64,000 nucleotides of DNA from a virus: the IMG/VR virus record IMGVR_UViG_3300037319_000172, positions 1 to 64,000 of that record; one strand, 5' to 3'. The notes under the pieces are model-generated. The model saw only the letters and a list, made by a program, of their open reading frames with translations. It was not told where the DNA came from and searched no databases. A program made the position numbers and the translations under genes. The first letter of the stretch is position 1. Each line of letters opens with the position of its first letter. Of this stretch, positions 1 to 64,000 are shown one piece after another.

Positions 1-776
1 TCTCTCCACCACATTTCGTGATACCTTGAAACCTCATCTGCATCTGTTAATTTATATTTGTTCTTTAATTCTTCAACCTTCTTAATAAATTTTGCTTTAT
101 TCTTATCAAAGTCAAGATCTTTACCTAATTTAACAATTTGAGGTGGAATTATCGTAAATACCTTTCCAATATTTGCGTTAACTTTAGTAAGAGCAGATAC
201 TATAGACTTAGCTGGAGAATCATCTTGTCCGATAATGTTTCCAGCTCCGTCTGTTTTTTTAATACCATGAAATTGTATAAGATCTCTATCATAATAAATT
301 ACGTTAGGATTCTTAGAGTATATTAATTCCATGTTCATGAAGTTTAATCCATTATCAAATACTTCTAAATCTTTTGCAGATAATTTAGTTAATGCTTTTG
401 CTAAATCTTCAGCTGCGAATTGGAAAGTGTCTTCAACCATCTTAGATGGATGTCCTTCAAACTTTTGCTTAAACGTTTTAAGATTCATTGGATTCTTTAA
501 CCCTCCTTTGTTTCTTGCAAATTTAACTTCACCATCTTGATATGTTGCAAATACATTCTGACCATCTGTCTTCTCGGTAGGGTCTTCTTCGAAGTTGAGT
601 TCACCACTCAGGCCTGCCTCTATGATTTTCTTGAAATCTCCAAATGTTAAGTCCTTCTCGTCAAAGGGGTGACTCATGTGACCCGCTGCACCTCCTTCGA
701 GTATAAGACTTGAATCATTAAATTGATTAGAAGTTTTTTCTACTAGAAATTCGTGAAATGATAGAAGCTTATTCAT
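1..776 (-). CDS. Conserved phage protein with capsid-targeting-like N-terminus and ATP-dependent ligase/nucleotidyltransferase-like motifs (runs off the window edge; absent from the ORF track)
   Basis: Manual translation from ATG at 776 gives MNKLLSFHEFLVE...LILEGGAAGHMSHPFD...TEKTDGQNVFATYQDGEVKFARNKGG...NMELIY...IQFHGI, open to position 1. It has a KxDG motif-I-like segment. Confidence 0.8.
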   Translation of the reverse strand, partial: MNKLLSFHEFLVEKTSNQFNDSSLILEGGAAGHMSHPFDEKDLTFGDFKKIIEAGLSGELNFEEDPTEKTDGQNVFATYQDGEVKFARNKGGLKNPMNLKTFKQKFEGHPSKMVEDTFQFAAEDLAKALTKLSAKDLEVFDNGLNFMNMELIYSKNPNVIYYDRDLIQFHGIKKTDGAGNIIGQDDSPAKSIVSALTKVNANIGKVFTIIPPQIVKLGKDLDFDKNKAKFIKKVEELKNKYKLTDADEVSRYHEMWWR

Positions 777-779
777 ATA

Positions 780-1124
780 TTATTTTAAAGTATATTTTAA
801 AATTGCAAAAGACCCCTTACCTTCTAAATTAACTGAAATCTTACCTTTTGATAATTTTTCAACTTCTTTTTTAGTTTCGTCAGGGGTTTGTGCTGCTTTG
901 TAAAATACGTTTTTAATATTAGTTGATTGACCAGACTTGGCTTTAAATTTAGAAACTAAATCCCCGCCTTGATATCCTACTCCACCTACATTTACCCAAC
1001 CTCTTGTTGAATTATAATAAACTGCATAGTCTGGTTTTGCATTTAGTATTAAATCAACTAGCATTTTATAATCAGAAGAGCTTGCTTCGTTAATAAACTG
1101 TTCGTATAGTTTTATAGTTTTCAT
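780..1124 (-). CDS. Putative internal head (virion-packaged) protein
   Basis: N-terminus MKTIKLYEQFINE matches the shared motif family. Confidence 0.6.
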   Translation of the reverse strand: MKTIKLYEQFINEASSSDYKMLVDLILNAKPDYAVYYNSTRGWVNVGGVGYQGGDLVSKFKAKSGQSTNIKNVFYKAAQTPDETKKEVEKLSKGKISVNLEGKGSFAILKYTLK

Positions 1125-1141
1125 AGTCGTTTACTTAATTT

Positions 1142-1495
1142 TTATAGAGCTTTAATAAAATCAATAGCTTCTTGAAAATCTAAAAATTCTGCCGAATCAG
1201 TTGCTTCTATTTCAGCTTCCATTTCTTCAAAATCATCTGTTGAGATTCCTCCAACTTCTTCAGCATATTCTGCCTTCCACTTAGTATACTCTGTATTATA
1301 TACGTTGATGTCCTTACCTTCAAGTTCAACAGTATATGTGTCCTTGTTAGGTGCTGTGAAAGAATAAGATTTTCCAGATTTCTTTAATTTAGAAATGTTA
1401 GAAAGTTTACCTAATTCTGCAAATAGGTTTTTAAATTCAGCTGCACTAGTTTCGTTTACTGCTGTGAATGCTTCAAATAATTGTACGTGTTTCAT
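1142..1495 (-). CDS. Putative internal head protein
   Basis: N-terminus MKHVQLFEAFTAVNE; late promoter GATAAATA at 1533-1540. Confidence 0.6.
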   Translation of the reverse strand: MKHVQLFEAFTAVNETSAAEFKNLFAELGKLSNISKLKKSGKSYSFTAPNKDTYTVELEGKDINVYNTEYTKWKAEYAEEVGGISTDDFEEMEAEIEATDSAEFLDFQEAIDFIKAL

Positions 1496-1532
1496 AATAA
1501 TTGTTTATTTAATTTAATTTAATTGGTTTACT

Positions 1533-1540
1533 TATTTATC
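1533..1540 (-). promoter_or_regulatory. Late-type promoter (GATAAATA)
   Basis: One of about 18 intergenic RATAWATA octamers upstream of structural genes; resembles T4 late TATAAATA. Confidence 0.6.
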
Positions 1541-1544
1541 TTCT

Positions 1545-1985
1545 TTATATATCCATTGCGTCGTCGTAATCGCAAACAATACCTTTTTTTGTTAATTGCT
1601 TACAAATAACATCTAATTCTTTTTCGTTGTATTTGTAAGGTGCTTCTTCTTTAATGCCTATGTTTTTTAGAAAAAGATTAGTTTCTTCTAATGTTAATTT
1701 AGCAGCTTTACCTACATTTGATGTTTTAGCAACGTCAAATAAAGATGTTCCATAGAATTTATCATTTCTTTCAATATATGTAAATCTAATTCCTTTTACT
1801 TTGAATTTTTTGCCTTTAGCAGAAAAAGCCTGCGCTTCATCAATACCTGATCCTATTGTCGCTGTTGCGTAATGTGCTGTAAATTCTTCTCTTGTCATTC
1901 CAAGTTTCTGAGCTTGCATACCTACGAAATCATATTCGTTATATATAGTCTCCGTGTATTCTTCAAATAGTTTTATGTATTTCAT
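1545..1985 (-). CDS. Putative internal head protein
   Basis: N-terminus MKYIKLFEEYTE; internal IDE/ boundary followed by a basic domain. Confidence 0.55.
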   Translation of the reverse strand: MKYIKLFEEYTETIYNEYDFVGMQAQKLGMTREEFTAHYATATIGSGIDEAQAFSAKGKKFKVKGIRFTYIERNDKFYGTSLFDVAKTSNVGKAAKLTLEETNLFLKNIGIKEEAPYKYNEKELDVICKQLTKKGIVCDYDDAMDI

Positions 1986-1988
1986 AAT

Positions 1989-2021
1989 GTAAATATAAGA
2001 AAAAAGATTGACCCGGGAAAA
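1989..2021 (-). promoter_or_regulatory. Early-type (host sigma70-like) promoter, probably leaderless
   Basis: Minus strand TTTTCCCGGGTCAATCTTTTTTCTTATATTTAC-ATT-ATG; same TATATTTAC core and TTTT...TCA spacing as 43210, 60367 and 61044. Confidence 0.5.
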
Positions 2022-2040
2022 CCTAGAGCAATCTTTTTTT
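2000..2040. terminator. Intrinsic terminator hairpin, possibly bidirectional
   Basis: Inverted repeat AAAAAAGATTG...CAATCTTTTTT just downstream of the 2052-3839 gene. Confidence 0.6.
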
Positions 2041-2051
2041 ATTTTTTTTGT

Positions 2052-3839
2052 TTATCCTAATGATGATGTTAACATTCCGATTGCAGCACCGTAATCTCCG
2101 TCTGATTTTGATAGTATTCCATCAATTACCTCTCCAGCTTTAGCTTCGTCATATTCATCTCCAAATGCCTTTTGTAATACTGTTTCTGCGTATTCTTTAA
2201 ATTCTTTATCAGAATTTATTTCTTCTTCATTAACAACTGATTCTTTAATACCTAATTCTTTTAAAGACTTAACATACTCTCCAGCTTCTTCTTCATCGTC
2301 TCCTGCATACGCTAATAATCCTGCAGATATTAATCTTTTATAGATTTCATTTTCAACCATTCCAAAAGAAATTGAATTGCTTGAATTTCCCCAAGTATCT
2401 TCTACAGATTCTGGATCAATCCATCCATAACCTCTTTTAATTTCTTTAATCATGTCAGCTAAATCCTTTTCAAATATAGTTACAGCTTCATTAACTAATG
2501 ATTCTTTAACGTATACTGAAAATGTATCTTCAACATCATGTTGGTATGCATCATGGTCTATCCTTCCTTCTCCACCGTCTTGATCTGAGAACGAGCTTAA
2601 AAACTCGGTAGCAGCATCTTCTAATTTATCTGCTTTTAATAATTTTACAATAGCTTTCATATCTGGATCGCCATACATTCCTTCTTCTTCTAAGTTACTC
2701 ATTATATTTGAGAAATCCTTTTGAAGTTCTTTTAAGTTAACTTTTCCTTCTTTTAAGTCTTCATCTTCTACTTCAGGATGCATCTTCTTAATCTCTTCAT
2801 CACTAACTCCGTCTTTCTTCATTTTCTTAGCGTGAGCTGGCATTTCTTCAGTTAATTCTTCGTTAGATTCTTCGATGTATTCTGCTAAATCAGCATCATC
2901 CCATCCGTCTTCACTTGCTAAAACAGAAACTAAATCTTTTCTTTTTCCTTTAAGTTCAATTTCCGGAAATCCAGAAGGACCTTCCTTGTTAACAACTTTC
3001 ATTGTTACTTTATATTTCTTTAATAGTTTAGCAAGATCCTTTGAGTCGGGATCAGTTGCATCCATTATAACTGTAGATTCGTTTGTTGACTTTGCTTCGT
3101 TTAATTTAGTATCAATATCTACTCTTAAATCATTACCCTCAAACTTAGAGTTAAATGCAGTTATTAAACCGTATCCCATCTTTTCTTGATTTAAAGTCTC
3201 TAGGTATAAAGCAGTACCTTCAACGATACCCATACCTGACCATCCAGCTGCATTTGCAATATCTGAATAATACTTGTCTAACATTGTTTTAATAGTATTA
3301 GGTCCAATCTTTATGAAATGTCCTCCTAATCCAGGCATTTTAATCTCTAAAGGTTTAATAGAACCTTTAATGAATTTTGCAATTGCGTTTCCTTCTCTTG
3401 AGAAGTTAGCATCTTCCATTGCTTCTTGAAACAAATACTTGATAGTTCCTAACTTTGACTCAGATGACATTGCTCCAAAATCAACTAATACTTTATTAAA
3501 TATTTTATTGTATTGTGTAACAACTTTCTTAGCGTCTCTTTTACCTTCAACCTTTAAAGCTTCAGAAACTTCTCCATCTTCATCTTGTTCAGCGTTAACT
3601 TCAGGTTCTACTTCTTCTGTTGATTCTGCTTCTCCAAATAACTTTTCAATTAGTTTAGTTTTTTGGTCTTTATCTAATCCATCAAGCGATGTGATTTCCA
3701 TTGAATCTAATATAGATGCAATTTTAGTAGATAATTCTGCTTTTTTACCTGTGTTTTCTTCCTTTAACTTGATAGCTGAATCAGCTGCTAATATGTCCGT
3801 GAAAGACTTAAAGGATTTTATTTTGTTAGATTCTGCCAT
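2052..3839 (-). CDS. Acidic modular internal head/core polyprotein-like protein
   Basis: N-terminus KIKSFKSF; E/D-rich linkers; repeated KES(L/V)VNE, KLNE and LTEE boundaries; late promoter at 3875-3882. Confidence 0.6.
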   Translation of the reverse strand: MAESNKIKSFKSFTDILAADSAIKLKEENTGKKAELSTKIASILDSMEITSLDGLDKDQKTKLIEKLFGEAESTEEVEPEVNAEQDEDGEVSEALKVEGKRDAKKVVTQYNKIFNKVLVDFGAMSSESKLGTIKYLFQEAMEDANFSREGNAIAKFIKGSIKPLEIKMPGLGGHFIKIGPNTIKTMLDKYYSDIANAAGWSGMGIVEGTALYLETLNQEKMGYGLITAFNSKFEGNDLRVDIDTKLNEAKSTNESTVIMDATDPDSKDLAKLLKKYKVTMKVVNKEGPSGFPEIELKGKRKDLVSVLASEDGWDDADLAEYIEESNEELTEEMPAHAKKMKKDGVSDEEIKKMHPEVEDEDLKEGKVNLKELQKDFSNIMSNLEEEGMYGDPDMKAIVKLLKADKLEDAATEFLSSFSDQDGGEGRIDHDAYQHDVEDTFSVYVKESLVNEAVTIFEKDLADMIKEIKRGYGWIDPESVEDTWGNSSNSISFGMVENEIYKRLISAGLLAYAGDDEEEAGEYVKSLKELGIKESVVNEEEINSDKEFKEYAETVLQKAFGDEYDEAKAGEVIDGILSKSDGDYGAAIGMLTSSLG

Positions 3840-3913
3840 TTTAAATAAATTTATTTATGTTTTTATATGTATAGTATATATCTACTTAAAATATACTCTA
3901 TTAATATATGATA

Positions 3914-4555
3914 TTATCTGGAAATGCTCACGCTTATTCCATTGGGTTTAACTTCTGCTGTTTTCTTTTCATCTAAATTAACAGTTACTTTTTTGGAAAG
4001 TTTTACTCTAAAAGTGTCTGACCAAGGTACGAATAAATTACCTTCAGCGACTACTTCTAACTTAATAGTTCCAGTGTCTCCTTCTTTTAGAATTCCTAAC
4101 TTTTTTATAGGAACATTACATTTTCCATTTAAGATAGTTCCATCAAAAACAAGAGACCATTCTTTTGTTTCAATAATGATTCTAGAAAAACTATTTTCAG
4201 GAGAAGCTCCTTCAATTTCAATATCACATGAGAATTCCTCGTTAATATCTTTATATAGTTTATAGCTTTCGTCTTCTTCTACTAAAGGAATTTCTTCAGG
4301 AATTGTCTCTATAATTACTTCTTCTTTTATAGCTTCTTTTTCTATAACTTCTTCTACAATCTGATTTGGTAAAATAGGAAGTTCTTTAGTTTCAATAACT
4401 TTTTCTTCTTTTACTGCCTCTTTATATATTGGCATAGATTCTCCTTCAAAAACAGGGGCAACATTCTCTGTTTTTTGCTGTACTTGTTTTTTAGTAGAAG
4501 TCTCAGTTTCTACTCCTTTAAAGTCAGTATAACTAGTTACATGTCGATTTTTCAT
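3914..4555 (-). CDS. Hypothetical late protein (acidic linker plus C-terminal beta-rich domain)
   Basis: N-terminus RHVTSYTDF; EE-rich low-complexity middle; late promoter at 4584-4591. Confidence 0.5.
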   Translation of the reverse strand: MKNRHVTSYTDFKGVETETSTKKQVQQKTENVAPVFEGESMPIYKEAVKEEKVIETKELPILPNQIVEEVIEKEAIKEEVIIETIPEEIPLVEEDESYKLYKDINEEFSCDIEIEGASPENSFSRIIIETKEWSLVFDGTILNGKCNVPIKKLGILKEGDTGTIKLEVVAEGNLFVPWSDTFRVKLSKKVTVNLDEKKTAEVKPNGISVSISR

Positions 4556-4604
4556 ATTAGATTACTTAATTTTTATTATACTTTATATATTAATTAAAAA
4601 AAAC

Positions 4605-4943
4605 TTATTTTTTAAAACTAACTTTTACTGTAATGCTTTCTCTTATTGCTTTTTTAACAAATATCTCAAAATCAAATCCTGTTACTTTAATATCATCGTT
4701 AATTTCTCTAGACTCGTCATACTCAATACCTTTATAGTTACAATAGAGTTTAATAACTCTTTTGGTCTTTTCATCTCCAATCTCTTTCTGTAACTTTTTC
4801 CAAGGATCACTATATGTTGAATATCCTCCGCCTCCGGTTACTATTCTGTCTACTTCAATAAGGACAGAAACATCAGACCATTTCTGGTTGATGTTTTTAA
4901 AGAGGCCTAACTCTTTCCATTTGAGAAATCTTTTATTTGCCAT
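4605..4943 (-). CDS. Hypothetical phage protein
   Basis: 112 aa ORF, co-oriented and tightly packed. Confidence 0.6.
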   Translation of the reverse strand: MANKRFLKWKELGLFKNINQKWSDVSVLIEVDRIVTGGGGYSTYSDPWKKLQKEIGDEKTKRVIKLYCNYKGIEYDESREINDDIKVTGFDFEIFVKKAIRESITVKVSFKK

Positions 4944-4960
4944 TAGACCTTTTACTTGTT

Positions 4961-6403
4961 TTAATTAAAATCTACATACCTTACATAAACCTGTGCTGCT
5001 GCTGTTGCGGTTGATACTTTAGCATCCCACTCCATGTCGGTGTATGCTGCGATGTGAGAACTATATCCGCTAGAGGCAGACTTACCTGCATAAGGATTAG
5101 TTGTTCCTGCATTAGAACCATACATTGGATTTCCTCTAAACTCTACTTGAGTTGTAGTCGCAACAATAGAATTCATTCTAGCTGCTAACATAAGCATCTT
5201 GCCTGAGAATCCAAAGTCTTGATATTCTCCAGGCTTACCATCAGGTAATGTAGGTGCTAATACCTCTACTGAAATAGCTTCTAATGCTGCTATTGCAGAT
5301 GGAGTAACTTCTATTTTATCAATTAATACAGTAGACTCAAATATAACTTTTCTAGATAATGCACTAGATATTAAAGTAATAAATGTTCCTTCACCTTCAA
5401 TAAGTTGAAGCATTAAGGTTTGATTATCTGCAATTAATCCCATTGATATAGGGTTAGTAAGTGCAATACTTATCTCTGAACTTTCACTAAATAAGCTTAA
5501 AGTTGCTGGCTCATTTAATATTGCTATCATTGCAGCAGTGCTACTTGCTATCTTATTCATCGGAATAGGATCCGCAAATATTTGTTGTGTAGTTTCAAAT
5601 GTAGAACCATTTACTTCTGTTAAAATAAGTAGGATATCATAAATAGTATCATACAAAGTTTCTGAAGTTGACATCCAATCTACCCATACACTTTCATGTG
5701 ATGCAAAGTCTATTAACGCTGCCGGTATTGTAACAATTATTGATCTTGCTGCATCTGTAACAGTAGTTATACCTATTGTACTTCCAGCTAGTGCGTGTAC
5801 ACTATAATGATTATTTGCTAAGATAGTAAATGCAGATTCTTTAGCAACTATATCTTCCATTGCTGTTTTTGTTTCTACAACTATATCCATTGCTCCTTCA
5901 CTACTTACCAATGCTTCCATTGCATTTTCATTCTGTGCTATTTGATATGTTGCTGCTGGATCTGAAATAAGTTCATTTAAATTAGCATAGTCTCCCGGAT
6001 TTAATCCTGCGAATAATGTTACAATAGTCTTAATATTATTTTCATAATGAGGACTATTTATAAATAAATCCCATGAAATTCTGTTTTCAATAGCTATATT
6101 TAAAGCATCTAATGATATAGATATTTTATTCATTGCTACCAAGCTATTTGATATTGCTAATGCTGCAGATGTATTATTAAGTCTAGTTGATTCGAAAATT
6201 GCTTTATGTGCTTTTGCACTAACAGACATTGCTGTCATCGTTAACGTATTTGAAGCTATTCTATTTGTCTGACTTCTAGTAGATAATAAACTATAAAACT
6301 CAGCCAAATGGCCTTGGTTTGAAAGTCTAGACTCTAGGCCTAAACCATCTAAAGTTCCAGATTCTACTTCATTTAGTGTTTTTATTGCTCTTAGTGTTGG
6401 CAT
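4961..6403 (-). CDS. Ala/Met 10-residue-repeat protein, paralogue 1 (putative virion appendage)
   Basis: Colinear with 6438-7862 (shared GHLAEFYSLLST, KAHKAIFE, NIKTIVxLFAG, NPISMGL); xxAMxxxxxx repeats. Confidence 0.6.
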   Translation of the reverse strand: MPTLRAIKTLNEVESGTLDGLGLESRLSNQGHLAEFYSLLSTRSQTNRIASNTLTMTAMSVSAKAHKAIFESTRLNNTSAALAISNSLVAMNKISISLDALNIAIENRISWDLFINSPHYENNIKTIVTLFAGLNPGDYANLNELISDPAATYQIAQNENAMEALVSSEGAMDIVVETKTAMEDIVAKESAFTILANNHYSVHALAGSTIGITTVTDAARSIIVTIPAALIDFASHESVWVDWMSTSETLYDTIYDILLILTEVNGSTFETTQQIFADPIPMNKIASSTAAMIAILNEPATLSLFSESSEISIALTNPISMGLIADNQTLMLQLIEGEGTFITLISSALSRKVIFESTVLIDKIEVTPSAIAALEAISVEVLAPTLPDGKPGEYQDFGFSGKMLMLAARMNSIVATTTQVEFRGNPMYGSNAGTTNPYAGKSASSGYSSHIAAYTDMEWDAKVSTATAAAQVYVRYVDFN

Positions 6404-6437
6404 AATTTTATATTTGTTATATTATATATTAGTATTT

Positions 6438-7862
6438 TTAAAACGATACATAAGTTATTGTAATCCTAGCTGCTGCTGTTGCTGCGATAGAATTAATATC
6501 CCATTGAATATTAGTAAATGGTAAATTGATTATTGGGTATTCACTTGCTGCGTGAGTACCTGGACAAGCAAATGTTGCAGTTGATTGACCATCTCCTTTA
6601 AAGTAGTTATCAACTTTAGCGGCAGTAATAGAACCTATTCTAGCAGTTAACAATATAATATTACCTGGTAAACCTAAATCTTGGAATAATCCAATCTTAG
6701 TGTCAGGTGTTGGTCCTGTTAAGTCAATAGATAAGTCTTTTAATGTTTGAAGAGAGTCAGAACCTAAAGTTGTCATTGTTGCTATTAAAGAGGGAGAAGC
6801 AAAAATAGCTTCTTTAGCTAATGTGCTATTTAATAAGTCAGGGAATGAAGAAGAACCAATAAGGTCACTCATGATCTGTGCGTCTGCTGTAAATAATCCC
6901 ATTGAAATTGGGTTACTTAAAATAACACTAAACTTATAACTAGTAACCATTAAGTCTAATGCCGATGGCTCATTCATTACTGCTACTATTACAGCTCTAT
7001 TGCTTGCAACTTTAGACATTGTTACCTCATTACCAAATATTTGTTCTACTGTTGTAAACACTGTAGGGTCTATTTCTGTAAGTACAATTATCATACCATA
7101 TATGTTAATGGCTAAAGTTTCTGAAGTCTTCATTAAAGATTTCCAAAGAACTGGGTAAGAAGCCATTATTTTAAGAGCAGATGGAATACCTACTACTATT
7201 GATCTAGATTCATCAGTGACAGCTGACATAGCTATTGAACTTTGAGCCACTAAATTCATGCTTGCATTATTGTTAGCTACAATAGTTATAGCTGAAGTAT
7301 TTGCTGATATATCATCCATTGCAGTAAATGTATTTACCACTTTAGTCATAGCTACTGTACTATTTACAAGTGCAGTCATTGCAAAATCATTTCCCGCAAT
7401 TTCATAAGTTGCTGCAGGATCTTCTATCATTTCTTCGATAGAACTATATAAACTTGGATCTATTCCGGCAAATAATGCTACAATAGTTTTGATGTTTGAT
7501 TCATAATAAGGACTTTCTATAAAAATATTCCATGATATGTCGTTTTCAATAACTACGGTTAGTGCCTCTAGGCACATTGCCATTTTAGCCATAGCGATCG
7601 GACTATCTGCAACTGCTTGAGCTGCTGTCGTGTTATGGTTTGTTGCAGTTTCAAAAATAGCTTTATGTGCTTTTTCACTAAAAGCTATAGTTTCCATTGT
7701 TAATGCACTTGCTGCCATTCTTCGAGTTTGGCCTTTAGTAGATAATAAGCTATAAAATTCAGCTAAATGACCAGGATCTGCTAGTCTTGCCTGGAGGCCT
7801 GAACTATCTAATGTCCCTGCCTCTATTGCATTTAATGTTCTAAGTGCTTTTAATGTTATCAT
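6438..7862 (-). CDS. Ala/Met 10-residue-repeat protein, paralogue 2
   Basis: Tandem paralogue of 4961-6403. Confidence 0.6.
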   Translation of the reverse strand: MITLKALRTLNAIEAGTLDSSGLQARLADPGHLAEFYSLLSTKGQTRRMAASALTMETIAFSEKAHKAIFETATNHNTTAAQAVADSPIAMAKMAMCLEALTVVIENDISWNIFIESPYYESNIKTIVALFAGIDPSLYSSIEEMIEDPAATYEIAGNDFAMTALVNSTVAMTKVVNTFTAMDDISANTSAITIVANNNASMNLVAQSSIAMSAVTDESRSIVVGIPSALKIMASYPVLWKSLMKTSETLAINIYGMIIVLTEIDPTVFTTVEQIFGNEVTMSKVASNRAVIVAVMNEPSALDLMVTSYKFSVILSNPISMGLFTADAQIMSDLIGSSSFPDLLNSTLAKEAIFASPSLIATMTTLGSDSLQTLKDLSIDLTGPTPDTKIGLFQDLGLPGNIILLTARIGSITAAKVDNYFKGDGQSTATFACPGTHAASEYPIINLPFTNIQWDINSIAATAAARITITYVSF

Positions 7863-7882
7863 ATAATTTTATTTAATATTTG

Positions 7883-8506
7883 TTAATTAGTATATCCAGT
7901 AATTCTTGTTTCTTCGTATTCTATGTAATCGTTTAATATAGAGTCTTTAAATAAGTTAGAAGCATTTAAGTAATCTGGATGTGGAAGGTTTAATAACCAC
8001 TGTCCTATCGGAGCTGCTGTGTCAGGATGTACTGCCGTAAAACATGTTTCATCTTCGTCAGGCTCTGATATACTTTCTACATAAATAAATTGTCCTATAA
8101 ATTCAATAACAACAGAGTCATCAGCTACTGGTAATGGTGCTGCAGGACTTCTCAATACTCCTCTAGATTCATAAGGTAATGTTCTTAAAGAAGTAGCTCC
8201 TCTTTCTATTACTAAAGGAATTCCACTTAAAAGAGATACTCCGTTTACTGTACTTATATTGGTACCGTCAACTAAAGAATCTTGTTTTTTCAAAAACTCT
8301 GCAATAGATAATATACTTAAAGCTTTATCAGCATCAGATGTATTGTCTACGCTGTTTAACTGAGTTTCAACGTAATCCTTTGTGGCGTTAAACGCCGATA
8401 CAAGAGCATCCGCTGCTTCTTTTGTGAGAGTTGCTTCTGCAATTTGTGCTTGTACTGTATTATCTAGTACTACTAACGAATCTACTATGTCTTGATTTAC
8501 TGCCAT
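7883..8506 (-). CDS. Fibre-associated protein
   Basis: LNSVDNTSDADK and KQDSLVDGTNISTVNGVSLLSG segments are typical of phage fibre shaft proteins. Confidence 0.5.
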   Translation of the reverse strand: MAVNQDIVDSLVVLDNTVQAQIAEATLTKEAADALVSAFNATKDYVETQLNSVDNTSDADKALSILSIAEFLKKQDSLVDGTNISTVNGVSLLSGIPLVIERGATSLRTLPYESRGVLRSPAAPLPVADDSVVIEFIGQFIYVESISEPDEDETCFTAVHPDTAAPIGQWLLNLPHPDYLNASNLFKDSILNDYIEYEETRITGYTN

Positions 8507-8508
8507 TG

Positions 8509-8721
8509 TTATTTGTTTATAAATTTAAGGAATAAAGTTTTAGTTTCAATTGAGTTACTAACTACTGAAAACATTCCTGATACAACTGTATCACCTGCTT
8601 GAGTAACCCCATCTGCAACTGATTGTTCTATATTTGCTTTGGTTGTATTAACCGCAGATACTAACTCAGCGTTAGTATTCTGTAAAGCCATTATTGCTAT
8701 TTCTTCTGATGTCATTTCCAA
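8509..8721 (-). CDS. Small helical protein of the fibre cassette
   Basis: 70 aa ORF overlapping the upstream gene end. Confidence 0.5.
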   Translation of the reverse strand: MEMTSEEIAIMALQNTNAELVSAVNTTKANIEQSVADGVTQAGDTVVSGMFSVVSNSIETKTLFLKFINK

Positions 8722-9143
8722 TTATTGTTTATAGATTTAATAAATTCGGTTTGTTGCTTCATCATCATATCTGCACTATGTACCATTGGATAAATAGTAT
8801 CCTGGTCTCCAGTGTTCTTACCTGATAAATTGGAACCTATAATAGTACCTTTTGCGTTGATAGTACCTATGTTAGGTAAATTAGTAACAGTCTCGGGATA
8901 AGTTGTATCATCTCGTTCTGCGAATGTAACCCACCCATCTCTATCTTTATTAAGTGTTCTTAAATCGTTTTTACTATAAAAAACACCGTTAGATTGTAGG
9001 AACCCCTCAGCTTTAATGTAACCAGTAGTATCTAAATTACCATTTAAGGTATCCGAGGTGTTTTTCAACCTCGAATCCTTAACTGATTTAATTTCAGCTG
9101 CTATTCTTGCTACTACTAGCGCTATTTTTGATACTAAACTCAT
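8712..9143 (-). CDS. Fibre-like protein
   Basis: N-terminus MSLVSKIALVVARIAAEIKSV resembles that of 9148-9795; has NLSGKNTGDQ and LNGNL fibre-like motifs. Confidence 0.5.
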   Translation of the reverse strand: MSLVSKIALVVARIAAEIKSVKDSRLKNTSDTLNGNLDTTGYIKAEGFLQSNGVFYSKNDLRTLNKDRDGWVTFAERDDTTYPETVTNLPNIGTINAKGTIIGSNLSGKNTGDQDTIYPMVHSADMMMKQQTEFIKSINNNWK

Positions 9144-9147
9144 TTAA

Positions 9148-9795
9148 TTATAGTAATGCTGATTCAAAAGCGGCAACGTGGTCTACTGTTACGTCTCCTA
9201 TCTCTGTTTTTGTAAATGAATCCGTTATTCCAAATCCAGCAACTGTTGTTGGTTTAGAAAATAATTGATCAAATGTAGTTTCATGTGGATTAGCATCTTT
9301 AATTTGTGAATGGTCAAATGCAGTTCTACCTCTATCTCCCCTGTACGCTGTAGAAGAAGTTTCTCCTAATGCTAAAGACTTAGATATTTCAACATATCCA
9401 CTACCTGTCCATCTGTATGTTATATTATCATCTAATGTTACATAAATAACACTTGTTTCACCAGAGACTGGTAAACTAGAAAAGTCAGCTGATTCTAATA
9501 CATCATCAACATAAGCGGGTAAGTGTGCTGCGGGAATCTTAGCACTAGAGTCTAATGGCGCATATCCATTTGCCTGTCCTTTGTTGTTTACATCTTCAGG
9601 AGTATATCCTAAATCTGCTTGCTTTGTATCTACATCTGCCTTAAGAGAGTTGATTGCTGCTAAAATACTAGTTTTAACTGTTGTTGTCAGTGCTGATAAA
9701 CTACCGGATGCATTACCAGTGATTATACTCTTTACTGTTTTAAATTCCGTTGCTACTCTTGTAGTTAAATCGGAAATTCTTTGAATTAAGCTCAT
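9148..9795 (-). CDS. Head/tail fibre-like protein
   Basis: LSALTTTVKTSILAAINSL, KGQANGYAPLD...LPAYVDDVLE, TYRWTGSGYVEISKSLALGETSSTAY and KPTTVAGFGITD are recurrent phage fibre motifs. Confidence 0.6.
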   Translation of the reverse strand: MSLIQRISDLTTRVATEFKTVKSIITGNASGSLSALTTTVKTSILAAINSLKADVDTKQADLGYTPEDVNNKGQANGYAPLDSSAKIPAAHLPAYVDDVLESADFSSLPVSGETSVIYVTLDDNITYRWTGSGYVEISKSLALGETSSTAYRGDRGRTAFDHSQIKDANPHETTFDQLFSKPTTVAGFGITDSFTKTEIGDVTVDHVAAFESALL

Positions 9796-9831
9796 TGTTT
9801 ACTTTTTTGTTTATTTATTTTGGTACAGGGG

Positions 9832-10152
9832 TTATACTAGTGCATTTTCAAATAAGAGAGACATATTACCTATTTCTATTTGAGATAGATCAGCCTTTAA
9901 TTCTAATTTAATATTATTATCTTTTATTGTTTCAAATATAGATAAATCTTGATCCGGCGCAAAATTATCAGGGTTTGATGCTGAATAAAATTCAGAAGCA
10001 TTTAATCCATTTAAAGTGTTTGCGTCAATATTTAATAATTCTCCTATACCGTTGTAGTATAATCCATCGACAATTTGTACTAACCTTTGATACGTTGCAG
10101 AAACTTCTGCTTCGGTTAAATCTAGAGTATTAATGTCTTCTGCTGGGTCCAT
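9832..10152 (-). CDS. Small structural protein of the fibre cassette
   Basis: DANTLNGL fibre motif; C-terminus IGNMSLLFENALV parallels IGDVTVDHVAAFESALL; late promoters at 10175-10182 and 10220-10227. Confidence 0.5.
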   Translation of the reverse strand: MDPAEDINTLDLTEAEVSATYQRLVQIVDGLYYNGIGELLNIDANTLNGLNASEFYSASNPDNFAPDQDLSIFETIKDNNIKLELKADLSQIEIGNMSLLFENALV

Positions 10153-10227
10153 ATTACTTATGTTTTTATAGTATTATATATCTAATTTTTATTGGTTATG
10201 TTATTATTATATTACATTCTATATATC

Positions 10228-11727
10228 TTATTCAAAGGTTACTCTTTTAATGTTATATTCGAATTTTTCTTGTTTATATATTGATTGCCTAACTTTACCA
10301 TGTTTCCATAAGTAGTTATCCCACTCTTGTGTTCTAATGTTATCAACAAAGTCAATAATTAAAACTTTATCCTTGGACTCATGTTGTCTTAAACCACGTC
10401 CAATTGACTGTCTAATGATTACTTCCGATTTAAACGATTCCGTAAAGAAGATACTGTGGATTTTCTTAATAGAGATACCTGTCGAGAACGTACCGTAACT
10501 CGCGACAATAACAACTTCGTCTCCTGATTCCATTTTCTTTTTGTATTCTTCCCTAATATCTTTGTCAGTTCCACCGTCAACGTAGTAAACTCTTTTATTA
10601 CTTTCTTGTCTAAGCTTCTCGTATAATCTCTTACCATGTTCAATCCTATGGAAAAGTACAAGGGAATTACGGGGTACTCTACCAATAACACTCGAAATAA
10701 ACTCGAGGCGAGCGTCGCTAGTGATGACAAAATGTTGTTCCAATTGAAATACATCTTTATTTTCATATTTGTTTTGTGCTAATTCTTGAAAAGCTAGCCT
10801 CTGTGAGTCTGTTGCGTAATTCATTTCAATTACCTTTACAAAACACTTCGCAATATGTCCTTGTTCTTGTAAAAAAGCTGCTTTAACTTCACTAATTACA
10901 GGGCCAGTCTGACTCATTAGTGTTAATTTATCTAGAGTTCCATCCTTAGGGATAGTACCTGATAAACCAAATTTATATTGTGCATTAGTACACTTTTGTA
11001 GAATTGTTTTAATTGAAGCACTTTTAGCTTTATGTGTTTCATCGACAAGTACTGCGTCGAATTGCGCAAAATACTCAGCATCCTTCTTTGTAAGAGACTG
11101 GTACGTTCCAATTATAATATTCTTGTTTGATTTGATTTTTTGACCTGCGAATATCTGTTGAATCTTTAGTGGGATTCTATTCATATAATTATAGTCATGA
11201 AAATCCTCATGTGCTTGTATTACTAATGAAACATTAGGTACAATCATTAAGATTTTTTCTGCCTTTCCTTTTTCTAACATATACGCTATCGTTAGAAAAC
11301 TAATAAGGGTCTTACCTGCGGACGTAGCAAGCTCTGCAAGGCACTTTCTAAATTTAAGTATATTATATGCCGTCTCTATCTGATAGTCCCTTGGAGTGAT
11401 CTCTGCGCCTTTAAAGAAGTCGTTAGCCCATTGTTCAAACTTCTCCGCGTTTATATTAGGATCTAGTAAACGTTTGATTCCGTTTATCTCAATTTCTAAA
11501 TTATAATCTTTACAAACTTGAAGAACGTATCTCCATAGACCTGCGGGAATCCATTTGTCATCTTTGATATAAGAAACATAACCATCCCATACTCCTCTCT
11601 TTACTAACGGGTTAAATCTCCAGCTGTCGATTCTTTTCGTCAGGGAGATTGTAATCTGTTCTAATTCAAGTTCAGTTGCATCGTCAATTCGTAGGAATTG
11701 ATTATCTTCTGTTAATGTTAGTATCAA
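10228..11727 (-). CDS. uvsW: UvsW-like superfamily 2 DNA helicase
   Basis: PRDYQ Q-motif, ATSAGKT Walker A, DETH box, GLSGT, YGTFSTGISIK and QSIGRGLR; TTG start. Confidence 0.92.
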   Translation of the reverse strand: MILTLTEDNQFLRIDDATELELEQITISLTKRIDSWRFNPLVKRGVWDGYVSYIKDDKWIPAGLWRYVLQVCKDYNLEIEINGIKRLLDPNINAEKFEQWANDFFKGAEITPRDYQIETAYNILKFRKCLAELATSAGKTLISFLTIAYMLEKGKAEKILMIVPNVSLVIQAHEDFHDYNYMNRIPLKIQQIFAGQKIKSNKNIIIGTYQSLTKKDAEYFAQFDAVLVDETHKAKSASIKTILQKCTNAQYKFGLSGTIPKDGTLDKLTLMSQTGPVISEVKAAFLQEQGHIAKCFVKVIEMNYATDSQRLAFQELAQNKYENKDVFQLEQHFVITSDARLEFISSVIGRVPRNSLVLFHRIEHGKRLYEKLRQESNKRVYYVDGGTDKDIREEYKKKMESGDEVVIVASYGTFSTGISIKKIHSIFFTESFKSEVIIRQSIGRGLRQHESKDKVLIIDFVDNIRTQEWDNYLWKHGKVRQSIYKQEKFEYNIKRVTFE

Positions 11728-11744
11728 TATTCATGAAACTATTT

Positions 11745-12173
11745 TTATATTCTTGTCATATCGAGGCGATTCTTTATTGCAAAGCCCATATTGTCAAGTG
11801 TTTTCACGGTTGCCTCAAAAAAAGACTTCTGTGTTTCTAGTAAATCTAGTAGTTGATTATCTTCTGCTAGATCTGCTAATAGGAATTTCTCCCGTTGTTT
11901 ATCAGTTAACTTGTAATCGTATGTATAATACTCTATCCATTTTGTTTTATACTTCTGATCAACAGAAGTTTTCTGAGCTCGTATTCTAATAGACATTGAT
12001 GCTAAATTTTCAACTAGTATTTGTCTATAACTTAACGAGTAAGAACTTACCTGTTCTAACTGATTACCTAGTTTCAACTCTACAGTTAATCCCTTGATCT
12101 TATCAGTCCAATCCAGTCTTTGTTTACCTAAATATTCGTCTAATTTAAGTATTTTATCTTTTAAATCTGCCAT
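11745..12173 (-). CDS. UvsY-like recombination mediator
   Basis: 142 aa helical protein ending MGFAIKNRLD (cf. T4 UvsY C-terminus); adjacent to uvsW as in T4-like phages. Confidence 0.6.
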   Translation of the reverse strand: MADLKDKILKLDEYLGKQRLDWTDKIKGLTVELKLGNQLEQVSSYSLSYRQILVENLASMSIRIRAQKTSVDQKYKTKWIEYYTYDYKLTDKQREKFLLADLAEDNQLLDLLETQKSFFEATVKTLDNMGFAIKNRLDMTRI

Positions 12174-12181
12174 TAGTTAAT

Positions 12182-12406
12182 TTAAAATAGTGAGTTTTTA
12201 TTGTTGTTTTTAAAATTCTTAACGTATACTGTTGTATTAATCTTCTTTTTAAACTTAGGTTCTGGCATAACTATTTGTTTTTCGTTATAGTCTACAATAG
12301 AACTTTCAAAGCTAATAAGCTGTTTAAGGTTTTTTCTACGGTTTCGATCTTGTTCAAATTCTTCGAATTCTTCATCGATCATATCAATTATGTCTATTTT
12401 TGTCAT
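12182..12406 (-). CDS. Hypothetical protein
   Basis: 74 aa ORF overlapping the primase stop. Confidence 0.6.
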   Translation of the reverse strand: MTKIDIIDMIDEEFEEFEQDRNRRKNLKQLISFESSIVDYNEKQIVMPEPKFKKKINTTVYVKNFKNNNKNSLF

Positions 12407-13521
12407 AGGTAAAATGCGTCAAGTTTTGAATCACTGAAATATTTTGAGAGATCTTTAATACAATCATCTTTTAAATAATAAGCAATTCTGACTAAATCAT
12501 TTAAGTCACCTAGTTCTTTAGGATATTTATCTCTATTTTCTTTGTCAATAGAATCTAGATACTTTTCCCATCTTGTATCTAATTTTGTTTCGTTAAAGAA
12601 CTTACCCCACATAAATATCTCTTTACCTCTTTTAAGTTTCTCCATCATCTTCTTTTTACCAGTGGTATCATTATCAAACATGTAACGGATGGTTGGAATT
12701 TCATCAAACTCTTCTGTGGATCTACCAGCAGTCGCTAATCCGATACTATTTTGCATAAACATCGCATCAATAGGTCCTTCAAACATTGTTACTTGTCTTT
12801 GTAAATCAACTCGAAGTATACCAAATAATGTAGATACTTTTTTAAGGCTAATTAATTCTTCTATAGAAACTCCGATATCTTTTTTCATCTCTTGATATAT
12901 CTTTTCAATATCATAAGTTAAATATCTAGCGCTTTTATATTTAGAAAGGGCTCGTGTTTGAAATCCAATAACTTTATTATTAGGAGCAACATTAAGAACT
13001 ACCATTCTCTTGTCTTTAGGAGAATACATAAAGTTTTCAAGCTTGTGCGATAACATTCTTCCTCTTAAATAGAAATAACCAGGATCTCCTGTTTCTATTT
13101 CTTTAAATCCAAAATATTTAATAAGATCTTCTCGTGTAGGTGCTAAATCGTATATCTTTTTAAAAACATCATGCTCTAATACTTCTACTGATTCTGCTGA
13201 AATTTTATGTTCTTGTATAAAATCAATAACTTTGATAGAATCTTCACGATCTTTAAAACCGACATGATGGTCTTTCAATAAACTATATACATCACCGTGT
13301 TGGCTACAGTTAAAACAATGAAATTGTAAACTATCCCAGTATATACTTCCTCTTTTCTTATAAGTATCTGTAAAACTATCACCACAATATGGACACGCAA
13401 GTGCAAGCCTTCCCGGCATTTCCTTAAGCATTCTTTTATTAGGATCTGTATGTTGTGTAGTTACAACTTGTTTTATTAAACTTCTGATCTTAGATTTTAA
13501 TGACTCGTCTATGTTACTCAT
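12403..13521 (-). CDS. DNA primase (T4 gp61-like)
   Basis: CPYCGDS...FHCFNC zinc finger, GFQTRAL, TOPRIM EGPIDAMF and FDND, C-terminal DLND. Confidence 0.9.
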   Translation of the reverse strand: MSNIDESLKSKIRSLIKQVVTTQHTDPNKRMLKEMPGRLALACPYCGDSFTDTYKKRGSIYWDSLQFHCFNCSQHGDVYSLLKDHHVGFKDREDSIKVIDFIQEHKISAESVEVLEHDVFKKIYDLAPTREDLIKYFGFKEIETGDPGYFYLRGRMLSHKLENFMYSPKDKRMVVLNVAPNNKVIGFQTRALSKYKSARYLTYDIEKIYQEMKKDIGVSIEELISLKKVSTLFGILRVDLQRQVTMFEGPIDAMFMQNSIGLATAGRSTEEFDEIPTIRYMFDNDTTGKKKMMEKLKRGKEIFMWGKFFNETKLDTRWEKYLDSIDKENRDKYPKELGDLNDLVRIAYYLKDDCIKDLSKYFSDSKLDAFYL

Positions 13522-13542
13522 TATTTTTAAATTTATAATATA

Positions 13543-13591
13543 AAAAGAAAACTCCTCTGATGTAATTTATAAAAAAACATTGAGGAGTTTT
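13543..13591 (-). terminator. Intrinsic terminator downstream of ssb
   Basis: AAAACTCCTC (13548-13557) / GAGGAGTTTT (13582-13591) inverted repeat, followed by a U-rich tract on the minus strand. Confidence 0.65.
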
Positions 13592-13610
13592 TATTAAGTA
13601 GTATTATATT

Positions 13611-14549
13611 TTAGATATCTAAATCGTCTAAGAAAGAATCTAAATCGTCGCTGCTATCAGCTGATGCTGCTGGAGATGGATTAACTGTATCTTCTTTTGG
13701 AAATTCAAAATCTTGTCCTCCGTCAGTTCCTTGAGCTACTGCAGCTTTTTGTTTAGGAGCTGGAGTTGCTTTTGGTTTTGAAACAACCTTATCCATTGAA
13801 CTACCTGGATTTAGATATTGTCTTAATATTCCATTAACAAAGTCTCTTGCGTCTCCGTCCCATGCTTTATATTCATAAGGCTCTAAAGAAGGTGCAGCTT
13901 CTAATTCAGCTTTAATTGCTGTCATAGATTCTTTATTTCTTTCTGCTGGTTCTCCTTCAATTGTAATAGATGAAGTGTTAGCTGAGAATTTAGATTTATC
14001 GTAGTTGTTGTATTCACCTTGTCTTGTGATGATTAGCTCAAAGTTTTTACCTCCGAATAAATCGAATACTTGAGTTGGTTCACCGAATGCAGGCTTTAAT
14101 TCCTCATCAATTTTCTCTTTGATTTTGTAACCAAATTTGTAAACCATATACTGGCCTTCCATTGCTGTGTTTTGAGGATCTTTAACTACTTTAATAAGTG
14201 CGTAGTATTGTTCACGTCTTTTAAGTTTCTCACTCATCTTACGATCTACTGCTGAATCACTGTTACGTAATTTAAAGAAAGATTCCGCAATCGGACATGT
14301 TTCTCCAACAGAGCTAGGTGAATCGACTAATCGACCATTACCTGATGCGTCTGTTAACCAGTGTACATACTTTTTAATTAATGAGTTACGTGGATTTGAT
14401 GGATTTGGAACAAAACGTATTAATGCTTTATATGTCCCATCTTTACCTTGGTCTGCACTAGGTTTATAGATTACATCAGTTTTTGCTTGTTGTTCATGTG
14501 TGTCGACGTCTGTTACGCCTAAATTGAAAATGTCAAATGAGTCTGCCAT
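13611..14549 (-). CDS. Single-stranded DNA-binding protein (T4 gp32-like)
   Basis: ALIRFVP, CPI, YKFGYKIKEKI, VFDLFGGKNF and NYDKSKF motifs; acidic tail DDLDSFLDDLDI. Confidence 0.9.
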   Translation of the reverse strand: MADSFDIFNLGVTDVDTHEQQAKTDVIYKPSADQGKDGTYKALIRFVPNPSNPRNSLIKKYVHWLTDASGNGRLVDSPSSVGETCPIAESFFKLRNSDSAVDRKMSEKLKRREQYYALIKVVKDPQNTAMEGQYMVYKFGYKIKEKIDEELKPAFGEPTQVFDLFGGKNFELIITRQGEYNNYDKSKFSANTSSITIEGEPAERNKESMTAIKAELEAAPSLEPYEYKAWDGDARDFVNGILRQYLNPGSSMDKVVSKPKATPAPKQKAAVAQGTDGGQDFEFPKEDTVNPSPAASADSSDDLDSFLDDLDI

Positions 14550-14630
14550 GTCTTTAATTCTTTTAATTTGTTAAACTTTAAATTCGTTGATCGTTAATTC
14601 TTTCGGTACCGTTTATAACTTTCATGTTAA

Positions 14631-14658
14631 TTATACTTGATTACTTGTAAAAGTTTCA
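14631..14658 (-). promoter_or_regulatory. Middle-type promoter AAAC-N17-TATAA upstream of ssb
   Basis: TGAAAC-17 nt-TATAA; same spacing at 54453, 55194 and 62183. Confidence 0.6.
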
Positions 14659-14670
14659 AATTTAATTAAA

Positions 14671-14859
14671 CTATATATCAAAATTATACAGGGCTCCCTC
14701 TTCGTCTACAAATGACTTTCCGTCCGCTGAGACTGCGAGTCCAGCCTTCTTTAATAGCTCTAAGCTTTCTTTTTTTGTTATTCGATCGGTCGAGACCATT
14801 AAGTCTAAAGTACGTTTTAAGTTCATGAGTTCACAGGGTGCTATCTTTTTGTTATACAT
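14671..14859 (-). CDS. Hypothetical protein
   Basis: 62 aa ORF. Confidence 0.55.
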   Translation of the reverse strand: MYNKKIAPCELMNLKRTLDLMVSTDRITKKESLELLKKAGLAVSADGKSFVDEEGALYNFDI

Positions 14860-14891
14860 TATTACTATTATTAAATTTATTTAGATGTTTA

Positions 14892-14920
14892 TGAAACTTT
14901 CTACCCGGATGGCAGTATAA
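14892..14920 (+). promoter_or_regulatory. Antisense-oriented middle-type promoter-like site
   Basis: TGAAACTTT...GTATAA with an 18 nt spacer on the + strand, closely matching the ssb promoter. Confidence 0.4.
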
Positions 14921-14942
14921 GTTAAGTCTTTAAGTCTGAAAG

Positions 14943-15593
14943 TTAAATATGATCCAAGGTCTGAACGTAAGAGTTCAAGAAGTAAGCATCTACTAAATCA
15001 TCGAACGGCTTTGGGATCTTCAAGGTTTCACCGATTTCGTTAACACAAAAAAGAAGGAAGTCCGAGGCTCTAACAATCTCATCTGTTCCGGTTCCGCCTT
15101 CAATAAAGACTTTCCATAACTGAGACTTATTCATGTTACCTTTTCCTGCATGTTTCTTGATTGTTGATGGTGCGACCGTTTCGATTGTTATTGGATTAAA
15201 CTCTTCAAGAATTTTAAGTTTAAGGATTGCGGCGCCAGCTGCCATGTCTATTATATTATTAGTTCCTTGTTTAGAACCAAAAGAAGTTCCTTCAAAAGCA
15301 AAAACAAATTGAGTCTCTCCTTTAGTGAATTCTTTAATAATGTCTATGATATCGTTTGCTGATGTGATATATCTATTGATCTTACCTAATTCAACTGATG
15401 AATAAGCTCCAACGTTTGTAAAATCAGGTTGCTCTTTTAAAACAACATCAGAAAGTAGAGCAATGTCTTCTTGGATCCTTTGTTCTTTTTTGGTTCCTGA
15501 TTTTGGTTTTAAATAAGAAATGAAATGATACTTGTCTTTAAAGATACAAATACCCGGTGAGTTTAATGAAAAATCTATTGTAACGTAAGTCAT
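14943..15593 (-). CDS. RuvC-like Holliday junction resolvase
   Basis: IDFSLNSPG first catalytic strand, AFEG, APSTIKKHAGKGN and DDLVDAY. Confidence 0.8.
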   Translation of the reverse strand: MTYVTIDFSLNSPGICIFKDKYHFISYLKPKSGTKKEQRIQEDIALLSDVVLKEQPDFTNVGAYSSVELGKINRYITSANDIIDIIKEFTKGETQFVFAFEGTSFGSKQGTNNIIDMAAGAAILKLKILEEFNPITIETVAPSTIKKHAGKGNMNKSQLWKVFIEGGTGTDEIVRASDFLLFCVNEIGETLKIPKPFDDLVDAYFLNSYVQTLDHI

Positions 15594-15962
15594 TTATAAA
15601 GCTTTACCGATTGCAGCACCTAAAGCGGCACCAACTAATCGTGAGGTTAACATACTGTAAAATACTCCTTTTTCTATACCTAATACTTTAGCTATAGTTT
15701 TACCAATGGTTTTACCTAAGGCAAATCCAGATAATCCTCCGAATATAGAACCAAACATTCCTTCGTTTGTCATCTCACTATTAAGAGCGTCAATATCAAA
15801 TGATCCGTCTTCGTTTTTATATTCTTTAACGAATTCTTCTAGAGCTAAATCTACTTTTTCTTCAAGTTCTGAAGTCCATTCTATTTCTAAAGATTCCTGT
15901 AGAATTTGAAGTTCTTCGTTAGTAGCGTCGGCGTCTGCCATGTAATCTAAAAATGTTTTCAT
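15594..15962 (-). CDS. Putative packaged protein with acidic pro-region and C-terminal glycine-zipper membrane segment
   Basis: MKTFLDY start; acidic half ending TNE, then GMFGSIFGGLSGFALG...VGAALGAAIG; late promoter 4 nt before the ATG. Confidence 0.6.
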   Translation of the reverse strand: MKTFLDYMADADATNEELQILQESLEIEWTSELEEKVDLALEEFVKEYKNEDGSFDIDALNSEMTNEGMFGSIFGGLSGFALGKTIGKTIAKVLGIEKGVFYSMLTSRLVGAALGAAIGKAL

Positions 15963-15974
15963 ATAGTATATATC

Positions 15975-16523
15975 TTAATCTATTTCTAGTTTTAAATTGA
16001 ATTTATTATAAAAGAAATTAATCTCAAACGTATTAAACTCTGCAATATTAGAACTCATGTTAAGATCTAATGCAGATAAAGAGTTCATTAAAGGTTTTTC
16101 AAAAACAGCACTCATAACATGAATTCCTTCAGCATCAAGTATCTGTAATTTTAAATCATCTAAGAATTGTTTATTATCTACTGCACTATAATACAATATA
16201 GTGTCTTGCATTATCCAGTAATTAATAAAGCCATCTAGTATTTGCATTTCTACAGTAAACTGTCTCTCTATTGTATTTTGTATAGGTGGAGCCCCTTTAT
16301 AATATGATATAGTACCATCGTTTGTTGATTGCGATACTGGCTCAAATGATAAACCTGGAATACCAATACCTTGAATTGAATAGTTTATAAAATCAATAGG
16401 CTCAGACATTAAGTTTCCTGGCATTCTATTTAAATACTTTTTATACTTGTCAGCAACTTCCTTAGGTATAAAATTTCTAGGGAATTTAAAGTTAAATAAA
16501 TTGTTTCTACTGTTTAATATCAT
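15975..16523 (-). CDS. Tail tube-fold protein (T4 gp3 tail-completion-like)
   Basis: NYSIQGIGIPGLSF and KLQILD...LSALDL...FEINFFY pattern of the gp3/gp19 fold. Confidence 0.55.
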   Translation of the reverse strand: MILNSRNNLFNFKFPRNFIPKEVADKYKKYLNRMPGNLMSEPIDFINYSIQGIGIPGLSFEPVSQSTNDGTISYYKGAPPIQNTIERQFTVEMQILDGFINYWIMQDTILYYSAVDNKQFLDDLKLQILDAEGIHVMSAVFEKPLMNSLSALDLNMSSNIAEFNTFEINFFYNKFNLKLEID

Positions 16524-18577
16524 TATATGATGTTTACTTTTCCGTAATATAATAAAGACTCTGTTTCTCCGTTCTTTAAATTAATGTAAAACCTATCTGG
16601 ATTTGCATTAGTATCTTTTCTATCGAATCTGTTAGCAACTGCCTTAGTTACTTTAAATAATACTTCTCCTTTTCCTAGATCTACATCTGGAAAATTAGGA
16701 TCATGATAAATTTGTTGCTCTACTTCTCCGCTTTTAATTATAAGAATAATATCTTCAGCATTAACAAGACTTATAGATTCTAGTGTATCTCCCTTTGGTT
16801 TTGCAATACTAAATTTAATAAAGTTATCAGATACTTTTGAAAGCTTTATAATAGACTCTCCTTCTTCTTTATAATTAATCTCGTTTGTAACACTTGCTTC
16901 AGTTCCTTCTAATGTTACGTTAGTAGATCCTGCTAGAATACCATAAGTATCTAGTGCGACCGGAACGTATTTAGTTTCACCAATTGAAGGTCTTACTGAA
17001 TTAATAAATTGATTTAGCTCTCTATTTACCTGTGTATTTGATAGCTTATTATAAACTACAGTAGGGGTAAAATTATCGCTTAAATTAATTTTACTCATTC
17101 TTCTTCCATATTTCTTAGGTTTATCATAAACTAAAGAAGCTACTTTTAATATTTGAGTATTATCTGTTTCATTGTAAATTCTCATATTAACAGTTAACAA
17201 AAAATTACTAGAAACTGCAGAGTTTAAAATTACAGGTCTATATATTATAGGTTCATCGTAATTTGCTACTTGAGAAAAACTAGTGCTATATGTGTTTATA
17301 TAATTTAAACCTAATTGCTCACTAACTTCTATATCGTAAAATACAGTGATGTCATCTCCTGAATTCTGAATTCTTCCGTTAACATAGTTTTCAAATCCTG
17401 AAGTAGAACCGTCTTTAGTTCCGTATATTTCAAAATAGTCTCCTAACTCGGACTCTTCTAGCGTTACTGCTATATCGACAAATTCATCTTCTCTAGACAG
17501 AGTTAATTCTTTAGAATCAGATATTTCTATATAGTCATATCCGTTTACTGTTTTAACTGTTTCTATTAATCCTAACTTTATTTCGTAGTTTGCTGAATCA
17601 TTTACAGCTGACTGTCCTGTTCCAAAGAAAGAATCATTGAATTCCTTATTTCTAGAAGCGTCATTCATGTAAACTAATGAAGGTACTTTTATCTCAATAT
17701 ATTTAGAAAAAGAACTATCAGCTAATACAAACGGTGTAGGGTTTTGAATTTCAAAACTAGATGAATTTAAATAAACTAAAGATGTAAAGTAATTATATGC
17801 ACCTTCTATTTCTTTTTTTGCTTTTACTTGAAAATTAAAACCTTCATATCCTCTTCCACTAAAAGAATAACCTGTTCTTAAATGAAGTCTTATTGTATCG
17901 TAATAAACAGCCTGTACTTCGTTTGACGGAACAACACTAATTGAATTATATCCATTCCATTCTGTAGAATTTAAATAATCTAAACTATTACCTAATAAGG
18001 CAAGTACTCCTTCATTATCTGTTGGAACTGCGTAATATCTTCCTCCTTCACCAGGTGCTGTTCTAATACTATTACCTGTTTCTTGCAAAGGTCTTGAGTA
18101 TAGTGAACTAGCTCTATCACCTACTGTTATATTTGCACCAACCTTAGAGGTGCCTGCGACGTCTCTATATAAATATTCATATTTACCATTAGTATTAGGT
18201 GAAAACGTTACGATCCCATTAATGGGAAGCTGTTGAACTCCTCCTATCATAAAACCGTAAATATTATCTATAGATGAATCTGTTACGTCAAACTTATAAG
18301 TTAATCCGTTCTTAAGAAAAAGTTCTCTTGAAGCAAAATTATTAATATAAACGTATCCATTTAAAGTAGTTACTGTAAAATTAACAACATCAGATCCTAA
18401 TTCATGAATTAACATCCTAGGAGAATCATCGTTGCCATCTACTGTATTTAAGTATTTTAATTGACTACCATTATCATCATTCTCGATCTTAGCCAAATCT
18501 GGCGTACTTTGATCGTTATAGATAAATTCTAATAAAACATCTTCGTCTAACCTTGCGAATTTTGATGATTGTGCCAT
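16523..18577 (-). CDS. Virion structural protein
   Basis: 684 aa beta-rich ORF in the tail/baseplate operon. Confidence 0.55.
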   Translation of the reverse strand: MAQSSKFARLDEDVLLEFIYNDQSTPDLAKIENDDNGSQLKYLNTVDGNDDSPRMLIHELGSDVVNFTVTTLNGYVYINNFASRELFLKNGLTYKFDVTDSSIDNIYGFMIGGVQQLPINGIVTFSPNTNGKYEYLYRDVAGTSKVGANITVGDRASSLYSRPLQETGNSIRTAPGEGGRYYAVPTDNEGVLALLGNSLDYLNSTEWNGYNSISVVPSNEVQAVYYDTIRLHLRTGYSFSGRGYEGFNFQVKAKKEIEGAYNYFTSLVYLNSSSFEIQNPTPFVLADSSFSKYIEIKVPSLVYMNDASRNKEFNDSFFGTGQSAVNDSANYEIKLGLIETVKTVNGYDYIEISDSKELTLSREDEFVDIAVTLEESELGDYFEIYGTKDGSTSGFENYVNGRIQNSGDDITVFYDIEVSEQLGLNYINTYSTSFSQVANYDEPIIYRPVILNSAVSSNFLLTVNMRIYNETDNTQILKVASLVYDKPKKYGRRMSKINLSDNFTPTVVYNKLSNTQVNRELNQFINSVRPSIGETKYVPVALDTYGILAGSTNVTLEGTEASVTNEINYKEEGESIIKLSKVSDNFIKFSIAKPKGDTLESISLVNAEDIILIIKSGEVEQQIYHDPNFPDVDLGKGEVLFKVTKAVANRFDRKDTNANPDRFYINLKNGETESLLYYGKVNII

Positions 18578-18594
18578 TATTTATTTTTATTATT

Positions 18595-19404
18595 TTAAAA
18601 TTTTAACCATTTTGGAGAGTAATATACTCCGATTCCTATTGAAGGACCCGTACTTATTACTTGACTGTTGTTTAGATTAATTCCGTATCCGAAACCAACT
18701 CCAATTGACCAACCTCCTTTTTTAACATGTCTTTGATTTAATTTATCATTAACAATATTTATATTTTCTATAGATGTAAACTTTAAACCAGGGTAAGGTG
18801 TTGTAATCCTTAGGATTTCTCTACCATCTTCTTTAACAATTGCTGTTGTTAAACTTATTCCTTGATTAAAATCAAACCTAGAAGATTTAACAGTAAACAT
18901 AGAATCTAATTGTATTAATTCTAATTCACCACTGAACTCTCTATAATTATATTTATCCCAATTTTTATTATCACTAAATTTAAAAGTAACAGTATCTTTA
19001 TCCTGAACAACGGTTACGTTTGAATTTAATATAGAATCTTTAATTACTAAATCAGTAGATATTAATGTATTTATGTTTTCTAATTTAGTCTTATCTCTAA
19101 GAACCTTATTATATCTATCTAGTAATTTTGATTTATCTTCTTTAAGTGTATTTACTGCGTATTCAAAAGTACCTATTTTTGATATTAGATTACCTGCTTT
19201 ATCTTTTTCTATTTTAATAGAATCTTGAGCGGTTTTATAATTTTCAAAGTTTCTATCAGCTATCTTTTCAGTATTTTGTAAATCTTCTTTAAGATTTGAA
19301 ATTTGATTGCATTGCTTTAAGCCTATTAAAACGACAATAGCGATTCCAATGAATCGCAATAGTGTCTTATTTGTTAGTATTTTTTTAATCATTTTTAATA
19401 TCAA
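18595..19404 (-). CDS. Putative spanin-like lysis protein (probable start ATG at 19392)
   Basis: N-terminal hydrophobic segment ending LKQC, coiled coil, C-terminal WSIGVGFGYG...GPSIGIGVYY beta strands. Confidence 0.55.
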   Translation of the reverse strand: MILKMIKKILTNKTLLRFIGIAIVVLIGLKQCNQISNLKEDLQNTEKIADRNFENYKTAQDSIKIEKDKAGNLISKIGTFEYAVNTLKEDKSKLLDRYNKVLRDKTKLENINTLISTDLVIKDSILNSNVTVVQDKDTVTFKFSDNKNWDKYNYREFSGELELIQLDSMFTVKSSRFDFNQGISLTTAIVKEDGREILRITTPYPGLKFTSIENINIVNDKLNQRHVKKGGWSIGVGFGYGINLNNSQVISTGPSIGIGVYYSPKWLKF

Positions 19405-19417
19405 TATTAATTAAGAT

Positions 19418-21679
19418 TTATGCTATATTCACTCTAGTGAACGGCTTGCTACCTGAAACCTCTACTCCGTTAATTTCCTCTATCTTAATGGTAACGCTGA
19501 ATTCAGAACCTTCGAATTCGTAATCAAAAGTAGTTTTTCCACCTTGCAATATAACAGTACCTGTTGTAAAGTTTTTAACACCAATTACTGAATCCATTGC
19601 AGTTTGTGGATCTGGTATGTTGAAAAATGTAGAATCTTGCTGTCCATTGTCACCTACTGTAGTTAACTGAGAATAACTTAATTTAATTGCATCATCAGCG
19701 ATTCCGTAATTAAAATCAAGAGTACCTTTTTTAGTAGTGTAATTAGGTAGTGAGCTTGAAATAGTTAATGAGTTTCCTCCTCCTGTATCAGGATCTTCTT
19801 CAACAACTTCTGATTTCATTTCTACAGAAAGGTTTGCACTTTGTGCTGAATATACTCCGTCGTCATCAATAGCTTTAACATAAACCTGAATAAATTCTCC
19901 GGCATTCTGTCCTGTAACTTCAAAGGTAGTCAAATCACCGGCAACATCTCCTAAAAGTTGATCTGGATTTGAGGCTCCAAATATTCGTTTATATATGTAA
20001 TAAGAAGCAACCAATGAATCATCAGTAGATGCGTCCCAGTCTAATGTAAAAGTTGTTTGTGTTATATCACTTGATCTTAAATTAGATGGAAAAGTAGGTG
20101 CTTCATTCGGTATTACTATTTCATCCTGTATTGGTGTAGAGTCGAATGTAATATCAACTATCCCGCCCGAAGGTGAAGAAGATACATCAACACTAAACGT
20201 TATATTATTAGAACCATATGATATAGACGCTGATACATCGCCATCCCCATCAGTAACTGATATTGGCAACGCAACTCCATTGAATTCATATCCATCTGTT
20301 TCGGTAATAGTTCTAGTAAATGTAAACGAGCTACCAGGTACGTTTACTTCTGTATAATCTTGTATAGGCGTTAATTTAGTAGCACTAGTATTTGTATCTA
20401 TAAATCTATAAATAATTGTAACAGGATCCTGTTGTCCTGTGCCTTTATCTTTCCAAAATAAAGAAGTGTCTCCTAAAAATATTACTTGAGGTAGTCTTTT
20501 AATTACAAAGTTATCACCAGATCCTGTTTGTATACTTGAGTCTGCATTATCAATTGATCCTGTTATATCATAATCAGGTGAATCATACTCAGCATCAACC
20601 TCTATCTTTGCTCCACCTATTAAATTAACATTGTTATTGCTTGAGTTTACAGATCCCTGACTATTAGGATCTGATGTTGCTGGATTTTCATCAATACTAT
20701 ATGAAAAAGAATTTAAAGCTGATGTAGGTCTATTAATACCTGCTCCATTTGTCCATACCTTTCCGTGACATATATACCAACCACTAAAGTTATTTATACC
20801 AGCTCCGACTCTAATATTAATAGGTGCATTGTCAGGTGCATTAACTCCAATTTCCTCTATTATAAAATTGCTAGCAATAAAGAATAAAGGATCTATTGAT
20901 ACTACAGTACCTACTGGAACAACTCCTCCAATTTCTTCAATAGTTTTAAACTCTATTTCACCTTCACTGTTTTTAGAAACTGCAATGCTATTAGCAGCAG
21001 GGTTAGCAGCGCCAGATATTTTTAAATATTCATGGACGTCTACGTCTTCTCTAAAGTCTGCTGGTACTTTTGCTATTAAAGAATCTGAGTCTAATGTAAG
21101 AAGTTCATCTTCAGTACTTTCATCTATCCAAACAAACTTGCTAGCATATTTATCTATCACAGTACCATTAATTCCTGAGCTAAATCCCATACGCATCGTT
21201 GTTGTTGTAATGCCTGCGTTTATTTTATTATTCATTCTATAGTAGAAAGAGTTAGAAACTCCTTCTGTTCTAAGTTCTAAATTATTTAAAAATCCAGCTT
21301 CTCTATTGATAGTTAACTTTGCTGTTGTTTCAAAATAATTTATATATTGCGGGGCAGTTGATTTATATCCTATTAAAATAGAAGGAGCTGGTGAACCATC
21401 AATAGCAACTGGTAATATTGTTTTAGCAGTACTATCTGTATTAGAAGTCCATATCCCGTCTCCGCTATCACCTGCAGCACCTTGAGAGCCTTGATCACCG
21501 AAAGAACCTTGATCACCTTTATGCCCTGTTAATCCTATATGTCCTTGATCTCCGATAATTCCTTGAAAACCTCGAGGTCCTCCTCCGTTTGCGACTATTT
21601 GATCAAAGTTATAATTAACCTTGTCTAACTTAACGTCGTTAGTATCTATAAAGGATATTTGTTTTAAATTAATTGCCAT
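19418..21679 (-). CDS. Tail fibre/baseplate protein: collagen-like repeat, tail-collar-like domain, fibronectin type III domain
   Basis: KVNYNF N-terminal motif; about 13 G-X-Y triplets; VPVGTVV...GWYICHG collar; APTFPSNL...LDWDASTDD...YVKAID FN3. Confidence 0.7.
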   Translation of the reverse strand: MAINLKQISFIDTNDVKLDKVNYNFDQIVANGGGPRGFQGIIGDQGHIGLTGHKGDQGSFGDQGSQGAAGDSGDGIWTSNTDSTAKTILPVAIDGSPAPSILIGYKSTAPQYINYFETTAKLTINREAGFLNNLELRTEGVSNSFYYRMNNKINAGITTTTMRMGFSSGINGTVIDKYASKFVWIDESTEDELLTLDSDSLIAKVPADFREDVDVHEYLKISGAANPAANSIAVSKNSEGEIEFKTIEEIGGVVPVGTVVSIDPLFFIASNFIIEEIGVNAPDNAPINIRVGAGINNFSGWYICHGKVWTNGAGINRPTSALNSFSYSIDENPATSDPNSQGSVNSSNNNVNLIGGAKIEVDAEYDSPDYDITGSIDNADSSIQTGSGDNFVIKRLPQVIFLGDTSLFWKDKGTGQQDPVTIIYRFIDTNTSATKLTPIQDYTEVNVPGSSFTFTRTITETDGYEFNGVALPISVTDGDGDVSASISYGSNNITFSVDVSSSPSGGIVDITFDSTPIQDEIVIPNEAPTFPSNLRSSDITQTTFTLDWDASTDDSLVASYYIYKRIFGASNPDQLLGDVAGDLTTFEVTGQNAGEFIQVYVKAIDDDGVYSAQSANLSVEMKSEVVEEDPDTGGGNSLTISSSLPNYTTKKGTLDFNYGIADDAIKLSYSQLTTVGDNGQQDSTFFNIPDPQTAMDSVIGVKNFTTGTVILQGGKTTFDYEFEGSEFSVTIKIEEINGVEVSGSKPFTRVNIA

Positions 21680-21734
21680 TTCTAACTTTAATATTTATTT
21701 ATATTCTATATATTCTGTTTAAATTAACAAAATA

Positions 21735-24062
21735 TTAAGTGTCACATCTTGCAAGTGTAATACCTATTATTATTTTTCTATTATCATCTGCAATAGGGAT
21801 TGTTGTACTACACATAGTAGCAGAGCCTGGTGAAGGGATGACAACTGATGCCGCTTGACCATTGCATCGGGTATAGTTCACTATTACATCGCTTGAATAC
21901 CCATTATCAACCTCATACCCTACACAATTGTTATCTTGTTGACATGTAACTATACTTGCTACTCTAGAAGAAGTTGATTCGATAACACCGAATCGTTTAC
22001 CAAAAGAGTGTTCTTCTATAATAGATGCCGTTGGCACGTTACTAGACCCTAGGTCTTCTTTGTGTATTTTTATTAAAGGCAGTTCTCCAATATCATTATT
22101 TTGATTAGTTGCAAAACCGATATTAATTAATACTGTTACCTGTTCTTGTAAAAATGCATTTAAATAATTTAAATTTGTTATACTGCCACTAGACATTGGT
22201 TGATTTATTTTAGAGTAGTATATGTCTATTTTGTTATCAGTGCTTATATCACATGTTGTGTTTGTATAAGATGATGAAGGTGTTATTTTACCAAGGTAAT
22301 ATATGTAGTTATCTACAAATTCAGACAAAAACTCAGATCCATTCCAATACTTTCTCATCCACTTTGTGAATCCAGTATCAACTTCACGGTACCATCCTGC
22401 AGGCGCATTATTTCCATTTAATTCTTTTAATGTAGTAGATGAGTTAAGTTTAGAACCATTCAACACGTAATCATTTCCTAATGGAGGGTTACTACTCCAG
22501 TTTAAATTTCTTACATCTTGTTCCTTCTTTAATTTGAAAACATTAGCTAAAGGACATGTTTCTGTAACAATAGTTCCTTGAACTGAATACCAATAAGTAC
22601 CCTTCCAATATCTTGCAATTCCATCTTTTTCGTACCACTTATTAGAAGGTGCCGTTTGTGCATTTAAATAAAGCACAGTACCTGTTACGTCTCCGTTTAC
22701 CCAATCAATACCTATTCCAGACCATTGATACACTTGCTCAGAAGAATCACATGCCGCAACACTTCCGTTTTGAGGTAAAGATAAACTAATACTTTCAAGT
22801 GATGCTTCATCCTGTATTTCCGATTGCCACACAAGAGAACTTTCTCCTAAATTAATTAAGTGAATCATATTTCCTGACACTAAGCTGTTTCCGCTTGAAT
22901 TAAAAGAAGTGTTGATATCTTCTGTATCTTTTATTAATGATACATTATATTTTGAATTATTATCATACGCTGCATTTATATCAATAGATGCGCCTGCTAT
23001 TACTACAGTATCGTTATTACCTCCATTTTGAGCTGAATCTTGATCTATTGAATTAGTCTCTATGTTATAAATAAATGTATGTAATCTAGGAACCTTGTGA
23101 GATATCACACCGTCTAATTCCCAAGAAGATCCATGGCATAAATACCAACCTTCAAAAGGTGTATTTAACCTACCTCTACCGTATGCAATCTCCAACTTAC
23201 CATTAAAGTTACCATTTACGCTATTATCAGTATTAAAGTTTGAATTATTAAAGTCAGATTCCCTTATCGACATTATAGAACCTATCGGAAGGGCTCCAAA
23301 TACTTCGTATTTATTCTTCCAGATAACATTTCCTAATGAATCCTCACAAATTAAAACTTGATTGTCTGCTGCGTTTTTTCTATAACGTACTTTGTTAAAG
23401 ATTGCCCCTTTTTCAAGTGTTGTTTTTTCATGTACTTTAAATAAGCTTGATGTTATTTTAACTGAAGGAATTATATTATTTTTAGTAAATAGATTTAGAG
23501 TTGTGTTATCTAAATTAGTTTCTAAATGCAATATATCACTAGAGCCATTCATCGAACCTACGTCTAATTTATTATCAGAGTACTTGTGACCTGCTCTTAA
23601 ATCAGCAATATGATCAGCGTCAAACTCAAAGTTAGATTTAGTCTCGCTTCCGTAAAAAACAGCAGCAGTTGTAGGGTATGGTATTACATTGTTATAATCT
23701 CCCTGTGTTCCTGCTTCAAATTTCTTACCTATCATTAATGTAACTGCAGAATACTCTGGTGGATTTATAGCTACTGGAGATATATTTTTATGTAAGTTAC
23801 TTTGATTTACGTTCCAAGAACTAAAACCAGGAGCTCCTTCTAATCCAATTAGCCCTGTAGTTCCTGATTCCCCTACAGTTCCTTGAAATCCCCTATTTCC
23901 GGTAATACCACTACTTCCTGTTAATCCAAAAGGACCTGGCATCCCACCTTCTTTTAATTGATTAAAATTAAAATTTAATTTATCAATCTTGTCTTTTGCC
24001 CACCAGTTAGTACTGTTAGGATCTAAATCACTTTTAAATATTTCTTTAATATTTATTGACAT
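21735..24062 (-). CDS. Tail fibre/baseplate protein, paralogue with collagen repeat and collar domain
   Basis: KLNFNF; about 13 G-X-Y triplets; LPIGSIM...GWYLCHG; Cys-containing C-terminal region. Confidence 0.7.
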   Translation of the reverse strand: MSINIKEIFKSDLDPNSTNWWAKDKIDKLNFNFNQLKEGGMPGPFGLTGSSGITGNRGFQGTVGESGTTGLIGLEGAPGFSSWNVNQSNLHKNISPVAINPPEYSAVTLMIGKKFEAGTQGDYNNVIPYPTTAAVFYGSETKSNFEFDADHIADLRAGHKYSDNKLDVGSMNGSSDILHLETNLDNTTLNLFTKNNIIPSVKITSSLFKVHEKTTLEKGAIFNKVRYRKNAADNQVLICEDSLGNVIWKNKYEVFGALPIGSIMSIRESDFNNSNFNTDNSVNGNFNGKLEIAYGRGRLNTPFEGWYLCHGSSWELDGVISHKVPRLHTFIYNIETNSIDQDSAQNGGNNDTVVIAGASIDINAAYDNNSKYNVSLIKDTEDINTSFNSSGNSLVSGNMIHLINLGESSLVWQSEIQDEASLESISLSLPQNGSVAACDSSEQVYQWSGIGIDWVNGDVTGTVLYLNAQTAPSNKWYEKDGIARYWKGTYWYSVQGTIVTETCPLANVFKLKKEQDVRNLNWSSNPPLGNDYVLNGSKLNSSTTLKELNGNNAPAGWYREVDTGFTKWMRKYWNGSEFLSEFVDNYIYYLGKITPSSSYTNTTCDISTDNKIDIYYSKINQPMSSGSITNLNYLNAFLQEQVTVLINIGFATNQNNDIGELPLIKIHKEDLGSSNVPTASIIEEHSFGKRFGVIESTSSRVASIVTCQQDNNCVGYEVDNGYSSDVIVNYTRCNGQAASVVIPSPGSATMCSTTIPIADDNRKIIIGITLARCDT

Positions 24063-24067
24063 TGCGG

Positions 24068-27000
24068 TTATGCTTGTATTTTAATATGTAGTTTTAAATG
24101 ATATTTAAAACCAGGCTTTTTGTTATATATTAATCTAAAACTAAGACTTTCATTCTGATATCCTTGGATATCGAAATTAGTAAGTTGTGTAAATCTACCT
24201 TCTTTTAATTTATCTGGAGAATCTATAGAAATAAATTCAGTAGATATGTTTTTACCTTCTATTCCGTATATCTCAGTATTCTCTATAATAAATCTATTAA
24301 CTATGTTTGAATATACATACTTTTCTAAATCATCATCAATAGTTGATTTATCTCCGAAAGAATTTTCAGCGCTTATATACTTTCTAAATTTAGATGAAAT
24401 ACCATCTTCTATTAGTTCTTCATATATTGTTTTAGGTAAATAGAAGTCTGCAATTATTCCAGCGTCGTTCTCTACCCAGTGTATTGCTGTCTTATTTAAT
24501 TTATTAGATCTAATATAGTCTAAAGAATCGATAGAAGTTTCTATAGTATTTGAAAAACTAGTTAAATCGTACTGATTCTTAACTTTCATAATCGTAGATA
24601 CCATAAACGAATTTGATTCAACAGGACTTAAAGTACCGTGAACTTCTTCGCTAGATCCTCCTGCAATTGATTTTGTAAAATAATCACTTGAGTACTTAGA
24701 TTTAAAAACATTTAAATTCTTCTTGTCTATTGCTATCTCGTTTATCATAGGATATAGAGGTAGTTTATCAGTAGTATCTGAAAGTTTTAATAGGTTTTTA
24801 GAATTTTCATCATTTACTTTATGATAATAATAGTTATTAATGAAACCGTAATTTTCATCTACGTTCTTATAAGATGCAAATGCGATTCCTAAGTTTCTAA
24901 ACTTATTGTATATTAGATTATTTCTATCTTTATTTAGAATTAAAGCGTTGAAAGCTCCGTTATATTCAAAACCTACACCGGCACCTGACCCTGATCCTGA
25001 ACCAAAACTATTTTCTGGATAGAATGGAATAGTACCAACATAAGGACCTTCACTTCCTTGAATAGGAACTTCAGGTATTATTGCAGATTGCTCAGAGTAC
25101 ATATCAGTAAAACTGATAACATCTTTAAATAATGGATTGTATTCGCCATTCATTCTTTTTAATATTGTAAAATACCCTCCGTCTTTTCTTTCTTTTAAAA
25201 CTCTACCTATCTCATTAGAACTAGATTGATATGATTTTGGTCTATTTCCATCAGATGCTGTGTCAATAACAGATGGTTTCACAACATCAACACCGTCTTG
25301 TACTTCTAGAATAAATCTATTAAGAGATTCTCCACTAGAGTCTACCGTTATATAGTTAATATCTCCAAAATTATTAAATCTTTTAGCGAAGTTATAAGAA
25401 ACTACTTCTTCAAGTATATTTTTCCATCCAGCAGATCCTGTTTTCCAATAATAAAAAACAGCATCAATTGGAATTGTATTTAAAACAGCATCAGTTATAT
25501 AAGGTACCCCACTACCTGAAGGACCTTCTGTTCCAATACTAAAAGGTATAGGCCTACCTGCAACAACTATAGAATTGTTATCTATAACGGAAACAACTCT
25601 CATTCCAGCATATTGCGGTTCAATGCCTGAACCTGGTATTTCAAAATAAATCCATGAATATTTTCCTTCAGCATCTAACGTTACGCTATCATTAAAACTA
25701 GCTTCTTCACCTGTATCATTTGCATATATTACTGTTTCTTTAATTCTTTCTTCTCCCCACTCAGCTCTATTCAAATCAATAGAGAATGGAATAACTGAAT
25801 CTACTATATCATTGTTTAACTTAATATCAAAAGATTCATACATTAAAGATCTACTTAAAGACTCGATGTCGTTATCCTGAACATTAACATCTATAATTAC
25901 ACATATAAATTTAAATTCATCATTTTTAATAACTGTATATTCTACTCCATTAGGATTACCTTTATTGTAATTTAATGTTACTCCAAATTTATATGAATTT
26001 GTTTCTGTTGTATTTATGAATGACACAGGGCTATCCTGTTTGAATTCTTTTCTTTTCTTGTAAATATATCGTAATCCTCTAAATACTGTGTTAGGTTCTA
26101 ACTCTGTTGACCCTCCGTTGAATTTAGTGTATAGTTTATTAAACTTATCATCAACCCATATTTTAGTATTAGCGTTGATAGATCCTTTCCAATTAAAATA
26201 AAGGCTGAAGTAATCAACACTAGTAGACTTTAACTGAGGAATACTAATACCATCGGTTGTTGTGTAACTTGTGAATGATTTTAAATTAGTAGTTTTATTA
26301 TCTTGATATAATTTATCTGTTATTTTATTAAAATGAAAGTGTTCCATGTTTAAATCATCAACGTTTCTTCCTGATTCTATTCTAATTTCAGGTGAAAGGT
26401 TGTTAGCACCGAACGATTCATTTGTATTTAATATATAAGGTAGGTTTCTAGCATTAGTTCCGTTTTTCAAAGCATATTTCAGTATTGAAGGTACTATTCT
26501 GCTCTTTAAAGCTGTTTCTTTTAATTTATTTTCATCTAATCTGTCATATTCAGAATTAACTGGAGTGCTTATTATTAAATCATCAACATCTTCTTGATAT
26601 AATACAGGAGATAATCCTGCGTATTCTCCTTCAGATAATTTGTCATATTCTAATTCTCCTATTTCTGAGTTTTTAGTTGAATGAAAATCAAAATCAAAAT
26701 CCATTAAATCATAAGCTGAAAACTTACCAAATGTCGGTTTAAATTTATTGTATAATTGTATAGTTCCGTCGCTTGCTGTTTGATAAACACTTTCAATAAC
26801 AACTCTATGCGTTCCTTTATTTATATAATCAGAAACAACATCTATTATTTTAGAATATTTACTAAGATTTATATGCTTGACATATTGTCCAACTTTAACT
26901 TCTCCTAATTCTTCATCAGACACTAGAAACGCAGAACCTACTTTAGATCCTCCTCTTGCAGTATACATATCCCAATCAGAAAACCTTGTTCCAAAATAAA

Positions 27001-28606
27001 TTACTGGAACATTGTTTTGTAAATCACTATCAATTAATCCTACATCGTTAACTGATCCTATCACAACTGTAATAAAAGAACTAACATTAAGTTCGCATAT
27101 ACCAAATGACATTCTTTTCCTATTAGATCCTACTGCATAATCTTCAACAATAACAGAAAGTCCATCAGTTGTTGTTTTATAGGTTGTCATAGACTCTATT
27201 AATCTACTAACAGCTATCGCTATTTGGTTTAAAGATCCTGCACTTGAAAACTTATTTCCAAAAAAAGTTCCTGGAGATATTGAATCGTCAGCAATACCTG
27301 TAAAATCATGTAAATTATAATTAGATAACTCTATTTCAGTTTTATCTGCAATATAAAATCTATCATTACTTATAGGCTTTTTAGTTATTTCAAACTTAAT
27401 AAAAGGTTTGTTAGATATTTTTAATGGTAGTGCTTGTATTTTATTAGAATCTACACTGAAATCAGTTGATGAAATAGATTCTGCAATATTATTATAATTA
27501 GACACTGGTATATTTAAACCAGATATCGGCGTGTTGTTGTTAATATGTAGGAATTGGTTGTCACCTAAGTTAATATAAGACAACATAGGAAACTCTAGGT
27601 CAGATTTACTTGGTAACATATCCTCGTGAGTTAGTCCCGTACCCTCAATAGGATACGTAGTCTGTATACTTCCAGGTCTGATACTTACTATATTGTCTGC
27701 AGAAACAGAGTCAACATCGAATGTTCCTTCCTCAATTACATCTACATATAATCCAAAGTACCTGTATATTTCATAGTTTTCTGCAAACTCATCGTCAAAC
27801 ATAAATTCCATGTTTATTAGATTAGCTGAAATAACACCATGTCTTTCGAACCCGCTTGTTAACATCTCATTCGCTTCAATCTCTAAACTATCCTGTCTTA
27901 TATAGTCTTCTGCTATCGAATCTCGTTTAGATACAAATCCTCCGTTATTAGTGTCAATTCCTCTATACGCAATATCTCCGCCTTCAGAGAAGTTAAATTC
28001 TATTGAAGATGCCGGCATTCCTTTATCAAACACATGTGAATTTAGATATTTACCTAATTTACTTTTGGTAGTAAGATCAAATGTTTTAACTATTGTTGAG
28101 TATTTTAATAACTCTAGAATTCTAGAATTCTGCCCTAATGTATCTTCGTTGTATTCTATATTATAGTCTGTATTTAATACTCTATAAACTACAAATTTAC
28201 CAGGTATTTTTCTATCTAACCATATTGGTGCAAATAACTTGTATTGCTCATCATATAATTTAGTAGAATTAAAACTAGCTCCGTAGTTATATTGATTCTC
28301 GTATTGATTAGAGAATTCCGAATAAGGTGTAGTATCTGATTGTGTTCGAAGTGTTTGAAATCTATCATCCTTTGGAACTTTCTTGAAAAATCGAGCCACG
28401 TCATTTGCATAAACACCTGTATCTGAAACTTCAAACTTCTGGTGTTCTACTTTAGAAAGAATTCTATTTGCTTTAAAAGAACTTAAGAATATATGTTCCT
28501 TTGAATCAACTGTTAGCTTTAAATTACTAGTTAATTTTGGATTTGTTCTTAATAATGCAAAAGAGGAATTCTCTTCTTTGTTCTGTATGTTAAAATCTAT
28601 CGCCAT
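24068..28606 (-). CDS. Large virion structural protein (baseplate-associated)
   Basis: 1512 aa ORF in the structural cluster with a late promoter at 28632-28639. Confidence 0.55.
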   Translation of the reverse strand: MAIDFNIQNKEENSSFALLRTNPKLTSNLKLTVDSKEHIFLSSFKANRILSKVEHQKFEVSDTGVYANDVARFFKKVPKDDRFQTLRTQSDTTPYSEFSNQYENQYNYGASFNSTKLYDEQYKLFAPIWLDRKIPGKFVVYRVLNTDYNIEYNEDTLGQNSRILELLKYSTIVKTFDLTTKSKLGKYLNSHVFDKGMPASSIEFNFSEGGDIAYRGIDTNNGGFVSKRDSIAEDYIRQDSLEIEANEMLTSGFERHGVISANLINMEFMFDDEFAENYEIYRYFGLYVDVIEEGTFDVDSVSADNIVSIRPGSIQTTYPIEGTGLTHEDMLPSKSDLEFPMLSYINLGDNQFLHINNNTPISGLNIPVSNYNNIAESISSTDFSVDSNKIQALPLKISNKPFIKFEITKKPISNDRFYIADKTEIELSNYNLHDFTGIADDSISPGTFFGNKFSSAGSLNQIAIAVSRLIESMTTYKTTTDGLSVIVEDYAVGSNRKRMSFGICELNVSSFITVVIGSVNDVGLIDSDLQNNVPVIYFGTRFSDWDMYTARGGSKVGSAFLVSDEELGEVKVGQYVKHINLSKYSKIIDVVSDYINKGTHRVVIESVYQTASDGTIQLYNKFKPTFGKFSAYDLMDFDFDFHSTKNSEIGELEYDKLSEGEYAGLSPVLYQEDVDDLIISTPVNSEYDRLDENKLKETALKSRIVPSILKYALKNGTNARNLPYILNTNESFGANNLSPEIRIESGRNVDDLNMEHFHFNKITDKLYQDNKTTNLKSFTSYTTTDGISIPQLKSTSVDYFSLYFNWKGSINANTKIWVDDKFNKLYTKFNGGSTELEPNTVFRGLRYIYKKRKEFKQDSPVSFINTTETNSYKFGVTLNYNKGNPNGVEYTVIKNDEFKFICVIIDVNVQDNDIESLSRSLMYESFDIKLNNDIVDSVIPFSIDLNRAEWGEERIKETVIYANDTGEEASFNDSVTLDAEGKYSWIYFEIPGSGIEPQYAGMRVVSVIDNNSIVVAGRPIPFSIGTEGPSGSGVPYITDAVLNTIPIDAVFYYWKTGSAGWKNILEEVVSYNFAKRFNNFGDINYITVDSSGESLNRFILEVQDGVDVVKPSVIDTASDGNRPKSYQSSSNEIGRVLKERKDGGYFTILKRMNGEYNPLFKDVISFTDMYSEQSAIIPEVPIQGSEGPYVGTIPFYPENSFGSGSGSGAGVGFEYNGAFNALILNKDRNNLIYNKFRNLGIAFASYKNVDENYGFINNYYYHKVNDENSKNLLKLSDTTDKLPLYPMINEIAIDKKNLNVFKSKYSSDYFTKSIAGGSSEEVHGTLSPVESNSFMVSTIMKVKNQYDLTSFSNTIETSIDSLDYIRSNKLNKTAIHWVENDAGIIADFYLPKTIYEELIEDGISSKFRKYISAENSFGDKSTIDDDLEKYVYSNIVNRFIIENTEIYGIEGKNISTEFISIDSPDKLKEGRFTQLTNFDIQGYQNESLSFRLIYNKKPGFKYHLKLHIKIQA

Positions 28607-28610
28607 TTAT

Positions 28611-28657
28611 GGGACCTCTTTTTAGTTAAATTATATATCATAATTACAAGAGGTCCC
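28611..28657 (-). promoter_or_regulatory. Hairpin enclosing a late promoter and covering a Shine-Dalgarno-like sequence
   Basis: Perfect 10-bp inverted repeat GGGACCTCTT/AAGAGGTCCC; loop contains GATATATA; 3' arm ends 4 nt before the ATG. Confidence 0.6.
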
Positions 28658-28676
28658 TTTTTAAAATTAAGAAATA

Positions 28677-31600
28677 TTAATAAGTGTCCGTTATATTAGG
28701 AAGTGAAAAATCAACCGCCCTATCTAATTGAGAATATTTACCTCTTTCGTTGTAATTAGATAACATTGAAGACGTTATAGAATTTATATTTTTACCAGTA
28801 GCTCTGTATTTAGAGTAAACTTCGACATCAAATTGAAAATCATTATCATTAGAGTCTATAATATCTATACCTATCTTTTTAGAATAAGTTAAATTTTGGA
28901 ATGAATTACCAACAATTCCTCCTATTCTACCGGTTCCAGTACTTCCAGCACCGTTGTAATCTGTCATTCTATATTGAAATACAAGATCTACTGTGATTGA
29001 ATTAGAACTACTACCTTCTATTACTTTTTTACCTCTTTTATTACTAGCATCAACAACTAATGCATCCTTACCTAAAGGTGAAAGATATAAGAAAGATCCA
29101 CATGAATGTCCTCCTAGTAGATATTGATCACTAGGTTCAAATGAATTCTTTAATGCAGTTCTATTACCTAAGTTATTTTCGTTATTTACAGTAGGAGTTA
29201 GTTTAAATGGTGTTTGTTGTTTACCATATAAATCAGAAGACTTTCTAGGAGCTGTTTTAGGAATTCCTATTAATCCGTTTGCTGCTATTTCTAAAGCAGT
29301 TAAAGTTCCAGATGCAAATGGGTGATCGTTATGTATAAATATATTGTTATCATACATTGCACTATTAACAGAAGCTGCTTGTAATAAACCGCGATTACTA
29401 CCTGTAAAGCCATTCCATATAAAGTCTGTTCCTTGTACGCCGTCTCCAGGGTAAATTCCTTGTACTGCACCTACAAAATTCCTAGATCCATTTAAAGCTA
29501 CAACTGGTATAGGGTCTAAATTTGATTTAGTAATTTTATAAGAATCGTTAATACCATATTCAAATGAATCATATCCTGATAATACAGTAGGATCAATATC
29601 ACCTAAATTACCGTCGTTGTCTGTTAAGTATAATCCATTATCATTTGCGATGTTTGCAAATCTAGAATAAAGAAATTGACCTCTAAGTTGAGAAGATTGC
29701 ACTGGACTATCATTAAACCATTTAATATCTTCAGTTTCCTGTTGTTCTAAATTTTGATACAATACTGGGACTAAATCGTATTTACCTTCAGTTGTGTAGT
29801 ATGTATTTGAGTCTACCTTAGGATGTATTGTACCTTCAGCTTTACCCCATTTAGAAGAATTAGTTGAAGAGTATGCAGGTTCTTCAATATCTCCTAATAT
29901 TCTAGCAATTAATTCTAAATTAGATGCTTTAGTATTAGATAAGTTTATTTTAAAATTCTTAGTAACTATAAATCCTTTCCCATTAGTATCAGGAACCTCA
30001 TCAATATAATATCCAGCAAAAACTTTAACAGTACTGTTATTTGAAATAGGAGTTACGTTACCATCTTCATCTATTAATTGTACTAATAGTTCTCCGACTG
30101 TTCCATCTATCTGAGCCTTTAATGACGAAATCTCGTTTTGAAGCTCTAGTATTTTATCATAAACTGATATAGGGTTTTGTTCTTCGTTTAAAAATCCAGA
30201 AGCAATTGAATTTGCACTGTGTACGTATGTCTTTTCGTTAACCGTAAATGAATCAGTAATGTGGTCAAATAAACCGGCAGCTTCTAAGTCTTCTTTTAAT
30301 GAAACCTTTAAATTGTCTAATTCATTTTCAGAAAATAAGCTTGACATAGACTGTGTTGAGTATTGTCCGTCAGGAAATTCAACTTTAACTATATCAGACC
30401 AGTCACTTAATATTGGATTTGCAGGAAAACCAGCTTCAGAAATAGATTTAACCATTATCTCAACTATTTCTCCAGGATTAATAGATAAATCTAAAGAATT
30501 GAAGTTAACTGCTTGTGCGTCTTCTTCACTCTCTACTATCCATTCGTATTTACCATCCTCATTTAATTCTCTTTTTCTAATAGGTCCATTTATTTCTACC
30601 CAGTTTGAAAATGCTGCAGTTTTAGAAGTATTATTTGTAGAATCATTAAACTCTAATTGTTCAACAGTAGACGTTTTACCAGACGTTGATACGTAACGGT
30701 ATCTGATCTTGAATTGAACTACTTCTTGTGAAAGTTCTTCACCAACGGACTTAGCTTCAGGTATTGGCCAAAATCCTCTAACTCTAAACTTAGGAGCTAC
30801 TGTTGTTATATCAGCTGATTCTGCAGATGATTTAATCTCAGAAACTAAAGATGCAAATAATTTAACTTCAGATGCTTTCTTGCTTACAAGAGATTTAAAT
30901 TCATTAGATTGTTTGTCTCTTTCTACCTTAGATTTAAATTTCTTAGTATTTAATAAAGACTTTTTAACTTTAATAGCCTCATTATTACTTTTTAAACTCT
31001 GTTCAACTGATATCTTATCAGCCTTTAATTGTTTAATTTTCTCTGTTGTAGTGTTATCCGTTAAATGCTTGTTTATCTGAACAACTTTTAAATTATCAGA
31101 TGTAACTAAAGGTGCATTAGGTGTTACACCAACAAATGCTGGTGGAATATAATCTACACTAAGTCCTTTAATGAATTGACCAAAGTCAGCAACTTCTTCT
31201 TTGTAATAAAGAGCTAGGTTCTTAATAGTTCCGTCTTCTGCTGCTATTTGTAATTCATTTGAATAAAAACCGATACCTGGAGAATACTCATTTGCAGGTA
31301 TATTTGAAACAGGATCGATTGGTTTAATGAAAACTACTTGTCTTTCATCAAATCCAATTTTTATTTCAACATCTAGATCAACATCAATGTCTCTATATAT
31401 TGATAGCACTTCAGAACCTACTTTAATAGATTCGAATCCTTCAATTAATTCAAGTTCTATTTGTGATGTTGAATTATCAATCGCTTTAATAATGTATCTA
31501 GTTCTTAATTCTCCTGAGTTAATAACTAATGAATCTGAAACCTTTAAAACTTCAGTCTCTAGAAGTGTTTTAGATGCATCAGAATAGCTTAACTTATCAA

Positions 31601-32324
31601 GAGTGAATAACTTAACTGTTTTAGTTTGAGTTACACCATCAACGACCTGTGACTTCTGTTCGTTAGATACTTTAGTTACTCCAAAGTTCCCGTAGTATTG
31701 TATTGTTCTAATAGGCATTTCAATAACATCTGAATCCAAATGATATTTTAGTCTATTGTTTATTATAGAATCTTGTAATGCTTTATAAGTTATTTCACTT
31801 TCTCCTTTATATAACTCGTCAAACGCATCTTTCGTTGCAAGGTCGTTTGAGTCAAATATAAATCTTTCTAGATACACTCTTTCAGTTTCAACAGGAAGTT
31901 GTCCACTAACATCTAATCTAATAGTTAATAGAGGATTTAAGAAATCTTCAAAAAATTCATTTAATTTAGTACTAAACTGAGTAGGAGAAGCTAAAGAAGT
32001 TATTGCTTTAGAAGGTCCTTTTAATTTAGAAGTATGTATTTTTCTGTATGATCCATCTTTTAACCTCACGTTGGCACCATTACCTTCAACACCAGTAATA
32101 GATTCTAAATTAGCGTTTAGTCTTTCAATTTCTCTCTTTAAATAACCAAATGCTGGTATTTGTACAGACTTAACTCCTTCAGTTGAAGGATCCCATAAGT
32201 CTACTACAACCGTTTCTTTATCGGTTGAGATCGCTTCATTAATACGATTGAAAGTTTCTAATGAATTAGTGTTTAATTCTAGAAACTGTTCAAGTAATTG
32301 TGATATTGAATTTTGTGCACTCAT
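28677..32324 (-). CDS. Large virion structural protein with coiled-coil segments
   Basis: 1215 aa ORF in the structural operon. Confidence 0.55.
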   Translation of the reverse strand: MSAQNSISQLLEQFLELNTNSLETFNRINEAISTDKETVVVDLWDPSTEGVKSVQIPAFGYLKREIERLNANLESITGVEGNGANVRLKDGSYRKIHTSKLKGPSKAITSLASPTQFSTKLNEFFEDFLNPLLTIRLDVSGQLPVETERVYLERFIFDSNDLATKDAFDELYKGESEITYKALQDSIINNRLKYHLDSDVIEMPIRTIQYYGNFGVTKVSNEQKSQVVDGVTQTKTVKLFTLDKLSYSDASKTLLETEVLKVSDSLVINSGELRTRYIIKAIDNSTSQIELELIEGFESIKVGSEVLSIYRDIDVDLDVEIKIGFDERQVVFIKPIDPVSNIPANEYSPGIGFYSNELQIAAEDGTIKNLALYYKEEVADFGQFIKGLSVDYIPPAFVGVTPNAPLVTSDNLKVVQINKHLTDNTTTEKIKQLKADKISVEQSLKSNNEAIKVKKSLLNTKKFKSKVERDKQSNEFKSLVSKKASEVKLFASLVSEIKSSAESADITTVAPKFRVRGFWPIPEAKSVGEELSQEVVQFKIRYRYVSTSGKTSTVEQLEFNDSTNNTSKTAAFSNWVEINGPIRKRELNEDGKYEWIVESEEDAQAVNFNSLDLSINPGEIVEIMVKSISEAGFPANPILSDWSDIVKVEFPDGQYSTQSMSSLFSENELDNLKVSLKEDLEAAGLFDHITDSFTVNEKTYVHSANSIASGFLNEEQNPISVYDKILELQNEISSLKAQIDGTVGELLVQLIDEDGNVTPISNNSTVKVFAGYYIDEVPDTNGKGFIVTKNFKINLSNTKASNLELIARILGDIEEPAYSSTNSSKWGKAEGTIHPKVDSNTYYTTEGKYDLVPVLYQNLEQQETEDIKWFNDSPVQSSQLRGQFLYSRFANIANDNGLYLTDNDGNLGDIDPTVLSGYDSFEYGINDSYKITKSNLDPIPVVALNGSRNFVGAVQGIYPGDGVQGTDFIWNGFTGSNRGLLQAASVNSAMYDNNIFIHNDHPFASGTLTALEIAANGLIGIPKTAPRKSSDLYGKQQTPFKLTPTVNNENNLGNRTALKNSFEPSDQYLLGGHSCGSFLYLSPLGKDALVVDASNKRGKKVIEGSSSNSITVDLVFQYRMTDYNGAGSTGTGRIGGIVGNSFQNLTYSKKIGIDIIDSNDNDFQFDVEVYSKYRATGKNINSITSSMLSNYNERGKYSQLDRAVDFSLPNITDTY

Positions 32325-32326
32325 AA

Positions 32327-34309
32327 TTATCTTATAATTTCAAGTTCGAATGTCTTGTTTATTTCGTCAATGCAAACTATTTCAATGTATGGTTTGTTAC
32401 TTAATACGTCTCCAACTAGAATCGTATTCTTTAAATCCCATGCACCTTTTTTACCTACATATATTTTTATGCTATTGTTACCCAGCTTATTAATAAAAGT
32501 CTTAAAAGTTATTTTAATAACTTGACCTAATACAACAGGTGTAACGCTATCATCTAAGTATATATCTAAATCATTAACAAACTCCTCGTCTTCATTGTAT
32601 ATTCTAAGTAAGTTGTCATACCTTTTAAGTCTAGTCCAAATACCTTTAGATCCTGCAGTTTGTGGATTCCACATATTCGTAGAATCTATTTTGCTTTCTA
32701 CTGTATTTCCTATAAAATCAAAAACACTTAAATCATTAAGATGATATCCACCGTCAGTATTATTTATTTTAATTTTACCTGGATTAGTTTTATCTATTTG
32801 AATACCACTTCCTGCTTTAATAACATCGGTATTATATTGTATTGCAGAAGGTATTTTTCCTGAAATAACTTGATTTAACCTGTTATTTGTTTCTGATATA
32901 ATATCTAAAATAGAGCTTGAGCTGCTAAAATTAAGAGCAGCATCTTCTAAAGCTTTTTCTAATAAAGCTACTTTATTAGAAATTTCATTTTGAGCGACTG
33001 ATGTCATTAGTAGATTCTCTAGATTATCTAATCTTTCAGATAATTTATTAAATCGATGACTAGCTTCCGCTAATACTTTTGCTGCATTCTCAAGAGCACT
33101 TGTAGAATCAAAGAATATATCCATCGAGAATGTAGAATAATCATTGATATTAGATTCTATTCCTACATTGTCTAGCGATGAATTAAATTTAACATTTAAC
33201 TTTAAAGCAAATGCATTTCCATTTAAACCTGTTATTTCGTTAGGTTTATATTTGCTTAATTCTGGAAGTGACCATCCTTCATTTACTGAATCATGTTTAA
33301 AGTTATCTAATAAGATAACTCCATATAAGTTTGTCGATCTTTGTGCTGGATTTGATTTAGAATAAACATCATAATACACTAAAATTGCATTGAATCTAAA
33401 ATCTCCACCTCTTTTAGAGTAATCTAAAATAGAACTTAATTTAGAATCATTTTCTATTGCAGCGTATGTCGTTGGATTCCACTCAATACCATAATTATAA
33501 GTATCGTTTGTGTCTATATTAATAGTACCTTCAGCTGAATCAGCTAAAGATCCTAATTTTATATTAGAATCTGGATGAACCTGTCCTTCTCTACCGTTAA
33601 TAGTAGATTCAGGCTGGTATGATGTTGCTGTTGTATTATACTCACTTGATTTAAATAAAATATCTGGAGTAGATCCTACTGAAGATGGAACATTCACAAA
33701 AACTTCATTATAAGTATCTCCGTTGTAACTCTTATCATTAGTTACATCTACGTTTCCTAGGTATTTTACAACTTTACTATATTCTGATCCACTTTGTATT
33801 GAATCATCTTCCTCTACATGTCTAGTGTTTCCTGAAGATGCTTCTTGCGAATTTGCTGGCTTTGTTCTAAATGCACCAATATGATTTAACCATTTAAAGA
33901 AAATCTTTTCAGAGTCAGACGCGTATATTGCACTATCAAAATCATCATCAGATAAAATAAAGTTTTCTAAGTTAAGTGCGTAATTTTGAAATGTTTCTGC
34001 GAATCTACGATTTGCATTATCATCTGTTGGATTGTTATCATATGATGGTGCAACTCCTCCACCACTCCCAGATCCGCTTCCAGATCCAGACACTGGTCCA
34101 CCTTCATACAACTTATCAAATTGTATATAGTTATTAGTTGCATCACCTGAGGGTACTGCAACAACTGGTATATCTAGCAATGCGAATTTTGAATATTCAA
34201 AAACGACATCCGGATTATAGTATGCTCTAGTAAGATCTCTAGCAGCGCTAGAAAAGGCATACATAGTACCTCCCTGTTCCTGTGGAATTCTAATTAATGG
34301 TGTAGCCAT
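32327..34309 (-). CDS. Virion structural protein
   Basis: 660 aa; GS linker; C-terminal coiled coil; structural operon. Confidence 0.55.
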   Translation of the reverse strand: MATPLIRIPQEQGGTMYAFSSAARDLTRAYYNPDVVFEYSKFALLDIPVVAVPSGDATNNYIQFDKLYEGGPVSGSGSGSGSGGGVAPSYDNNPTDDNANRRFAETFQNYALNLENFILSDDDFDSAIYASDSEKIFFKWLNHIGAFRTKPANSQEASSGNTRHVEEDDSIQSGSEYSKVVKYLGNVDVTNDKSYNGDTYNEVFVNVPSSVGSTPDILFKSSEYNTTATSYQPESTINGREGQVHPDSNIKLGSLADSAEGTINIDTNDTYNYGIEWNPTTYAAIENDSKLSSILDYSKRGGDFRFNAILVYYDVYSKSNPAQRSTNLYGVILLDNFKHDSVNEGWSLPELSKYKPNEITGLNGNAFALKLNVKFNSSLDNVGIESNINDYSTFSMDIFFDSTSALENAAKVLAEASHRFNKLSERLDNLENLLMTSVAQNEISNKVALLEKALEDAALNFSSSSSILDIISETNNRLNQVISGKIPSAIQYNTDVIKAGSGIQIDKTNPGKIKINNTDGGYHLNDLSVFDFIGNTVESKIDSTNMWNPQTAGSKGIWTRLKRYDNLLRIYNEDEEFVNDLDIYLDDSVTPVVLGQVIKITFKTFINKLGNNSIKIYVGKKGAWDLKNTILVGDVLSNKPYIEIVCIDEINKTFELEIIR

Positions 34310-34325
34310 TTACTTGTTTTGTTTT

Positions 34326-34874
34326 TTAAAATGTTAATGTAGTATTAGCGTGTGAAATAACATACCATAATGAATCTACTTGTCTTAACGTTAATGTCCC
34401 GTTGTCTAATATATCAAAAATTACTGATATTCCAGCGATATTTGCTGCGTCAATTGTAACATCACCGCTTGCTATAAGAGTAATTGTCTGACCTTCAGTT
34501 CCTAAATTAACGGTGTTTACCGAATTTAACGCTGATCCGTCAATAACGTAAGTTGATTTTGTATAACCATTAACTAATGGCATTGCAGTGACAGGTCCGA
34601 TTGTTGAATGAACCAAAGAACCTTCTAAAGTTAAAGAACTCTTAACTGTTAATGCCTTATGCGCTGTTATTGTGCTAGCTGTTGTTGTGAATACTCCTGC
34701 AATAGTTAATACTGATGCTGAGATAGATCCTGAAAGCGTTAAACTTTGTGTTTCTGTGTTTAGTAAACCACTGATTTCGTTAATCTGGTCGTTTAAAGAC
34801 GCAAAGTTGTCGTTTAGTACCAGCCTAGACGCTGATAAACTATCTGTTCCTAAAATTTGTGTGATGCTTGCCAT
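34326..34874 (-). CDS. Short fibre/baseplate trimer-like protein
   Basis: TDSLSASRLVLNDNF N-terminal motif, shared with the two collagen fibres; beta-rich. Confidence 0.5.
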   Translation of the reverse strand: MASITQILGTDSLSASRLVLNDNFASLNDQINEISGLLNTETQSLTLSGSISASVLTIAGVFTTTASTITAHKALTVKSSLTLEGSLVHSTIGPVTAMPLVNGYTKSTYVIDGSALNSVNTVNLGTEGQTITLIASGDVTIDAANIAGISVIFDILDNGTLTLRQVDSLWYVISHANTTLTF

Positions 34875-37691
34875 TTAAATTATTTTTAATATGTTTTTAA
34901 TTATTGTATTCTTATTTCCATTAGAATCTTTCAAATCTAACGATACTGTATAATATCCTTTATCTTTAAATAAATAAGTTAATATTGGATTACTATAATA
35001 TATATCTTCGATATTTGATGTACTATTTGATAATGTCCACTGTTGATCAACTATTCCTGGCATATTGCTTAAATCGTATGAAAAAGTGACATGGTTTAGC
35101 GAGTGTAATTCTGCTAAATTATTTATTATATATGTATCATCGAAACTAGGGTTATAACTTTTAAAATTTATTATCTCAGCAATTGCATTCTCTCTACCTG
35201 TAACTTCAACACTACTAAAATCATAACTCCTAGAAGGTTCTTCACCAACAACGAGTATATAAAGGCATACATCCTCATCTCCGTCATTATCATTATCCTT
35301 TAATATAGGGTTATAATTAAATTTAGATAATATAGGATGTTCCTTTCTATCTAGATCTCTTAATTCGGTAGATATTAATTCCCAAGCAGGTATATCAGTA
35401 CCTAACGAAGGGATTGTATTTGTTATTGTGTAAGAATCTTTAACTATTATTCCAGTACTTGGATTCTTTTGTTCTATTGTAAGCACATCTCCATTTATCA
35501 TCTCTAATAAATTTAATTGAAATGAAGAATTGATATCTGATCCGACTCTTGTCATTTCCCAAGTTACTTCAGGTCCGTCTTCCCATACGTGATTCTTAAG
35601 AGATGCCCATTGGTATGGACCTGCAGTTTCACTAAATCCTGAAATAGATGTAGAGTCTAAATATCTTCTAACAGTTGAGTGTTCTATTCCAACTGAACTT
35701 TCATCATGTATATAATTTGCACGATCTAGTGTATTGTAATAAGTAGCAATAACATCGCTTACTGGCATTACGTTTTCTCTAGACCAATCCCAATTAGAAC
35801 CTGCTTTGTCCCATGAGTATTTATAGTCTTTAAAGTCTAATTGTTTTGTTGCCAATTGAGTTAATCCATAAACTTCAACGTTTTTGTTTTTAACTTCAAT
35901 CCATTCTTTATTAATCTTAGTACTTTTTACATTATATAAGTCATATAAATTAGTTTCTACAGTGTAACTTCCAGTATATGGTAAAGTTAAAGGAATATTG
36001 TTATATTCTGCAATAGGCCCTCTGAAATATCTTTTGTAATCTCTAGGTCCTATTAATACCCATTCTATTTCATATACTCCTCTGTGCCACCAATTAGACC
36101 ATGTTAATAAATTCTTAACAGTAGCGTCGTGCTCTGCTAAATAATTATTTAACTTCTCAACTCCTTCTGTTGATTTATCCGTCTCCATTGATTGTACTGC
36201 ATTAGACACTTCAGCATCCTTTGCATCTTCCCATGTGAATTCAGCAAGTTTCCACTGATCTTCAACACCTTCAACATGTAATGATATTGGAGCTCCGATT
36301 GGAATTCCAGCTATTGTATTAAACGTATTTAGACTATTATTATAATAATCACCATAGAATTCTTTAATAGATTCTACGATACTTAATTTGTCTGCAGGGG
36401 TTATTGCATTAAAATCTTGATTAAAACCAGTAAGCCTGTGATCTACCTTACGAAGATCTTCCATGAATATATTCCTAGCTTCTGGTTTTAGAACTGGTCT
36501 AAACTCTACACCAGCGTTCTGTACTTTAATATTATGTTGATTATTCCAAACATTTTGATTAAATTGCGAAAAGTAATCCCCTTCACCTGTTATATCTACG
36601 ATTTTAGCCTGTAACGGTAAGTAATCTTTTTGTAATTTATTCTTTAATCCATATAACTTAATTAAAACCTCGTCTGGAGAATAATCTATAGTTTCTTCAA
36701 CTGTTGGGATATCCCATTCATCTAATACTCCTGTTGGAGTATTTAATCTATAAACTAAAGAGAATCTAGAAGTTTTCTTTTGATTAGAGTTTGGTAATTC
36801 GTTTCCTTTATTCTTGTTAGCTAAAAAACCAACAACATCTTGATTAGGAATTGCGACAGCCTTAAGCTTACCGAAATTCTCAGATTGTTCATTGATATTT
36901 AACCAATATTCCTTTAAAGTTATTTTATCGTATCCAAAGAAATCAATAGCACTTAACAATGCTTTATAAGTTCCTATAAATGGTTTTATTTTAGATGCCT
37001 GTAAAAGTAATTCTTTACGCTTTTGATTTAAAAGTATAAAGTCAGGAGATTGCTCTTGTATATTAGACTCTTTAAATATAAAGTAATCTAAATCATCAAG
37101 GTTCATTCCCATGTTTGAAAGTAACGATTTTAATCTATCATCTTCTCCCTCAACTTCACCATATACCTTTATCTGCGCTATTTCTCTTGTTTCTACTCCA
37201 TCAACAACTTCTAATATACTTAAAGTTCTAATATGAAAGCCTTCAACTTCTGATGTTAATGCAACATGTGCGGTAATTGGAGTTGCTGGTAAATTGCTAT
37301 GAACTACTTTACTATTTCCTATTGAAGATACTGAATTTGAAGATAGTAACAAACTAGAGGATTGCATTTTATCTTTTTGAATATAAAGTTCTCCTGCATC
37401 TTTAATTGCGCTGTATAAGAAAACGTCTTCACTAGTATTATAGTCGTCTTTAAATTTAAATTTAAAAGATACATCACCTGATACTTCAGCGATAGGTGTG
37501 ATATAACTCTTTTCACCTAAAGTTCCTATTACTTCTTCTAAAATATGTAATGTTAATGTCTCATATAATCCGACAGAAACAAGTGGAAGGTATGAAACCC
37601 CCTGCAGTATATTTAAATCATCGTTGTAGATTAAATTTAAGTCGTTAGATTCACTGTCAAAAAATCTTATGTTGTGATATCTATTTGCCAT
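34875..37691 (-). CDS. Baseplate wedge-like protein with PKD/Ig-like domains
   Basis: IGTYKALLSAIDFFGY (gpI/gp7-like); PKD-like YTGSYTVE and KGYYTVSL segments. Confidence 0.55.
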   Translation of the reverse strand: MANRYHNIRFFDSESNDLNLIYNDDLNILQGVSYLPLVSVGLYETLTLHILEEVIGTLGEKSYITPIAEVSGDVSFKFKFKDDYNTSEDVFLYSAIKDAGELYIQKDKMQSSSLLLSSNSVSSIGNSKVVHSNLPATPITAHVALTSEVEGFHIRTLSILEVVDGVETREIAQIKVYGEVEGEDDRLKSLLSNMGMNLDDLDYFIFKESNIQEQSPDFILLNQKRKELLLQASKIKPFIGTYKALLSAIDFFGYDKITLKEYWLNINEQSENFGKLKAVAIPNQDVVGFLANKNKGNELPNSNQKKTSRFSLVYRLNTPTGVLDEWDIPTVEETIDYSPDEVLIKLYGLKNKLQKDYLPLQAKIVDITGEGDYFSQFNQNVWNNQHNIKVQNAGVEFRPVLKPEARNIFMEDLRKVDHRLTGFNQDFNAITPADKLSIVESIKEFYGDYYNNSLNTFNTIAGIPIGAPISLHVEGVEDQWKLAEFTWEDAKDAEVSNAVQSMETDKSTEGVEKLNNYLAEHDATVKNLLTWSNWWHRGVYEIEWVLIGPRDYKRYFRGPIAEYNNIPLTLPYTGSYTVETNLYDLYNVKSTKINKEWIEVKNKNVEVYGLTQLATKQLDFKDYKYSWDKAGSNWDWSRENVMPVSDVIATYYNTLDRANYIHDESSVGIEHSTVRRYLDSTSISGFSETAGPYQWASLKNHVWEDGPEVTWEMTRVGSDINSSFQLNLLEMINGDVLTIEQKNPSTGIIVKDSYTITNTIPSLGTDIPAWELISTELRDLDRKEHPILSKFNYNPILKDNDNDGDEDVCLYILVVGEEPSRSYDFSSVEVTGRENAIAEIINFKSYNPSFDDTYIINNLAELHSLNHVTFSYDLSNMPGIVDQQWTLSNSTSNIEDIYYSNPILTYLFKDKGYYTVSLDLKDSNGNKNTIIKNILKII

Positions 37692-37963
37692 TATCTAAAG
37701 TTTTTATAGTCTTTTTTAGTTGTATATGATTTAAATCCCTTAAGGTATGTTACCGCATCTACTAGATCTGATAATACCTTCTGAATTAAAATTACAAAAT
37801 CATTCATTCTAGCATTTCGCATAATATAAGGAGATATTGACTTCTTTAGAATGTTGTTAGTATAATCGTTACCTAAGTTTTTTCGATTATCCATTACACC
37901 ACGCCTAACTCTGTAATTTCTCTTTTGTCTACTTTTAAATAGATTTTGTATTAAAGATGCCAT
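37691..37963 (-). CDS. Small basic baseplate-region protein
   Basis: 90 aa, translationally coupled to both neighbours. Confidence 0.55.
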   Translation of the reverse strand: MASLIQNLFKSRQKRNYRVRRGVMDNRKNLGNDYTNNILKKSISPYIMRNARMNDFVILIQKVLSDLVDAVTYLKGFKSYTTKKDYKNFR

Positions 37964-39783
37964 TATAATGCTTTTCTATTTTTAGCTTGTATTTTAGAAA
38001 ATATAGTATTTGGAACTGCATGTTCGTCGAAATAAATCGAAAGTGCTCCTTGTTCTCCTAGCTTTGCATCATCTGGAATTTCAACTCCATCTCTATCTAA
38101 CCAACCTCCTCTGAATAAAGCAACTTCTTCTTTACCTAAAAGTATATCACCAAATGAGTCTAAATTAATAACATCTTCAGGTAATGCGGCATTAGGTTCA
38201 AAGCTTATTTTTCTTTCAGTTACTGTTCTTTTAAAGAAAACATATTTTTGTTTACCATTTCCTATTGTTTCCAATATAGGGGTAGATGGAGTTACTATAA
38301 CTTTCTCTAGGATGTAATACCCTAACCTACGTGCATCTTCCTCTACTTTAGATATAAATCTTACATTTACCGAATCAATCCCCTCAACACTCTCTAATAG
38401 TGCTATAATGTCAGATTTTGGTAAACGATCTCTTCTTGTTATGTTGATTAAATATTCAGATATCTTAGATCTTATTTCAGAATAAAGAGCAGGTTTGTTA
38501 TATCCTTCAAAATATCTAACTTTAACATCCATACTAAAATACTGAATAGAAGGTTCTACTATTTTAACCTCAGTAGTCACCATTTGTTGTCCACTGTTTT
38601 CTAATAATTCTAAAAATCCATTCTTTTCTTCACTTGAGAAAAAGAATTCATCTAAACCTAAATTAAAATAATCTTTATTCTTAGTTAATTTTCTAGCCGT
38701 GTCTGGCAACATAAATAAATAAATAACATTGTCATCATCAATATATCCATCATCTGTAGTATTATATGCATCTAAATAAGAAAACATTCCGTATCTTGAT
38801 AAAAAATACTCAAAAGAATTAGGGTTAGCTAAAACAAATGAATGAGATTGCAGTGGAGCTATTAATTTAGTTAAGTTGATATCTTCTGGGTTTGCTCCCA
38901 TTTTAGGAGCAATTGTAAATGAAGATTCTAATAACTCATTTAAGTCATATTCTTCTCCCATTGAATCAAAACCTTCAGTTATAAACTTAAAGGTAAGATC
39001 CTTAGACCCTGTTAAATTACCTAAAGTACCTGAAGTTGTCATGTACTCTATTGTAATTGAACTACCAGCCGATGGAACAGATCCGAAAGAACCATTTCCA
39101 AAGTATATGTCTAAACCTCCGTTTATTCCTGTTTTAACTAAATATCCTTTAGTCTCAACTTTCATATCGTATAATGAATCATACTTAGACCATAATGTAC
39201 TATTTACGCTTACTCTAACTGAGTGATGATCTGTGTTTTCTTTTGTTAGTATATTAAAAGACTGTAAATTTTCACCAGTTCCTGTTACCGTTTGTGATTC
39301 GAATTTTCCTTGAATAACTGGTATGCTTATGTAACTTGCATTGTTCTTTTCAATTCTAAAAATATCGTTGTTTGTTTTTAAAATATATTCTAAACCGTTA
39401 GAAGTACATTTAATAATAGAATTTTTAGATATATTTAAAGCGTCTCCTGCAATATCACTAGAAGCTGTTGTGTTTAATCTTATTCTAATTTCACCATACG
39501 CACTAGATCCTCTAAATGCATCATGACCTGCAAGTCTAGCAAGACCATATACTGATTCAGGGTTTTGCGCTGTTAATATATTCTGCTCAACCGTGGCATC
39601 TTCAACATAGAAGAATATAAGCTTAGTGATTTCAGTAAGAACGTCTAGTATTTGTGAAAAGGGAGATGCTGTTGTAAATAATTCACCTGTTCTTCCATAT
39701 AAACGAGAAATATATGACCTCGTGTCCGTGATCATTTCGTCTGCTCTTATCCTAGAGGCTTTTAAAAATTTAAATTCAGCCAT
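37963..39783 (-). CDS. Baseplate wedge subunit (T4 gp6/baseplate J-like)
   Basis: NILTAQNPESVYGLARLAG, IYFGNGSFG.VP, IEYMTTSG..GN and SVEGIDSV. Confidence 0.8.
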   Translation of the reverse strand: MAEFKFLKASRIRADEMITDTRSYISRLYGRTGELFTTASPFSQILDVLTEITKLIFFYVEDATVEQNILTAQNPESVYGLARLAGHDAFRGSSAYGEIRIRLNTTASSDIAGDALNISKNSIIKCTSNGLEYILKTNNDIFRIEKNNASYISIPVIQGKFESQTVTGTGENLQSFNILTKENTDHHSVRVSVNSTLWSKYDSLYDMKVETKGYLVKTGINGGLDIYFGNGSFGSVPSAGSSITIEYMTTSGTLGNLTGSKDLTFKFITEGFDSMGEEYDLNELLESSFTIAPKMGANPEDINLTKLIAPLQSHSFVLANPNSFEYFLSRYGMFSYLDAYNTTDDGYIDDDNVIYLFMLPDTARKLTKNKDYFNLGLDEFFFSSEEKNGFLELLENSGQQMVTTEVKIVEPSIQYFSMDVKVRYFEGYNKPALYSEIRSKISEYLINITRRDRLPKSDIIALLESVEGIDSVNVRFISKVEEDARRLGYYILEKVIVTPSTPILETIGNGKQKYVFFKRTVTERKISFEPNAALPEDVINLDSFGDILLGKEEVALFRGGWLDRDGVEIPDDAKLGEQGALSIYFDEHAVPNTIFSKIQAKNRKAL

Positions 39784-39800
39784 TATTTATATTTATAATT

Positions 39801-40154
39801 TTATATATAGACTCCTAATTGGAATCTAGAATCTACTGTAATATCTAAAAACATTACATGTCTGTCCACATCTTCGACTACTTCGATGCTAACGTCTACT
39901 TTGTATTTTGTTGCAAGAGGAACATATGCTATCAATTGATTAACTACTACGTTTTTTAATTGAAAATCATTATACCTTAATTCATATACATGGTCTTCTA
40001 GGTTTGCTCCAAAATCAGGTTGCCCTAGAACTTCGCCCTTTCGGGTAAAAAGCATTGTTTCAATCTGCGTTAATAACATAGACAGTTCAGTGTCCTGCTG
40101 CATCACATCAGATTTGTAGTTAGGTTCTCCTATATTTTTTACGTAAAATTCCAT
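39801..40154 (-). CDS. Baseplate wedge subunit (gp25/gpW-like)
   Basis: MLFTRKGEVLGQPDFGANL signature. Confidence 0.85.
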   Translation of the reverse strand: MEFYVKNIGEPNYKSDVMQQDTELSMLLTQIETMLFTRKGEVLGQPDFGANLEDHVYELRYNDFQLKNVVVNQLIAYVPLATKYKVDVSIEVVEDVDRHVMFLDITVDSRFQLGVYI

Positions 40155-40170
40155 ATGTTTATATATACGT

Positions 40171-41010
40171 TTAAGAATGCATCATCCAATCCGTTCCTTC
40201 ATCGTTCTTTATTTCTTCAATTACTGCTTCTAATTCTCCTTCTCCTAATCCTTGTATAAGATCTGCATTTACTTGAATATTACCAGGTAATGTAAATCCG
40301 AATATTCCTAGTTTTTGACCTAAAGATATTTTAATCTTTGCAGAACAATACCTAAAAAATGCTTCATCACTAAATAGTGCACATTCTGGAATTGTTTCAT
40401 AAACTTCCAATATAATATCTTTCATAGGTGTTTCTCCTGTGAATTTTAATTCATGAGTTAGTTGATTGTAATTAAAACTTATCGGGTTATCTATAATTTG
40501 TCTGGCAAGATCGAAAAAACTTTCATTAATAACATAAGACTGTAAGTTTTCAGCAGCTCCTGCAATTCCAGCACCGCCGCTATAAGTTCCTTGCATCATC
40601 ATTCGCTCTACACTAAAATCACCCTTTTGAAAATCAACATCATTAGTTCCTCCAAAACGAGATCCTGCAGTAAAACAACCGTACACTGAATATATCTCAT
40701 TACCTCCCGTTGTTGTGTCAGGTCCCGGTAACGTAAACGATCTTGTCGCTTTGAATTTTTCAGAATCAAATAAAGAATGGGGTAATACCACAAAACTTTC
40801 TTTAACAGAATATTCATAGTTTTTATAAAACCATTTCTTTGCTCTTTTAATTATATTCTGAACTTCCTTCTTAGGCAGATTCATTGGAATCATACAAGAA
40901 CCTGTAACGTCTTCCGCTAATTCTAAAACAAATTCATTAAAACAATTTACGCCTGGTTCTACATCGTCTAACCATGATTCTTTACCTACAAAAATATTAC
41001 TCATTTTCAA
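40171..41010 (-). CDS. Neck protein (T4 gp13-like; probable start ATG at 41004)
   Basis: FNYNQLTHEL and KISLGQKLGIFGFTLPGNIQVN. Confidence 0.7.
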   Translation of the reverse strand: MKMSNIFVGKESWLDDVEPGVNCFNEFVLELAEDVTGSCMIPMNLPKKEVQNIIKRAKKWFYKNYEYSVKESFVVLPHSLFDSEKFKATRSFTLPGPDTTTGGNEIYSVYGCFTAGSRFGGTNDVDFQKGDFSVERMMMQGTYSGGAGIAGAAENLQSYVINESFFDLARQIIDNPISFNYNQLTHELKFTGETPMKDIILEVYETIPECALFSDEAFFRYCSAKIKISLGQKLGIFGFTLPGNIQVNADLIQGLGEGELEAVIEEIKNDEGTDWMMHS

Positions 41011-41019
41011 TTATTATTT

Positions 41020-42312
41020 TTAAACTTCAGTATACAGGATCTTTTCAGTTCCATCAAACTTCGCTAGTTTTTTATCGTATCTTCCTTCTCTAAATATTCC
41101 GCCTTCCATGGAACCTTTTAGTATTCCATCACCATATATATAACCATCTTTTATTTTGACACTTTGGTGAACGTAGCTACTTTTTATCTTTGAAGAAACT
41201 ATTTCGCAATTATCGTAAAAGTTACAGTTATTTAAATCGGAACCATCAATCTTACATCTAAATAAATCACAGTGATATAATTCTCCTCGAATTTGACATC
41301 CTATAAAATCATATCTTTCTAATTCCACACAGTATTGAAGTTCACCTTCACTTACTTGTACTTTACCAGTATCTGTATCATAGTTTATATGTCCTTTCAC
41401 TAAAGTACCGTGAGTAAATAATCTCATTACTCTTTCTTTAATGTTATCCCAGTGCAGATCTAGTATTTGAGCGTAGTTCTGTAAGTCAACTGTGAATTTT
41501 ACATTCTTCCATTCCTTTTCAATAAATCTCCAATCTTTCCTTGCATCTATAATCCTCTGGTTCTCAGAAAGTATTCTCTTTAACTCTAAAGCATTAAGTG
41601 GCGTAAAATGTTTATCCATAGTAGAATTCCAAAGTTGTATTAGGAATTGATCTAGCATGTGTAGTATTGTTGAAGTTTTCTTTTCCCAATCTGCTCCTCC
41701 GATATATCTGAACTCTAAATAGTTCTTATGTCTTTTGTCGAAGTTGATTCCGTAGTATTTTGAATCAGGGTAAATAAAGTTTTGTGAGTGTATATGTTCT
41801 CCGTTGAAGAAGCTCATACCTGTTTTCGGTAAAACAAACTTTACAGATTTAGCGTATGCTGAATCTTTTCTTTCTGGAAAGAATTTAAATACTTGATCTT
41901 CTTTAAAGTCAAGTATGAATTTAAGAACATTCATTTTAGAAATCCTGTACTTGTCTTCTATTTTGTTTTTGTCAAACGATAAATTTAAGTGAATTGACGT
42001 TCTGTCATTAGTATATCCGTTTTCTTTAATCCAACGACATACATTGATAATCATTAATCTTGCACCATAATATTCTTGTGGTCCGGTAACAAGCTCCATT
42101 AGCTTTTCACCACCGCTCATATCTGGTTCTATTTTGAATTCGTCAGCAGTAACTTCAAAGTCACTGTGTGCTTTTTTCTCTACTCTAATCTTTTTATTTA
42201 ATAAACCTGCAAGTTCTTTTGCAGTTTCATCAATCGTTAGATTTGAATAGAACTCGAATTCTACGCCGACAAGGCAGTTTTTTAGTACTTCTGAATCGTT
42301 AAATGTGTTCAT
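41020..42312 (-). CDS. Amidoligase (COOH-NH2 ligase family) with C-terminal beta-helix-like repeats
   Basis: GVEFEF, IEPDMSG, MELVTGP, SIHLNLS, KYYGINF and LEFRYIGG motifs. Confidence 0.75.
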   Translation of the reverse strand: MNTFNDSEVLKNCLVGVEFEFYSNLTIDETAKELAGLLNKKIRVEKKAHSDFEVTADEFKIEPDMSGGEKLMELVTGPQEYYGARLMIINVCRWIKENGYTNDRTSIHLNLSFDKNKIEDKYRISKMNVLKFILDFKEDQVFKFFPERKDSAYAKSVKFVLPKTGMSFFNGEHIHSQNFIYPDSKYYGINFDKRHKNYLEFRYIGGADWEKKTSTILHMLDQFLIQLWNSTMDKHFTPLNALELKRILSENQRIIDARKDWRFIEKEWKNVKFTVDLQNYAQILDLHWDNIKERVMRLFTHGTLVKGHINYDTDTGKVQVSEGELQYCVELERYDFIGCQIRGELYHCDLFRCKIDGSDLNNCNFYDNCEIVSSKIKSSYVHQSVKIKDGYIYGDGILKGSMEGGIFREGRYDKKLAKFDGTEKILYTEV

Positions 42313-42314
42313 TA

Positions 42315-42353
42315 TCGAATATATATTAAACTTAAGTTAGTTTATATATTCGA
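42315..42353 (-). promoter_or_regulatory. Hairpin overlapping a late promoter and abutting the start codon
   Basis: Perfect 11-bp inverted repeat TCGAATATATA/TATATATTCGA ending 2 nt before the amidoligase ATG. Confidence 0.6.
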
Positions 42354-42389
42354 GTTATATTATGATAATTATGGTTTAATCATATGTAA

Positions 42390-42584
42390 CTACCATCTTA
42401 GTAGTTTTTTCTCTAATGTATTTAATAAGGAAGACATCTTTTTTAAAGAAGCAACCGCAATCTTTTCCCTATTAATAATATTTTTATTAGATATTTCTAA
42501 ATGATCTATGTAGATTTCAAGATCTGCAATTAATTGCACTCTAGTTTCCTTGCCTATGTATTCTTTTCTATTTGGTCTTTCCAT
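42390..42584 (-). CDS. Hypothetical early protein
   Basis: 64 aa ORF downstream of the early promoter at 43210. Confidence 0.55.
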   Translation of the reverse strand: MERPNRKEYIGKETRVQLIADLEIYIDHLEISNKNIINREKIAVASLKKMSSLLNTLEKKLLRW

Positions 42585-42598
42585 TTAATTTATTTAAA

Positions 42599-42817
42599 CT
42601 ATCTTTCTAATATAACGTATTCTCCAAATGTATCATCAAATACTGATAATAGATTTTCGTAATCACCGCTCATCATTTTTTCAAGAATAGGTTCTACTGG
42701 TATATCTAAATCATTACAAAATCTTCTAGCATAGCTCATTAAAGCGTGTGCATTTCCATCAGGTCCTGTTAAATCTATTACTATTGGTCCTTCGTGTTTT
42801 TGTTTTTCTCTAATCAT
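42599..42817 (-). CDS. Conserved small phage protein
   Basis: IDLTGPDGNA...MMSGDYENLL motif recurrent in phages. Confidence 0.7.
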   Translation of the reverse strand: MIREKQKHEGPIVIDLTGPDGNAHALMSYARRFCNDLDIPVEPILEKMMSGDYENLLSVFDDTFGEYVILER

Positions 42818-43007
42818 TTTCTTCTAGTTTTTCTTCTTGTTTTTTTAGTTTTTTTAGCTCTTTTAATCTTTTCTTTCTTGTTTTTTTAGCATTTTTAATT
42901 AAAACCTTAATTATTTCCGATGCTGTATCAACAATGACGCTTACTAATAAATAGGCGAAGAATAATCTTAAAAAGTCGCTGGAAATGTAATCTAGTGATT
43001 CTTTCAT
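42810..43007 (-). CDS. Small single-pass membrane protein with basic tail
   Basis: FLRLFFAYLLVSVIV followed by a K-rich C-terminus. Confidence 0.55.
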   Translation of the reverse strand: MKESLDYISSDFLRLFFAYLLVSVIVDTASEIIKVLIKNAKKTRKKRLKELKKLKKQEEKLEEND

Positions 43008-43039
43008 TTTTTATTGTTTTAAAGTTATGTGTAATAATT

Positions 43040-43198
43040 TTAGCTAATTTTAGCAATATTGTATATTAAACAAGCGAATGCAATACCTGTAGAAAAAGAG
43101 CTCATCATAAGAGGTACTCTTTTTTCTTCTTCTGCTTTATAAATAGTATAAGCTGTATTAGCATTAAATAATAATAGTAATATCCAAACGTAAATCAT
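43040..43198 (-). CDS. 52 aa protein with two hydrophobic segments (absent from the ORF track)
   Basis: Manual translation MIYVWILLLLFNANTAYTIYKAEEEKRVPLMMSSFSTGIAFACLIYNIAKIS; first ATG after the early promoter. Confidence 0.6.
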   Translation of the reverse strand: MIYVWILLLLFNANTAYTIYKAEEEKRVPLMMSSFSTGIAFACLIYNIAKIS

Positions 43199-43209
43199 AA
43201 TTCTTTTGT

Positions 43210-43255
43210 TTATTAGTTATAGGTAAATATAATCAATTTAATTGATACCTTAAAA
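43210..43255 (-). promoter_or_regulatory. Early-type promoter
   Basis: TTTTAAGGTATCAATTAAATTGATTATATTTACCTATAACTAATAA, near-identical to 60367 and 61044. Confidence 0.75.
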
Positions 43256-43274
43256 CTCTTATGCAACTTATTTG

Positions 43275-43297
43275 TTATTTATACTCATTATAAACAA
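43275..43297. promoter_or_regulatory. Palindromic operator-like site (Fur-box-like)
   Basis: TTATTTATA-CTCAT-TATAAACAA; a second copy lies at 61109 with identical spacing to its promoter. Confidence 0.5.
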
Positions 43298-43298
43298 G

Positions 43299-43328
43299 AA
43301 GAGTCCAAACATAAATGAATGGACTCTT
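43299..43328 (-). terminator. Terminator hairpin after the S1 gene
   Basis: AAGAGTCCA/TGGACTCTT 9-bp inverted repeat. Confidence 0.6.
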
Positions 43329-43348
43329 ATTTTATATAAAATTAATGA

Positions 43349-44617
43349 TTATATCTTTAAGAAAATCTTTCTAGTTTCTGAATCAATTCTAGTAACTTGT
43401 ACTGTCATTTTATCTCCAGGCTTAATAGTATCTAAATCTACAATATCTTCAATTTCTGAGATATGTAATAGTCCAGCTACTCCTTTTTCAATATCTACAA
43501 AGATTCCATAATCTTTAACTGCTTTTACAGTTCCTACAACCTCACTAGGTGTTTTAATTCTGTCTGTGATTCCTTCCCATAGATCAACTACTGGTTTTGA
43601 ATCGATTTGAGTTAAAATAATCTTCTCATTAGATACAACTTCTTTAATCTTAAAGACAACTTCATCTCCAGGTTGGATTTCTCTACCTTTATGTGCCTTT
43701 AATAATTCAGGAGTTAAATCATTAACGTGAATCATTCCTGTTAAACATTCATCAAACTCTACAAATACTCCGTATTTAGCAGAACCTGTAACTTTACCGG
43801 TAATTTCTTGATTTAAGTTTTCTTGTAATGCTTCTATCTTAGAAGGTATCATCGCTTTTAAGTATTCTCTGTGAGATACTACAATAGTTCCTCTCTTTTC
43901 AGAAAAACTAACAGGTACTACATACATATTAGTTCCTACGATAGATTCGAAGTCTGCTAATTTATTAATTCCAGCCAAAGAGCCTGGCATAAAGCAATCA
44001 ATCCCTTGAATTGTTACAATGTAACCTCCTCCTGGAATCATTTGAGAAACTAATCCCATATAACCAGTTGAAGCCTCTTCGATAGATTCCATGATCTCAG
44101 CAACTACTGCTGATTTAACTCCAGCACTGATAGATCCTAAAACATATCCTTTAGATCCTCCCATTTGAAGAACCTGAATTTTAACATCAGCTCCAAATAC
44201 AAACAATCCTCTAACGCTTATTTCTTCTTTCAATACATTAACATATACACTTTCGCGATATCCAATATCTACTGAAACCCATTCTGCATTAATACTATCG
44301 ATTTTACCCGAGTATATTTTACCAACTTCAACTTGCATTTGCATTGGTCTAGATTCTTCATATCCATTTAATAGGTTTAAGAAATCCTGAGCATATGGTT
44401 CATGTGAATACACATTATGTTGTCCTGAATTTTTAAGACTTTTATTTATCTTTCTAGATCTAGAAGGACATGATGCTTGGTGAGCATCCCAGTCAAATTT
44501 TGAAGGTTCGACGTTTGCATTTTCTAAATATGCTAATTTGTCTGATTTTTTTACTGTTTGAGCTTCTGGTTTATCTGAAACCATACGTACTCTTGATACT
44601 TTAACGTCTTTTGACAT
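43349..44617 (-). CDS. rpsA: Phage-encoded ribosomal protein bS1 homologue (four S1 domains)
   Basis: VSVDIGYRE, IDCFMPGS...IVVSHR, KYGVFVEF..GMIHVNDL and DYGIFVDI..GLLHISEI; N-terminal FDWDA segment. Confidence 0.88.
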   Translation of the reverse strand: MSKDVKVSRVRMVSDKPEAQTVKKSDKLAYLENANVEPSKFDWDAHQASCPSRSRKINKSLKNSGQHNVYSHEPYAQDFLNLLNGYEESRPMQMQVEVGKIYSGKIDSINAEWVSVDIGYRESVYVNVLKEEISVRGLFVFGADVKIQVLQMGGSKGYVLGSISAGVKSAVVAEIMESIEEASTGYMGLVSQMIPGGGYIVTIQGIDCFMPGSLAGINKLADFESIVGTNMYVVPVSFSEKRGTIVVSHREYLKAMIPSKIEALQENLNQEITGKVTGSAKYGVFVEFDECLTGMIHVNDLTPELLKAHKGREIQPGDEVVFKIKEVVSNEKIILTQIDSKPVVDLWEGITDRIKTPSEVVGTVKAVKDYGIFVDIEKGVAGLLHISEIEDIVDLDTIKPGDKMTVQVTRIDSETRKIFLKI

Positions 44618-44671
44618 TGTTTTTTTAATTTAAGTAGTTAATAATTAATAATTGTTTTAGTATATATCTCT

Positions 44672-46459
44672 TTAAAATACAACCGGAATAAATCCTATCA
44701 TAGGAATTGGACCGACTGACGTTGATAATTGTCCTACATATATGAATTTAAAAGATAACAAATGTTTTGCACATACTGCTGCAATAGCGGCTGCAACTAA
44801 TTTAGTAGCAACTGGAATTCCAGGTGGTTTGTCAAATGATTTACCTGTGTTAAATGCTCTTCTTAATCCTGATGCAAGTTTTGATGTACTTCCGTAATAA
44901 ACTGGTATAAATGATCCTGGGCTTGGTATATTACAAGGCGTGACTGCAGGTGAAGCTTTAAATGGTTGAACTGCTGTTGATAACCAATATGCCTTTATCG
45001 CTTTTGCAATTGTGTCATATCCATCAGCTGAACCTTCTACGTCTTCTTCAGAATTTTCTTGATCTAGTTCATTAGCCCACTGTCGTTGTAGTTCTCTGAA
45101 TCTATCTCTTTCTTCTGCGTATTGTTCTTCTAGTTTTTTATTTATATTATTTCTAACACTATTATCTCTGGTTGCCTTTCCTTTATCATGTTTATGTATG
45201 TACACGAACTTACATATAAATTTATTAGTAAACCATTCAGGTAATTCAGTAGGCCTATCTTCATGTCCTTCTTGAAAAACATACTGATTTATAGTAGATT
45301 CTTTTTTATAAACTGGAATTACTTCAGTTAATTTATATCTATTGTCAACATTAGGATCCTCAGTTTCAGGAGTGTAATAGAATCCACTTCTATTTTCCTT
45401 TCTGTACTCTATCCTATTTTTATTGGCAATCTCTTTTATTTTATTGTATACCTTTCTACCAATAGTTTTGTCGTCTCCTTTTTTAATAGTATTAATCCAC
45501 TTATTAAATTCTGGAGTTCCGTTATTTTGAGCCATTACTCTGTCAACTAAAGAATCTATAATTTCTTCATCTGATAGTTCTGGTATTGGCATATGAGTTT
45601 CTGGTATTAAAGCCTCCAACTCTGTATTATTTTGAGGTTCTTCGTTAGAATCAATTACGTCGATATCTGTTATGTTTCCATCTAATCCTATTTTTATAGA
45701 TTTAGATTTATTAATTTCTTTTATAACAACTTCTCCTGTTGAATCTAAGATACTTACAAACTTATAAGTATATTTACCAGGATACGCGGGGATTTCAATA
45801 TCTAACATGCCCTCTGTTGTTGCTGATGTCAATACTTGTTCCTCTCCGTTGATCTGGTATTTTATTTTATATGATTGATTTTTATCGAAGTCTTTTATAG
45901 AAAATCTAGCGATGTTTGTTTTAATAGGTGCCGCTGAGTTTTCTTTATCTAAATTTCCTTGGTCTTTTATTAATTGAAAGTCTACGTTTGCAAAGAAATC
46001 TAATTCTTTATGTAATGGACATGTTGTTTCGAAAAATGGATAGAATTTGAATTTATCTAATCTATCTTTATTTTCAATTGCCCACTTCTCAAGTTCACAG
46101 TATGGATTGTAACTAAGATCTGGTTCTGGTAATGCATCAAATAAATCGGCATACTTTTCCGCAAGTAGCCTGTTTTTCATTTCTTCTGAGCTTTTAATCT
46201 CATTAAATATTTCCTGAAATCCTTTTTTAAAACCTTCTTCTAATACAGGCTTTTGACCTGATTCGTGTAAGTTACCAAAAGGTGTTTGTGATGTTTTAAC
46301 TGCGTCGAAATATTCTTGAGCTAATATCTTACTAAAATCCGTTAAATAGTTTTCATCGGGATTCTTACTCACGTCTGTATTTGGAGAAGATCCATCAATG
46401 TTTCCACTACTCATTTGAGTGGATATGTTTTTAATAAATATAGGCCAATTTGCCGGCAT
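44672..46459 (-). CDS. Baseplate-associated protein next to the gp5-like gene
   Basis: Hydrophobic N- and C-terminal blocks around a long charged middle; late promoter at 46480-46487. Confidence 0.5.
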   Translation of the reverse strand: MPANWPIFIKNISTQMSSGNIDGSSPNTDVSKNPDENYLTDFSKILAQEYFDAVKTSQTPFGNLHESGQKPVLEEGFKKGFQEIFNEIKSSEEMKNRLLAEKYADLFDALPEPDLSYNPYCELEKWAIENKDRLDKFKFYPFFETTCPLHKELDFFANVDFQLIKDQGNLDKENSAAPIKTNIARFSIKDFDKNQSYKIKYQINGEEQVLTSATTEGMLDIEIPAYPGKYTYKFVSILDSTGEVVIKEINKSKSIKIGLDGNITDIDVIDSNEEPQNNTELEALIPETHMPIPELSDEEIIDSLVDRVMAQNNGTPEFNKWINTIKKGDDKTIGRKVYNKIKEIANKNRIEYRKENRSGFYYTPETEDPNVDNRYKLTEVIPVYKKESTINQYVFQEGHEDRPTELPEWFTNKFICKFVYIHKHDKGKATRDNSVRNNINKKLEEQYAEERDRFRELQRQWANELDQENSEEDVEGSADGYDTIAKAIKAYWLSTAVQPFKASPAVTPCNIPSPGSFIPVYYGSTSKLASGLRRAFNTGKSFDKPPGIPVATKLVAAAIAAVCAKHLLSFKFIYVGQLSTSVGPIPMIGFIPVVF

Positions 46460-46491
46460 CTTAGTTAGGTTTTATAAAGTATTTATCCTAA

Positions 46492-47211
46492 TTATTTTCC
46501 AGTCTGTTGGTAATTAACATGTTCTGACTTTAAAGTTGCTATCGCTGAAACTGTAGGTGGCGTTGGAGGACCTGAAGGTCCTGTCCCTGTTGGATGAAAG
46601 TGTTTTTGATAATCATCTAGTAGATTATTTAACCATCCTTCTAATGAAACTCCTCTAACAGCTGGTTCAGATTCATCTTCATCTCCTTCTCCAGTATTAC
46701 TTAAGAATATGTTTCCTGAATCTAAAAATATCTTTTCAGTTGTTGAAATTTTAATAATGCCAGCTTCATCAATTTGTATCAAAGGTCTTTCTTTAGCACC
46801 ACTTCCTCTTGTTATTACCAAACCATCTTCGGGAGAATGATATATCCTTACATTCCTGACGGCGTCATATACTAATGAAACTACATCATGAGCTGCCTCT
46901 GACGGATCTAATATGTCTTCTTTTAATTCTTTATTTTGGTTTATCTGAAACCAATATTCAGGGTGGTATATGTTACCATTATCAAATCTTACAGCGACAA
47001 TATCACCAATACGAGGTACCATTTGTGAACCTACTGCGTCTCTATTCATTGCAGTCGCCCATGGAATAGATTCAGTTTCTAATAAGTCAAACTTACCATA
47101 CACTTTTACCCTGCATCTGCTTAAGTTTGAAGGATCTACATTATCAACCACTTCTCCTAACCAATGAGTTTCTCTAATATTGTCTTTTTCAAGTTCTTTA
47201 TCTGTTGCCAT
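46492..47211 (-). CDS. Baseplate central spike (gp5/gpV-like OB fold)
   Basis: GEVVDNVDP...RCRVKVYG...IPWA...VPRIGDIVAVRFDNG; C-terminal HFHPTGTGPSGPP. Confidence 0.85.
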   Translation of the reverse strand: MATDKELEKDNIRETHWLGEVVDNVDPSNLSRCRVKVYGKFDLLETESIPWATAMNRDAVGSQMVPRIGDIVAVRFDNGNIYHPEYWFQINQNKELKEDILDPSEAAHDVVSLVYDAVRNVRIYHSPEDGLVITRGSGAKERPLIQIDEAGIIKISTTEKIFLDSGNIFLSNTGEGDEDESEPAVRGVSLEGWLNNLLDDYQKHFHPTGTGPSGPPTPPTVSAIATLKSEHVNYQQTGK

Positions 47212-48386
47212 TAATCGTGTATATTACCTAATGATTTAGCTGCTGCGCTATTCAGCGCATCTCCTATTGTTTGATTTCCTCCAGAAGTTATTCCATGAAC
47301 ATTATCTGCTATTGCAGTCTGAACGCTATTTTGATTAGCAACTGGATTCGTTGCACTATCTACCCCTTGGACAAAATCTTTATACAAGTTGTTAACTCCA
47401 ACATTTAATCTACCTACTGTAGCGTTTCTAGCTTGCTGCTTTAATTCATTAACTCGGTTTATTGAAGTGTTTTTTAAATCTGTAACAGCTCTATCTGCGA
47501 ATGCCATACCCTTTTTAACAGCTTGATCCTTTAAATAATCTCCTATACCGTCTATTTGCTTGTTTTCAGTATCAGGTGCTGGTGATAAATCATCCTTATT
47601 AAATCTGCTTTCTACTATTCCATTTAAAACTCTAGATTCGATATCATATAAACCTTCATAGTTTATTGTTATTTCACCTGTTGCTGCGTCTGTTGGTGAT
47701 TTTTGTAAATCTGCAAATATACTAGTTCCTGATGTAAGATCGAATTCACAAAACTTAAGTGCAAACATAAAATAAGGTCTAGCACTAGATCCTGATATTC
47801 CAGCATTTGAATTTTCTACACCAATTGACGGTTTAAAATTATCTGGAAATCCATCTAAATCAACTCCACTTACTTTAGGGTTTGTCATATTTTTAATAGA
47901 TCTTACTTCAGTAACATAAACATACATTCTAAATTTTCTTAAATTACAAGGTAATACATAAGTCCATTTTCTTTCATCGAAAACTGCAACTCTATATAAG
48001 TGCATTAAACCTGATATTGTTAAATTGATAGATTCTAATGTTGTAATAACTAACTTAGCGTCGTCTCCTCCGAAATAAGCATTCATTGGGTTGTACTGCT
48101 GTAATCTTTCTAAACCAGAAAGACTTTGCCAAAACCAAGGCATTTCATTGTTAATATGTTTTAATGCTTTTTTAAAGTTTTGAAGTGCTTCTAATTTCTC
48201 TGTATAATAAGGACTACCGTTTGCCAGTTTAGCTAAAAAGTCCTCTGCTGGCTTTGATAAAAGAGGAGAGTTTGCAGCATCCGCAAAATCAAACAACATC
48301 AGAAACGACATATAAGTCGGATCTTGATAATCGTTCTTTGATTTTTTACCCTTTCTAAAATCTGCTATTTTCTTAAAATCTGACAT
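47211..48386 (-). CDS. Baseplate/tail tube-fold protein
   Basis: Located between the hub and spike genes; WFWQSLSGL and LVITTLES tube-fold-like strands. Confidence 0.45.
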   Translation of the reverse strand: MSDFKKIADFRKGKKSKNDYQDPTYMSFLMLFDFADAANSPLLSKPAEDFLAKLANGSPYYTEKLEALQNFKKALKHINNEMPWFWQSLSGLERLQQYNPMNAYFGGDDAKLVITTLESINLTISGLMHLYRVAVFDERKWTYVLPCNLRKFRMYVYVTEVRSIKNMTNPKVSGVDLDGFPDNFKPSIGVENSNAGISGSSARPYFMFALKFCEFDLTSGTSIFADLQKSPTDAATGEITINYEGLYDIESRVLNGIVESRFNKDDLSPAPDTENKQIDGIGDYLKDQAVKKGMAFADRAVTDLKNTSINRVNELKQQARNATVGRLNVGVNNLYKDFVQGVDSATNPVANQNSVQTAIADNVHGITSGGNQTIGDALNSAAAKSLGNIHD

Positions 48387-48413
48387 ATACTATTTATCTT
48401 GTTTTTATTAAGA

Positions 48414-49919
48414 TTATTTTTTAATAGAATCCATATTATTTAATCTACCAGGCCATTCTCTTCTCAACAGTGTCATACTTTGTCGTATTGCTCCATTCTT
48501 ATAAAAATATCTAATAGATCCTACTATATAAAATCCACTTAAAAATTCATCAACAATATTAGAAGTATCTCCGGTAACATCATCAATATCTGCTGACTGC
48601 GATGCTTCAAAACCAAGTTCTTCTTTTTTAGCTTTTGCCGCCATGTCCGCTACAACCTGATTATACGTTTGTTGATATACTACTACTGGTATTTTTTGAA
48701 ATCTATATATTGCTGGATTCCAAGAAGACAACTCAACTTCTAAAAACATTTTATTTAATTCTTGTAAGTTTTGCTGATTATGTATTCCAGAAAAGTTATA
48801 GTTTAAGTGTGTATTTGAAGTCGCAGGATCATTATCTCTTCTTCCTACATATTTATACTTTATTTCTTGTTTATATCTCTCCTCATCCCTACGACCCTTC
48901 AGAGGCTCTACAATGTCCTTTAGTACAGTCGATGATAAAGGCTCTATATTAAAGTTAACTAATCCTTCCTCAGAATCGTTTTCAAAGAACTGTAACACTC
49001 TTTTATATCCATTCTTTTTGGACATTCTTCCAGCATTATTTTTTAAAGAGTATTTATCAATATGTAAATTAGTGCCTTCTAATTCAGGTTTTGTAGATAA
49101 TAAAAGATCTGATTTAATTTCGTTAGTTGTATTAGATGCGTCTTTATCTACTATGTCGTTTAAGTCTATGTCCATTGCAATTAATGCTTCTTCAAAATCA
49201 TCAGGTGCATTTAACATAACATTTAAATCAACATACGTTAGATAATAAAAAGGATCTATACAAAATGTTTGAAAAGAATCATCATTAACATATGAGTGTT
49301 TTACTAGATCTTCAATAGTATCTATAATAGGCTCAAATGCTGTTATACAATTTGATTCATCGTTTGTCGTATCGACATTACTTGCGAATCCTATTTTTAA
49401 ATCTGTTGCTATCTTTTCTAAATGATCTATCGTAGTACCTTTACCGTATGATTTACATTGCTCAGCGTTTATTCCTGGTATTTTCATTTCACCAGAAAAA
49501 GTGTATTTTCCTCCGCCGTCTCCCTTGATAAGCACACTGCTTGGTGGAGAATCAACTTCAGTTATGTCAAAGTCAATGTGTATGTCTTTATAGTCGTTTT
49601 TAGATCTAGCAGCCATTCTAACTGTAATTACATCGCCATCTCGTGGAAATGATTCTGCATTAAAATTAGATCCGTTATCTACAACTGTTAATTCTAAAGT
49701 AGGTAACATGCCGTCAATATTAAGTTCAAATGATTTAATATCGTTCTGGTTAAACCTATATCCATTTATTATTATCAATGGAAACTCTACTCCCATGCCT
49801 CTAGTTGTATTTGAATTCCCTGGATTATCTCCGTCCTCTTCACTATACGATTCGAATTTGTATTCATCGAGTTTTAATGTAGGTTCTAACCTTGTTAATA
49901 TCTTTCCTTCTAATGCCAT
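48414..49919 (-). CDS. Baseplate hub protein (gp27/gpD-like)
   Basis: N-terminal LELTVVD; C-terminal DEFLSGFYIVGSIRY...MTLLRR. Confidence 0.7.
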   Translation of the reverse strand: MALEGKILTRLEPTLKLDEYKFESYSEEDGDNPGNSNTTRGMGVEFPLIIINGYRFNQNDIKSFELNIDGMLPTLELTVVDNGSNFNAESFPRDGDVITVRMAARSKNDYKDIHIDFDITEVDSPPSSVLIKGDGGGKYTFSGEMKIPGINAEQCKSYGKGTTIDHLEKIATDLKIGFASNVDTTNDESNCITAFEPIIDTIEDLVKHSYVNDDSFQTFCIDPFYYLTYVDLNVMLNAPDDFEEALIAMDIDLNDIVDKDASNTTNEIKSDLLLSTKPELEGTNLHIDKYSLKNNAGRMSKKNGYKRVLQFFENDSEEGLVNFNIEPLSSTVLKDIVEPLKGRRDEERYKQEIKYKYVGRRDNDPATSNTHLNYNFSGIHNQQNLQELNKMFLEVELSSWNPAIYRFQKIPVVVYQQTYNQVVADMAAKAKKEELGFEASQSADIDDVTGDTSNIVDEFLSGFYIVGSIRYFYKNGAIRQSMTLLRREWPGRLNNMDSIKK

Positions 49920-49920
49920 T

Positions 49921-50412
49921 TTATAGTATTATAGTGTCTCCGTTAATATCTATGTTCTTTTCTCCGTCTTTTAAAATATTCGGCGGAACGATCTGAGTAG
50001 ATCCGTTTTGTTTTTCTGCCGCTTTCTTTTTTAAATAAGATGCTCTACCAGCGTCTTTAACTGTTAACCTCTTAGAATCTATAAATTGATCTTTAATAGA
50101 TGTTTCTTTTGAAGTTCCTGCTTCTTTTATTGTTTTCCAAGCTTTAAATTTAATATCAAGAGGTGGAATGTTTAATACATCTCCTTCATTAATTGAAAAA
50201 GGATTAGAAATATTATTAAACTTTAAAATTAGTTCCGAAGCATCTTCGTCGTTATAATATATTTTAGATATCATATCTATTCTACATACTTCATCCGCAG
50301 TAACAATGTGAGTTGCTATTGTTTGAGTCTCTTCTGGAAATATAACGTAAGGTTCTCCTAATCTTACCTTGTCGTCTTTTATCTTTTTATTATCTATAGA
50401 TTTGAATTTCAT
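49921..50412 (-). CDS. Baseplate wedge protein (gp53/LysM-like)
   Basis: RIDMISKIYY...ILKFNNISNPFSINEGDVLNIP. Confidence 0.8.
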   Translation of the reverse strand: MKFKSIDNKKIKDDKVRLGEPYVIFPEETQTIATHIVTADEVCRIDMISKIYYNDEDASELILKFNNISNPFSINEGDVLNIPPLDIKFKAWKTIKEAGTSKETSIKDQFIDSKRLTVKDAGRASYLKKKAAEKQNGSTQIVPPNILKDGEKNIDINGDTIIL

Positions 50413-50413
50413 A

Positions 50414-52162
50414 TTATCCGTTTACTTGTTTTGTCAGCTCGCTGTCCAAGTCCGATTTTTGTTGTTTACTATATGCGTTTACATTTGTAGTATTATTGAT
50501 GTCTTTCTCTCCATCAGGTTGTATGTAGAATCTACCTCGACCTGCATTAAACATACTTTCTATTTCTGCTTTATCTCTAGGTCTTGCTGGTTTCAACGTA
50601 ACTTCAACGACTAATCTTTCTGGAAAATCCTGAACTCCCATAGGTCCTTCAAAACTAACAGAAGTATCAGTACATGCTAAGTTACCAATAACAGCAATTG
50701 GATTTAATGGATTTCCTATAGTAACATGCCATTGTCCAGTAGGATCTCCTGTTAACAATGAATTAACTGCCATACCTCCTTGTGGAGAATTAAACATTTT
50801 CATCATCGAACCTCCTAAAAGATTATTTAAAGTCTTTCCTACTCCTCCTCCTTTTATAAAATCTTTAGCACCAGCTACGATATCATCCATCGGATTTCCA
50901 GAATTTTTACCTGTTAAATCGCTAATAATAGATTTCATAAATCCTGCAGCATCTCCATTTCTTAATTTACCAATATCACCTAAAGGCCTAGCGACAGAAC
51001 CATCTCCAATATATCGAGTAGCTCCACCCCAGAAAGGTGCATTATTATATGTAAGTGCTAATATATTAGATAATTGATCTAACATTAATATTTTTGGATT
51101 AGCTCCTCCTAAATCTCTTAGTTCATATTCGAATTTAAGTTTAAACTCTTGATCAAAGTTTAATCCAGATTCTCTTACTAAAACCTCTTTAATAACGTTT
51201 AAAGGTCCAAATACGTGATTAGGATATGTTTCCTTAAATGAATCATAACCTGCACCTCCATTATCTAATCTAGATTGTTCGGCAGCAGATCTACCAGAAG
51301 CAGCGTTACCTGCCGCCTTAAGTATTTTATTATTATTAATGAATGATCCTGCAGTTCCTGATTGTGCTCCTCTTCTAGATTGAATTTCTTGAACAGCAGC
51401 TTCTGCCTTCTTCCAATTATACCCATGTGAAAACTTCATGATGTCTTCCAATTTATTACCGGTTGCTTCTCCTAGCCATGTTACTGCTCTCGCGATATCA
51501 GGTTGTGGAACATTGTCGCCTGTTAATCCTTTTGGACTAATAATGTCATCGGGTGATGGGAATGAAAACCTTCTTAAAGTTATCATCATGTTATTTGGTA
51601 TTTTACCAAAATATTTAGTTAATGCAAAATCAGAATACTGATATCTATATCCTGCTCCACCGCTAGTATCTGTCATTTCTATGATTTTAGAAGCAGTTGG
51701 ATTAATTAAAGTTTTAGGATCTATTTTATTAAAAAACTTAGTCTGACCTTCAACCTTAGAACCAGTTGATGTCATTGGAGTCCCTCTGAAATTAACTAAA
51801 GAGTATTTATTAAAAAGAGAGTATGGACGAGGGCCGATACTAATATTAGCATCTCCATTAACATCCTTATGTCTATATGATGCCACTGAATCTGTATAAA
51901 AAACATCTCCTCCAATGGTACCTCTATTTTCTTGAGTAGGTTCACCCTGTATTGCAGCAACATTTAAACTAGAATCTTCAACGTTAGAAGACTTTAAAGA
52001 ATTCTCGTTGTTTCTAGTTCTTATCTGAGCGTTAACTCCATCAGGATTTTCAATATCAAATAAATCGTTAAGTTTATCTTTTATTGTGTTAGTTCCTAAT
52101 TCACTAAGATTTGTAATTGCCTCGTTTGAGTTATTTATACCTCCACTAATGTCTAATCCCAT
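50414..52162 (-). CDS. Baseplate tail-tube junction protein (gp48-like)
   Basis: C-terminal WHVTIGNP...IGNLACTD...FPERLVVEVTLKP tube-fold pattern; late promoter at 52196-52203. Confidence 0.55.
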   Translation of the reverse strand: MGLDISGGINNSNEAITNLSELGTNTIKDKLNDLFDIENPDGVNAQIRTRNNENSLKSSNVEDSSLNVAAIQGEPTQENRGTIGGDVFYTDSVASYRHKDVNGDANISIGPRPYSLFNKYSLVNFRGTPMTSTGSKVEGQTKFFNKIDPKTLINPTASKIIEMTDTSGGAGYRYQYSDFALTKYFGKIPNNMMITLRRFSFPSPDDIISPKGLTGDNVPQPDIARAVTWLGEATGNKLEDIMKFSHGYNWKKAEAAVQEIQSRRGAQSGTAGSFINNNKILKAAGNAASGRSAAEQSRLDNGGAGYDSFKETYPNHVFGPLNVIKEVLVRESGLNFDQEFKLKFEYELRDLGGANPKILMLDQLSNILALTYNNAPFWGGATRYIGDGSVARPLGDIGKLRNGDAAGFMKSIISDLTGKNSGNPMDDIVAGAKDFIKGGGVGKTLNNLLGGSMMKMFNSPQGGMAVNSLLTGDPTGQWHVTIGNPLNPIAVIGNLACTDTSVSFEGPMGVQDFPERLVVEVTLKPARPRDKAEIESMFNAGRGRFYIQPDGEKDINNTTNVNAYSKQQKSDLDSELTKQVNG

Positions 52163-52215
52163 ATATATTATACTATTGTTTTATACGTAGTACTCTATAT
52201 ATTAGTATTAATTGC

Positions 52216-52806
52216 CTAACCTTTTAAGTTATCGTATTCAGGGCCCATTGGTCGGAATAAAAGTTTGTTGAAGTACTCCGGATCTTTAGGTATTCTGTCA
52301 CCTAGAAACTTTTTAAGATGTGCCTCGAATACTCCTTTAGATTCGTAATAGTATTTACCCTTAGAATAAGAACGTCTAGAAGCTCTCTCATACAACTCTC
52401 TGATCTCTTTTTCAATTAAAAAGTCTTGTATATTTAAATAGAGTTCATTTATTTCATTAAGAGTTCGAGTACACATTACAGAATCTACTGTAATCATGTA
52501 TGTCTCTGCATTCGCATCTAAATACTTTTGAAGTTCTTCCTTATTTTTAATACCAGATCTATTAAACCTAAATTTAGTAGCGCCACCTTTAAAGTTTTTC
52601 TCGAAGTTCATCTCGAAGAAATATCTTTTTAAGAAATTAATATCATCATAGAATTTAACTATTCTTATTTGATACTTCGGCATTGTTTCGTCAAATTTAA
52701 CGTCGTAGATTAGCGCCCTAACAGGGAAAACGATATTTGAATATCGAGTGTTTGAAATAAGAGCATGTATGTATTCACCTTTACTAAATAAACGATGTCT
52801 AATCAT
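52216..52806 (-). CDS. Hypothetical protein
   Basis: 196 aa ORF. Confidence 0.6.
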   Translation of the reverse strand: MIRHRLFSKGEYIHALISNTRYSNIVFPVRALIYDVKFDETMPKYQIRIVKFYDDINFLKRYFFEMNFEKNFKGGATKFRFNRSGIKNKEELQKYLDANAETYMITVDSVMCTRTLNEINELYLNIQDFLIEKEIRELYERASRRSYSKGKYYYESKGVFEAHLKKFLGDRIPKDPEYFNKLLFRPMGPEYDNLKG

Positions 52807-53221
52807 TGTCTATAAATTTAATAAAATCAAATTGACCTATAATACTACGAGAAGGTACTTCATCCATGTTTAAAGAATTAAGAACAAATTCTATATCTCT
52901 ATCAGTATAACTATATACCATTTCTTTAAAGTTAAGTACAGTATCTTGTGAAAGGTCTCTAAAAGTGTATACTATTGTTGTAGTTTTTTTCTTTTCAGAA
53001 TTCATAACAGTTTTAAATGAATTCATTATATTTAAACCAATGACATAATCATTAGGTTCTTTACTGTATGGATCTGATTTAATTAGTTTATTTTTAATAA
53101 TAGAAAAGTCGATAACAGTCAACTGCGGATCTTCAATAGCTCTCACGAACTTGTTGAAATCTCTTTTTGACTGATACCAAACACATTCTATTGTTAAATT
53201 ATCCATTCCTTGTTGATTCAA
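52799..53221 (-). CDS. Hypothetical protein
   Basis: 140 aa ORF overlapping both neighbours. Confidence 0.6.
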   Translation of the reverse strand: MNQQGMDNLTIECVWYQSKRDFNKFVRAIEDPQLTVIDFSIIKNKLIKSDPYSKEPNDYVIGLNIMNSFKTVMNSEKKKTTTIVYTFRDLSQDTVLNFKEMVYSYTDRDIEFVLNSLNMDEVPSRSIIGQFDFIKFIDND

Positions 53222-53513
53222 GATTCTGTATCTGAGCCTTGAGATTCTTTATTTTAAAGTCGATTTCCTTGTCGGTTGGTTTGTAATTAGAACCCCAACA
53301 TGGATTTACTTGTATTTGAATTTTTGAATTTGAATTTCCAAACTCTAATCCAAGATCGACACTTAGTTCTTCAATAAATTTAATCTTATTAGATACAGAA
53401 TTAAATTCATAGATTGTAGTAGACTCATAAGCCTCTCCACCTCCGTTTATATTGTCATCAGTAACGCTTTTAATAACACCGTTATCTGCCAGTTTTATAT
53501 TAATCTCTTGCAT
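53199..53513 (-). CDS. Hypothetical protein
   Basis: 104 aa ORF. Confidence 0.6.
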   Translation of the reverse strand: MQEINIKLADNGVIKSVTDDNINGGGEAYESTTIYEFNSVSNKIKFIEELSVDLGLEFGNSNSKIQIQVNPCWGSNYKPTDKEIDFKIKNLKAQIQNLESTRNG

Positions 53514-53892
53514 TCTTTCTCGCTATTAAAGATTGCTGTGCTTCTTTCCTTAGAGATTTTATTACTTTTTTGTCTTCTTTAAGAGTTTCTGGATCTCTTA
53601 ATGTCTGTATAGTCCATGCTTCTTCTAATTTTAGAATTTCACTATCGTTATATCCAGTCTCAGACCAAGTTTGCTTTGACGCATTTAGTTTTAATTGAAG
53701 TTGATCTTCAATAGAATCATTAACCCTATTAGTGTGTGCGCTTTCAGCAGCAGTCCCATCTTCTCTCATTTTACCGTACCACGCCCTAGCTTGTGGAGAG
53801 AAAAAACCGAATTGATTTTTAATCTTTAAGAATCCAGCATCATTAAAATCTTGTCTTCTTTGCTTTCTTGCACTCGTAGTTCCTTTACCCAT
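53500..53892 (-). CDS. Hypothetical basic helical protein
   Basis: 130 aa; late promoter at 53921-53928. Confidence 0.6.
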   Translation of the reverse strand: MGKGTTSARKQRRQDFNDAGFLKIKNQFGFFSPQARAWYGKMREDGTAAESAHTNRVNDSIEDQLQLKLNASKQTWSETGYNDSEILKLEEAWTIQTLRDPETLKEDKKVIKSLRKEAQQSLIARKNARD

Positions 53893-53940
53893 TATATTGT
53901 TTTAAATTAATTGATATTAATATTTATCTGAATTAGTATA

Positions 53941-54435
53941 CTACTGGTAATATTGTTCTAGAAATGTAGTTATATTTTCTTTAACATATACGTGTAGCTT
54001 CTCTATCTCTATTTGACTAGAAGCAGCAGCTGCTATTTCTTCGTTTAAATCTTCGTCTTCCATTCCTCCTGCTAGGATAGAATACAATTCAGGAGTTGGT
54101 ATATTTAAGTTAATAGTAATAGGAACGCTAACTACATTCTTTTTACTCATTTTTGTTATCATTTTACCCATAATAGATACTGGAGCAGCTTCCACTGCTT
54201 TAGTTTCTGTAACTGGTTTCTTATTTGTCTTAGGTGCAACACCTACTGGACTTGGAAAAGGCAGTACGCCATCGACAACAGGTTCTAGAAATTCAGACAC
54301 AAGAGTTCTAAATATCCTTTCGCCGTTTGTAAAATTTATAAACTTTTCATCTGCGTTTAAAACATCAACAACTTCACCGAAATTGTCTCCTTTTCTCCAT
54401 TGATACTGTTTTGAATTTTCTTTCACTTCTGTCAT
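53941..54435 (-). CDS. Hypothetical protein
   Basis: 164 aa; middle-type promoter at 54453-54479. Confidence 0.6.
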   Translation of the reverse strand: MTEVKENSKQYQWRKGDNFGEVVDVLNADEKFINFTNGERIFRTLVSEFLEPVVDGVLPFPSPVGVAPKTNKKPVTETKAVEAAPVSIMGKMITKMSKKNVVSVPITINLNIPTPELYSILAGGMEDEDLNEEIAAAASSQIEIEKLHVYVKENITTFLEQYYQ

Positions 54436-54452
54436 TTTAAATTATTTAATAG

Positions 54453-54479
54453 TTATATTAAAAAAACTAGTTTTGTTTA
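54453..54479 (-). promoter_or_regulatory. Middle-type promoter
   Basis: TAAAC-17 nt-TATAA. Confidence 0.5.
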
Positions 54480-54664
54480 TTTTTAGACTTAAGATTTTTA
54501 TTATGTTCTGTAGAGAACGTATCTATATAGTCTATAGATTCTGGAGAACCTATCAATGCGTCGGGACTCGTTACGTATATTTTATAGAACATAGTCGATC
54601 CTATCATTGATAATCTTTCTTTTAAATCTTCTAGTTCTGGTACAAATCTTTTATTAAATCCCAT
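54467..54664 (-). CDS. Hypothetical protein
   Basis: 65 aa ORF starting MGFNKRFV. Confidence 0.6.
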   Translation of the reverse strand: MGFNKRFVPELEDLKERLSMIGSTMFYKIYVTSPDALIGSPESIDYIDTFSTEHNKNLKSKNKQN

Positions 54665-55172
54665 TCCATGTATTTACTTGTTCAACTCCTATGCCTGCAT
54701 TTTTTAATAAATCAACGCCACTCATATCTCTATAATCTTCAGTGTAATACACTTTAGATATTCCCGCTTGTATAATTAATTTAGCACATCCGAAACAAGG
54801 ACATGTTGTTGTATATAGCTCAGCGCCTAAACAACTCATCGTAGATTTTGCAACTTTCATTATTGCGTTTGATTCAGCATGTAAAACAGCAGGCTTAGTC
54901 GCTTGTGATTCTTTAGTACAAACTCCTCGATCACATTCATATCCTTGTTCCATTAAATCTAATGCAATATCTGGATTTTCATAATGATGTCTAGTAATTA
55001 TAGGTTCTTCACATACATTGTTAAAACCATGCGGCATTCCATTATATCCAAACGAAATAACTTGATGGTCTTTAACAATAATACATCCTACCTTTCTTCT
55101 TTCAGCATAACTCAATTTAGAAAACTGATAAGCTGTTTGCATGTATACTAATTCAATTGGTATCTTTGGCAT
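54654..55172 (-). CDS. dCMP deaminase
   Basis: KVGCII, GYNG, HAESNA and PCFGC zinc-binding motifs. Confidence 0.92.
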   Translation of the reverse strand: MPKIPIELVYMQTAYQFSKLSYAERRKVGCIIVKDHQVISFGYNGMPHGFNNVCEEPIITRHHYENPDIALDLMEQGYECDRGVCTKESQATKPAVLHAESNAIMKVAKSTMSCLGAELYTTTCPCFGCAKLIIQAGISKVYYTEDYRDMSGVDLLKNAGIGVEQVNTWNGI

Positions 55173-55193
55173 ATTATTATATTATTATAATAT

Positions 55194-55221
55194 TTATACC
55201 AATTAATCTAGTATTGTTTAC
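55194..55221 (-). promoter_or_regulatory. Middle-type promoter
   Basis: GTAAAC-17 nt-TATAA. Confidence 0.55.
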
Positions 55222-55222
55222 G

Positions 55223-55249
55223 AAAAAAGCCCGGATAGATCCGAGCTTT
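55223..55249 (-). terminator. Intrinsic terminator
   Basis: Minus strand AAAGCTCGGA-TCTA-TCCGGGCTTTTTT. Confidence 0.75.
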
Positions 55250-55273
55250 AAGTTAATTTATATTGTAAGTGTA

Positions 55274-55900
55274 TTAGTAGTTTTCTTGTTCTGAGATGTA
55301 TTCCTCAATATCGTTTTGATCTTTTTTTGATTTTAACATCTTCACTACTTGATCAGCTATGCCTTTAACTGAACGTTCGTTGTGACCTGATTCGTAACAA
55401 AAAGAAAGCTTTCCATCCTGTTTAATAGGCCAACATATTGAGTCTGCCTCTATATCATTGTCAGCATACCATTGTTGGATCTTATATGTTTTCATATCAA
55501 CAGAAAATGCCGGGTAACTTCCTCTTCTAACAGATTCAGCTACATCAATAGCGTCTCCCGATAATTCAGATTCTTTTAATTCAGTAATTTTATCAGTATA
55601 AGATTCAACCATTTTATTACAAGCTGCTTCGAATGCTTCAGTTGAATATTCTTCTTTCATTTCCTTTAATGCCCCAACAGCTAATGTAGCTATTAACGCA
55701 GCATTTTCAGACATGTAAGATTCTACAGTGTGAGAATCATGTGCATCATCTTCGTATACTTTAGCTTCGTTCTTACAAGACTCGTAAACCTTCTCTAACA
55801 TTGAAGATACTGTTTCTTCTACTTTCTCTTCTTTTTCTTTTTTAGATTCTACTTCAGCCTGCTCATTAAGATATTGGCTATATGATTTGAATTTATTCAT
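55274..55900 (-). CDS. Putative internal head protein
   Basis: MNKFKSYSQYLNE start; acidic N-terminal half; different domain after VAES. Confidence 0.6.
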   Translation of the reverse strand: MNKFKSYSQYLNEQAEVESKKEKEEKVEETVSSMLEKVYESCKNEAKVYEDDAHDSHTVESYMSENAALIATLAVGALKEMKEEYSTEAFEAACNKMVESYTDKITELKESELSGDAIDVAESVRRGSYPAFSVDMKTYKIQQWYADNDIEADSICWPIKQDGKLSFCYESGHNERSVKGIADQVVKMLKSKKDQNDIEEYISEQENY

Positions 55901-55916
55901 TTTATCTTTCTAATAT

Positions 55917-56927
55917 TTATTTTACAGAAAACATTTCCATTGGTTGCCTGCCAGTTTGCTTTTGAAATGCACGGACAGGTGTTTTGTATCCTTTCTTTTT
56001 ATAATATTTTATTAAATTTTCTTTAGTTGATTTAAAAGAATCTACAATAGTAATGGTTCCGCTATATGTTTTCTTATGTTTGTCATTATCTACAAGTTTA
56101 TATTTACTACTTTCAGTATCTAATACACCACTCGAATACAATAATGCACCGTTGTCACAAACAGAAACATAAGCACTATCATTGAATATACCCCATCCGA
56201 ATTTAGTTTTACCTGTAGTTGCTGGTATGCTACCAATTGGTATTACGTATAATGGCAATACACCGCCTAGATCTGTAATTACATTTATTACGTCATCTGC
56301 ATATTTTTTTAAAATAAGTTGATCAATAATGTCGTAAAATGTTAATGGAATACTTTCATCAGCATTTACGTATATCTTATTTGCTGTTTTACGAGAAACA
56401 GTACATACTATTACTTCATTTTCCTCTTCTATTCCATCTTTATCACCTTCGATAATACCGAAATCCATTAATTCACCATTAACTTTAAGTTTAAAGCTAA
56501 TTTGCTTTCTATAATTTTCGTTAGGATCAAGAATACGCATAATATCTCCATTAAGAGTACCAATACTATCTGAAGTGTAATACTCCATACTACCCCATGT
56601 CAACTCATGATCAGCACTTAATTTATGCTTTAATTTAGTAATCTTTTTAACGTCTGTTTTATCCCAATCATTTGCTTTGACTGTTTTTGGACCAAACGCA
56701 GATGCTTCATTAATAGGTTGTTCCGTTATTGCTTCTTCCTGCTCTTCTACTTTAAAAGTTTCACCTTCAAATTCAAATTCAGAATCTCCAGCTTCTTTAG
56801 CCTTTCTAACTGCGTCCCCAAATGCGTTACCTTCTTCTACTTCTTCCTCTTCGTGCTTAGTTCCTTTATGTTCAAGAGTTTGTTGCTTCTTGATAGAAAA
56901 CTCTTCGAATGATTTTAATTTTGCCAT
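55917..56927 (-). CDS. Putative internal head protein with C-terminal cargo domain
   Basis: MAKLKSFEEF start; EEGNAFGDAVRKAKEAG module; PINE boundary; late promoter at 56954-56961. Confidence 0.6.
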   Translation of the reverse strand: MAKLKSFEEFSIKKQQTLEHKGTKHEEEEVEEGNAFGDAVRKAKEAGDSEFEFEGETFKVEEQEEAITEQPINEASAFGPKTVKANDWDKTDVKKITKLKHKLSADHELTWGSMEYYTSDSIGTLNGDIMRILDPNENYRKQISFKLKVNGELMDFGIIEGDKDGIEEENEVIVCTVSRKTANKIYVNADESIPLTFYDIIDQLILKKYADDVINVITDLGGVLPLYVIPIGSIPATTGKTKFGWGIFNDSAYVSVCDNGALLYSSGVLDTESSKYKLVDNDKHKKTYSGTITIVDSFKSTKENLIKYYKKKGYKTPVRAFQKQTGRQPMEMFSVK

Positions 56928-56960
56928 AATATATTTGTTTTTATTACTTTATATATATAT

Positions 56961-57308
56961 CTATAATATCTTATTGACTTTTAATATCAACTGAGTGGTT
57001 CCTGGAATCAATCTATGTATAACTCCTACTGGTATTTTAACATCAACACCTCTTAATAATTCAACCGGTAATTCATTATCATATTGAAATCTCCAATCAT
57101 TATCTTCTAATACTTCGAGTATTCGAGTCTCATCATCGGCATGCCATTTATAAAGGTAATCAGGATATCCTGTTTCAAATGTTCTAATAACTATAGAATC
57201 TGATATGATGTGTTCAGTAAATGGTTTGGTTTGGTCATTTATATTAGACACAAGTTGTTCCATCGTCATATCACCACACTTACATGATTTACATTTACAA
57301 TCTACCAT
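56961..57308 (-). CDS. Cupin-like conserved phage protein
   Basis: KWHADDETR...WRFQYDNELP...IPVGVIHRL cupin-like His motifs; N-terminal CKCKSCKC. Confidence 0.65.
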   Translation of the reverse strand: MVDCKCKSCKCGDMTMEQLVSNINDQTKPFTEHIISDSIVIRTFETGYPDYLYKWHADDETRILEVLEDNDWRFQYDNELPVELLRGVDVKIPVGVIHRLIPGTTQLILKVNKIL

Positions 57309-57841
57309 GGGTTATCGCTTTTAAGTCCTAATTGCTTTCCAAAAAGTGTAGGCCCATAACATGCCCAGAATCCAGCTTTCATTGGATCCATCTTTTTAGT
57401 TTGATCACATTGATGTCTAGCCCAAAAACTAGCAGCCTTTCCTGCATCATCGTTTTTAACTGTAAGATTAGGATCTCCCCACTCTACTTTCTTTGCTAAT
57501 ACATTTCCTTCTTTGTCCTTTCTACCGCCGTCTCTATATACTATAAACTTCTTACCTCCTCCTCTTTCTGGAGAATCTAATTTTACTTTAACTGTTTTTC
57601 CTCCTCTTGGAGTATATAGTGCAGGTTTACCTACATCTAGATTTTTAGCCATCCATCCGCTAGGTCCTTTAAGAATAACATTATTCTTGTCCCAATACTG
57701 TTTTACTTCTTCAAACAACTTTGAATAAGAATCGCTTCCTAATCTAAAAAAAGAAGTAGTAAGATCTAAATCTTCTTTAATATGTGCCTTTAGCTCCGGA
57801 GATACGTTATCCCAATCTTCAAATGTTTTTATAAATTTCAT
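57302..57841 (-). CDS. Conserved T4-like phage protein with motif N-terminus
   Basis: MKFIKTFEDW; KKFIVY...KKVEWGDP...SFWARHQC...AGFWAC. Confidence 0.65.
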   Translation of the reverse strand: MKFIKTFEDWDNVSPELKAHIKEDLDLTTSFFRLGSDSYSKLFEEVKQYWDKNNVILKGPSGWMAKNLDVGKPALYTPRGGKTVKVKLDSPERGGGKKFIVYRDGGRKDKEGNVLAKKVEWGDPNLTVKNDDAGKAASFWARHQCDQTKKMDPMKAGFWACYGPTLFGKQLGLKSDNPW

Positions 57842-57850
57842 ACTAGTATT

Positions 57851-58153
57851 TTATTTCATGTTATCTATTAAGTCCTGTCTTCCTAATTGTTTATAAACTT
57901 CTTTACGAACCTTTTCCATCTTCTCAGCATACTTTGGATCTTCTTTACGATTAAACACAACCTGCTGTGTTAATGATCCACTTATCTTTTTAACATCTTT
58001 ATCACGAGTCTTTATTAACCATGCTGCTAAATCCTTGATACCTAAATCCTTGAATCTTCCTTCAGCCTCAGGAGCATCTGACTTATGAAAGTCAGGAGCA
58101 CCTGCTGGTTTCTTTTCATTTAAATATTCCTCAAATATTTTTATAAATTTCAT
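57851..58153 (-). CDS. Putative internal head protein
   Basis: MKFIKIFEEYLNE start followed by a basic domain. Confidence 0.6.
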   Translation of the reverse strand: MKFIKIFEEYLNEKKPAGAPDFHKSDAPEAEGRFKDLGIKDLAAWLIKTRDKDVKKISGSLTQQVVFNRKEDPKYAEKMEKVRKEVYKQLGRQDLIDNMK

Positions 58154-58154
58154 A

Positions 58155-58616
58155 TTATTCTTTTTCTGGTTTCCATGGAAGTTTAGAATCTTTACCAGAG
58201 TCTCTCACTTCTTTCGCTAGATCTTTGTCTGCGTTTTGCCAAGTTCCTTTTCCTTTGTCTAAGAATGCATTAACTCTAGCATATCCCCATGCTTCCTGTG
58301 GTACTCCAGGGTGGTGGCTTGAATTCCAAGCTCCCATTCCTCTTCGCATTACAGCTCTTATAATTCCTATTGGTACTCCAGAGCTTTTAGCTTTTTTATC
58401 AAGAGCAGTGTTTACTCCTTTTCCAGCAAGTTTTGCTCTAGAAGTTGTTTTCTCTTTGTCTTCAGCCTCACCGATAAAATTAGGCGTGTTATCATGATTA
58501 CATTTATGACATAAAAATACATCATTACCCCCATCTTGAATTTTCCAATCCCATCCGCAACCGTCACACGTTATAGTGTTAACTGTGAATTCTTCAAATA
58601 ATTGCAAATACTTCAT
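58155..58616 (-). CDS. Motif-bearing protein with zinc ribbon and conserved viral domain
   Basis: MKYLQLFEEF; CDGC...CHKC; RRGMGAW...HHPG...WGYARVNAF. Confidence 0.65.
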   Translation of the reverse strand: MKYLQLFEEFTVNTITCDGCGWDWKIQDGGNDVFLCHKCNHDNTPNFIGEAEDKEKTTSRAKLAGKGVNTALDKKAKSSGVPIGIIRAVMRRGMGAWNSSHHPGVPQEAWGYARVNAFLDKGKGTWQNADKDLAKEVRDSGKDSKLPWKPEKE

Positions 58617-59416
58617 TATAATTCCTTTTCTATTTTTTTGTTTAGCTTAATAATTTCTTTATTGTTTGATACTATACTTTCTTCTTTTGACTCTACATTA
58701 AAATATTTCCAACTTTTAATAAGTTGCAATTTACGATCTAACTGTGCCTTATCGAATTTACTTTCATCAAAATCGTAGTTTTTATCTGCACCGTTCTTAA
58801 CAACTCCAGCCCATGTGTATATTACAAAATCATCATCTTTATTTTGAACTTCCTGCCAAACATCCTCATCAGTTAATTTTGAATTCCTTTGTAAATCTAC
58901 TGTTAGTCTTTCGATTCTTTCTTTTTTTCTAATAACCTCTGTATTTAATTTTTCTAATTTAGATAACTTTTTAATTCTAGCAGAATAAGCCTTAGACCTT
59001 TCGCTTCTACCAGTTACTGGAAGATTCGTTTTAGTAATATATCTATAGTGTCTTACTTGAATTTGTCCACTTGCAATAATTACATCAGTTTCTAATCTAT
59101 ATCCTTTATCCTCTCTTAATACTCCTGCATTTATTTTCATAGTACCATTCCTTCCTCGAGATGTATTGATATCTGTAAGAGTATCTGTTGGTAGTGTGTA
59201 TTTTTCTAAAGATTTAAGTAGATTTAATGTTATATCCAATCGAGTGCTTTCTGCGTCTAGCTTAGAGAACTCTCTTTTCATTTCGTGAGTATAGTAGTGT
59301 TCAACATCCTTAATCATTTTAAGAATGTTAGGTTCTATTGCTGATAATATAGAATCTATTAAGTCGTTTGACTTAGATTCGTTTAAAAATTGATCGTATG
59401 TTTTAATTCTATTCAT
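58616..59416 (-). CDS. Putative internal head protein with coiled coil
   Basis: MNRIKTYDQFLNE; late promoter 4 nt upstream (59421-59428). Confidence 0.6.
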   Translation of the reverse strand: MNRIKTYDQFLNESKSNDLIDSILSAIEPNILKMIKDVEHYYTHEMKREFSKLDAESTRLDITLNLLKSLEKYTLPTDTLTDINTSRGRNGTMKINAGVLREDKGYRLETDVIIASGQIQVRHYRYITKTNLPVTGRSERSKAYSARIKKLSKLEKLNTEVIRKKERIERLTVDLQRNSKLTDEDVWQEVQNKDDDFVIYTWAGVVKNGADKNYDFDESKFDKAQLDRKLQLIKSWKYFNVESKEESIVSNNKEIIKLNKKIEKEL

Positions 59417-59426
59417 GTAGTATATA

Positions 59427-60356
59427 TTAAGATAAAATTAGCTCATTCATGAATTCTTTTCTGTATTTGATTAAAGCTAATTCTTTTGCTTTAACTTCTA
59501 GTTCTATATCAATATCCATGTTATAAGTTTCAATTTTTTCATAAATATAATCAGCATGAGCTCTTAGTATAACTGAATCATCTTCGTGTAATTTTTTTGA
59601 AGAAGAATAGTGACATAGTTGACGAATGCCGGCTGGCCATGTTTTAGCACATAATTCTAATGCATCTTTTTCAGGCATTGGATCTTCATAACATCTATGG
59701 TGGTGGTAATCAAACGTGATTGGAGTGCCACATGATTCGAATATTCTATATAAATCTTCTACGCCGTATTGAGAAGGCTTGTCATCATTTTCTAGAACCA
59801 ATCTTGTTTTAACAGTTTCAGGTAAACTTGGCCATACATCTATAAATCTTTGTATTGCAGCTTCTTTATCGCCATAAGAACCGCCAACGTGTATATTCAT
59901 AGCAGAGTTATGATCTCTAGCAAATCCCATTAAATCCATGATTTCGCCAGACTTACGCAATTCATTGATAGCACTTACAACAACTTTAGGAGTTGGACTT
60001 ACTAGCACGCAGAATTGACCAGGATGAAACGTTAATCTTTGGCCGTATGATCTTGCTAAAGTACCTGCACCTTTAAGTAGGTTTTTAATAACTGTATAGT
60101 TTGGCATTTCGCTGAATTCGTATTCACTCATCCAAGGAAACATACTAGAACTCATTCGATACATTGTAATTCCTTGTGAATGATTCCACTTTATAATTTC
60201 AATAAGATCTCGAAGGTTAGCTTCAGCTAATTCACTTGCATATTTTATACCTTTGGCAGTAAATGTACGTTTGATCATACTTCTACCTATTTTAATATCT
60301 TTTTCTTTTTGGAGAGTTAAATTAATACAACAATATCCGTAGTCTGCTTTTCCCAT
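59427..60356 (-). CDS. uvsE: UV-damage endonuclease
   Basis: GYCCIN, YRMSS, RLTFHPGQF, NIHVGG, LENDD, FDYHHH, HADY and EVKAKE. Confidence 0.93.
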   Translation of the reverse strand: MGKADYGYCCINLTLQKEKDIKIGRSMIKRTFTAKGIKYASELAEANLRDLIEIIKWNHSQGITMYRMSSSMFPWMSEYEFSEMPNYTVIKNLLKGAGTLARSYGQRLTFHPGQFCVLVSPTPKVVVSAINELRKSGEIMDLMGFARDHNSAMNIHVGGSYGDKEAAIQRFIDVWPSLPETVKTRLVLENDDKPSQYGVEDLYRIFESCGTPITFDYHHHRCYEDPMPEKDALELCAKTWPAGIRQLCHYSSSKKLHEDDSVILRAHADYIYEKIETYNMDIDIELEVKAKELALIKYRKEFMNELILS

Positions 60357-60366
60357 GTTTTGATGT

Positions 60367-60412
60367 TTATTAGTTATATGTAAATATAATACTTTTAATT
60401 GATATACGAAAA
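60367..60412 (-). promoter_or_regulatory. Early-type promoter
   Basis: TTTTCGTATATCAATTAAAAGTATTATATTTACATATAACTAATAA. Confidence 0.75.
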
Positions 60413-60423
60413 TAAAGAGTGAT

Positions 60424-60684
60424 TTAATCTACGTATTCTGATACGTTTTCTAATGTAAACCATTTTTTAGGTCTTCCGTCTATTTGTTTAAACTGATTAT
60501 ATTCTGATTCTGAATATGCGTAAGCTGCTGCCGCAAAGAATCCGTTATCTACTACGCATACCATGTTTTCTATGAATGCAGAATCATCAACATGAATCGC
60601 TCCCATTTTTGATAGCTTTTCACATTTTGAATTGAATGAACTTCCTAATTGAATTCCTTTGATTTGATTTACGTATTTTCCCAT
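60424..60684 (-). CDS. Hypothetical early protein
   Basis: 86 aa; VCVVDNGFFAAA...DGRPKKW. Confidence 0.65.
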   Translation of the reverse strand: MGKYVNQIKGIQLGSSFNSKCEKLSKMGAIHVDDSAFIENMVCVVDNGFFAAAAYAYSESEYNQFKQIDGRPKKWFTLENVSEYVD

Positions 60685-60694
60685 GTTTTTTTGT

Positions 60695-61033
60695 TTATTT
60701 TAAATTATTTTTACGGTAATTAGCAACTGACTTAATAATAATTTCTAATCTTGTATCAGGGTTATGTTCTAATACTCTTATAGTATTCATATAGTTACCA
60801 TACTCTGATTTTACCAACCTTTGCTTATTTAATTGGTAAATTACGCGTTGTTTGCTTTTAGTATAATATGATGTATGTGTATAAGATCTTCTAACGTATC
60901 CAGATGCGTAGCTTAAATAATTAACATCCATAAGAACATCACTGAAACATCTAGTTCCATTTTTCTTTTGTGTTTTTGATGTAGTTTCAACTAATTTAAT
61001 AGAGTGTAATTTGGTGTTTAAGTAATTTTGCAT
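60695..61033 (-). CDS. Hypothetical early protein
   Basis: 112 aa; SYASGYVRR...YQLNK. Confidence 0.65.
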   Translation of the reverse strand: MQNYLNTKLHSIKLVETTSKTQKKNGTRCFSDVLMDVNYLSYASGYVRRSYTHTSYYTKSKQRVIYQLNKQRLVKSEYGNYMNTIRVLEHNPDTRLEIIIKSVANYRKNNLK

Positions 61034-61043
61034 AATATGATTG

Positions 61044-61089
61044 TTATTAGTTATAAGTAAATATAATCATTTTATATGATATACGAAAA
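61044..61089 (-). promoter_or_regulatory. Early-type promoter
   Basis: TTTTCGTATATCATATAAAATGATTATATTTACTTATAACTAATAA. Confidence 0.75.
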
Positions 61090-61108
61090 TCCTAGGACTA
61101 TACTTTTG

Positions 61109-61131
61109 TTATTTATAATCATTATAGATAA
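61109..61131. promoter_or_regulatory. Palindromic operator-like site (Fur-box-like)
   Basis: TTATTTATA-ATCAT-TATAGATAA. Confidence 0.5.
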
Positions 61132-61139
61132 GACTGCAT

Positions 61140-61161
61140 AAAAAAAGGGACCGAAGTCCCT
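61140..61161 (-). terminator. Intrinsic terminator with a cUUCGg tetraloop
   Basis: Minus strand AGGGAC-TTCG-GTCCCT-TTTTTT. Confidence 0.88.
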
Positions 61162-61180
61162 GATCGACTGGCAGTCAATC

Positions 61181-61525
61181 TTATTTCCAAAAAACCTGGA
61201 TGCATAATATACCAAATGATAATATTATACACAGTAGTGTTTTCGTTGTTATTCCCTCATCCATCATAAAGTAAGTTATCGTGGTAAAAGTAATAATTCC
61301 ACATGCGAATCCAATAAACCTGCCTGGCCATATAGATCCATCGTAGTATTCTGCAACGTATCTAGTGGCATATATAAAAATATAGCTTATTATTGTTCCA
61401 CCTGTTATAGATAATATAATTGGATTCCTTTTAAACCAAGGCCATATAAATTGACCGTTAGTTTGAAACCAAATGAGCGCCTGTGCTAGCGTGAACAGCG
61501 CAACTCCAGTTATTAATCCTCTCAT
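61181..61525 (-). CDS. Small multi-pass membrane protein (about 4 TM; SMR/EamA-like size)
   Basis: Four hydrophobic stretches in 114 aa. Confidence 0.6.
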   Translation of the reverse strand: MRGLITGVALFTLAQALIWFQTNGQFIWPWFKRNPIILSITGGTIISYIFIYATRYVAEYYDGSIWPGRFIGFACGIITFTTITYFMMDEGITTKTLLCIILSFGILCIQVFWK

Positions 61526-62164
61526 TTAAAATAATTCCCCTGATGTGGTTAGTAGATGAGATATGAAACTATCTCTATGGTGTATATTTGATCCTGTTTC
61601 TCTAATCGCAGTTATATGTTGTTTAGTACCGTATCCTTTATTTGAATTCCAGCCATATATCATGAATTCTTCATTTTCGCTTAATTCTTTCATTAAAGAA
61701 TCTCTTCCAGTTTTAGCAAGAATAGAAGCTGCTGCAATTGATGTGTATTTATTATCACCACCGACTATTGTCTCAAACGGAACTCCATCATATCCATGAA
61801 ATTGATCTCCGTCTACTAATATAAAATCAAATTGTTTTTCGTTTTTATCTAGATTTACTAAACATCTTCGCATTCCTTCTAGAGTTGCTCTAAGAATATT
61901 CATATGTTCTATGTCTTTTACATCGACATGTTCTACATGATACGCTATTGCATTCTCTAAAACGATTTCACGAGCTAGTTTTCTTTCCTTTTCGTTAAGA
62001 AGTTTTGAGTCTTTAATTAATGGATGTTGAAAATTATGAGGCATTATACAAGCAGCAACAGTAACGGGGCCCGCTAGAGCGCCTCTTCCTGCCTCATCAA
62101 TTCCAACTTCTGTTATTGTTATATCTTTATTGAATGATCCTTTTAGTAAGATGTGTTTAGACAT
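61526..62164 (-). CDS. rnhB: Ribonuclease HII
   Basis: GIDEAGRGALAGPV, DSK, VDG, SIAAASILAK and NKGYGT. Confidence 0.95.
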   Translation of the reverse strand: MSKHILLKGSFNKDITITEVGIDEAGRGALAGPVTVAACIMPHNFQHPLIKDSKLLNEKERKLAREIVLENAIAYHVEHVDVKDIEHMNILRATLEGMRRCLVNLDKNEKQFDFILVDGDQFHGYDGVPFETIVGGDNKYTSIAAASILAKTGRDSLMKELSENEEFMIYGWNSNKGYGTKQHITAIRETGSNIHHRDSFISHLLTTSGELF

Positions 62165-62182
62165 ATATAGTTATTTTAGATA

Positions 62183-62210
62183 TTATACTTAAATATCTGG
62201 AATAGTTTAC
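62183..62210 (-). promoter_or_regulatory. Middle-type promoter
   Basis: GTAAAC-17 nt-TATAA. Confidence 0.55.
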
Positions 62211-62927
62211 TTATTCGTTGTCTAATTTCCATTTATCATACCTTTTAACTACATCTATAAGAATTTTAGCTCTTACGATATCTTTTTCAGTAAATGCGTG
62301 GTGTCCAATTCCTTTAATACCTTTCATTAATTCTGTAAAAGGTTCTATTCCTGCAGAATTCTTAGATATATCATATTGACTCACATCACCTGTTATGATC
62401 ACTTTAGAAGTCTTTCCCATTCTGGTAACAAATAACATTAACTGTTTAAATGTTGCATTCTGTGCTTCATCAAGTATCATCAGTGAGTCGTCATACGTGT
62501 CTCCTCTCATAAATGCTAAAGGTCTAAATTGTATTATCTCAGACTGTACTAATTGTTCTGTTAGAACTGGTCCTATTATTTTAGTTAAGTTAGAAATATA
62601 TGATTGCATATATGGATCTATTTTTTCTCCGATATCTCCTGGAAGAAATCCTAACTTTTCTCCAGCCTCTTGAATAGGCTTACATAAAATAATGTTTTTG
62701 ATTTTGTTATCTGCAAATAATTTTAATGCAGCGTAACATGCTGTGAATGTTTTTGAAGTTCCAGCAGGACCTGAACAAAAGGTTATATCATTCTCTAATA
62801 TATTTTGTAGATACGCTTTTTGAGATTGTCTTAATTGCGCTTTTATATCTGCTGGTTTAATAATGACTTTACGTCTGTTAATTCTGTTGTTATCGTTTCC
62901 GTTTGTGTTTTCAGAATTCTTCTTCAT
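62211..62927 (-). CDS. phoH: PhoH-like ATPase
   Basis: GPAGTSKT, EKLGFLPGD, LAFMRG, ILDEAQN and TGDVSQ. Confidence 0.93.
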   Translation of the reverse strand: MKKNSENTNGNDNNRINRRKVIIKPADIKAQLRQSQKAYLQNILENDITFCSGPAGTSKTFTACYAALKLFADNKIKNIILCKPIQEAGEKLGFLPGDIGEKIDPYMQSYISNLTKIIGPVLTEQLVQSEIIQFRPLAFMRGDTYDDSLMILDEAQNATFKQLMLFVTRMGKTSKVIITGDVSQYDISKNSAGIEPFTELMKGIKGIGHHAFTEKDIVRAKILIDVVKRYDKWKLDNE

Positions 62928-62946
62928 ATAATGTTAGTTGTTATGT

Positions 62947-63204
62947 TTAATCCCCTGCCATTTCGACAAGTTCTTTCAATTTCATTAATTTATCGCACTT
63001 CTCATACTCTTCCAATCTTTCGAAATACTGAACTAAGATATCGATAAATTCGCTTCTTTGTCCAATACCGTGAGGTATCTCGATTATATCATTTCCCTCT
63101 TTGAAAACGACAAATCTATTCACTGTCTTTGTGAAGTTACGTGTTATTGTGTAATACGAAGATCTCATTAAAGAGTCTCTGTCTTCTCCTAGGATATCTT
63201 TCAT
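62947..63204 (-). CDS. UVR-like motif protein
   Basis: C-terminal YFERLEEYEKCDKL. Confidence 0.55.
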   Translation of the reverse strand: MKDILGEDRDSLMRSSYYTITRNFTKTVNRFVVFKEGNDIIEIPHGIGQRSEFIDILVQYFERLEEYEKCDKLMKLKELVEMAGD

Positions 63205-63312
63205 TTGATTGATTTATTTTTATACTCTGCCATTATATTCTATATATTAAGTAGTGCCTTGTGGTACTGACATAATATGAATTAAAGTATAATGATATTA
63301 TATTATCAAATG

Positions 63313-63501
63313 TTATTCCTGGTTATTAAATTTGTTTTCAACGTACTTTGCTTTTTGCATTTTAGTACGCTTCTCGACTGAAGGTTTCGTATAATCTTTT
63401 CCTTCTCTAAGGGCTTTAGTTTGCCCTGTTCTGTTTACTTTATATTTGAATGACTTTAAAGCCTTTTCAATGTTTCCTTTTTCTACTTTTATTATTAACA
63501 T
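63313..63501 (-). CDS. rpsU: Phage-encoded ribosomal protein bS21
   Basis: MLII...NIEKALKSFK...LRE...YTKPSVEKR...QKAKY, a Bacteroidota-type bS21 pattern. Confidence 0.9.
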   Translation of the reverse strand: MLIIKVEKGNIEKALKSFKYKVNRTGQTKALREGKDYTKPSVEKRTKMQKAKYVENKFNNQE

Positions 63502-63749
63502 TCTAGTTTGTCAATGATTTTTTTAATATTAGAACATTTCTCATATTCCTCGCATCCTTTAAAAAAGTTTAATATGTTAGTTAACGCTTCAACCTTCTCT
63601 AAAGGATCTGTGTTACTTTTAATAGCTCGATCTTCGTCATTAATAACTGCATTGTAAATCATGTTCATCATTGTTTCTTTGGAACCTTCCTGCAGATTTT
63701 CAATTCTGTTTGAATCATTACCATCGTATGTGTCATCTAGCTCATGCAT
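63495..63749 (-). CDS. UVR-like motif protein
   Basis: C-terminal FFKGCEEYEKCSNIKKI. Confidence 0.55.
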   Translation of the reverse strand: MHELDDTYDGNDSNRIENLQEGSKETMMNMIYNAVINDEDRAIKSNTDPLEKVEALTNILNFFKGCEEYEKCSNIKKIIDKLEC

Positions 63750-64000
63750 TGTCTAACTCTTTAATTTTTTTAATGTGTTCTAATTGTTTTTCGTTTAATG
63801 TAATATTTGATGTTCTTAATTTAACCATCAAATTACCGTATTGGTTGGTATTATATATCGGAAATCCCATACCAACAATTCTTAAAATTTTACCATCAAA
63901 TGAGTTCTTAGGTACCTTTATCTTTACGCTATTAACTTTAGTTGTAACTGTAAAGTCTCCTCCTAATAACATATCATAGAACGGCATATTATAATCTAAC
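63742..64000 (-). CDS. DnaJ/CbpA-type co-chaperone, C-terminal part (begins beyond the window)
   Basis: MLLGG...VKIKVP...GKILRIVGMGFP...YGNLMV DnaJ C-terminal domain. Confidence 0.8.
   Translation of the reverse strand, partial: LDYNMPFYDMLLGGDFTVTTKVNSVKIKVPKNSFDGKILRIVGMGFPIYNTNQYGNLMVKLRTSNITLNEKQLEHIKKIKELDNA

Follow-up and report, generated by a model that had tools for sequence, protein, structure and literature searches.

Two genes in the window, a 64,000-nt stretch of the viral record IMGVR_UViG_3300037319_000172 in IMG/VR, appear to supply phage proteins for the 30S platform of the host ribosome. One encodes bS21 and the other a four-domain relative of bS1. The two loci are best explained as separately transcribed auxiliary genes whose products work alongside leaders of the type that is typical of the host, and a rough probability of 0.6 is given to this explanation as a whole. 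Positions of the features are listed in Table 1.

The source contig is a metagenomic sequence of 109.6 kb with an estimated completeness of 35%. It belongs to the genome, about 300 kb in size, of an uncultured jumbo phage sampled from an aquatic habitat, and the host is most likely a Bacteroidota member of the Flavobacteriia type.

Table 1. Features of the window that bear on the S1-like and bS21 genes.
Feature	Position	Strand	Basis or remark
Promoter-like motif, TATCAAT..N..TATATTTACnTATAACTAATAA	43210..43247	-	conserved motif copy; ATG 11 nt downstream
Terminator-like hairpin, 8-bp stem, T-rich tail	43291..43328	-	read by eye; not from the consensus scan
S1-like protein, 422 aa, truncated bS1 paralogue	43349..44617	-	rpsA profiles, E. 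coli bS1 alignment, AF2, Foldseek
OB4, residues 358-421, canonical S1 RNA-binding domain	43355..43546	-	PF00575; E. coli d4
OB3, residues 272-336, canonical S1 RNA-binding domain	43610..43804	-	PF00575; E. coli d3
OB2, residues 186-248	43874..44062	-	E. coli alignment, model
OB1, residues 101-162	44132..44317	-	E. coli alignment, model
Candidate docking helix, residues 73-89 (helix 75-89)	44351..44401	-	conservation and model
N-terminal extension, residues 1-72, phage-specific	44402..44617	-	alignments; unmatched when aligned to E. coli bS1
Promoter-like motif copy	60367..60404	-	upstream of UvdE gene (59427-60356)
Promoter-like motif copy	61044..61081	-	upstream of 60695-61033
Intrinsic-terminator-like hairpin, AGGGAC-TTCG-GTCCCT, then T run	61146..61161	-	sequence
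bS21 (rpsU homologue), 62 aa	63313..63501	-	Pfam and TIGRFAM matches above cut-off

The bS21 and S1-like proteins

The rpsU homologue is a genuine bS21 by curated cut-offs, with scores of 44.2 bits for PF01165 (cut-off 27) and 41.3 bits for TIGR00030 (cut-off 28.95). Among solved structures its best matches are to 9i5v_9 and to the Flavobacterium johnsoniae chain 7jil_z. Alignment to the latter places Y53 at the position of Tyr54, a residue with a role in anti-SD sequestration (PMC7797042, PMC9976891), and V54 at that of Ile55. Y53 is invariant across 13 relatives. The Bacteroidia-subtype signature (defined in PMC7797042), i.e. Tyr54 and a hydrophobic residue next to it within the C-terminal helix, is thus present in the phage protein. 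With these residues kept, including the Tyr54 equivalent, the phage bS21 looks able to dock on the ribosome. Of the best 80 cellular relatives, 78 are labelled Bacteroidota (46%–58% identity). Identity to cellular proteins does not exceed 58%, as against 80%–90% among related phages.

The scores of the S1-like protein fall well short of the cut-offs set for rpsA equivalogs (NF004952, 153.9 vs 524 bits; TIGR00717, 137.7 vs 577 bits), and the protein is therefore classed as a divergent, truncated relative of bS1 rather than as an rpsA equivalog. It is colinear with positions of about 19–371 of 580 in the rpsA models, which correspond to domains 1–4. Residues 10–344 of E. coli bS1 align with it using HMMER, and d5 and d6 are absent. 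The AF2 model displays a helix followed by four OB folds, and the chain terminates at OB4. The top Foldseek matches are to bS1 on the 30S subunit (9gut_B, E-value = 8.9e-27); 4q7j and 4r71 are also among the structure matches. The first-pass annotation had stated that both exchangeable proteins of the 30S platform, bS1 and bS21, are encoded here. This stands for bS21, and for bS1 it reduces to the four-domain relative.

The N-terminal extension has a predicted disordered segment at residues 1–29 (pLDDT profile) and invariant positions at F41, W43, C50, P51 and N58. It is followed by the motif E-P-Y-A-Q-D-F, which is comparable with E3-S4-F5-A6-Q7-L8-F9 of the uS2-docking helix of E. coli bS1; the register (Y75-A76-Q77-x-F79 vs F5-A6-Q7-x-F9) was set by eye, the HMMER alignment starting at E87/E10. 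F5, Q7 and F9 of the E. coli helix have uS2-docking roles (PMC10123108). In the family alignment Y75 and A76 are invariant, and E73 and Q77 are kept in at least 90% of the rows. Within OB1, D117 and R121 align with D39 and K43 of E. coli, which contact the uS2 zinc pocket; in the family alignment D117 does not vary, and the residue at 121 is either R or K. The retention of the aromatic pair and of the D39/K43 equivalents suggests that the S1-like protein may be able to dock on the ribosome.

A complex predicted between S1-like residues 60–185 and F. johnsoniae uS2 scored 0.56, classed as weak support, as against 0.02 for the best of three controls, and since a bS1-uS2 complex has already been solved the score may reflect likeness or memory only. 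At least 87% of contacts are shared between the runs, with a partner pLDDT of at least 74. Of 80 solved complexes, 58 attain the pass mark, as do 2 of 110 mismatched pairs; scores of 0.60 or below comprise only 7 of the 80 solved complexes, yet both of the passing mismatched pairs.

The S1-like family is found in at least 592 IMG/VR stretches. Chain length is 396–433 aa in many metagenomes, and numerous alignment columns stay invariant even among members with only about 50% identity. This constancy of length, together with the invariant columns, is counted as purifying selection on the protein.

Gene context and translation starts

The S1-like and bS21 genes are 19 kb apart and lie in different transcription contexts. 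Between them are genes for tail/baseplate proteins, dCMP deaminase, UvdE, RNase HII and PhoH, as well as promoter-like motifs and terminator-like hairpins. A single co-regulated unit of the two genes was not found across this gap. The interval 43349–63501 is a mere gap between two genes and not a functional unit. The S1-like gene forms the 3′ end of the tail/baseplate block; the bS21 gene is behind a DnaJ gene and adjoins PhoH and RNase HII, away from the structural genes. A ClpP gene is present elsewhere on the contig.

Directly 3′ of the S1-like stop codon is a terminator-like hairpin, which appears to close the tail/baseplate transcription unit. The adjacent promoter-like motif copy stands at the head of a small-gene block that lies downstream of the S1-like gene; it belongs to the context and is outside any ribosome system. 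Hairpins that overlap promoters had been listed as part of the proposed system. Terminator and AT palindromes do occur beside the conserved promoter-like motif, but nothing ties them to the bS21 or the S1-like protein, and they are features of DNA and transcription.

The leaders were compared over 125 genes of the contig. Positions -21 to -1 have 50%–70% A and 2%–10% G, as against 38% and 19% in the coding sense. SD 4-mers are found upstream of 3% of gene starts, and ASD duplexes of -4.4 kcal/mol or lower at 5% of starts vs 18% of random coding windows. The depletion of SD sequences at the starts exceeds chance, and the earlier description of the leaders as SD-less and A-rich is borne out. Elements resembling -10 sequences (ATAAATA, GTATAATA) end 3–4 nt before the ATG of 47211–48386 and 50414–52162, which makes these two genes candidates at most for the leaderless late starts of the first-pass annotation.

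The composition is uniform, however, whether the genes belong to structural, auxiliary or early-like blocks. The relative G011, which carries the S1-like gene and has no S21, does not differ in this respect. Flavobacterium phage 11b has neither gene and displays the same SD-less, A-rich profile, which shows that this type of leader is host-typical. SD-less, A-rich leaders are thus a trait of the host group and its phages and do not represent a phage-specific or late-specific code; the first-pass annotation had proposed a late-mRNA initiation code. That annotation had also named, as an outcome that would speak against it, a presence of the two proteins that is uncorrelated with leader features; as far as computation can test, this is what was found.

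One SD had been thought to be hidden in a hairpin. Among the SD-like starts at 61525, 58616, 49919 and 62927 no hairpin-masked SD was found, and these fold no better than shuffled sequences (z from -0.4 to +1.6). The hairpin at 61146–61161(-) is the sole G+C-rich one with an SD-like string (AGGGA), and the claim probably arose from it.

The bS21 start itself is without an upstream SD and overlaps the upstream open reading frame by 7 nt. Homologous regions upstream of rpsU in close relatives give ASD duplex energies of about -0.5. Strong SDs are present at 23% of sampled cellular Bacteroidota rpsU loci, and the strongest of them (-13.1 kcal/mol) are extended sites.

Role of the two proteins

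The two genes pair in most of the relatives. Among 25 long contigs with the S1-like gene, 13 also have S21, or 13 of the 20 that are informative by positional reasoning. Conversely, 15 of 20 contigs with this type of S21 have the S1-like gene as well, at a distance of about 20–28 kb in those where it was worked out. Across the relatives the spacing is conserved at about 15–28 kb. The pair looks ancestral in this phage group, and S21 was apparently lost in one or two sublineages that retain the S1-like gene. Such a loss indicates that the two proteins need not act together. A co-occurrence of rpsA and rpsU with leader classes had been suggested as a check: the pairing is seen, but the leaders are unchanged in G011, where S21 is missing.

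It had been proposed that phage bS1 and bS21 jointly build specialised ribosomes which selectively read a late-mRNA code, consisting of leaderless, A-rich and hairpin-masked SD starts. Several observations agree with this. The two proteins are neighbours on the platform, where E. coli bS21 bridges OB1 of bS1 to 16S rRNA (PMC10123108), and phage bS21 is expressed late in other Bacteroidetes phages (Chen et al. 2022, PMC9723584). The pairing and synteny, the place of the S1-like gene at the end of the tail/baseplate block and the conserved phage-specific extension point the same way. Of the proposal, the docking residues and the pairing stand as read from sequence, but a distinct class of leader that tracks the proteins was not found. 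Leaders are alike in all gene blocks, in one relative with S21 and one without, and in phage 11b; the masked SD is missing from the SD-like starts of the interval; and S21 is grouped with DnaJ, PhoH and RNase HII and not with structural genes. Leaderless mRNAs, moreover, do not need bS1. The Tyr54-type residue, which in the host class occludes the anti-SD, is kept in the phage protein and this argues for preservation of host-like initiation and not for its reprogramming. The proposal is therefore considered improbable.

The S1-like protein may not act as a ribosomal protein, given that it falls below the rpsA cut-offs and has no OB5 and OB6. S1-domain proteins are common, and host S1 is used by the Q-beta replicase and stimulates T4 RegB. 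Action off the ribosome, as an RNA chaperone, an mRNA protector or a cofactor of an RNA enzyme, would make the relation to bS21 coincidental. The Q-beta replicase binds OB1–OB2 of bS1, the structure matches include 4q7j and 4r71, and lineages without S21 keep the S1-like gene, all in keeping with such a role. The conservation of the uS2-docking residues across the family (aromatic pair, Q, D39/K43 equivalents) and the predicted uS2 interface speak against it, and it is thought unlikely, although less so than specialised ribosomes. That the genes are recent host-derived passengers without adaptive function, or cellular contamination of the contig, is largely refuted and has very little probability. 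Cellular homologues of both exist and the contig is an incomplete metagenomic fragment, but each of the two is surrounded by phage genes of the same strand, and the synteny is conserved. The S1-like family, with about 25%–34% identity to other known bS1 and phage rpS1 proteins, is conserved over hundreds of viral contigs, and S21 is far closer to the proteins of related phages than to cellular ones.

In the favoured explanation, that of two auxiliary genes supplying platform proteins, bS21 and the S1-like protein would be phage versions of two loosely bound 30S-platform proteins. The S1-like protein keeps the putative docking half (N-terminal helix, OB1 and OB2) together with the RNA-binding OB3 and OB4; OB5 and OB6 have been lost, and some 70 residues, conserved in the family, have been added at the N-terminus. 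During infection both may take up the usual positions of bS21 and bS1 in the 30S subunits of the host, where they would compete with the host proteins and could bias initiation to phage mRNAs. Many Bacteroidota rpsU genes are under SD-based feedback control. As the phage bS21 gene has no SD upstream, it should escape the autoregulation described for Flavobacteriales rpsU, and with the Tyr54-type residue kept, the phage is probably a feedback-insensitive source of platform proteins. Ribosomes would thereby stay replete and SD-blind, and a high rate of initiation would be sustained on unstructured, A-rich, SD-less mRNAs.

A more speculative and rather doubtful extension is that the ancestral Tyr54-bearing bS21 and the four-domain bS1 paralogue form a ribosome-locking module, shared by a widespread clade of jumbo phages that infect aquatic Bacteroidota. 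The N-terminal extension would give the phage S1 an advantage over host bS1 in the competition for uS2, and phage bS21 would hold every 30S subunit SD-blind. The exchange might be helped by a phage chaperone/protease set (DnaJ beside S21, ClpP elsewhere). If so, SD-dependent rescue and autoregulatory circuits of the host (rpsU and related genes) would be disabled, and initiation would be tilted to phage mRNAs with very short, G-free leaders.

Comparison with known systems

The idea that phage rpS1 and rpS21 serve in ribosome takeover has been published before, as has its link to missing SDs (PMC7162821, PMC6375957, PMC9723584), and bS21 and S1-like genes in huge phages are of a known kind. The Bacteroidetes phages of Chen et al. 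2022 (PMC9723584) are similar in having a small bS21 in large (up to 331 kb) aquatic phages, with a conserved C-terminus and a proposed substitution into host ribosomes. Their bS21 gene, however, is in a terminase/capsid/portal block, unlike the DnaJ, PhoH and RNase HII surroundings seen here, and an S1-like partner is not mentioned. The bS21 of Pelagibacter phage HTVC008M (Mizuno et al. 2019, PMC6375957) is likewise phage-encoded, by a marine myophage; it is derived from Alphaproteobacteria, in contrast to the Bacteroidota type described here, and an S1-like partner is not reported. Experiments in E. coli showed that it is incorporated into ribosomes, and in this only functional test of a phage bS21 the ribosomes that carried it were almost inactive (PMC6375957).

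The phage bS21 resembles that of F. johnsoniae (7jil_z; Jha et al. 2021, McNutt et al. 2023) in length class, in Tyr54 and the next hydrophobic residue, and in a less basic C-terminal part; the phage gene differs in the missing upstream SD. Compared with E. coli bS1 (rpsA; 6h4n_y, 7qgh_t, 9gut_B), the S1-like protein has colinear OB1–OB4, a docking-helix-like motif, the D39/K43 equivalents and RNA-binding OB3 and OB4, but it lacks OB5 and OB6 and has the additional N-terminal region.

Al-Shayeb et al. 2020 (PMC7162821) reported that huge phages carrying rpS1 rarely have SDs and suggested a role in initiation, while warning that sequence alone does not suffice to confirm a true rpS1. A large-phage genome without recognisable SD sites marks their takeover set, and the contig is of this type. 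Their possible rpS1 proteins (LR756500–LR756504, LR745206, Lak phages) are likewise multi-S1-domain proteins of phages >200 kb and have 28%–42% identity to the S1-like protein over the aligned part. Here, SD-lessness was found to be shared with phage 11b, which is without S1. The present family is set apart from the earlier proteins by its fixed four-domain layout, its conserved N-terminal extension and its very wide distribution in IMG/VR.

Two ribosomal protein homologues on a partial genome

The window comprises positions 1 to 64,000 of an IMG/VR virus contig of 109.6 kb (termed G000), which has no end repeats. CheckV gives a completeness of 35%, thus the genome is estimated at about 300 kb. 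The G+C content is approximately 31% and almost all genes are on the minus strand. A megablast search of positions 43349–52162 against the phage collection gave no match, which indicates that close cultured relatives are absent. No tRNA or tmRNA genes are present in the 64-kb window. Genes for bS18 and bS6, the other anti-Shine-Dalgarno (ASD) occluding proteins, and for peptide deformylase were sought in the contig and in four large relatives and none was found; within the assembled sequence the set is thus limited to an S1-like protein and S21. Feature locations are shown in the table.

The S21 open reading frame scores above the cut-offs of both family models (PF01165, 44.2 bits, cut-off 27; TIGR00030, 41.3 bits, cut-off 28.95). 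Among solved structures it is closest to 9i5v_9 and to chain 7jil_z from Flavobacterium johnsoniae, and alignment to the latter places phage Y53-V54 opposite Y54-I55. Tyr54, the hallmark of bS21 in Bacteroidetes, stacks on A1534 and assists in directing the 16S rRNA 3′ tail into the bS18/bS6 pocket, resulting in ribosomes that are blind to Shine-Dalgarno (SD) sequences (PMC7797042, PMC9976891). The equivalent tyrosine is invariant among 13 phage and cellular relatives. Bacteroidota labels are carried by 78 of the 80 best cellular matches (46%–58% identity). A SAR11 host, considered by analogy with phage HTVC008M, was rejected because the cellular relatives are nearly all from Bacteroidota and the Bacteroidia tyrosine is present.

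There is no SD in the sequence upstream of the phage S21 gene, and homologous rpsU upstream regions of close relatives give duplex energies of about −0.5. Among cellular rpsU genes sampled from Bacteroidota, 23% have a strong SD, which reproduces the finding of Jha 2021; the top sites are of the extended AAAAGGAGGTG type (−13.1 kcal/mol) and lie 6–8 nt before the ATG. The strongest duplex among 79 phage rpsU copies is −8.6. These SD strengths are consistent with evasion of SD-based autoregulation by the phage copies.

The S1-like protein falls far below the rpsA equivalog cut-offs (154 against 524 bits, and 138 against 577 bits), and the rpsA models cover it over model positions ~19–371 of 580 only. 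It aligns with residues 10–344 (OB1–OB4) of E. coli bS1. An AlphaFold model (57 homologues, mean pLDDT 74) displays a disordered N-terminus (residues 1–29), a helix (75–89) and four OB folds (101–162, 186–248, 272–336 and 358–421). The top Foldseek matches are 30S-bound bS1 chains (best, 9gut_B, E = 8.9e-27). At the protein level there is 28%–42% identity to homologues in the huge phages of Al-Shayeb et al. and in Lak phages; PHROGs has no family for it. The N-terminal extension (residues 1–72) has five invariant residues among the 57 homologues (F41, W43, C50, P51 and N58) and shows no counterpart in cellular bS1 in the alignment. Taken together, domain match, scores, model and N-terminal conservation point to a bS1 paralogue that is divergent and truncated and carries a phage-specific extension of ~70 residues, and not to an rpsA equivalog.

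Conservation in the N-terminal region is strongest at E73-P74-Y75-A76-Q77-x-F79. We read this segment as the counterpart of E. coli bS1 E3-S4-F5-A6-Q7-L8-F9; the register is our own, the HMMER alignment to E. coli bS1 opening later, with E87 opposite E10. In E. coli, F5 and F9 stack on F32 of uS2, Q7 likewise touches uS2, and K43 enters the uS2 zinc pocket (PMC10123108). OB1 of the phage protein has an invariant D117 and an R/K121 opposite E. coli D39 and K43. A predicted complex of residues 60–185 with F. johnsoniae uS2 scored 0.56 (best of three controls, 0.02). For comparison, the pass mark was attained by 58 of 80 complexes with a solved structure and by 2 of 110 mismatched pairs; a score of 0.60 or lower was seen in only 7 of these 80 and in the two mismatched pairs above the mark. 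Runs share at least 87% of contacts and partner pLDDT is 74 or higher. The prediction lends weak support to docking on uS2; as the bS1-uS2 complex has already been solved, the pass may show likeness only.

Features of the window and of contig G000 (the whole 109.6-kb contig)
Feature	Sequence	Position	Strand	Remarks
Amidoligase-like protein	window	41020-42312	-	auxiliary gene
Promoter-like motif copies	window	43210-43247, 60367-60404, 61044-61081		
Terminator-like hairpin	window	43291-43328		3′ of S1-like gene
S1-like protein	window	43349-44617	-	422 aa; four S1/OB domains; below rpsA cut-offs
N-terminal extension of S1-like protein	window	44402-44617	-	residues 1-72
gp5-type OB hub (one of the tail and baseplate genes)	window	46492-47211		between S1-like and S21 genes
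dCMP deaminase	window	54654-55172	-	
UvdE (UV endonuclease)	window	59427-60356	-	
AT-rich palindrome (TATAAT-N-ATTATA kind)	window	61108-61130	-	between terminator and promoter-like motif
Terminator-like hairpin	window	61146-61161		between S1-like and S21 genes
RNase HII	window	61526-62164	-	
PhoH	window	62211-62927	-	
Small open reading frame	window	62947-63204	-	85 aa; flanks S21
AT-rich palindrome (TATAAT-N-ATTATA kind)	window	63290-63312	-	right after S21 stop codon
bS21	window	63313-63501	-	62 aa; PF01165 and TIGR00030 above cut-offs
Small open reading frame	window	63495-63749	-	84 aa; flanks S21
DnaJ	G000	63742-64536	-	J domain and C-terminal domain; full gene, directly upstream of S21 neighbourhood
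ClpP	G000	86423-86950	-	elsewhere on contig
Promoter-like motif copies	G000	65017-65038, 93462-93483, 93962-93983, 94103-94124, 94642-94663		
Promoter-like motif copies (further)	G000	96342-96363, 96712-96733, 98595-98616, 99577-99598		

Distribution and gene neighbourhood

The S1-like family is large: members keep to 396–433 aa, with conservation in marine and freshwater metagenomes reaching down to ~50% identity, and at least 592 IMG/VR stretches contain it. Of 25 long contigs with the S1-like gene, 13 also encode S21. Twenty contigs are informative in that they extend over the syntenic position of S21, located 15–28 kb upstream of the S1-like gene; 13 of them have S21 and seven lack it, some of the latter being 74%–87% complete. 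Conversely, 15 of 20 contigs with this type of S21 carry the S1-like gene, ~20–28 kb away where spacing was worked out; in four of the other five the expected position probably lies off the fragment. The pairing is real, yet not obligatory.

A maximum likelihood tree of the S1-like proteins places six S21-less contigs (G008, G009, G011, G012, G015 and G023) in one tight clade (support 100/100) and the seventh (G018) on a separate branch. Both groups are nested within S21-bearing lineages, which is most simply explained if the pair is ancestral and S21 was lost once or twice. The S21-less sublineage, with contigs of up to ~236 kb and up to 87% completeness, has kept the S1-like gene (~50% identical) and constitutes a natural comparison group for S21 loss.

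The first-pass annotation treated the two genes as one system, but they do not make one locus: unrelated genes, promoter-like motifs and a terminator-like hairpin lie between them. The S1-like gene closes the baseplate block. S21 overlaps a small open reading frame, which in turn overlaps the DnaJ gene, so that S21 is probably co-transcribed with the chaperone. McNutt 2023 speculated that phages with bS21 might encode a protease or a factor that aids removal or exchange of host bS21; in light of this the S21 neighbourhood, with its DnaJ gene and small open reading frames, may merit testing, a ClpP gene being located further away on the contig. The two small open reading frames flanking S21 have a C-terminal EEYEKC motif in common. 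The two AT-rich palindromes are possible operator sites.

Leader composition and promoter-like elements

Positions −21 to −1 of 125 contig genes have 50%–70% A and 2%–10% G, with A peaks at −11 and −3; the coding sense of the contig has 38% A and 19% G. SD 4-mers precede 3% of starts, and ASD duplexes of −4.4 kcal/mol or stronger are found at 5% of starts vs 18% of random coding windows. The SD-less, A-rich leaders first recognized from the sequence are thus real and show active SD depletion. The structural, auxiliary, collagen and early-like plus-strand blocks have the same composition (A 0.47–0.58, G 0.04–0.10), which contradicts the proposal of an initiation code specific to late mRNAs. A hairpin-hidden SD was not borne out either: when four SD-like starts between the two genes, and both genes themselves, were folded, none was more structured than shuffled sequences.

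Leader features had also been expected to follow the phage bS1 and bS21. In G011 (234 kb, 87% complete), which has the S1-like gene and no S21, the profile is the same as in G000 and in the related contig G001, which have both genes (A 0.52, 0.54 and 0.54; G 0.085, 0.069 and 0.083). A search of Flavobacterium phage 11b (36 kb) found neither gene, and its leaders again display this profile (A 0.55, G 0.074, SD 4-mers 7%, strong duplexes 1.8%). These comparisons show directly that leader features do not depend on either gene. Phage crAss001, which as a gut Bacteroides phage is a less suitable control, also lacks both genes; its leaders are A-rich and without SD enrichment, with a weaker G depletion (14%) and SD 4-mers at 8 of 41 starts. 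With two controls, it is possible that the S1-like gene and extreme SD avoidance still correlate to some degree across host classes. The contig's profile matches the established initiation signal of Bacteroidota (PMC7797042). What looked like a “code” is ordinary for the host group.

A conserved promoter-like motif of ~38 nt, TATCAAT-N9-TATATTTACnTATAACTAATAA, has 13 copies on the contig, three of them within or next to the interval between the two genes; most are found at 93–100 kb, in front of the small genes of a divergent block. It fits neither the sigma-70 nor the Bacteroidota −33/−7 consensus, and a phage-specific transcription factor is therefore possible. In 10 of the 13 copies the ATG is 8–12 nt past the motif, which implies very short, G-free leaders; starts immediately 3′ of the TATAACTAATAA motif would mean leaders of 10–12 nt. 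A second, −10-like class (ATAAATA, TATAAATA, GTATAATA) is enriched 15–20-fold upstream of genes vs coding sequence, e.g. upstream of 47211–48386, 50414–52162 and 54654–55172. The distance to the ATG is 0 to 37 nt (mode 16), the commonest end being 12–18 nt before the ATG; candidate elements stop 3–4 nt ahead of two ATGs in the interval. These may represent a T4-like late promoter. Their use as evidence for leaderless mRNAs was dropped in view of the variable spacing and the AT-rich genome. With both classes close to ATGs, phage leaders are probably very short.

Proposed role and relation to known systems

The most economical reading of these sequences is maintenance, rather than reprogramming, of host ribosomes. 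The phage would provide both exchangeable proteins of the platform, free of host feedback control, and throughout infection ribosomes would stay fully stocked with them, blind to SDs and able to initiate efficiently on A-rich mRNAs that lack structure. The N-terminal extension of the S1-like protein is a candidate for displacing host bS1 in competition. A serious rival is that the S1-like protein acts off the ribosome, which we consider unlikely. Specialized ribosomes that read a late code, as originally suggested, appear more improbable still, as the sequence comparisons give no support to them. Maintenance by the phage-borne proteins leads to a clear prediction: phage bS21 should restore ASD occlusion and repress SD-dependent translation of rpsU.

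The concept itself, rpS1 and rpS21 in huge phages and a tie to missing SD sites, is already published. Mizuno 2019 (PMC6375957) pointed to hints of viral bS1 and bS21 in earlier viromes and showed incorporation of the HTVC008M bS21 into E. coli ribosomes. Al-Shayeb 2020 (PMC7162821) listed rpS1 and rpS21 in huge phages, found SD sequences to be rare in rpS1 carriers and proposed hijacking of initiation. Chen 2022 (PMC9723584) proposed that bS21 replaces the host protein in Bacteroidetes ribosomes late in replication, and McNutt 2023 considered phage bS21 in light of rpsU autoregulation. New here is a domain-level account of an S1-like family that is widespread and has four domains, a docking-type helix and an N-terminal extension. 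Also new are its pairing with an SD-less bS21 of the Tyr54 type, apparently ancestral yet dispensable, and the independence of leader features from both genes. Ribosome remodelling by phage-borne ribosomal proteins is an experimentally tractable question for which this clade offers a clean test case. Both platform proteins have host counterparts that were analysed in detail in Flavobacterium johnsoniae, for which structures, depletion strains and reporters comparing SD with SD-less initiation are available.
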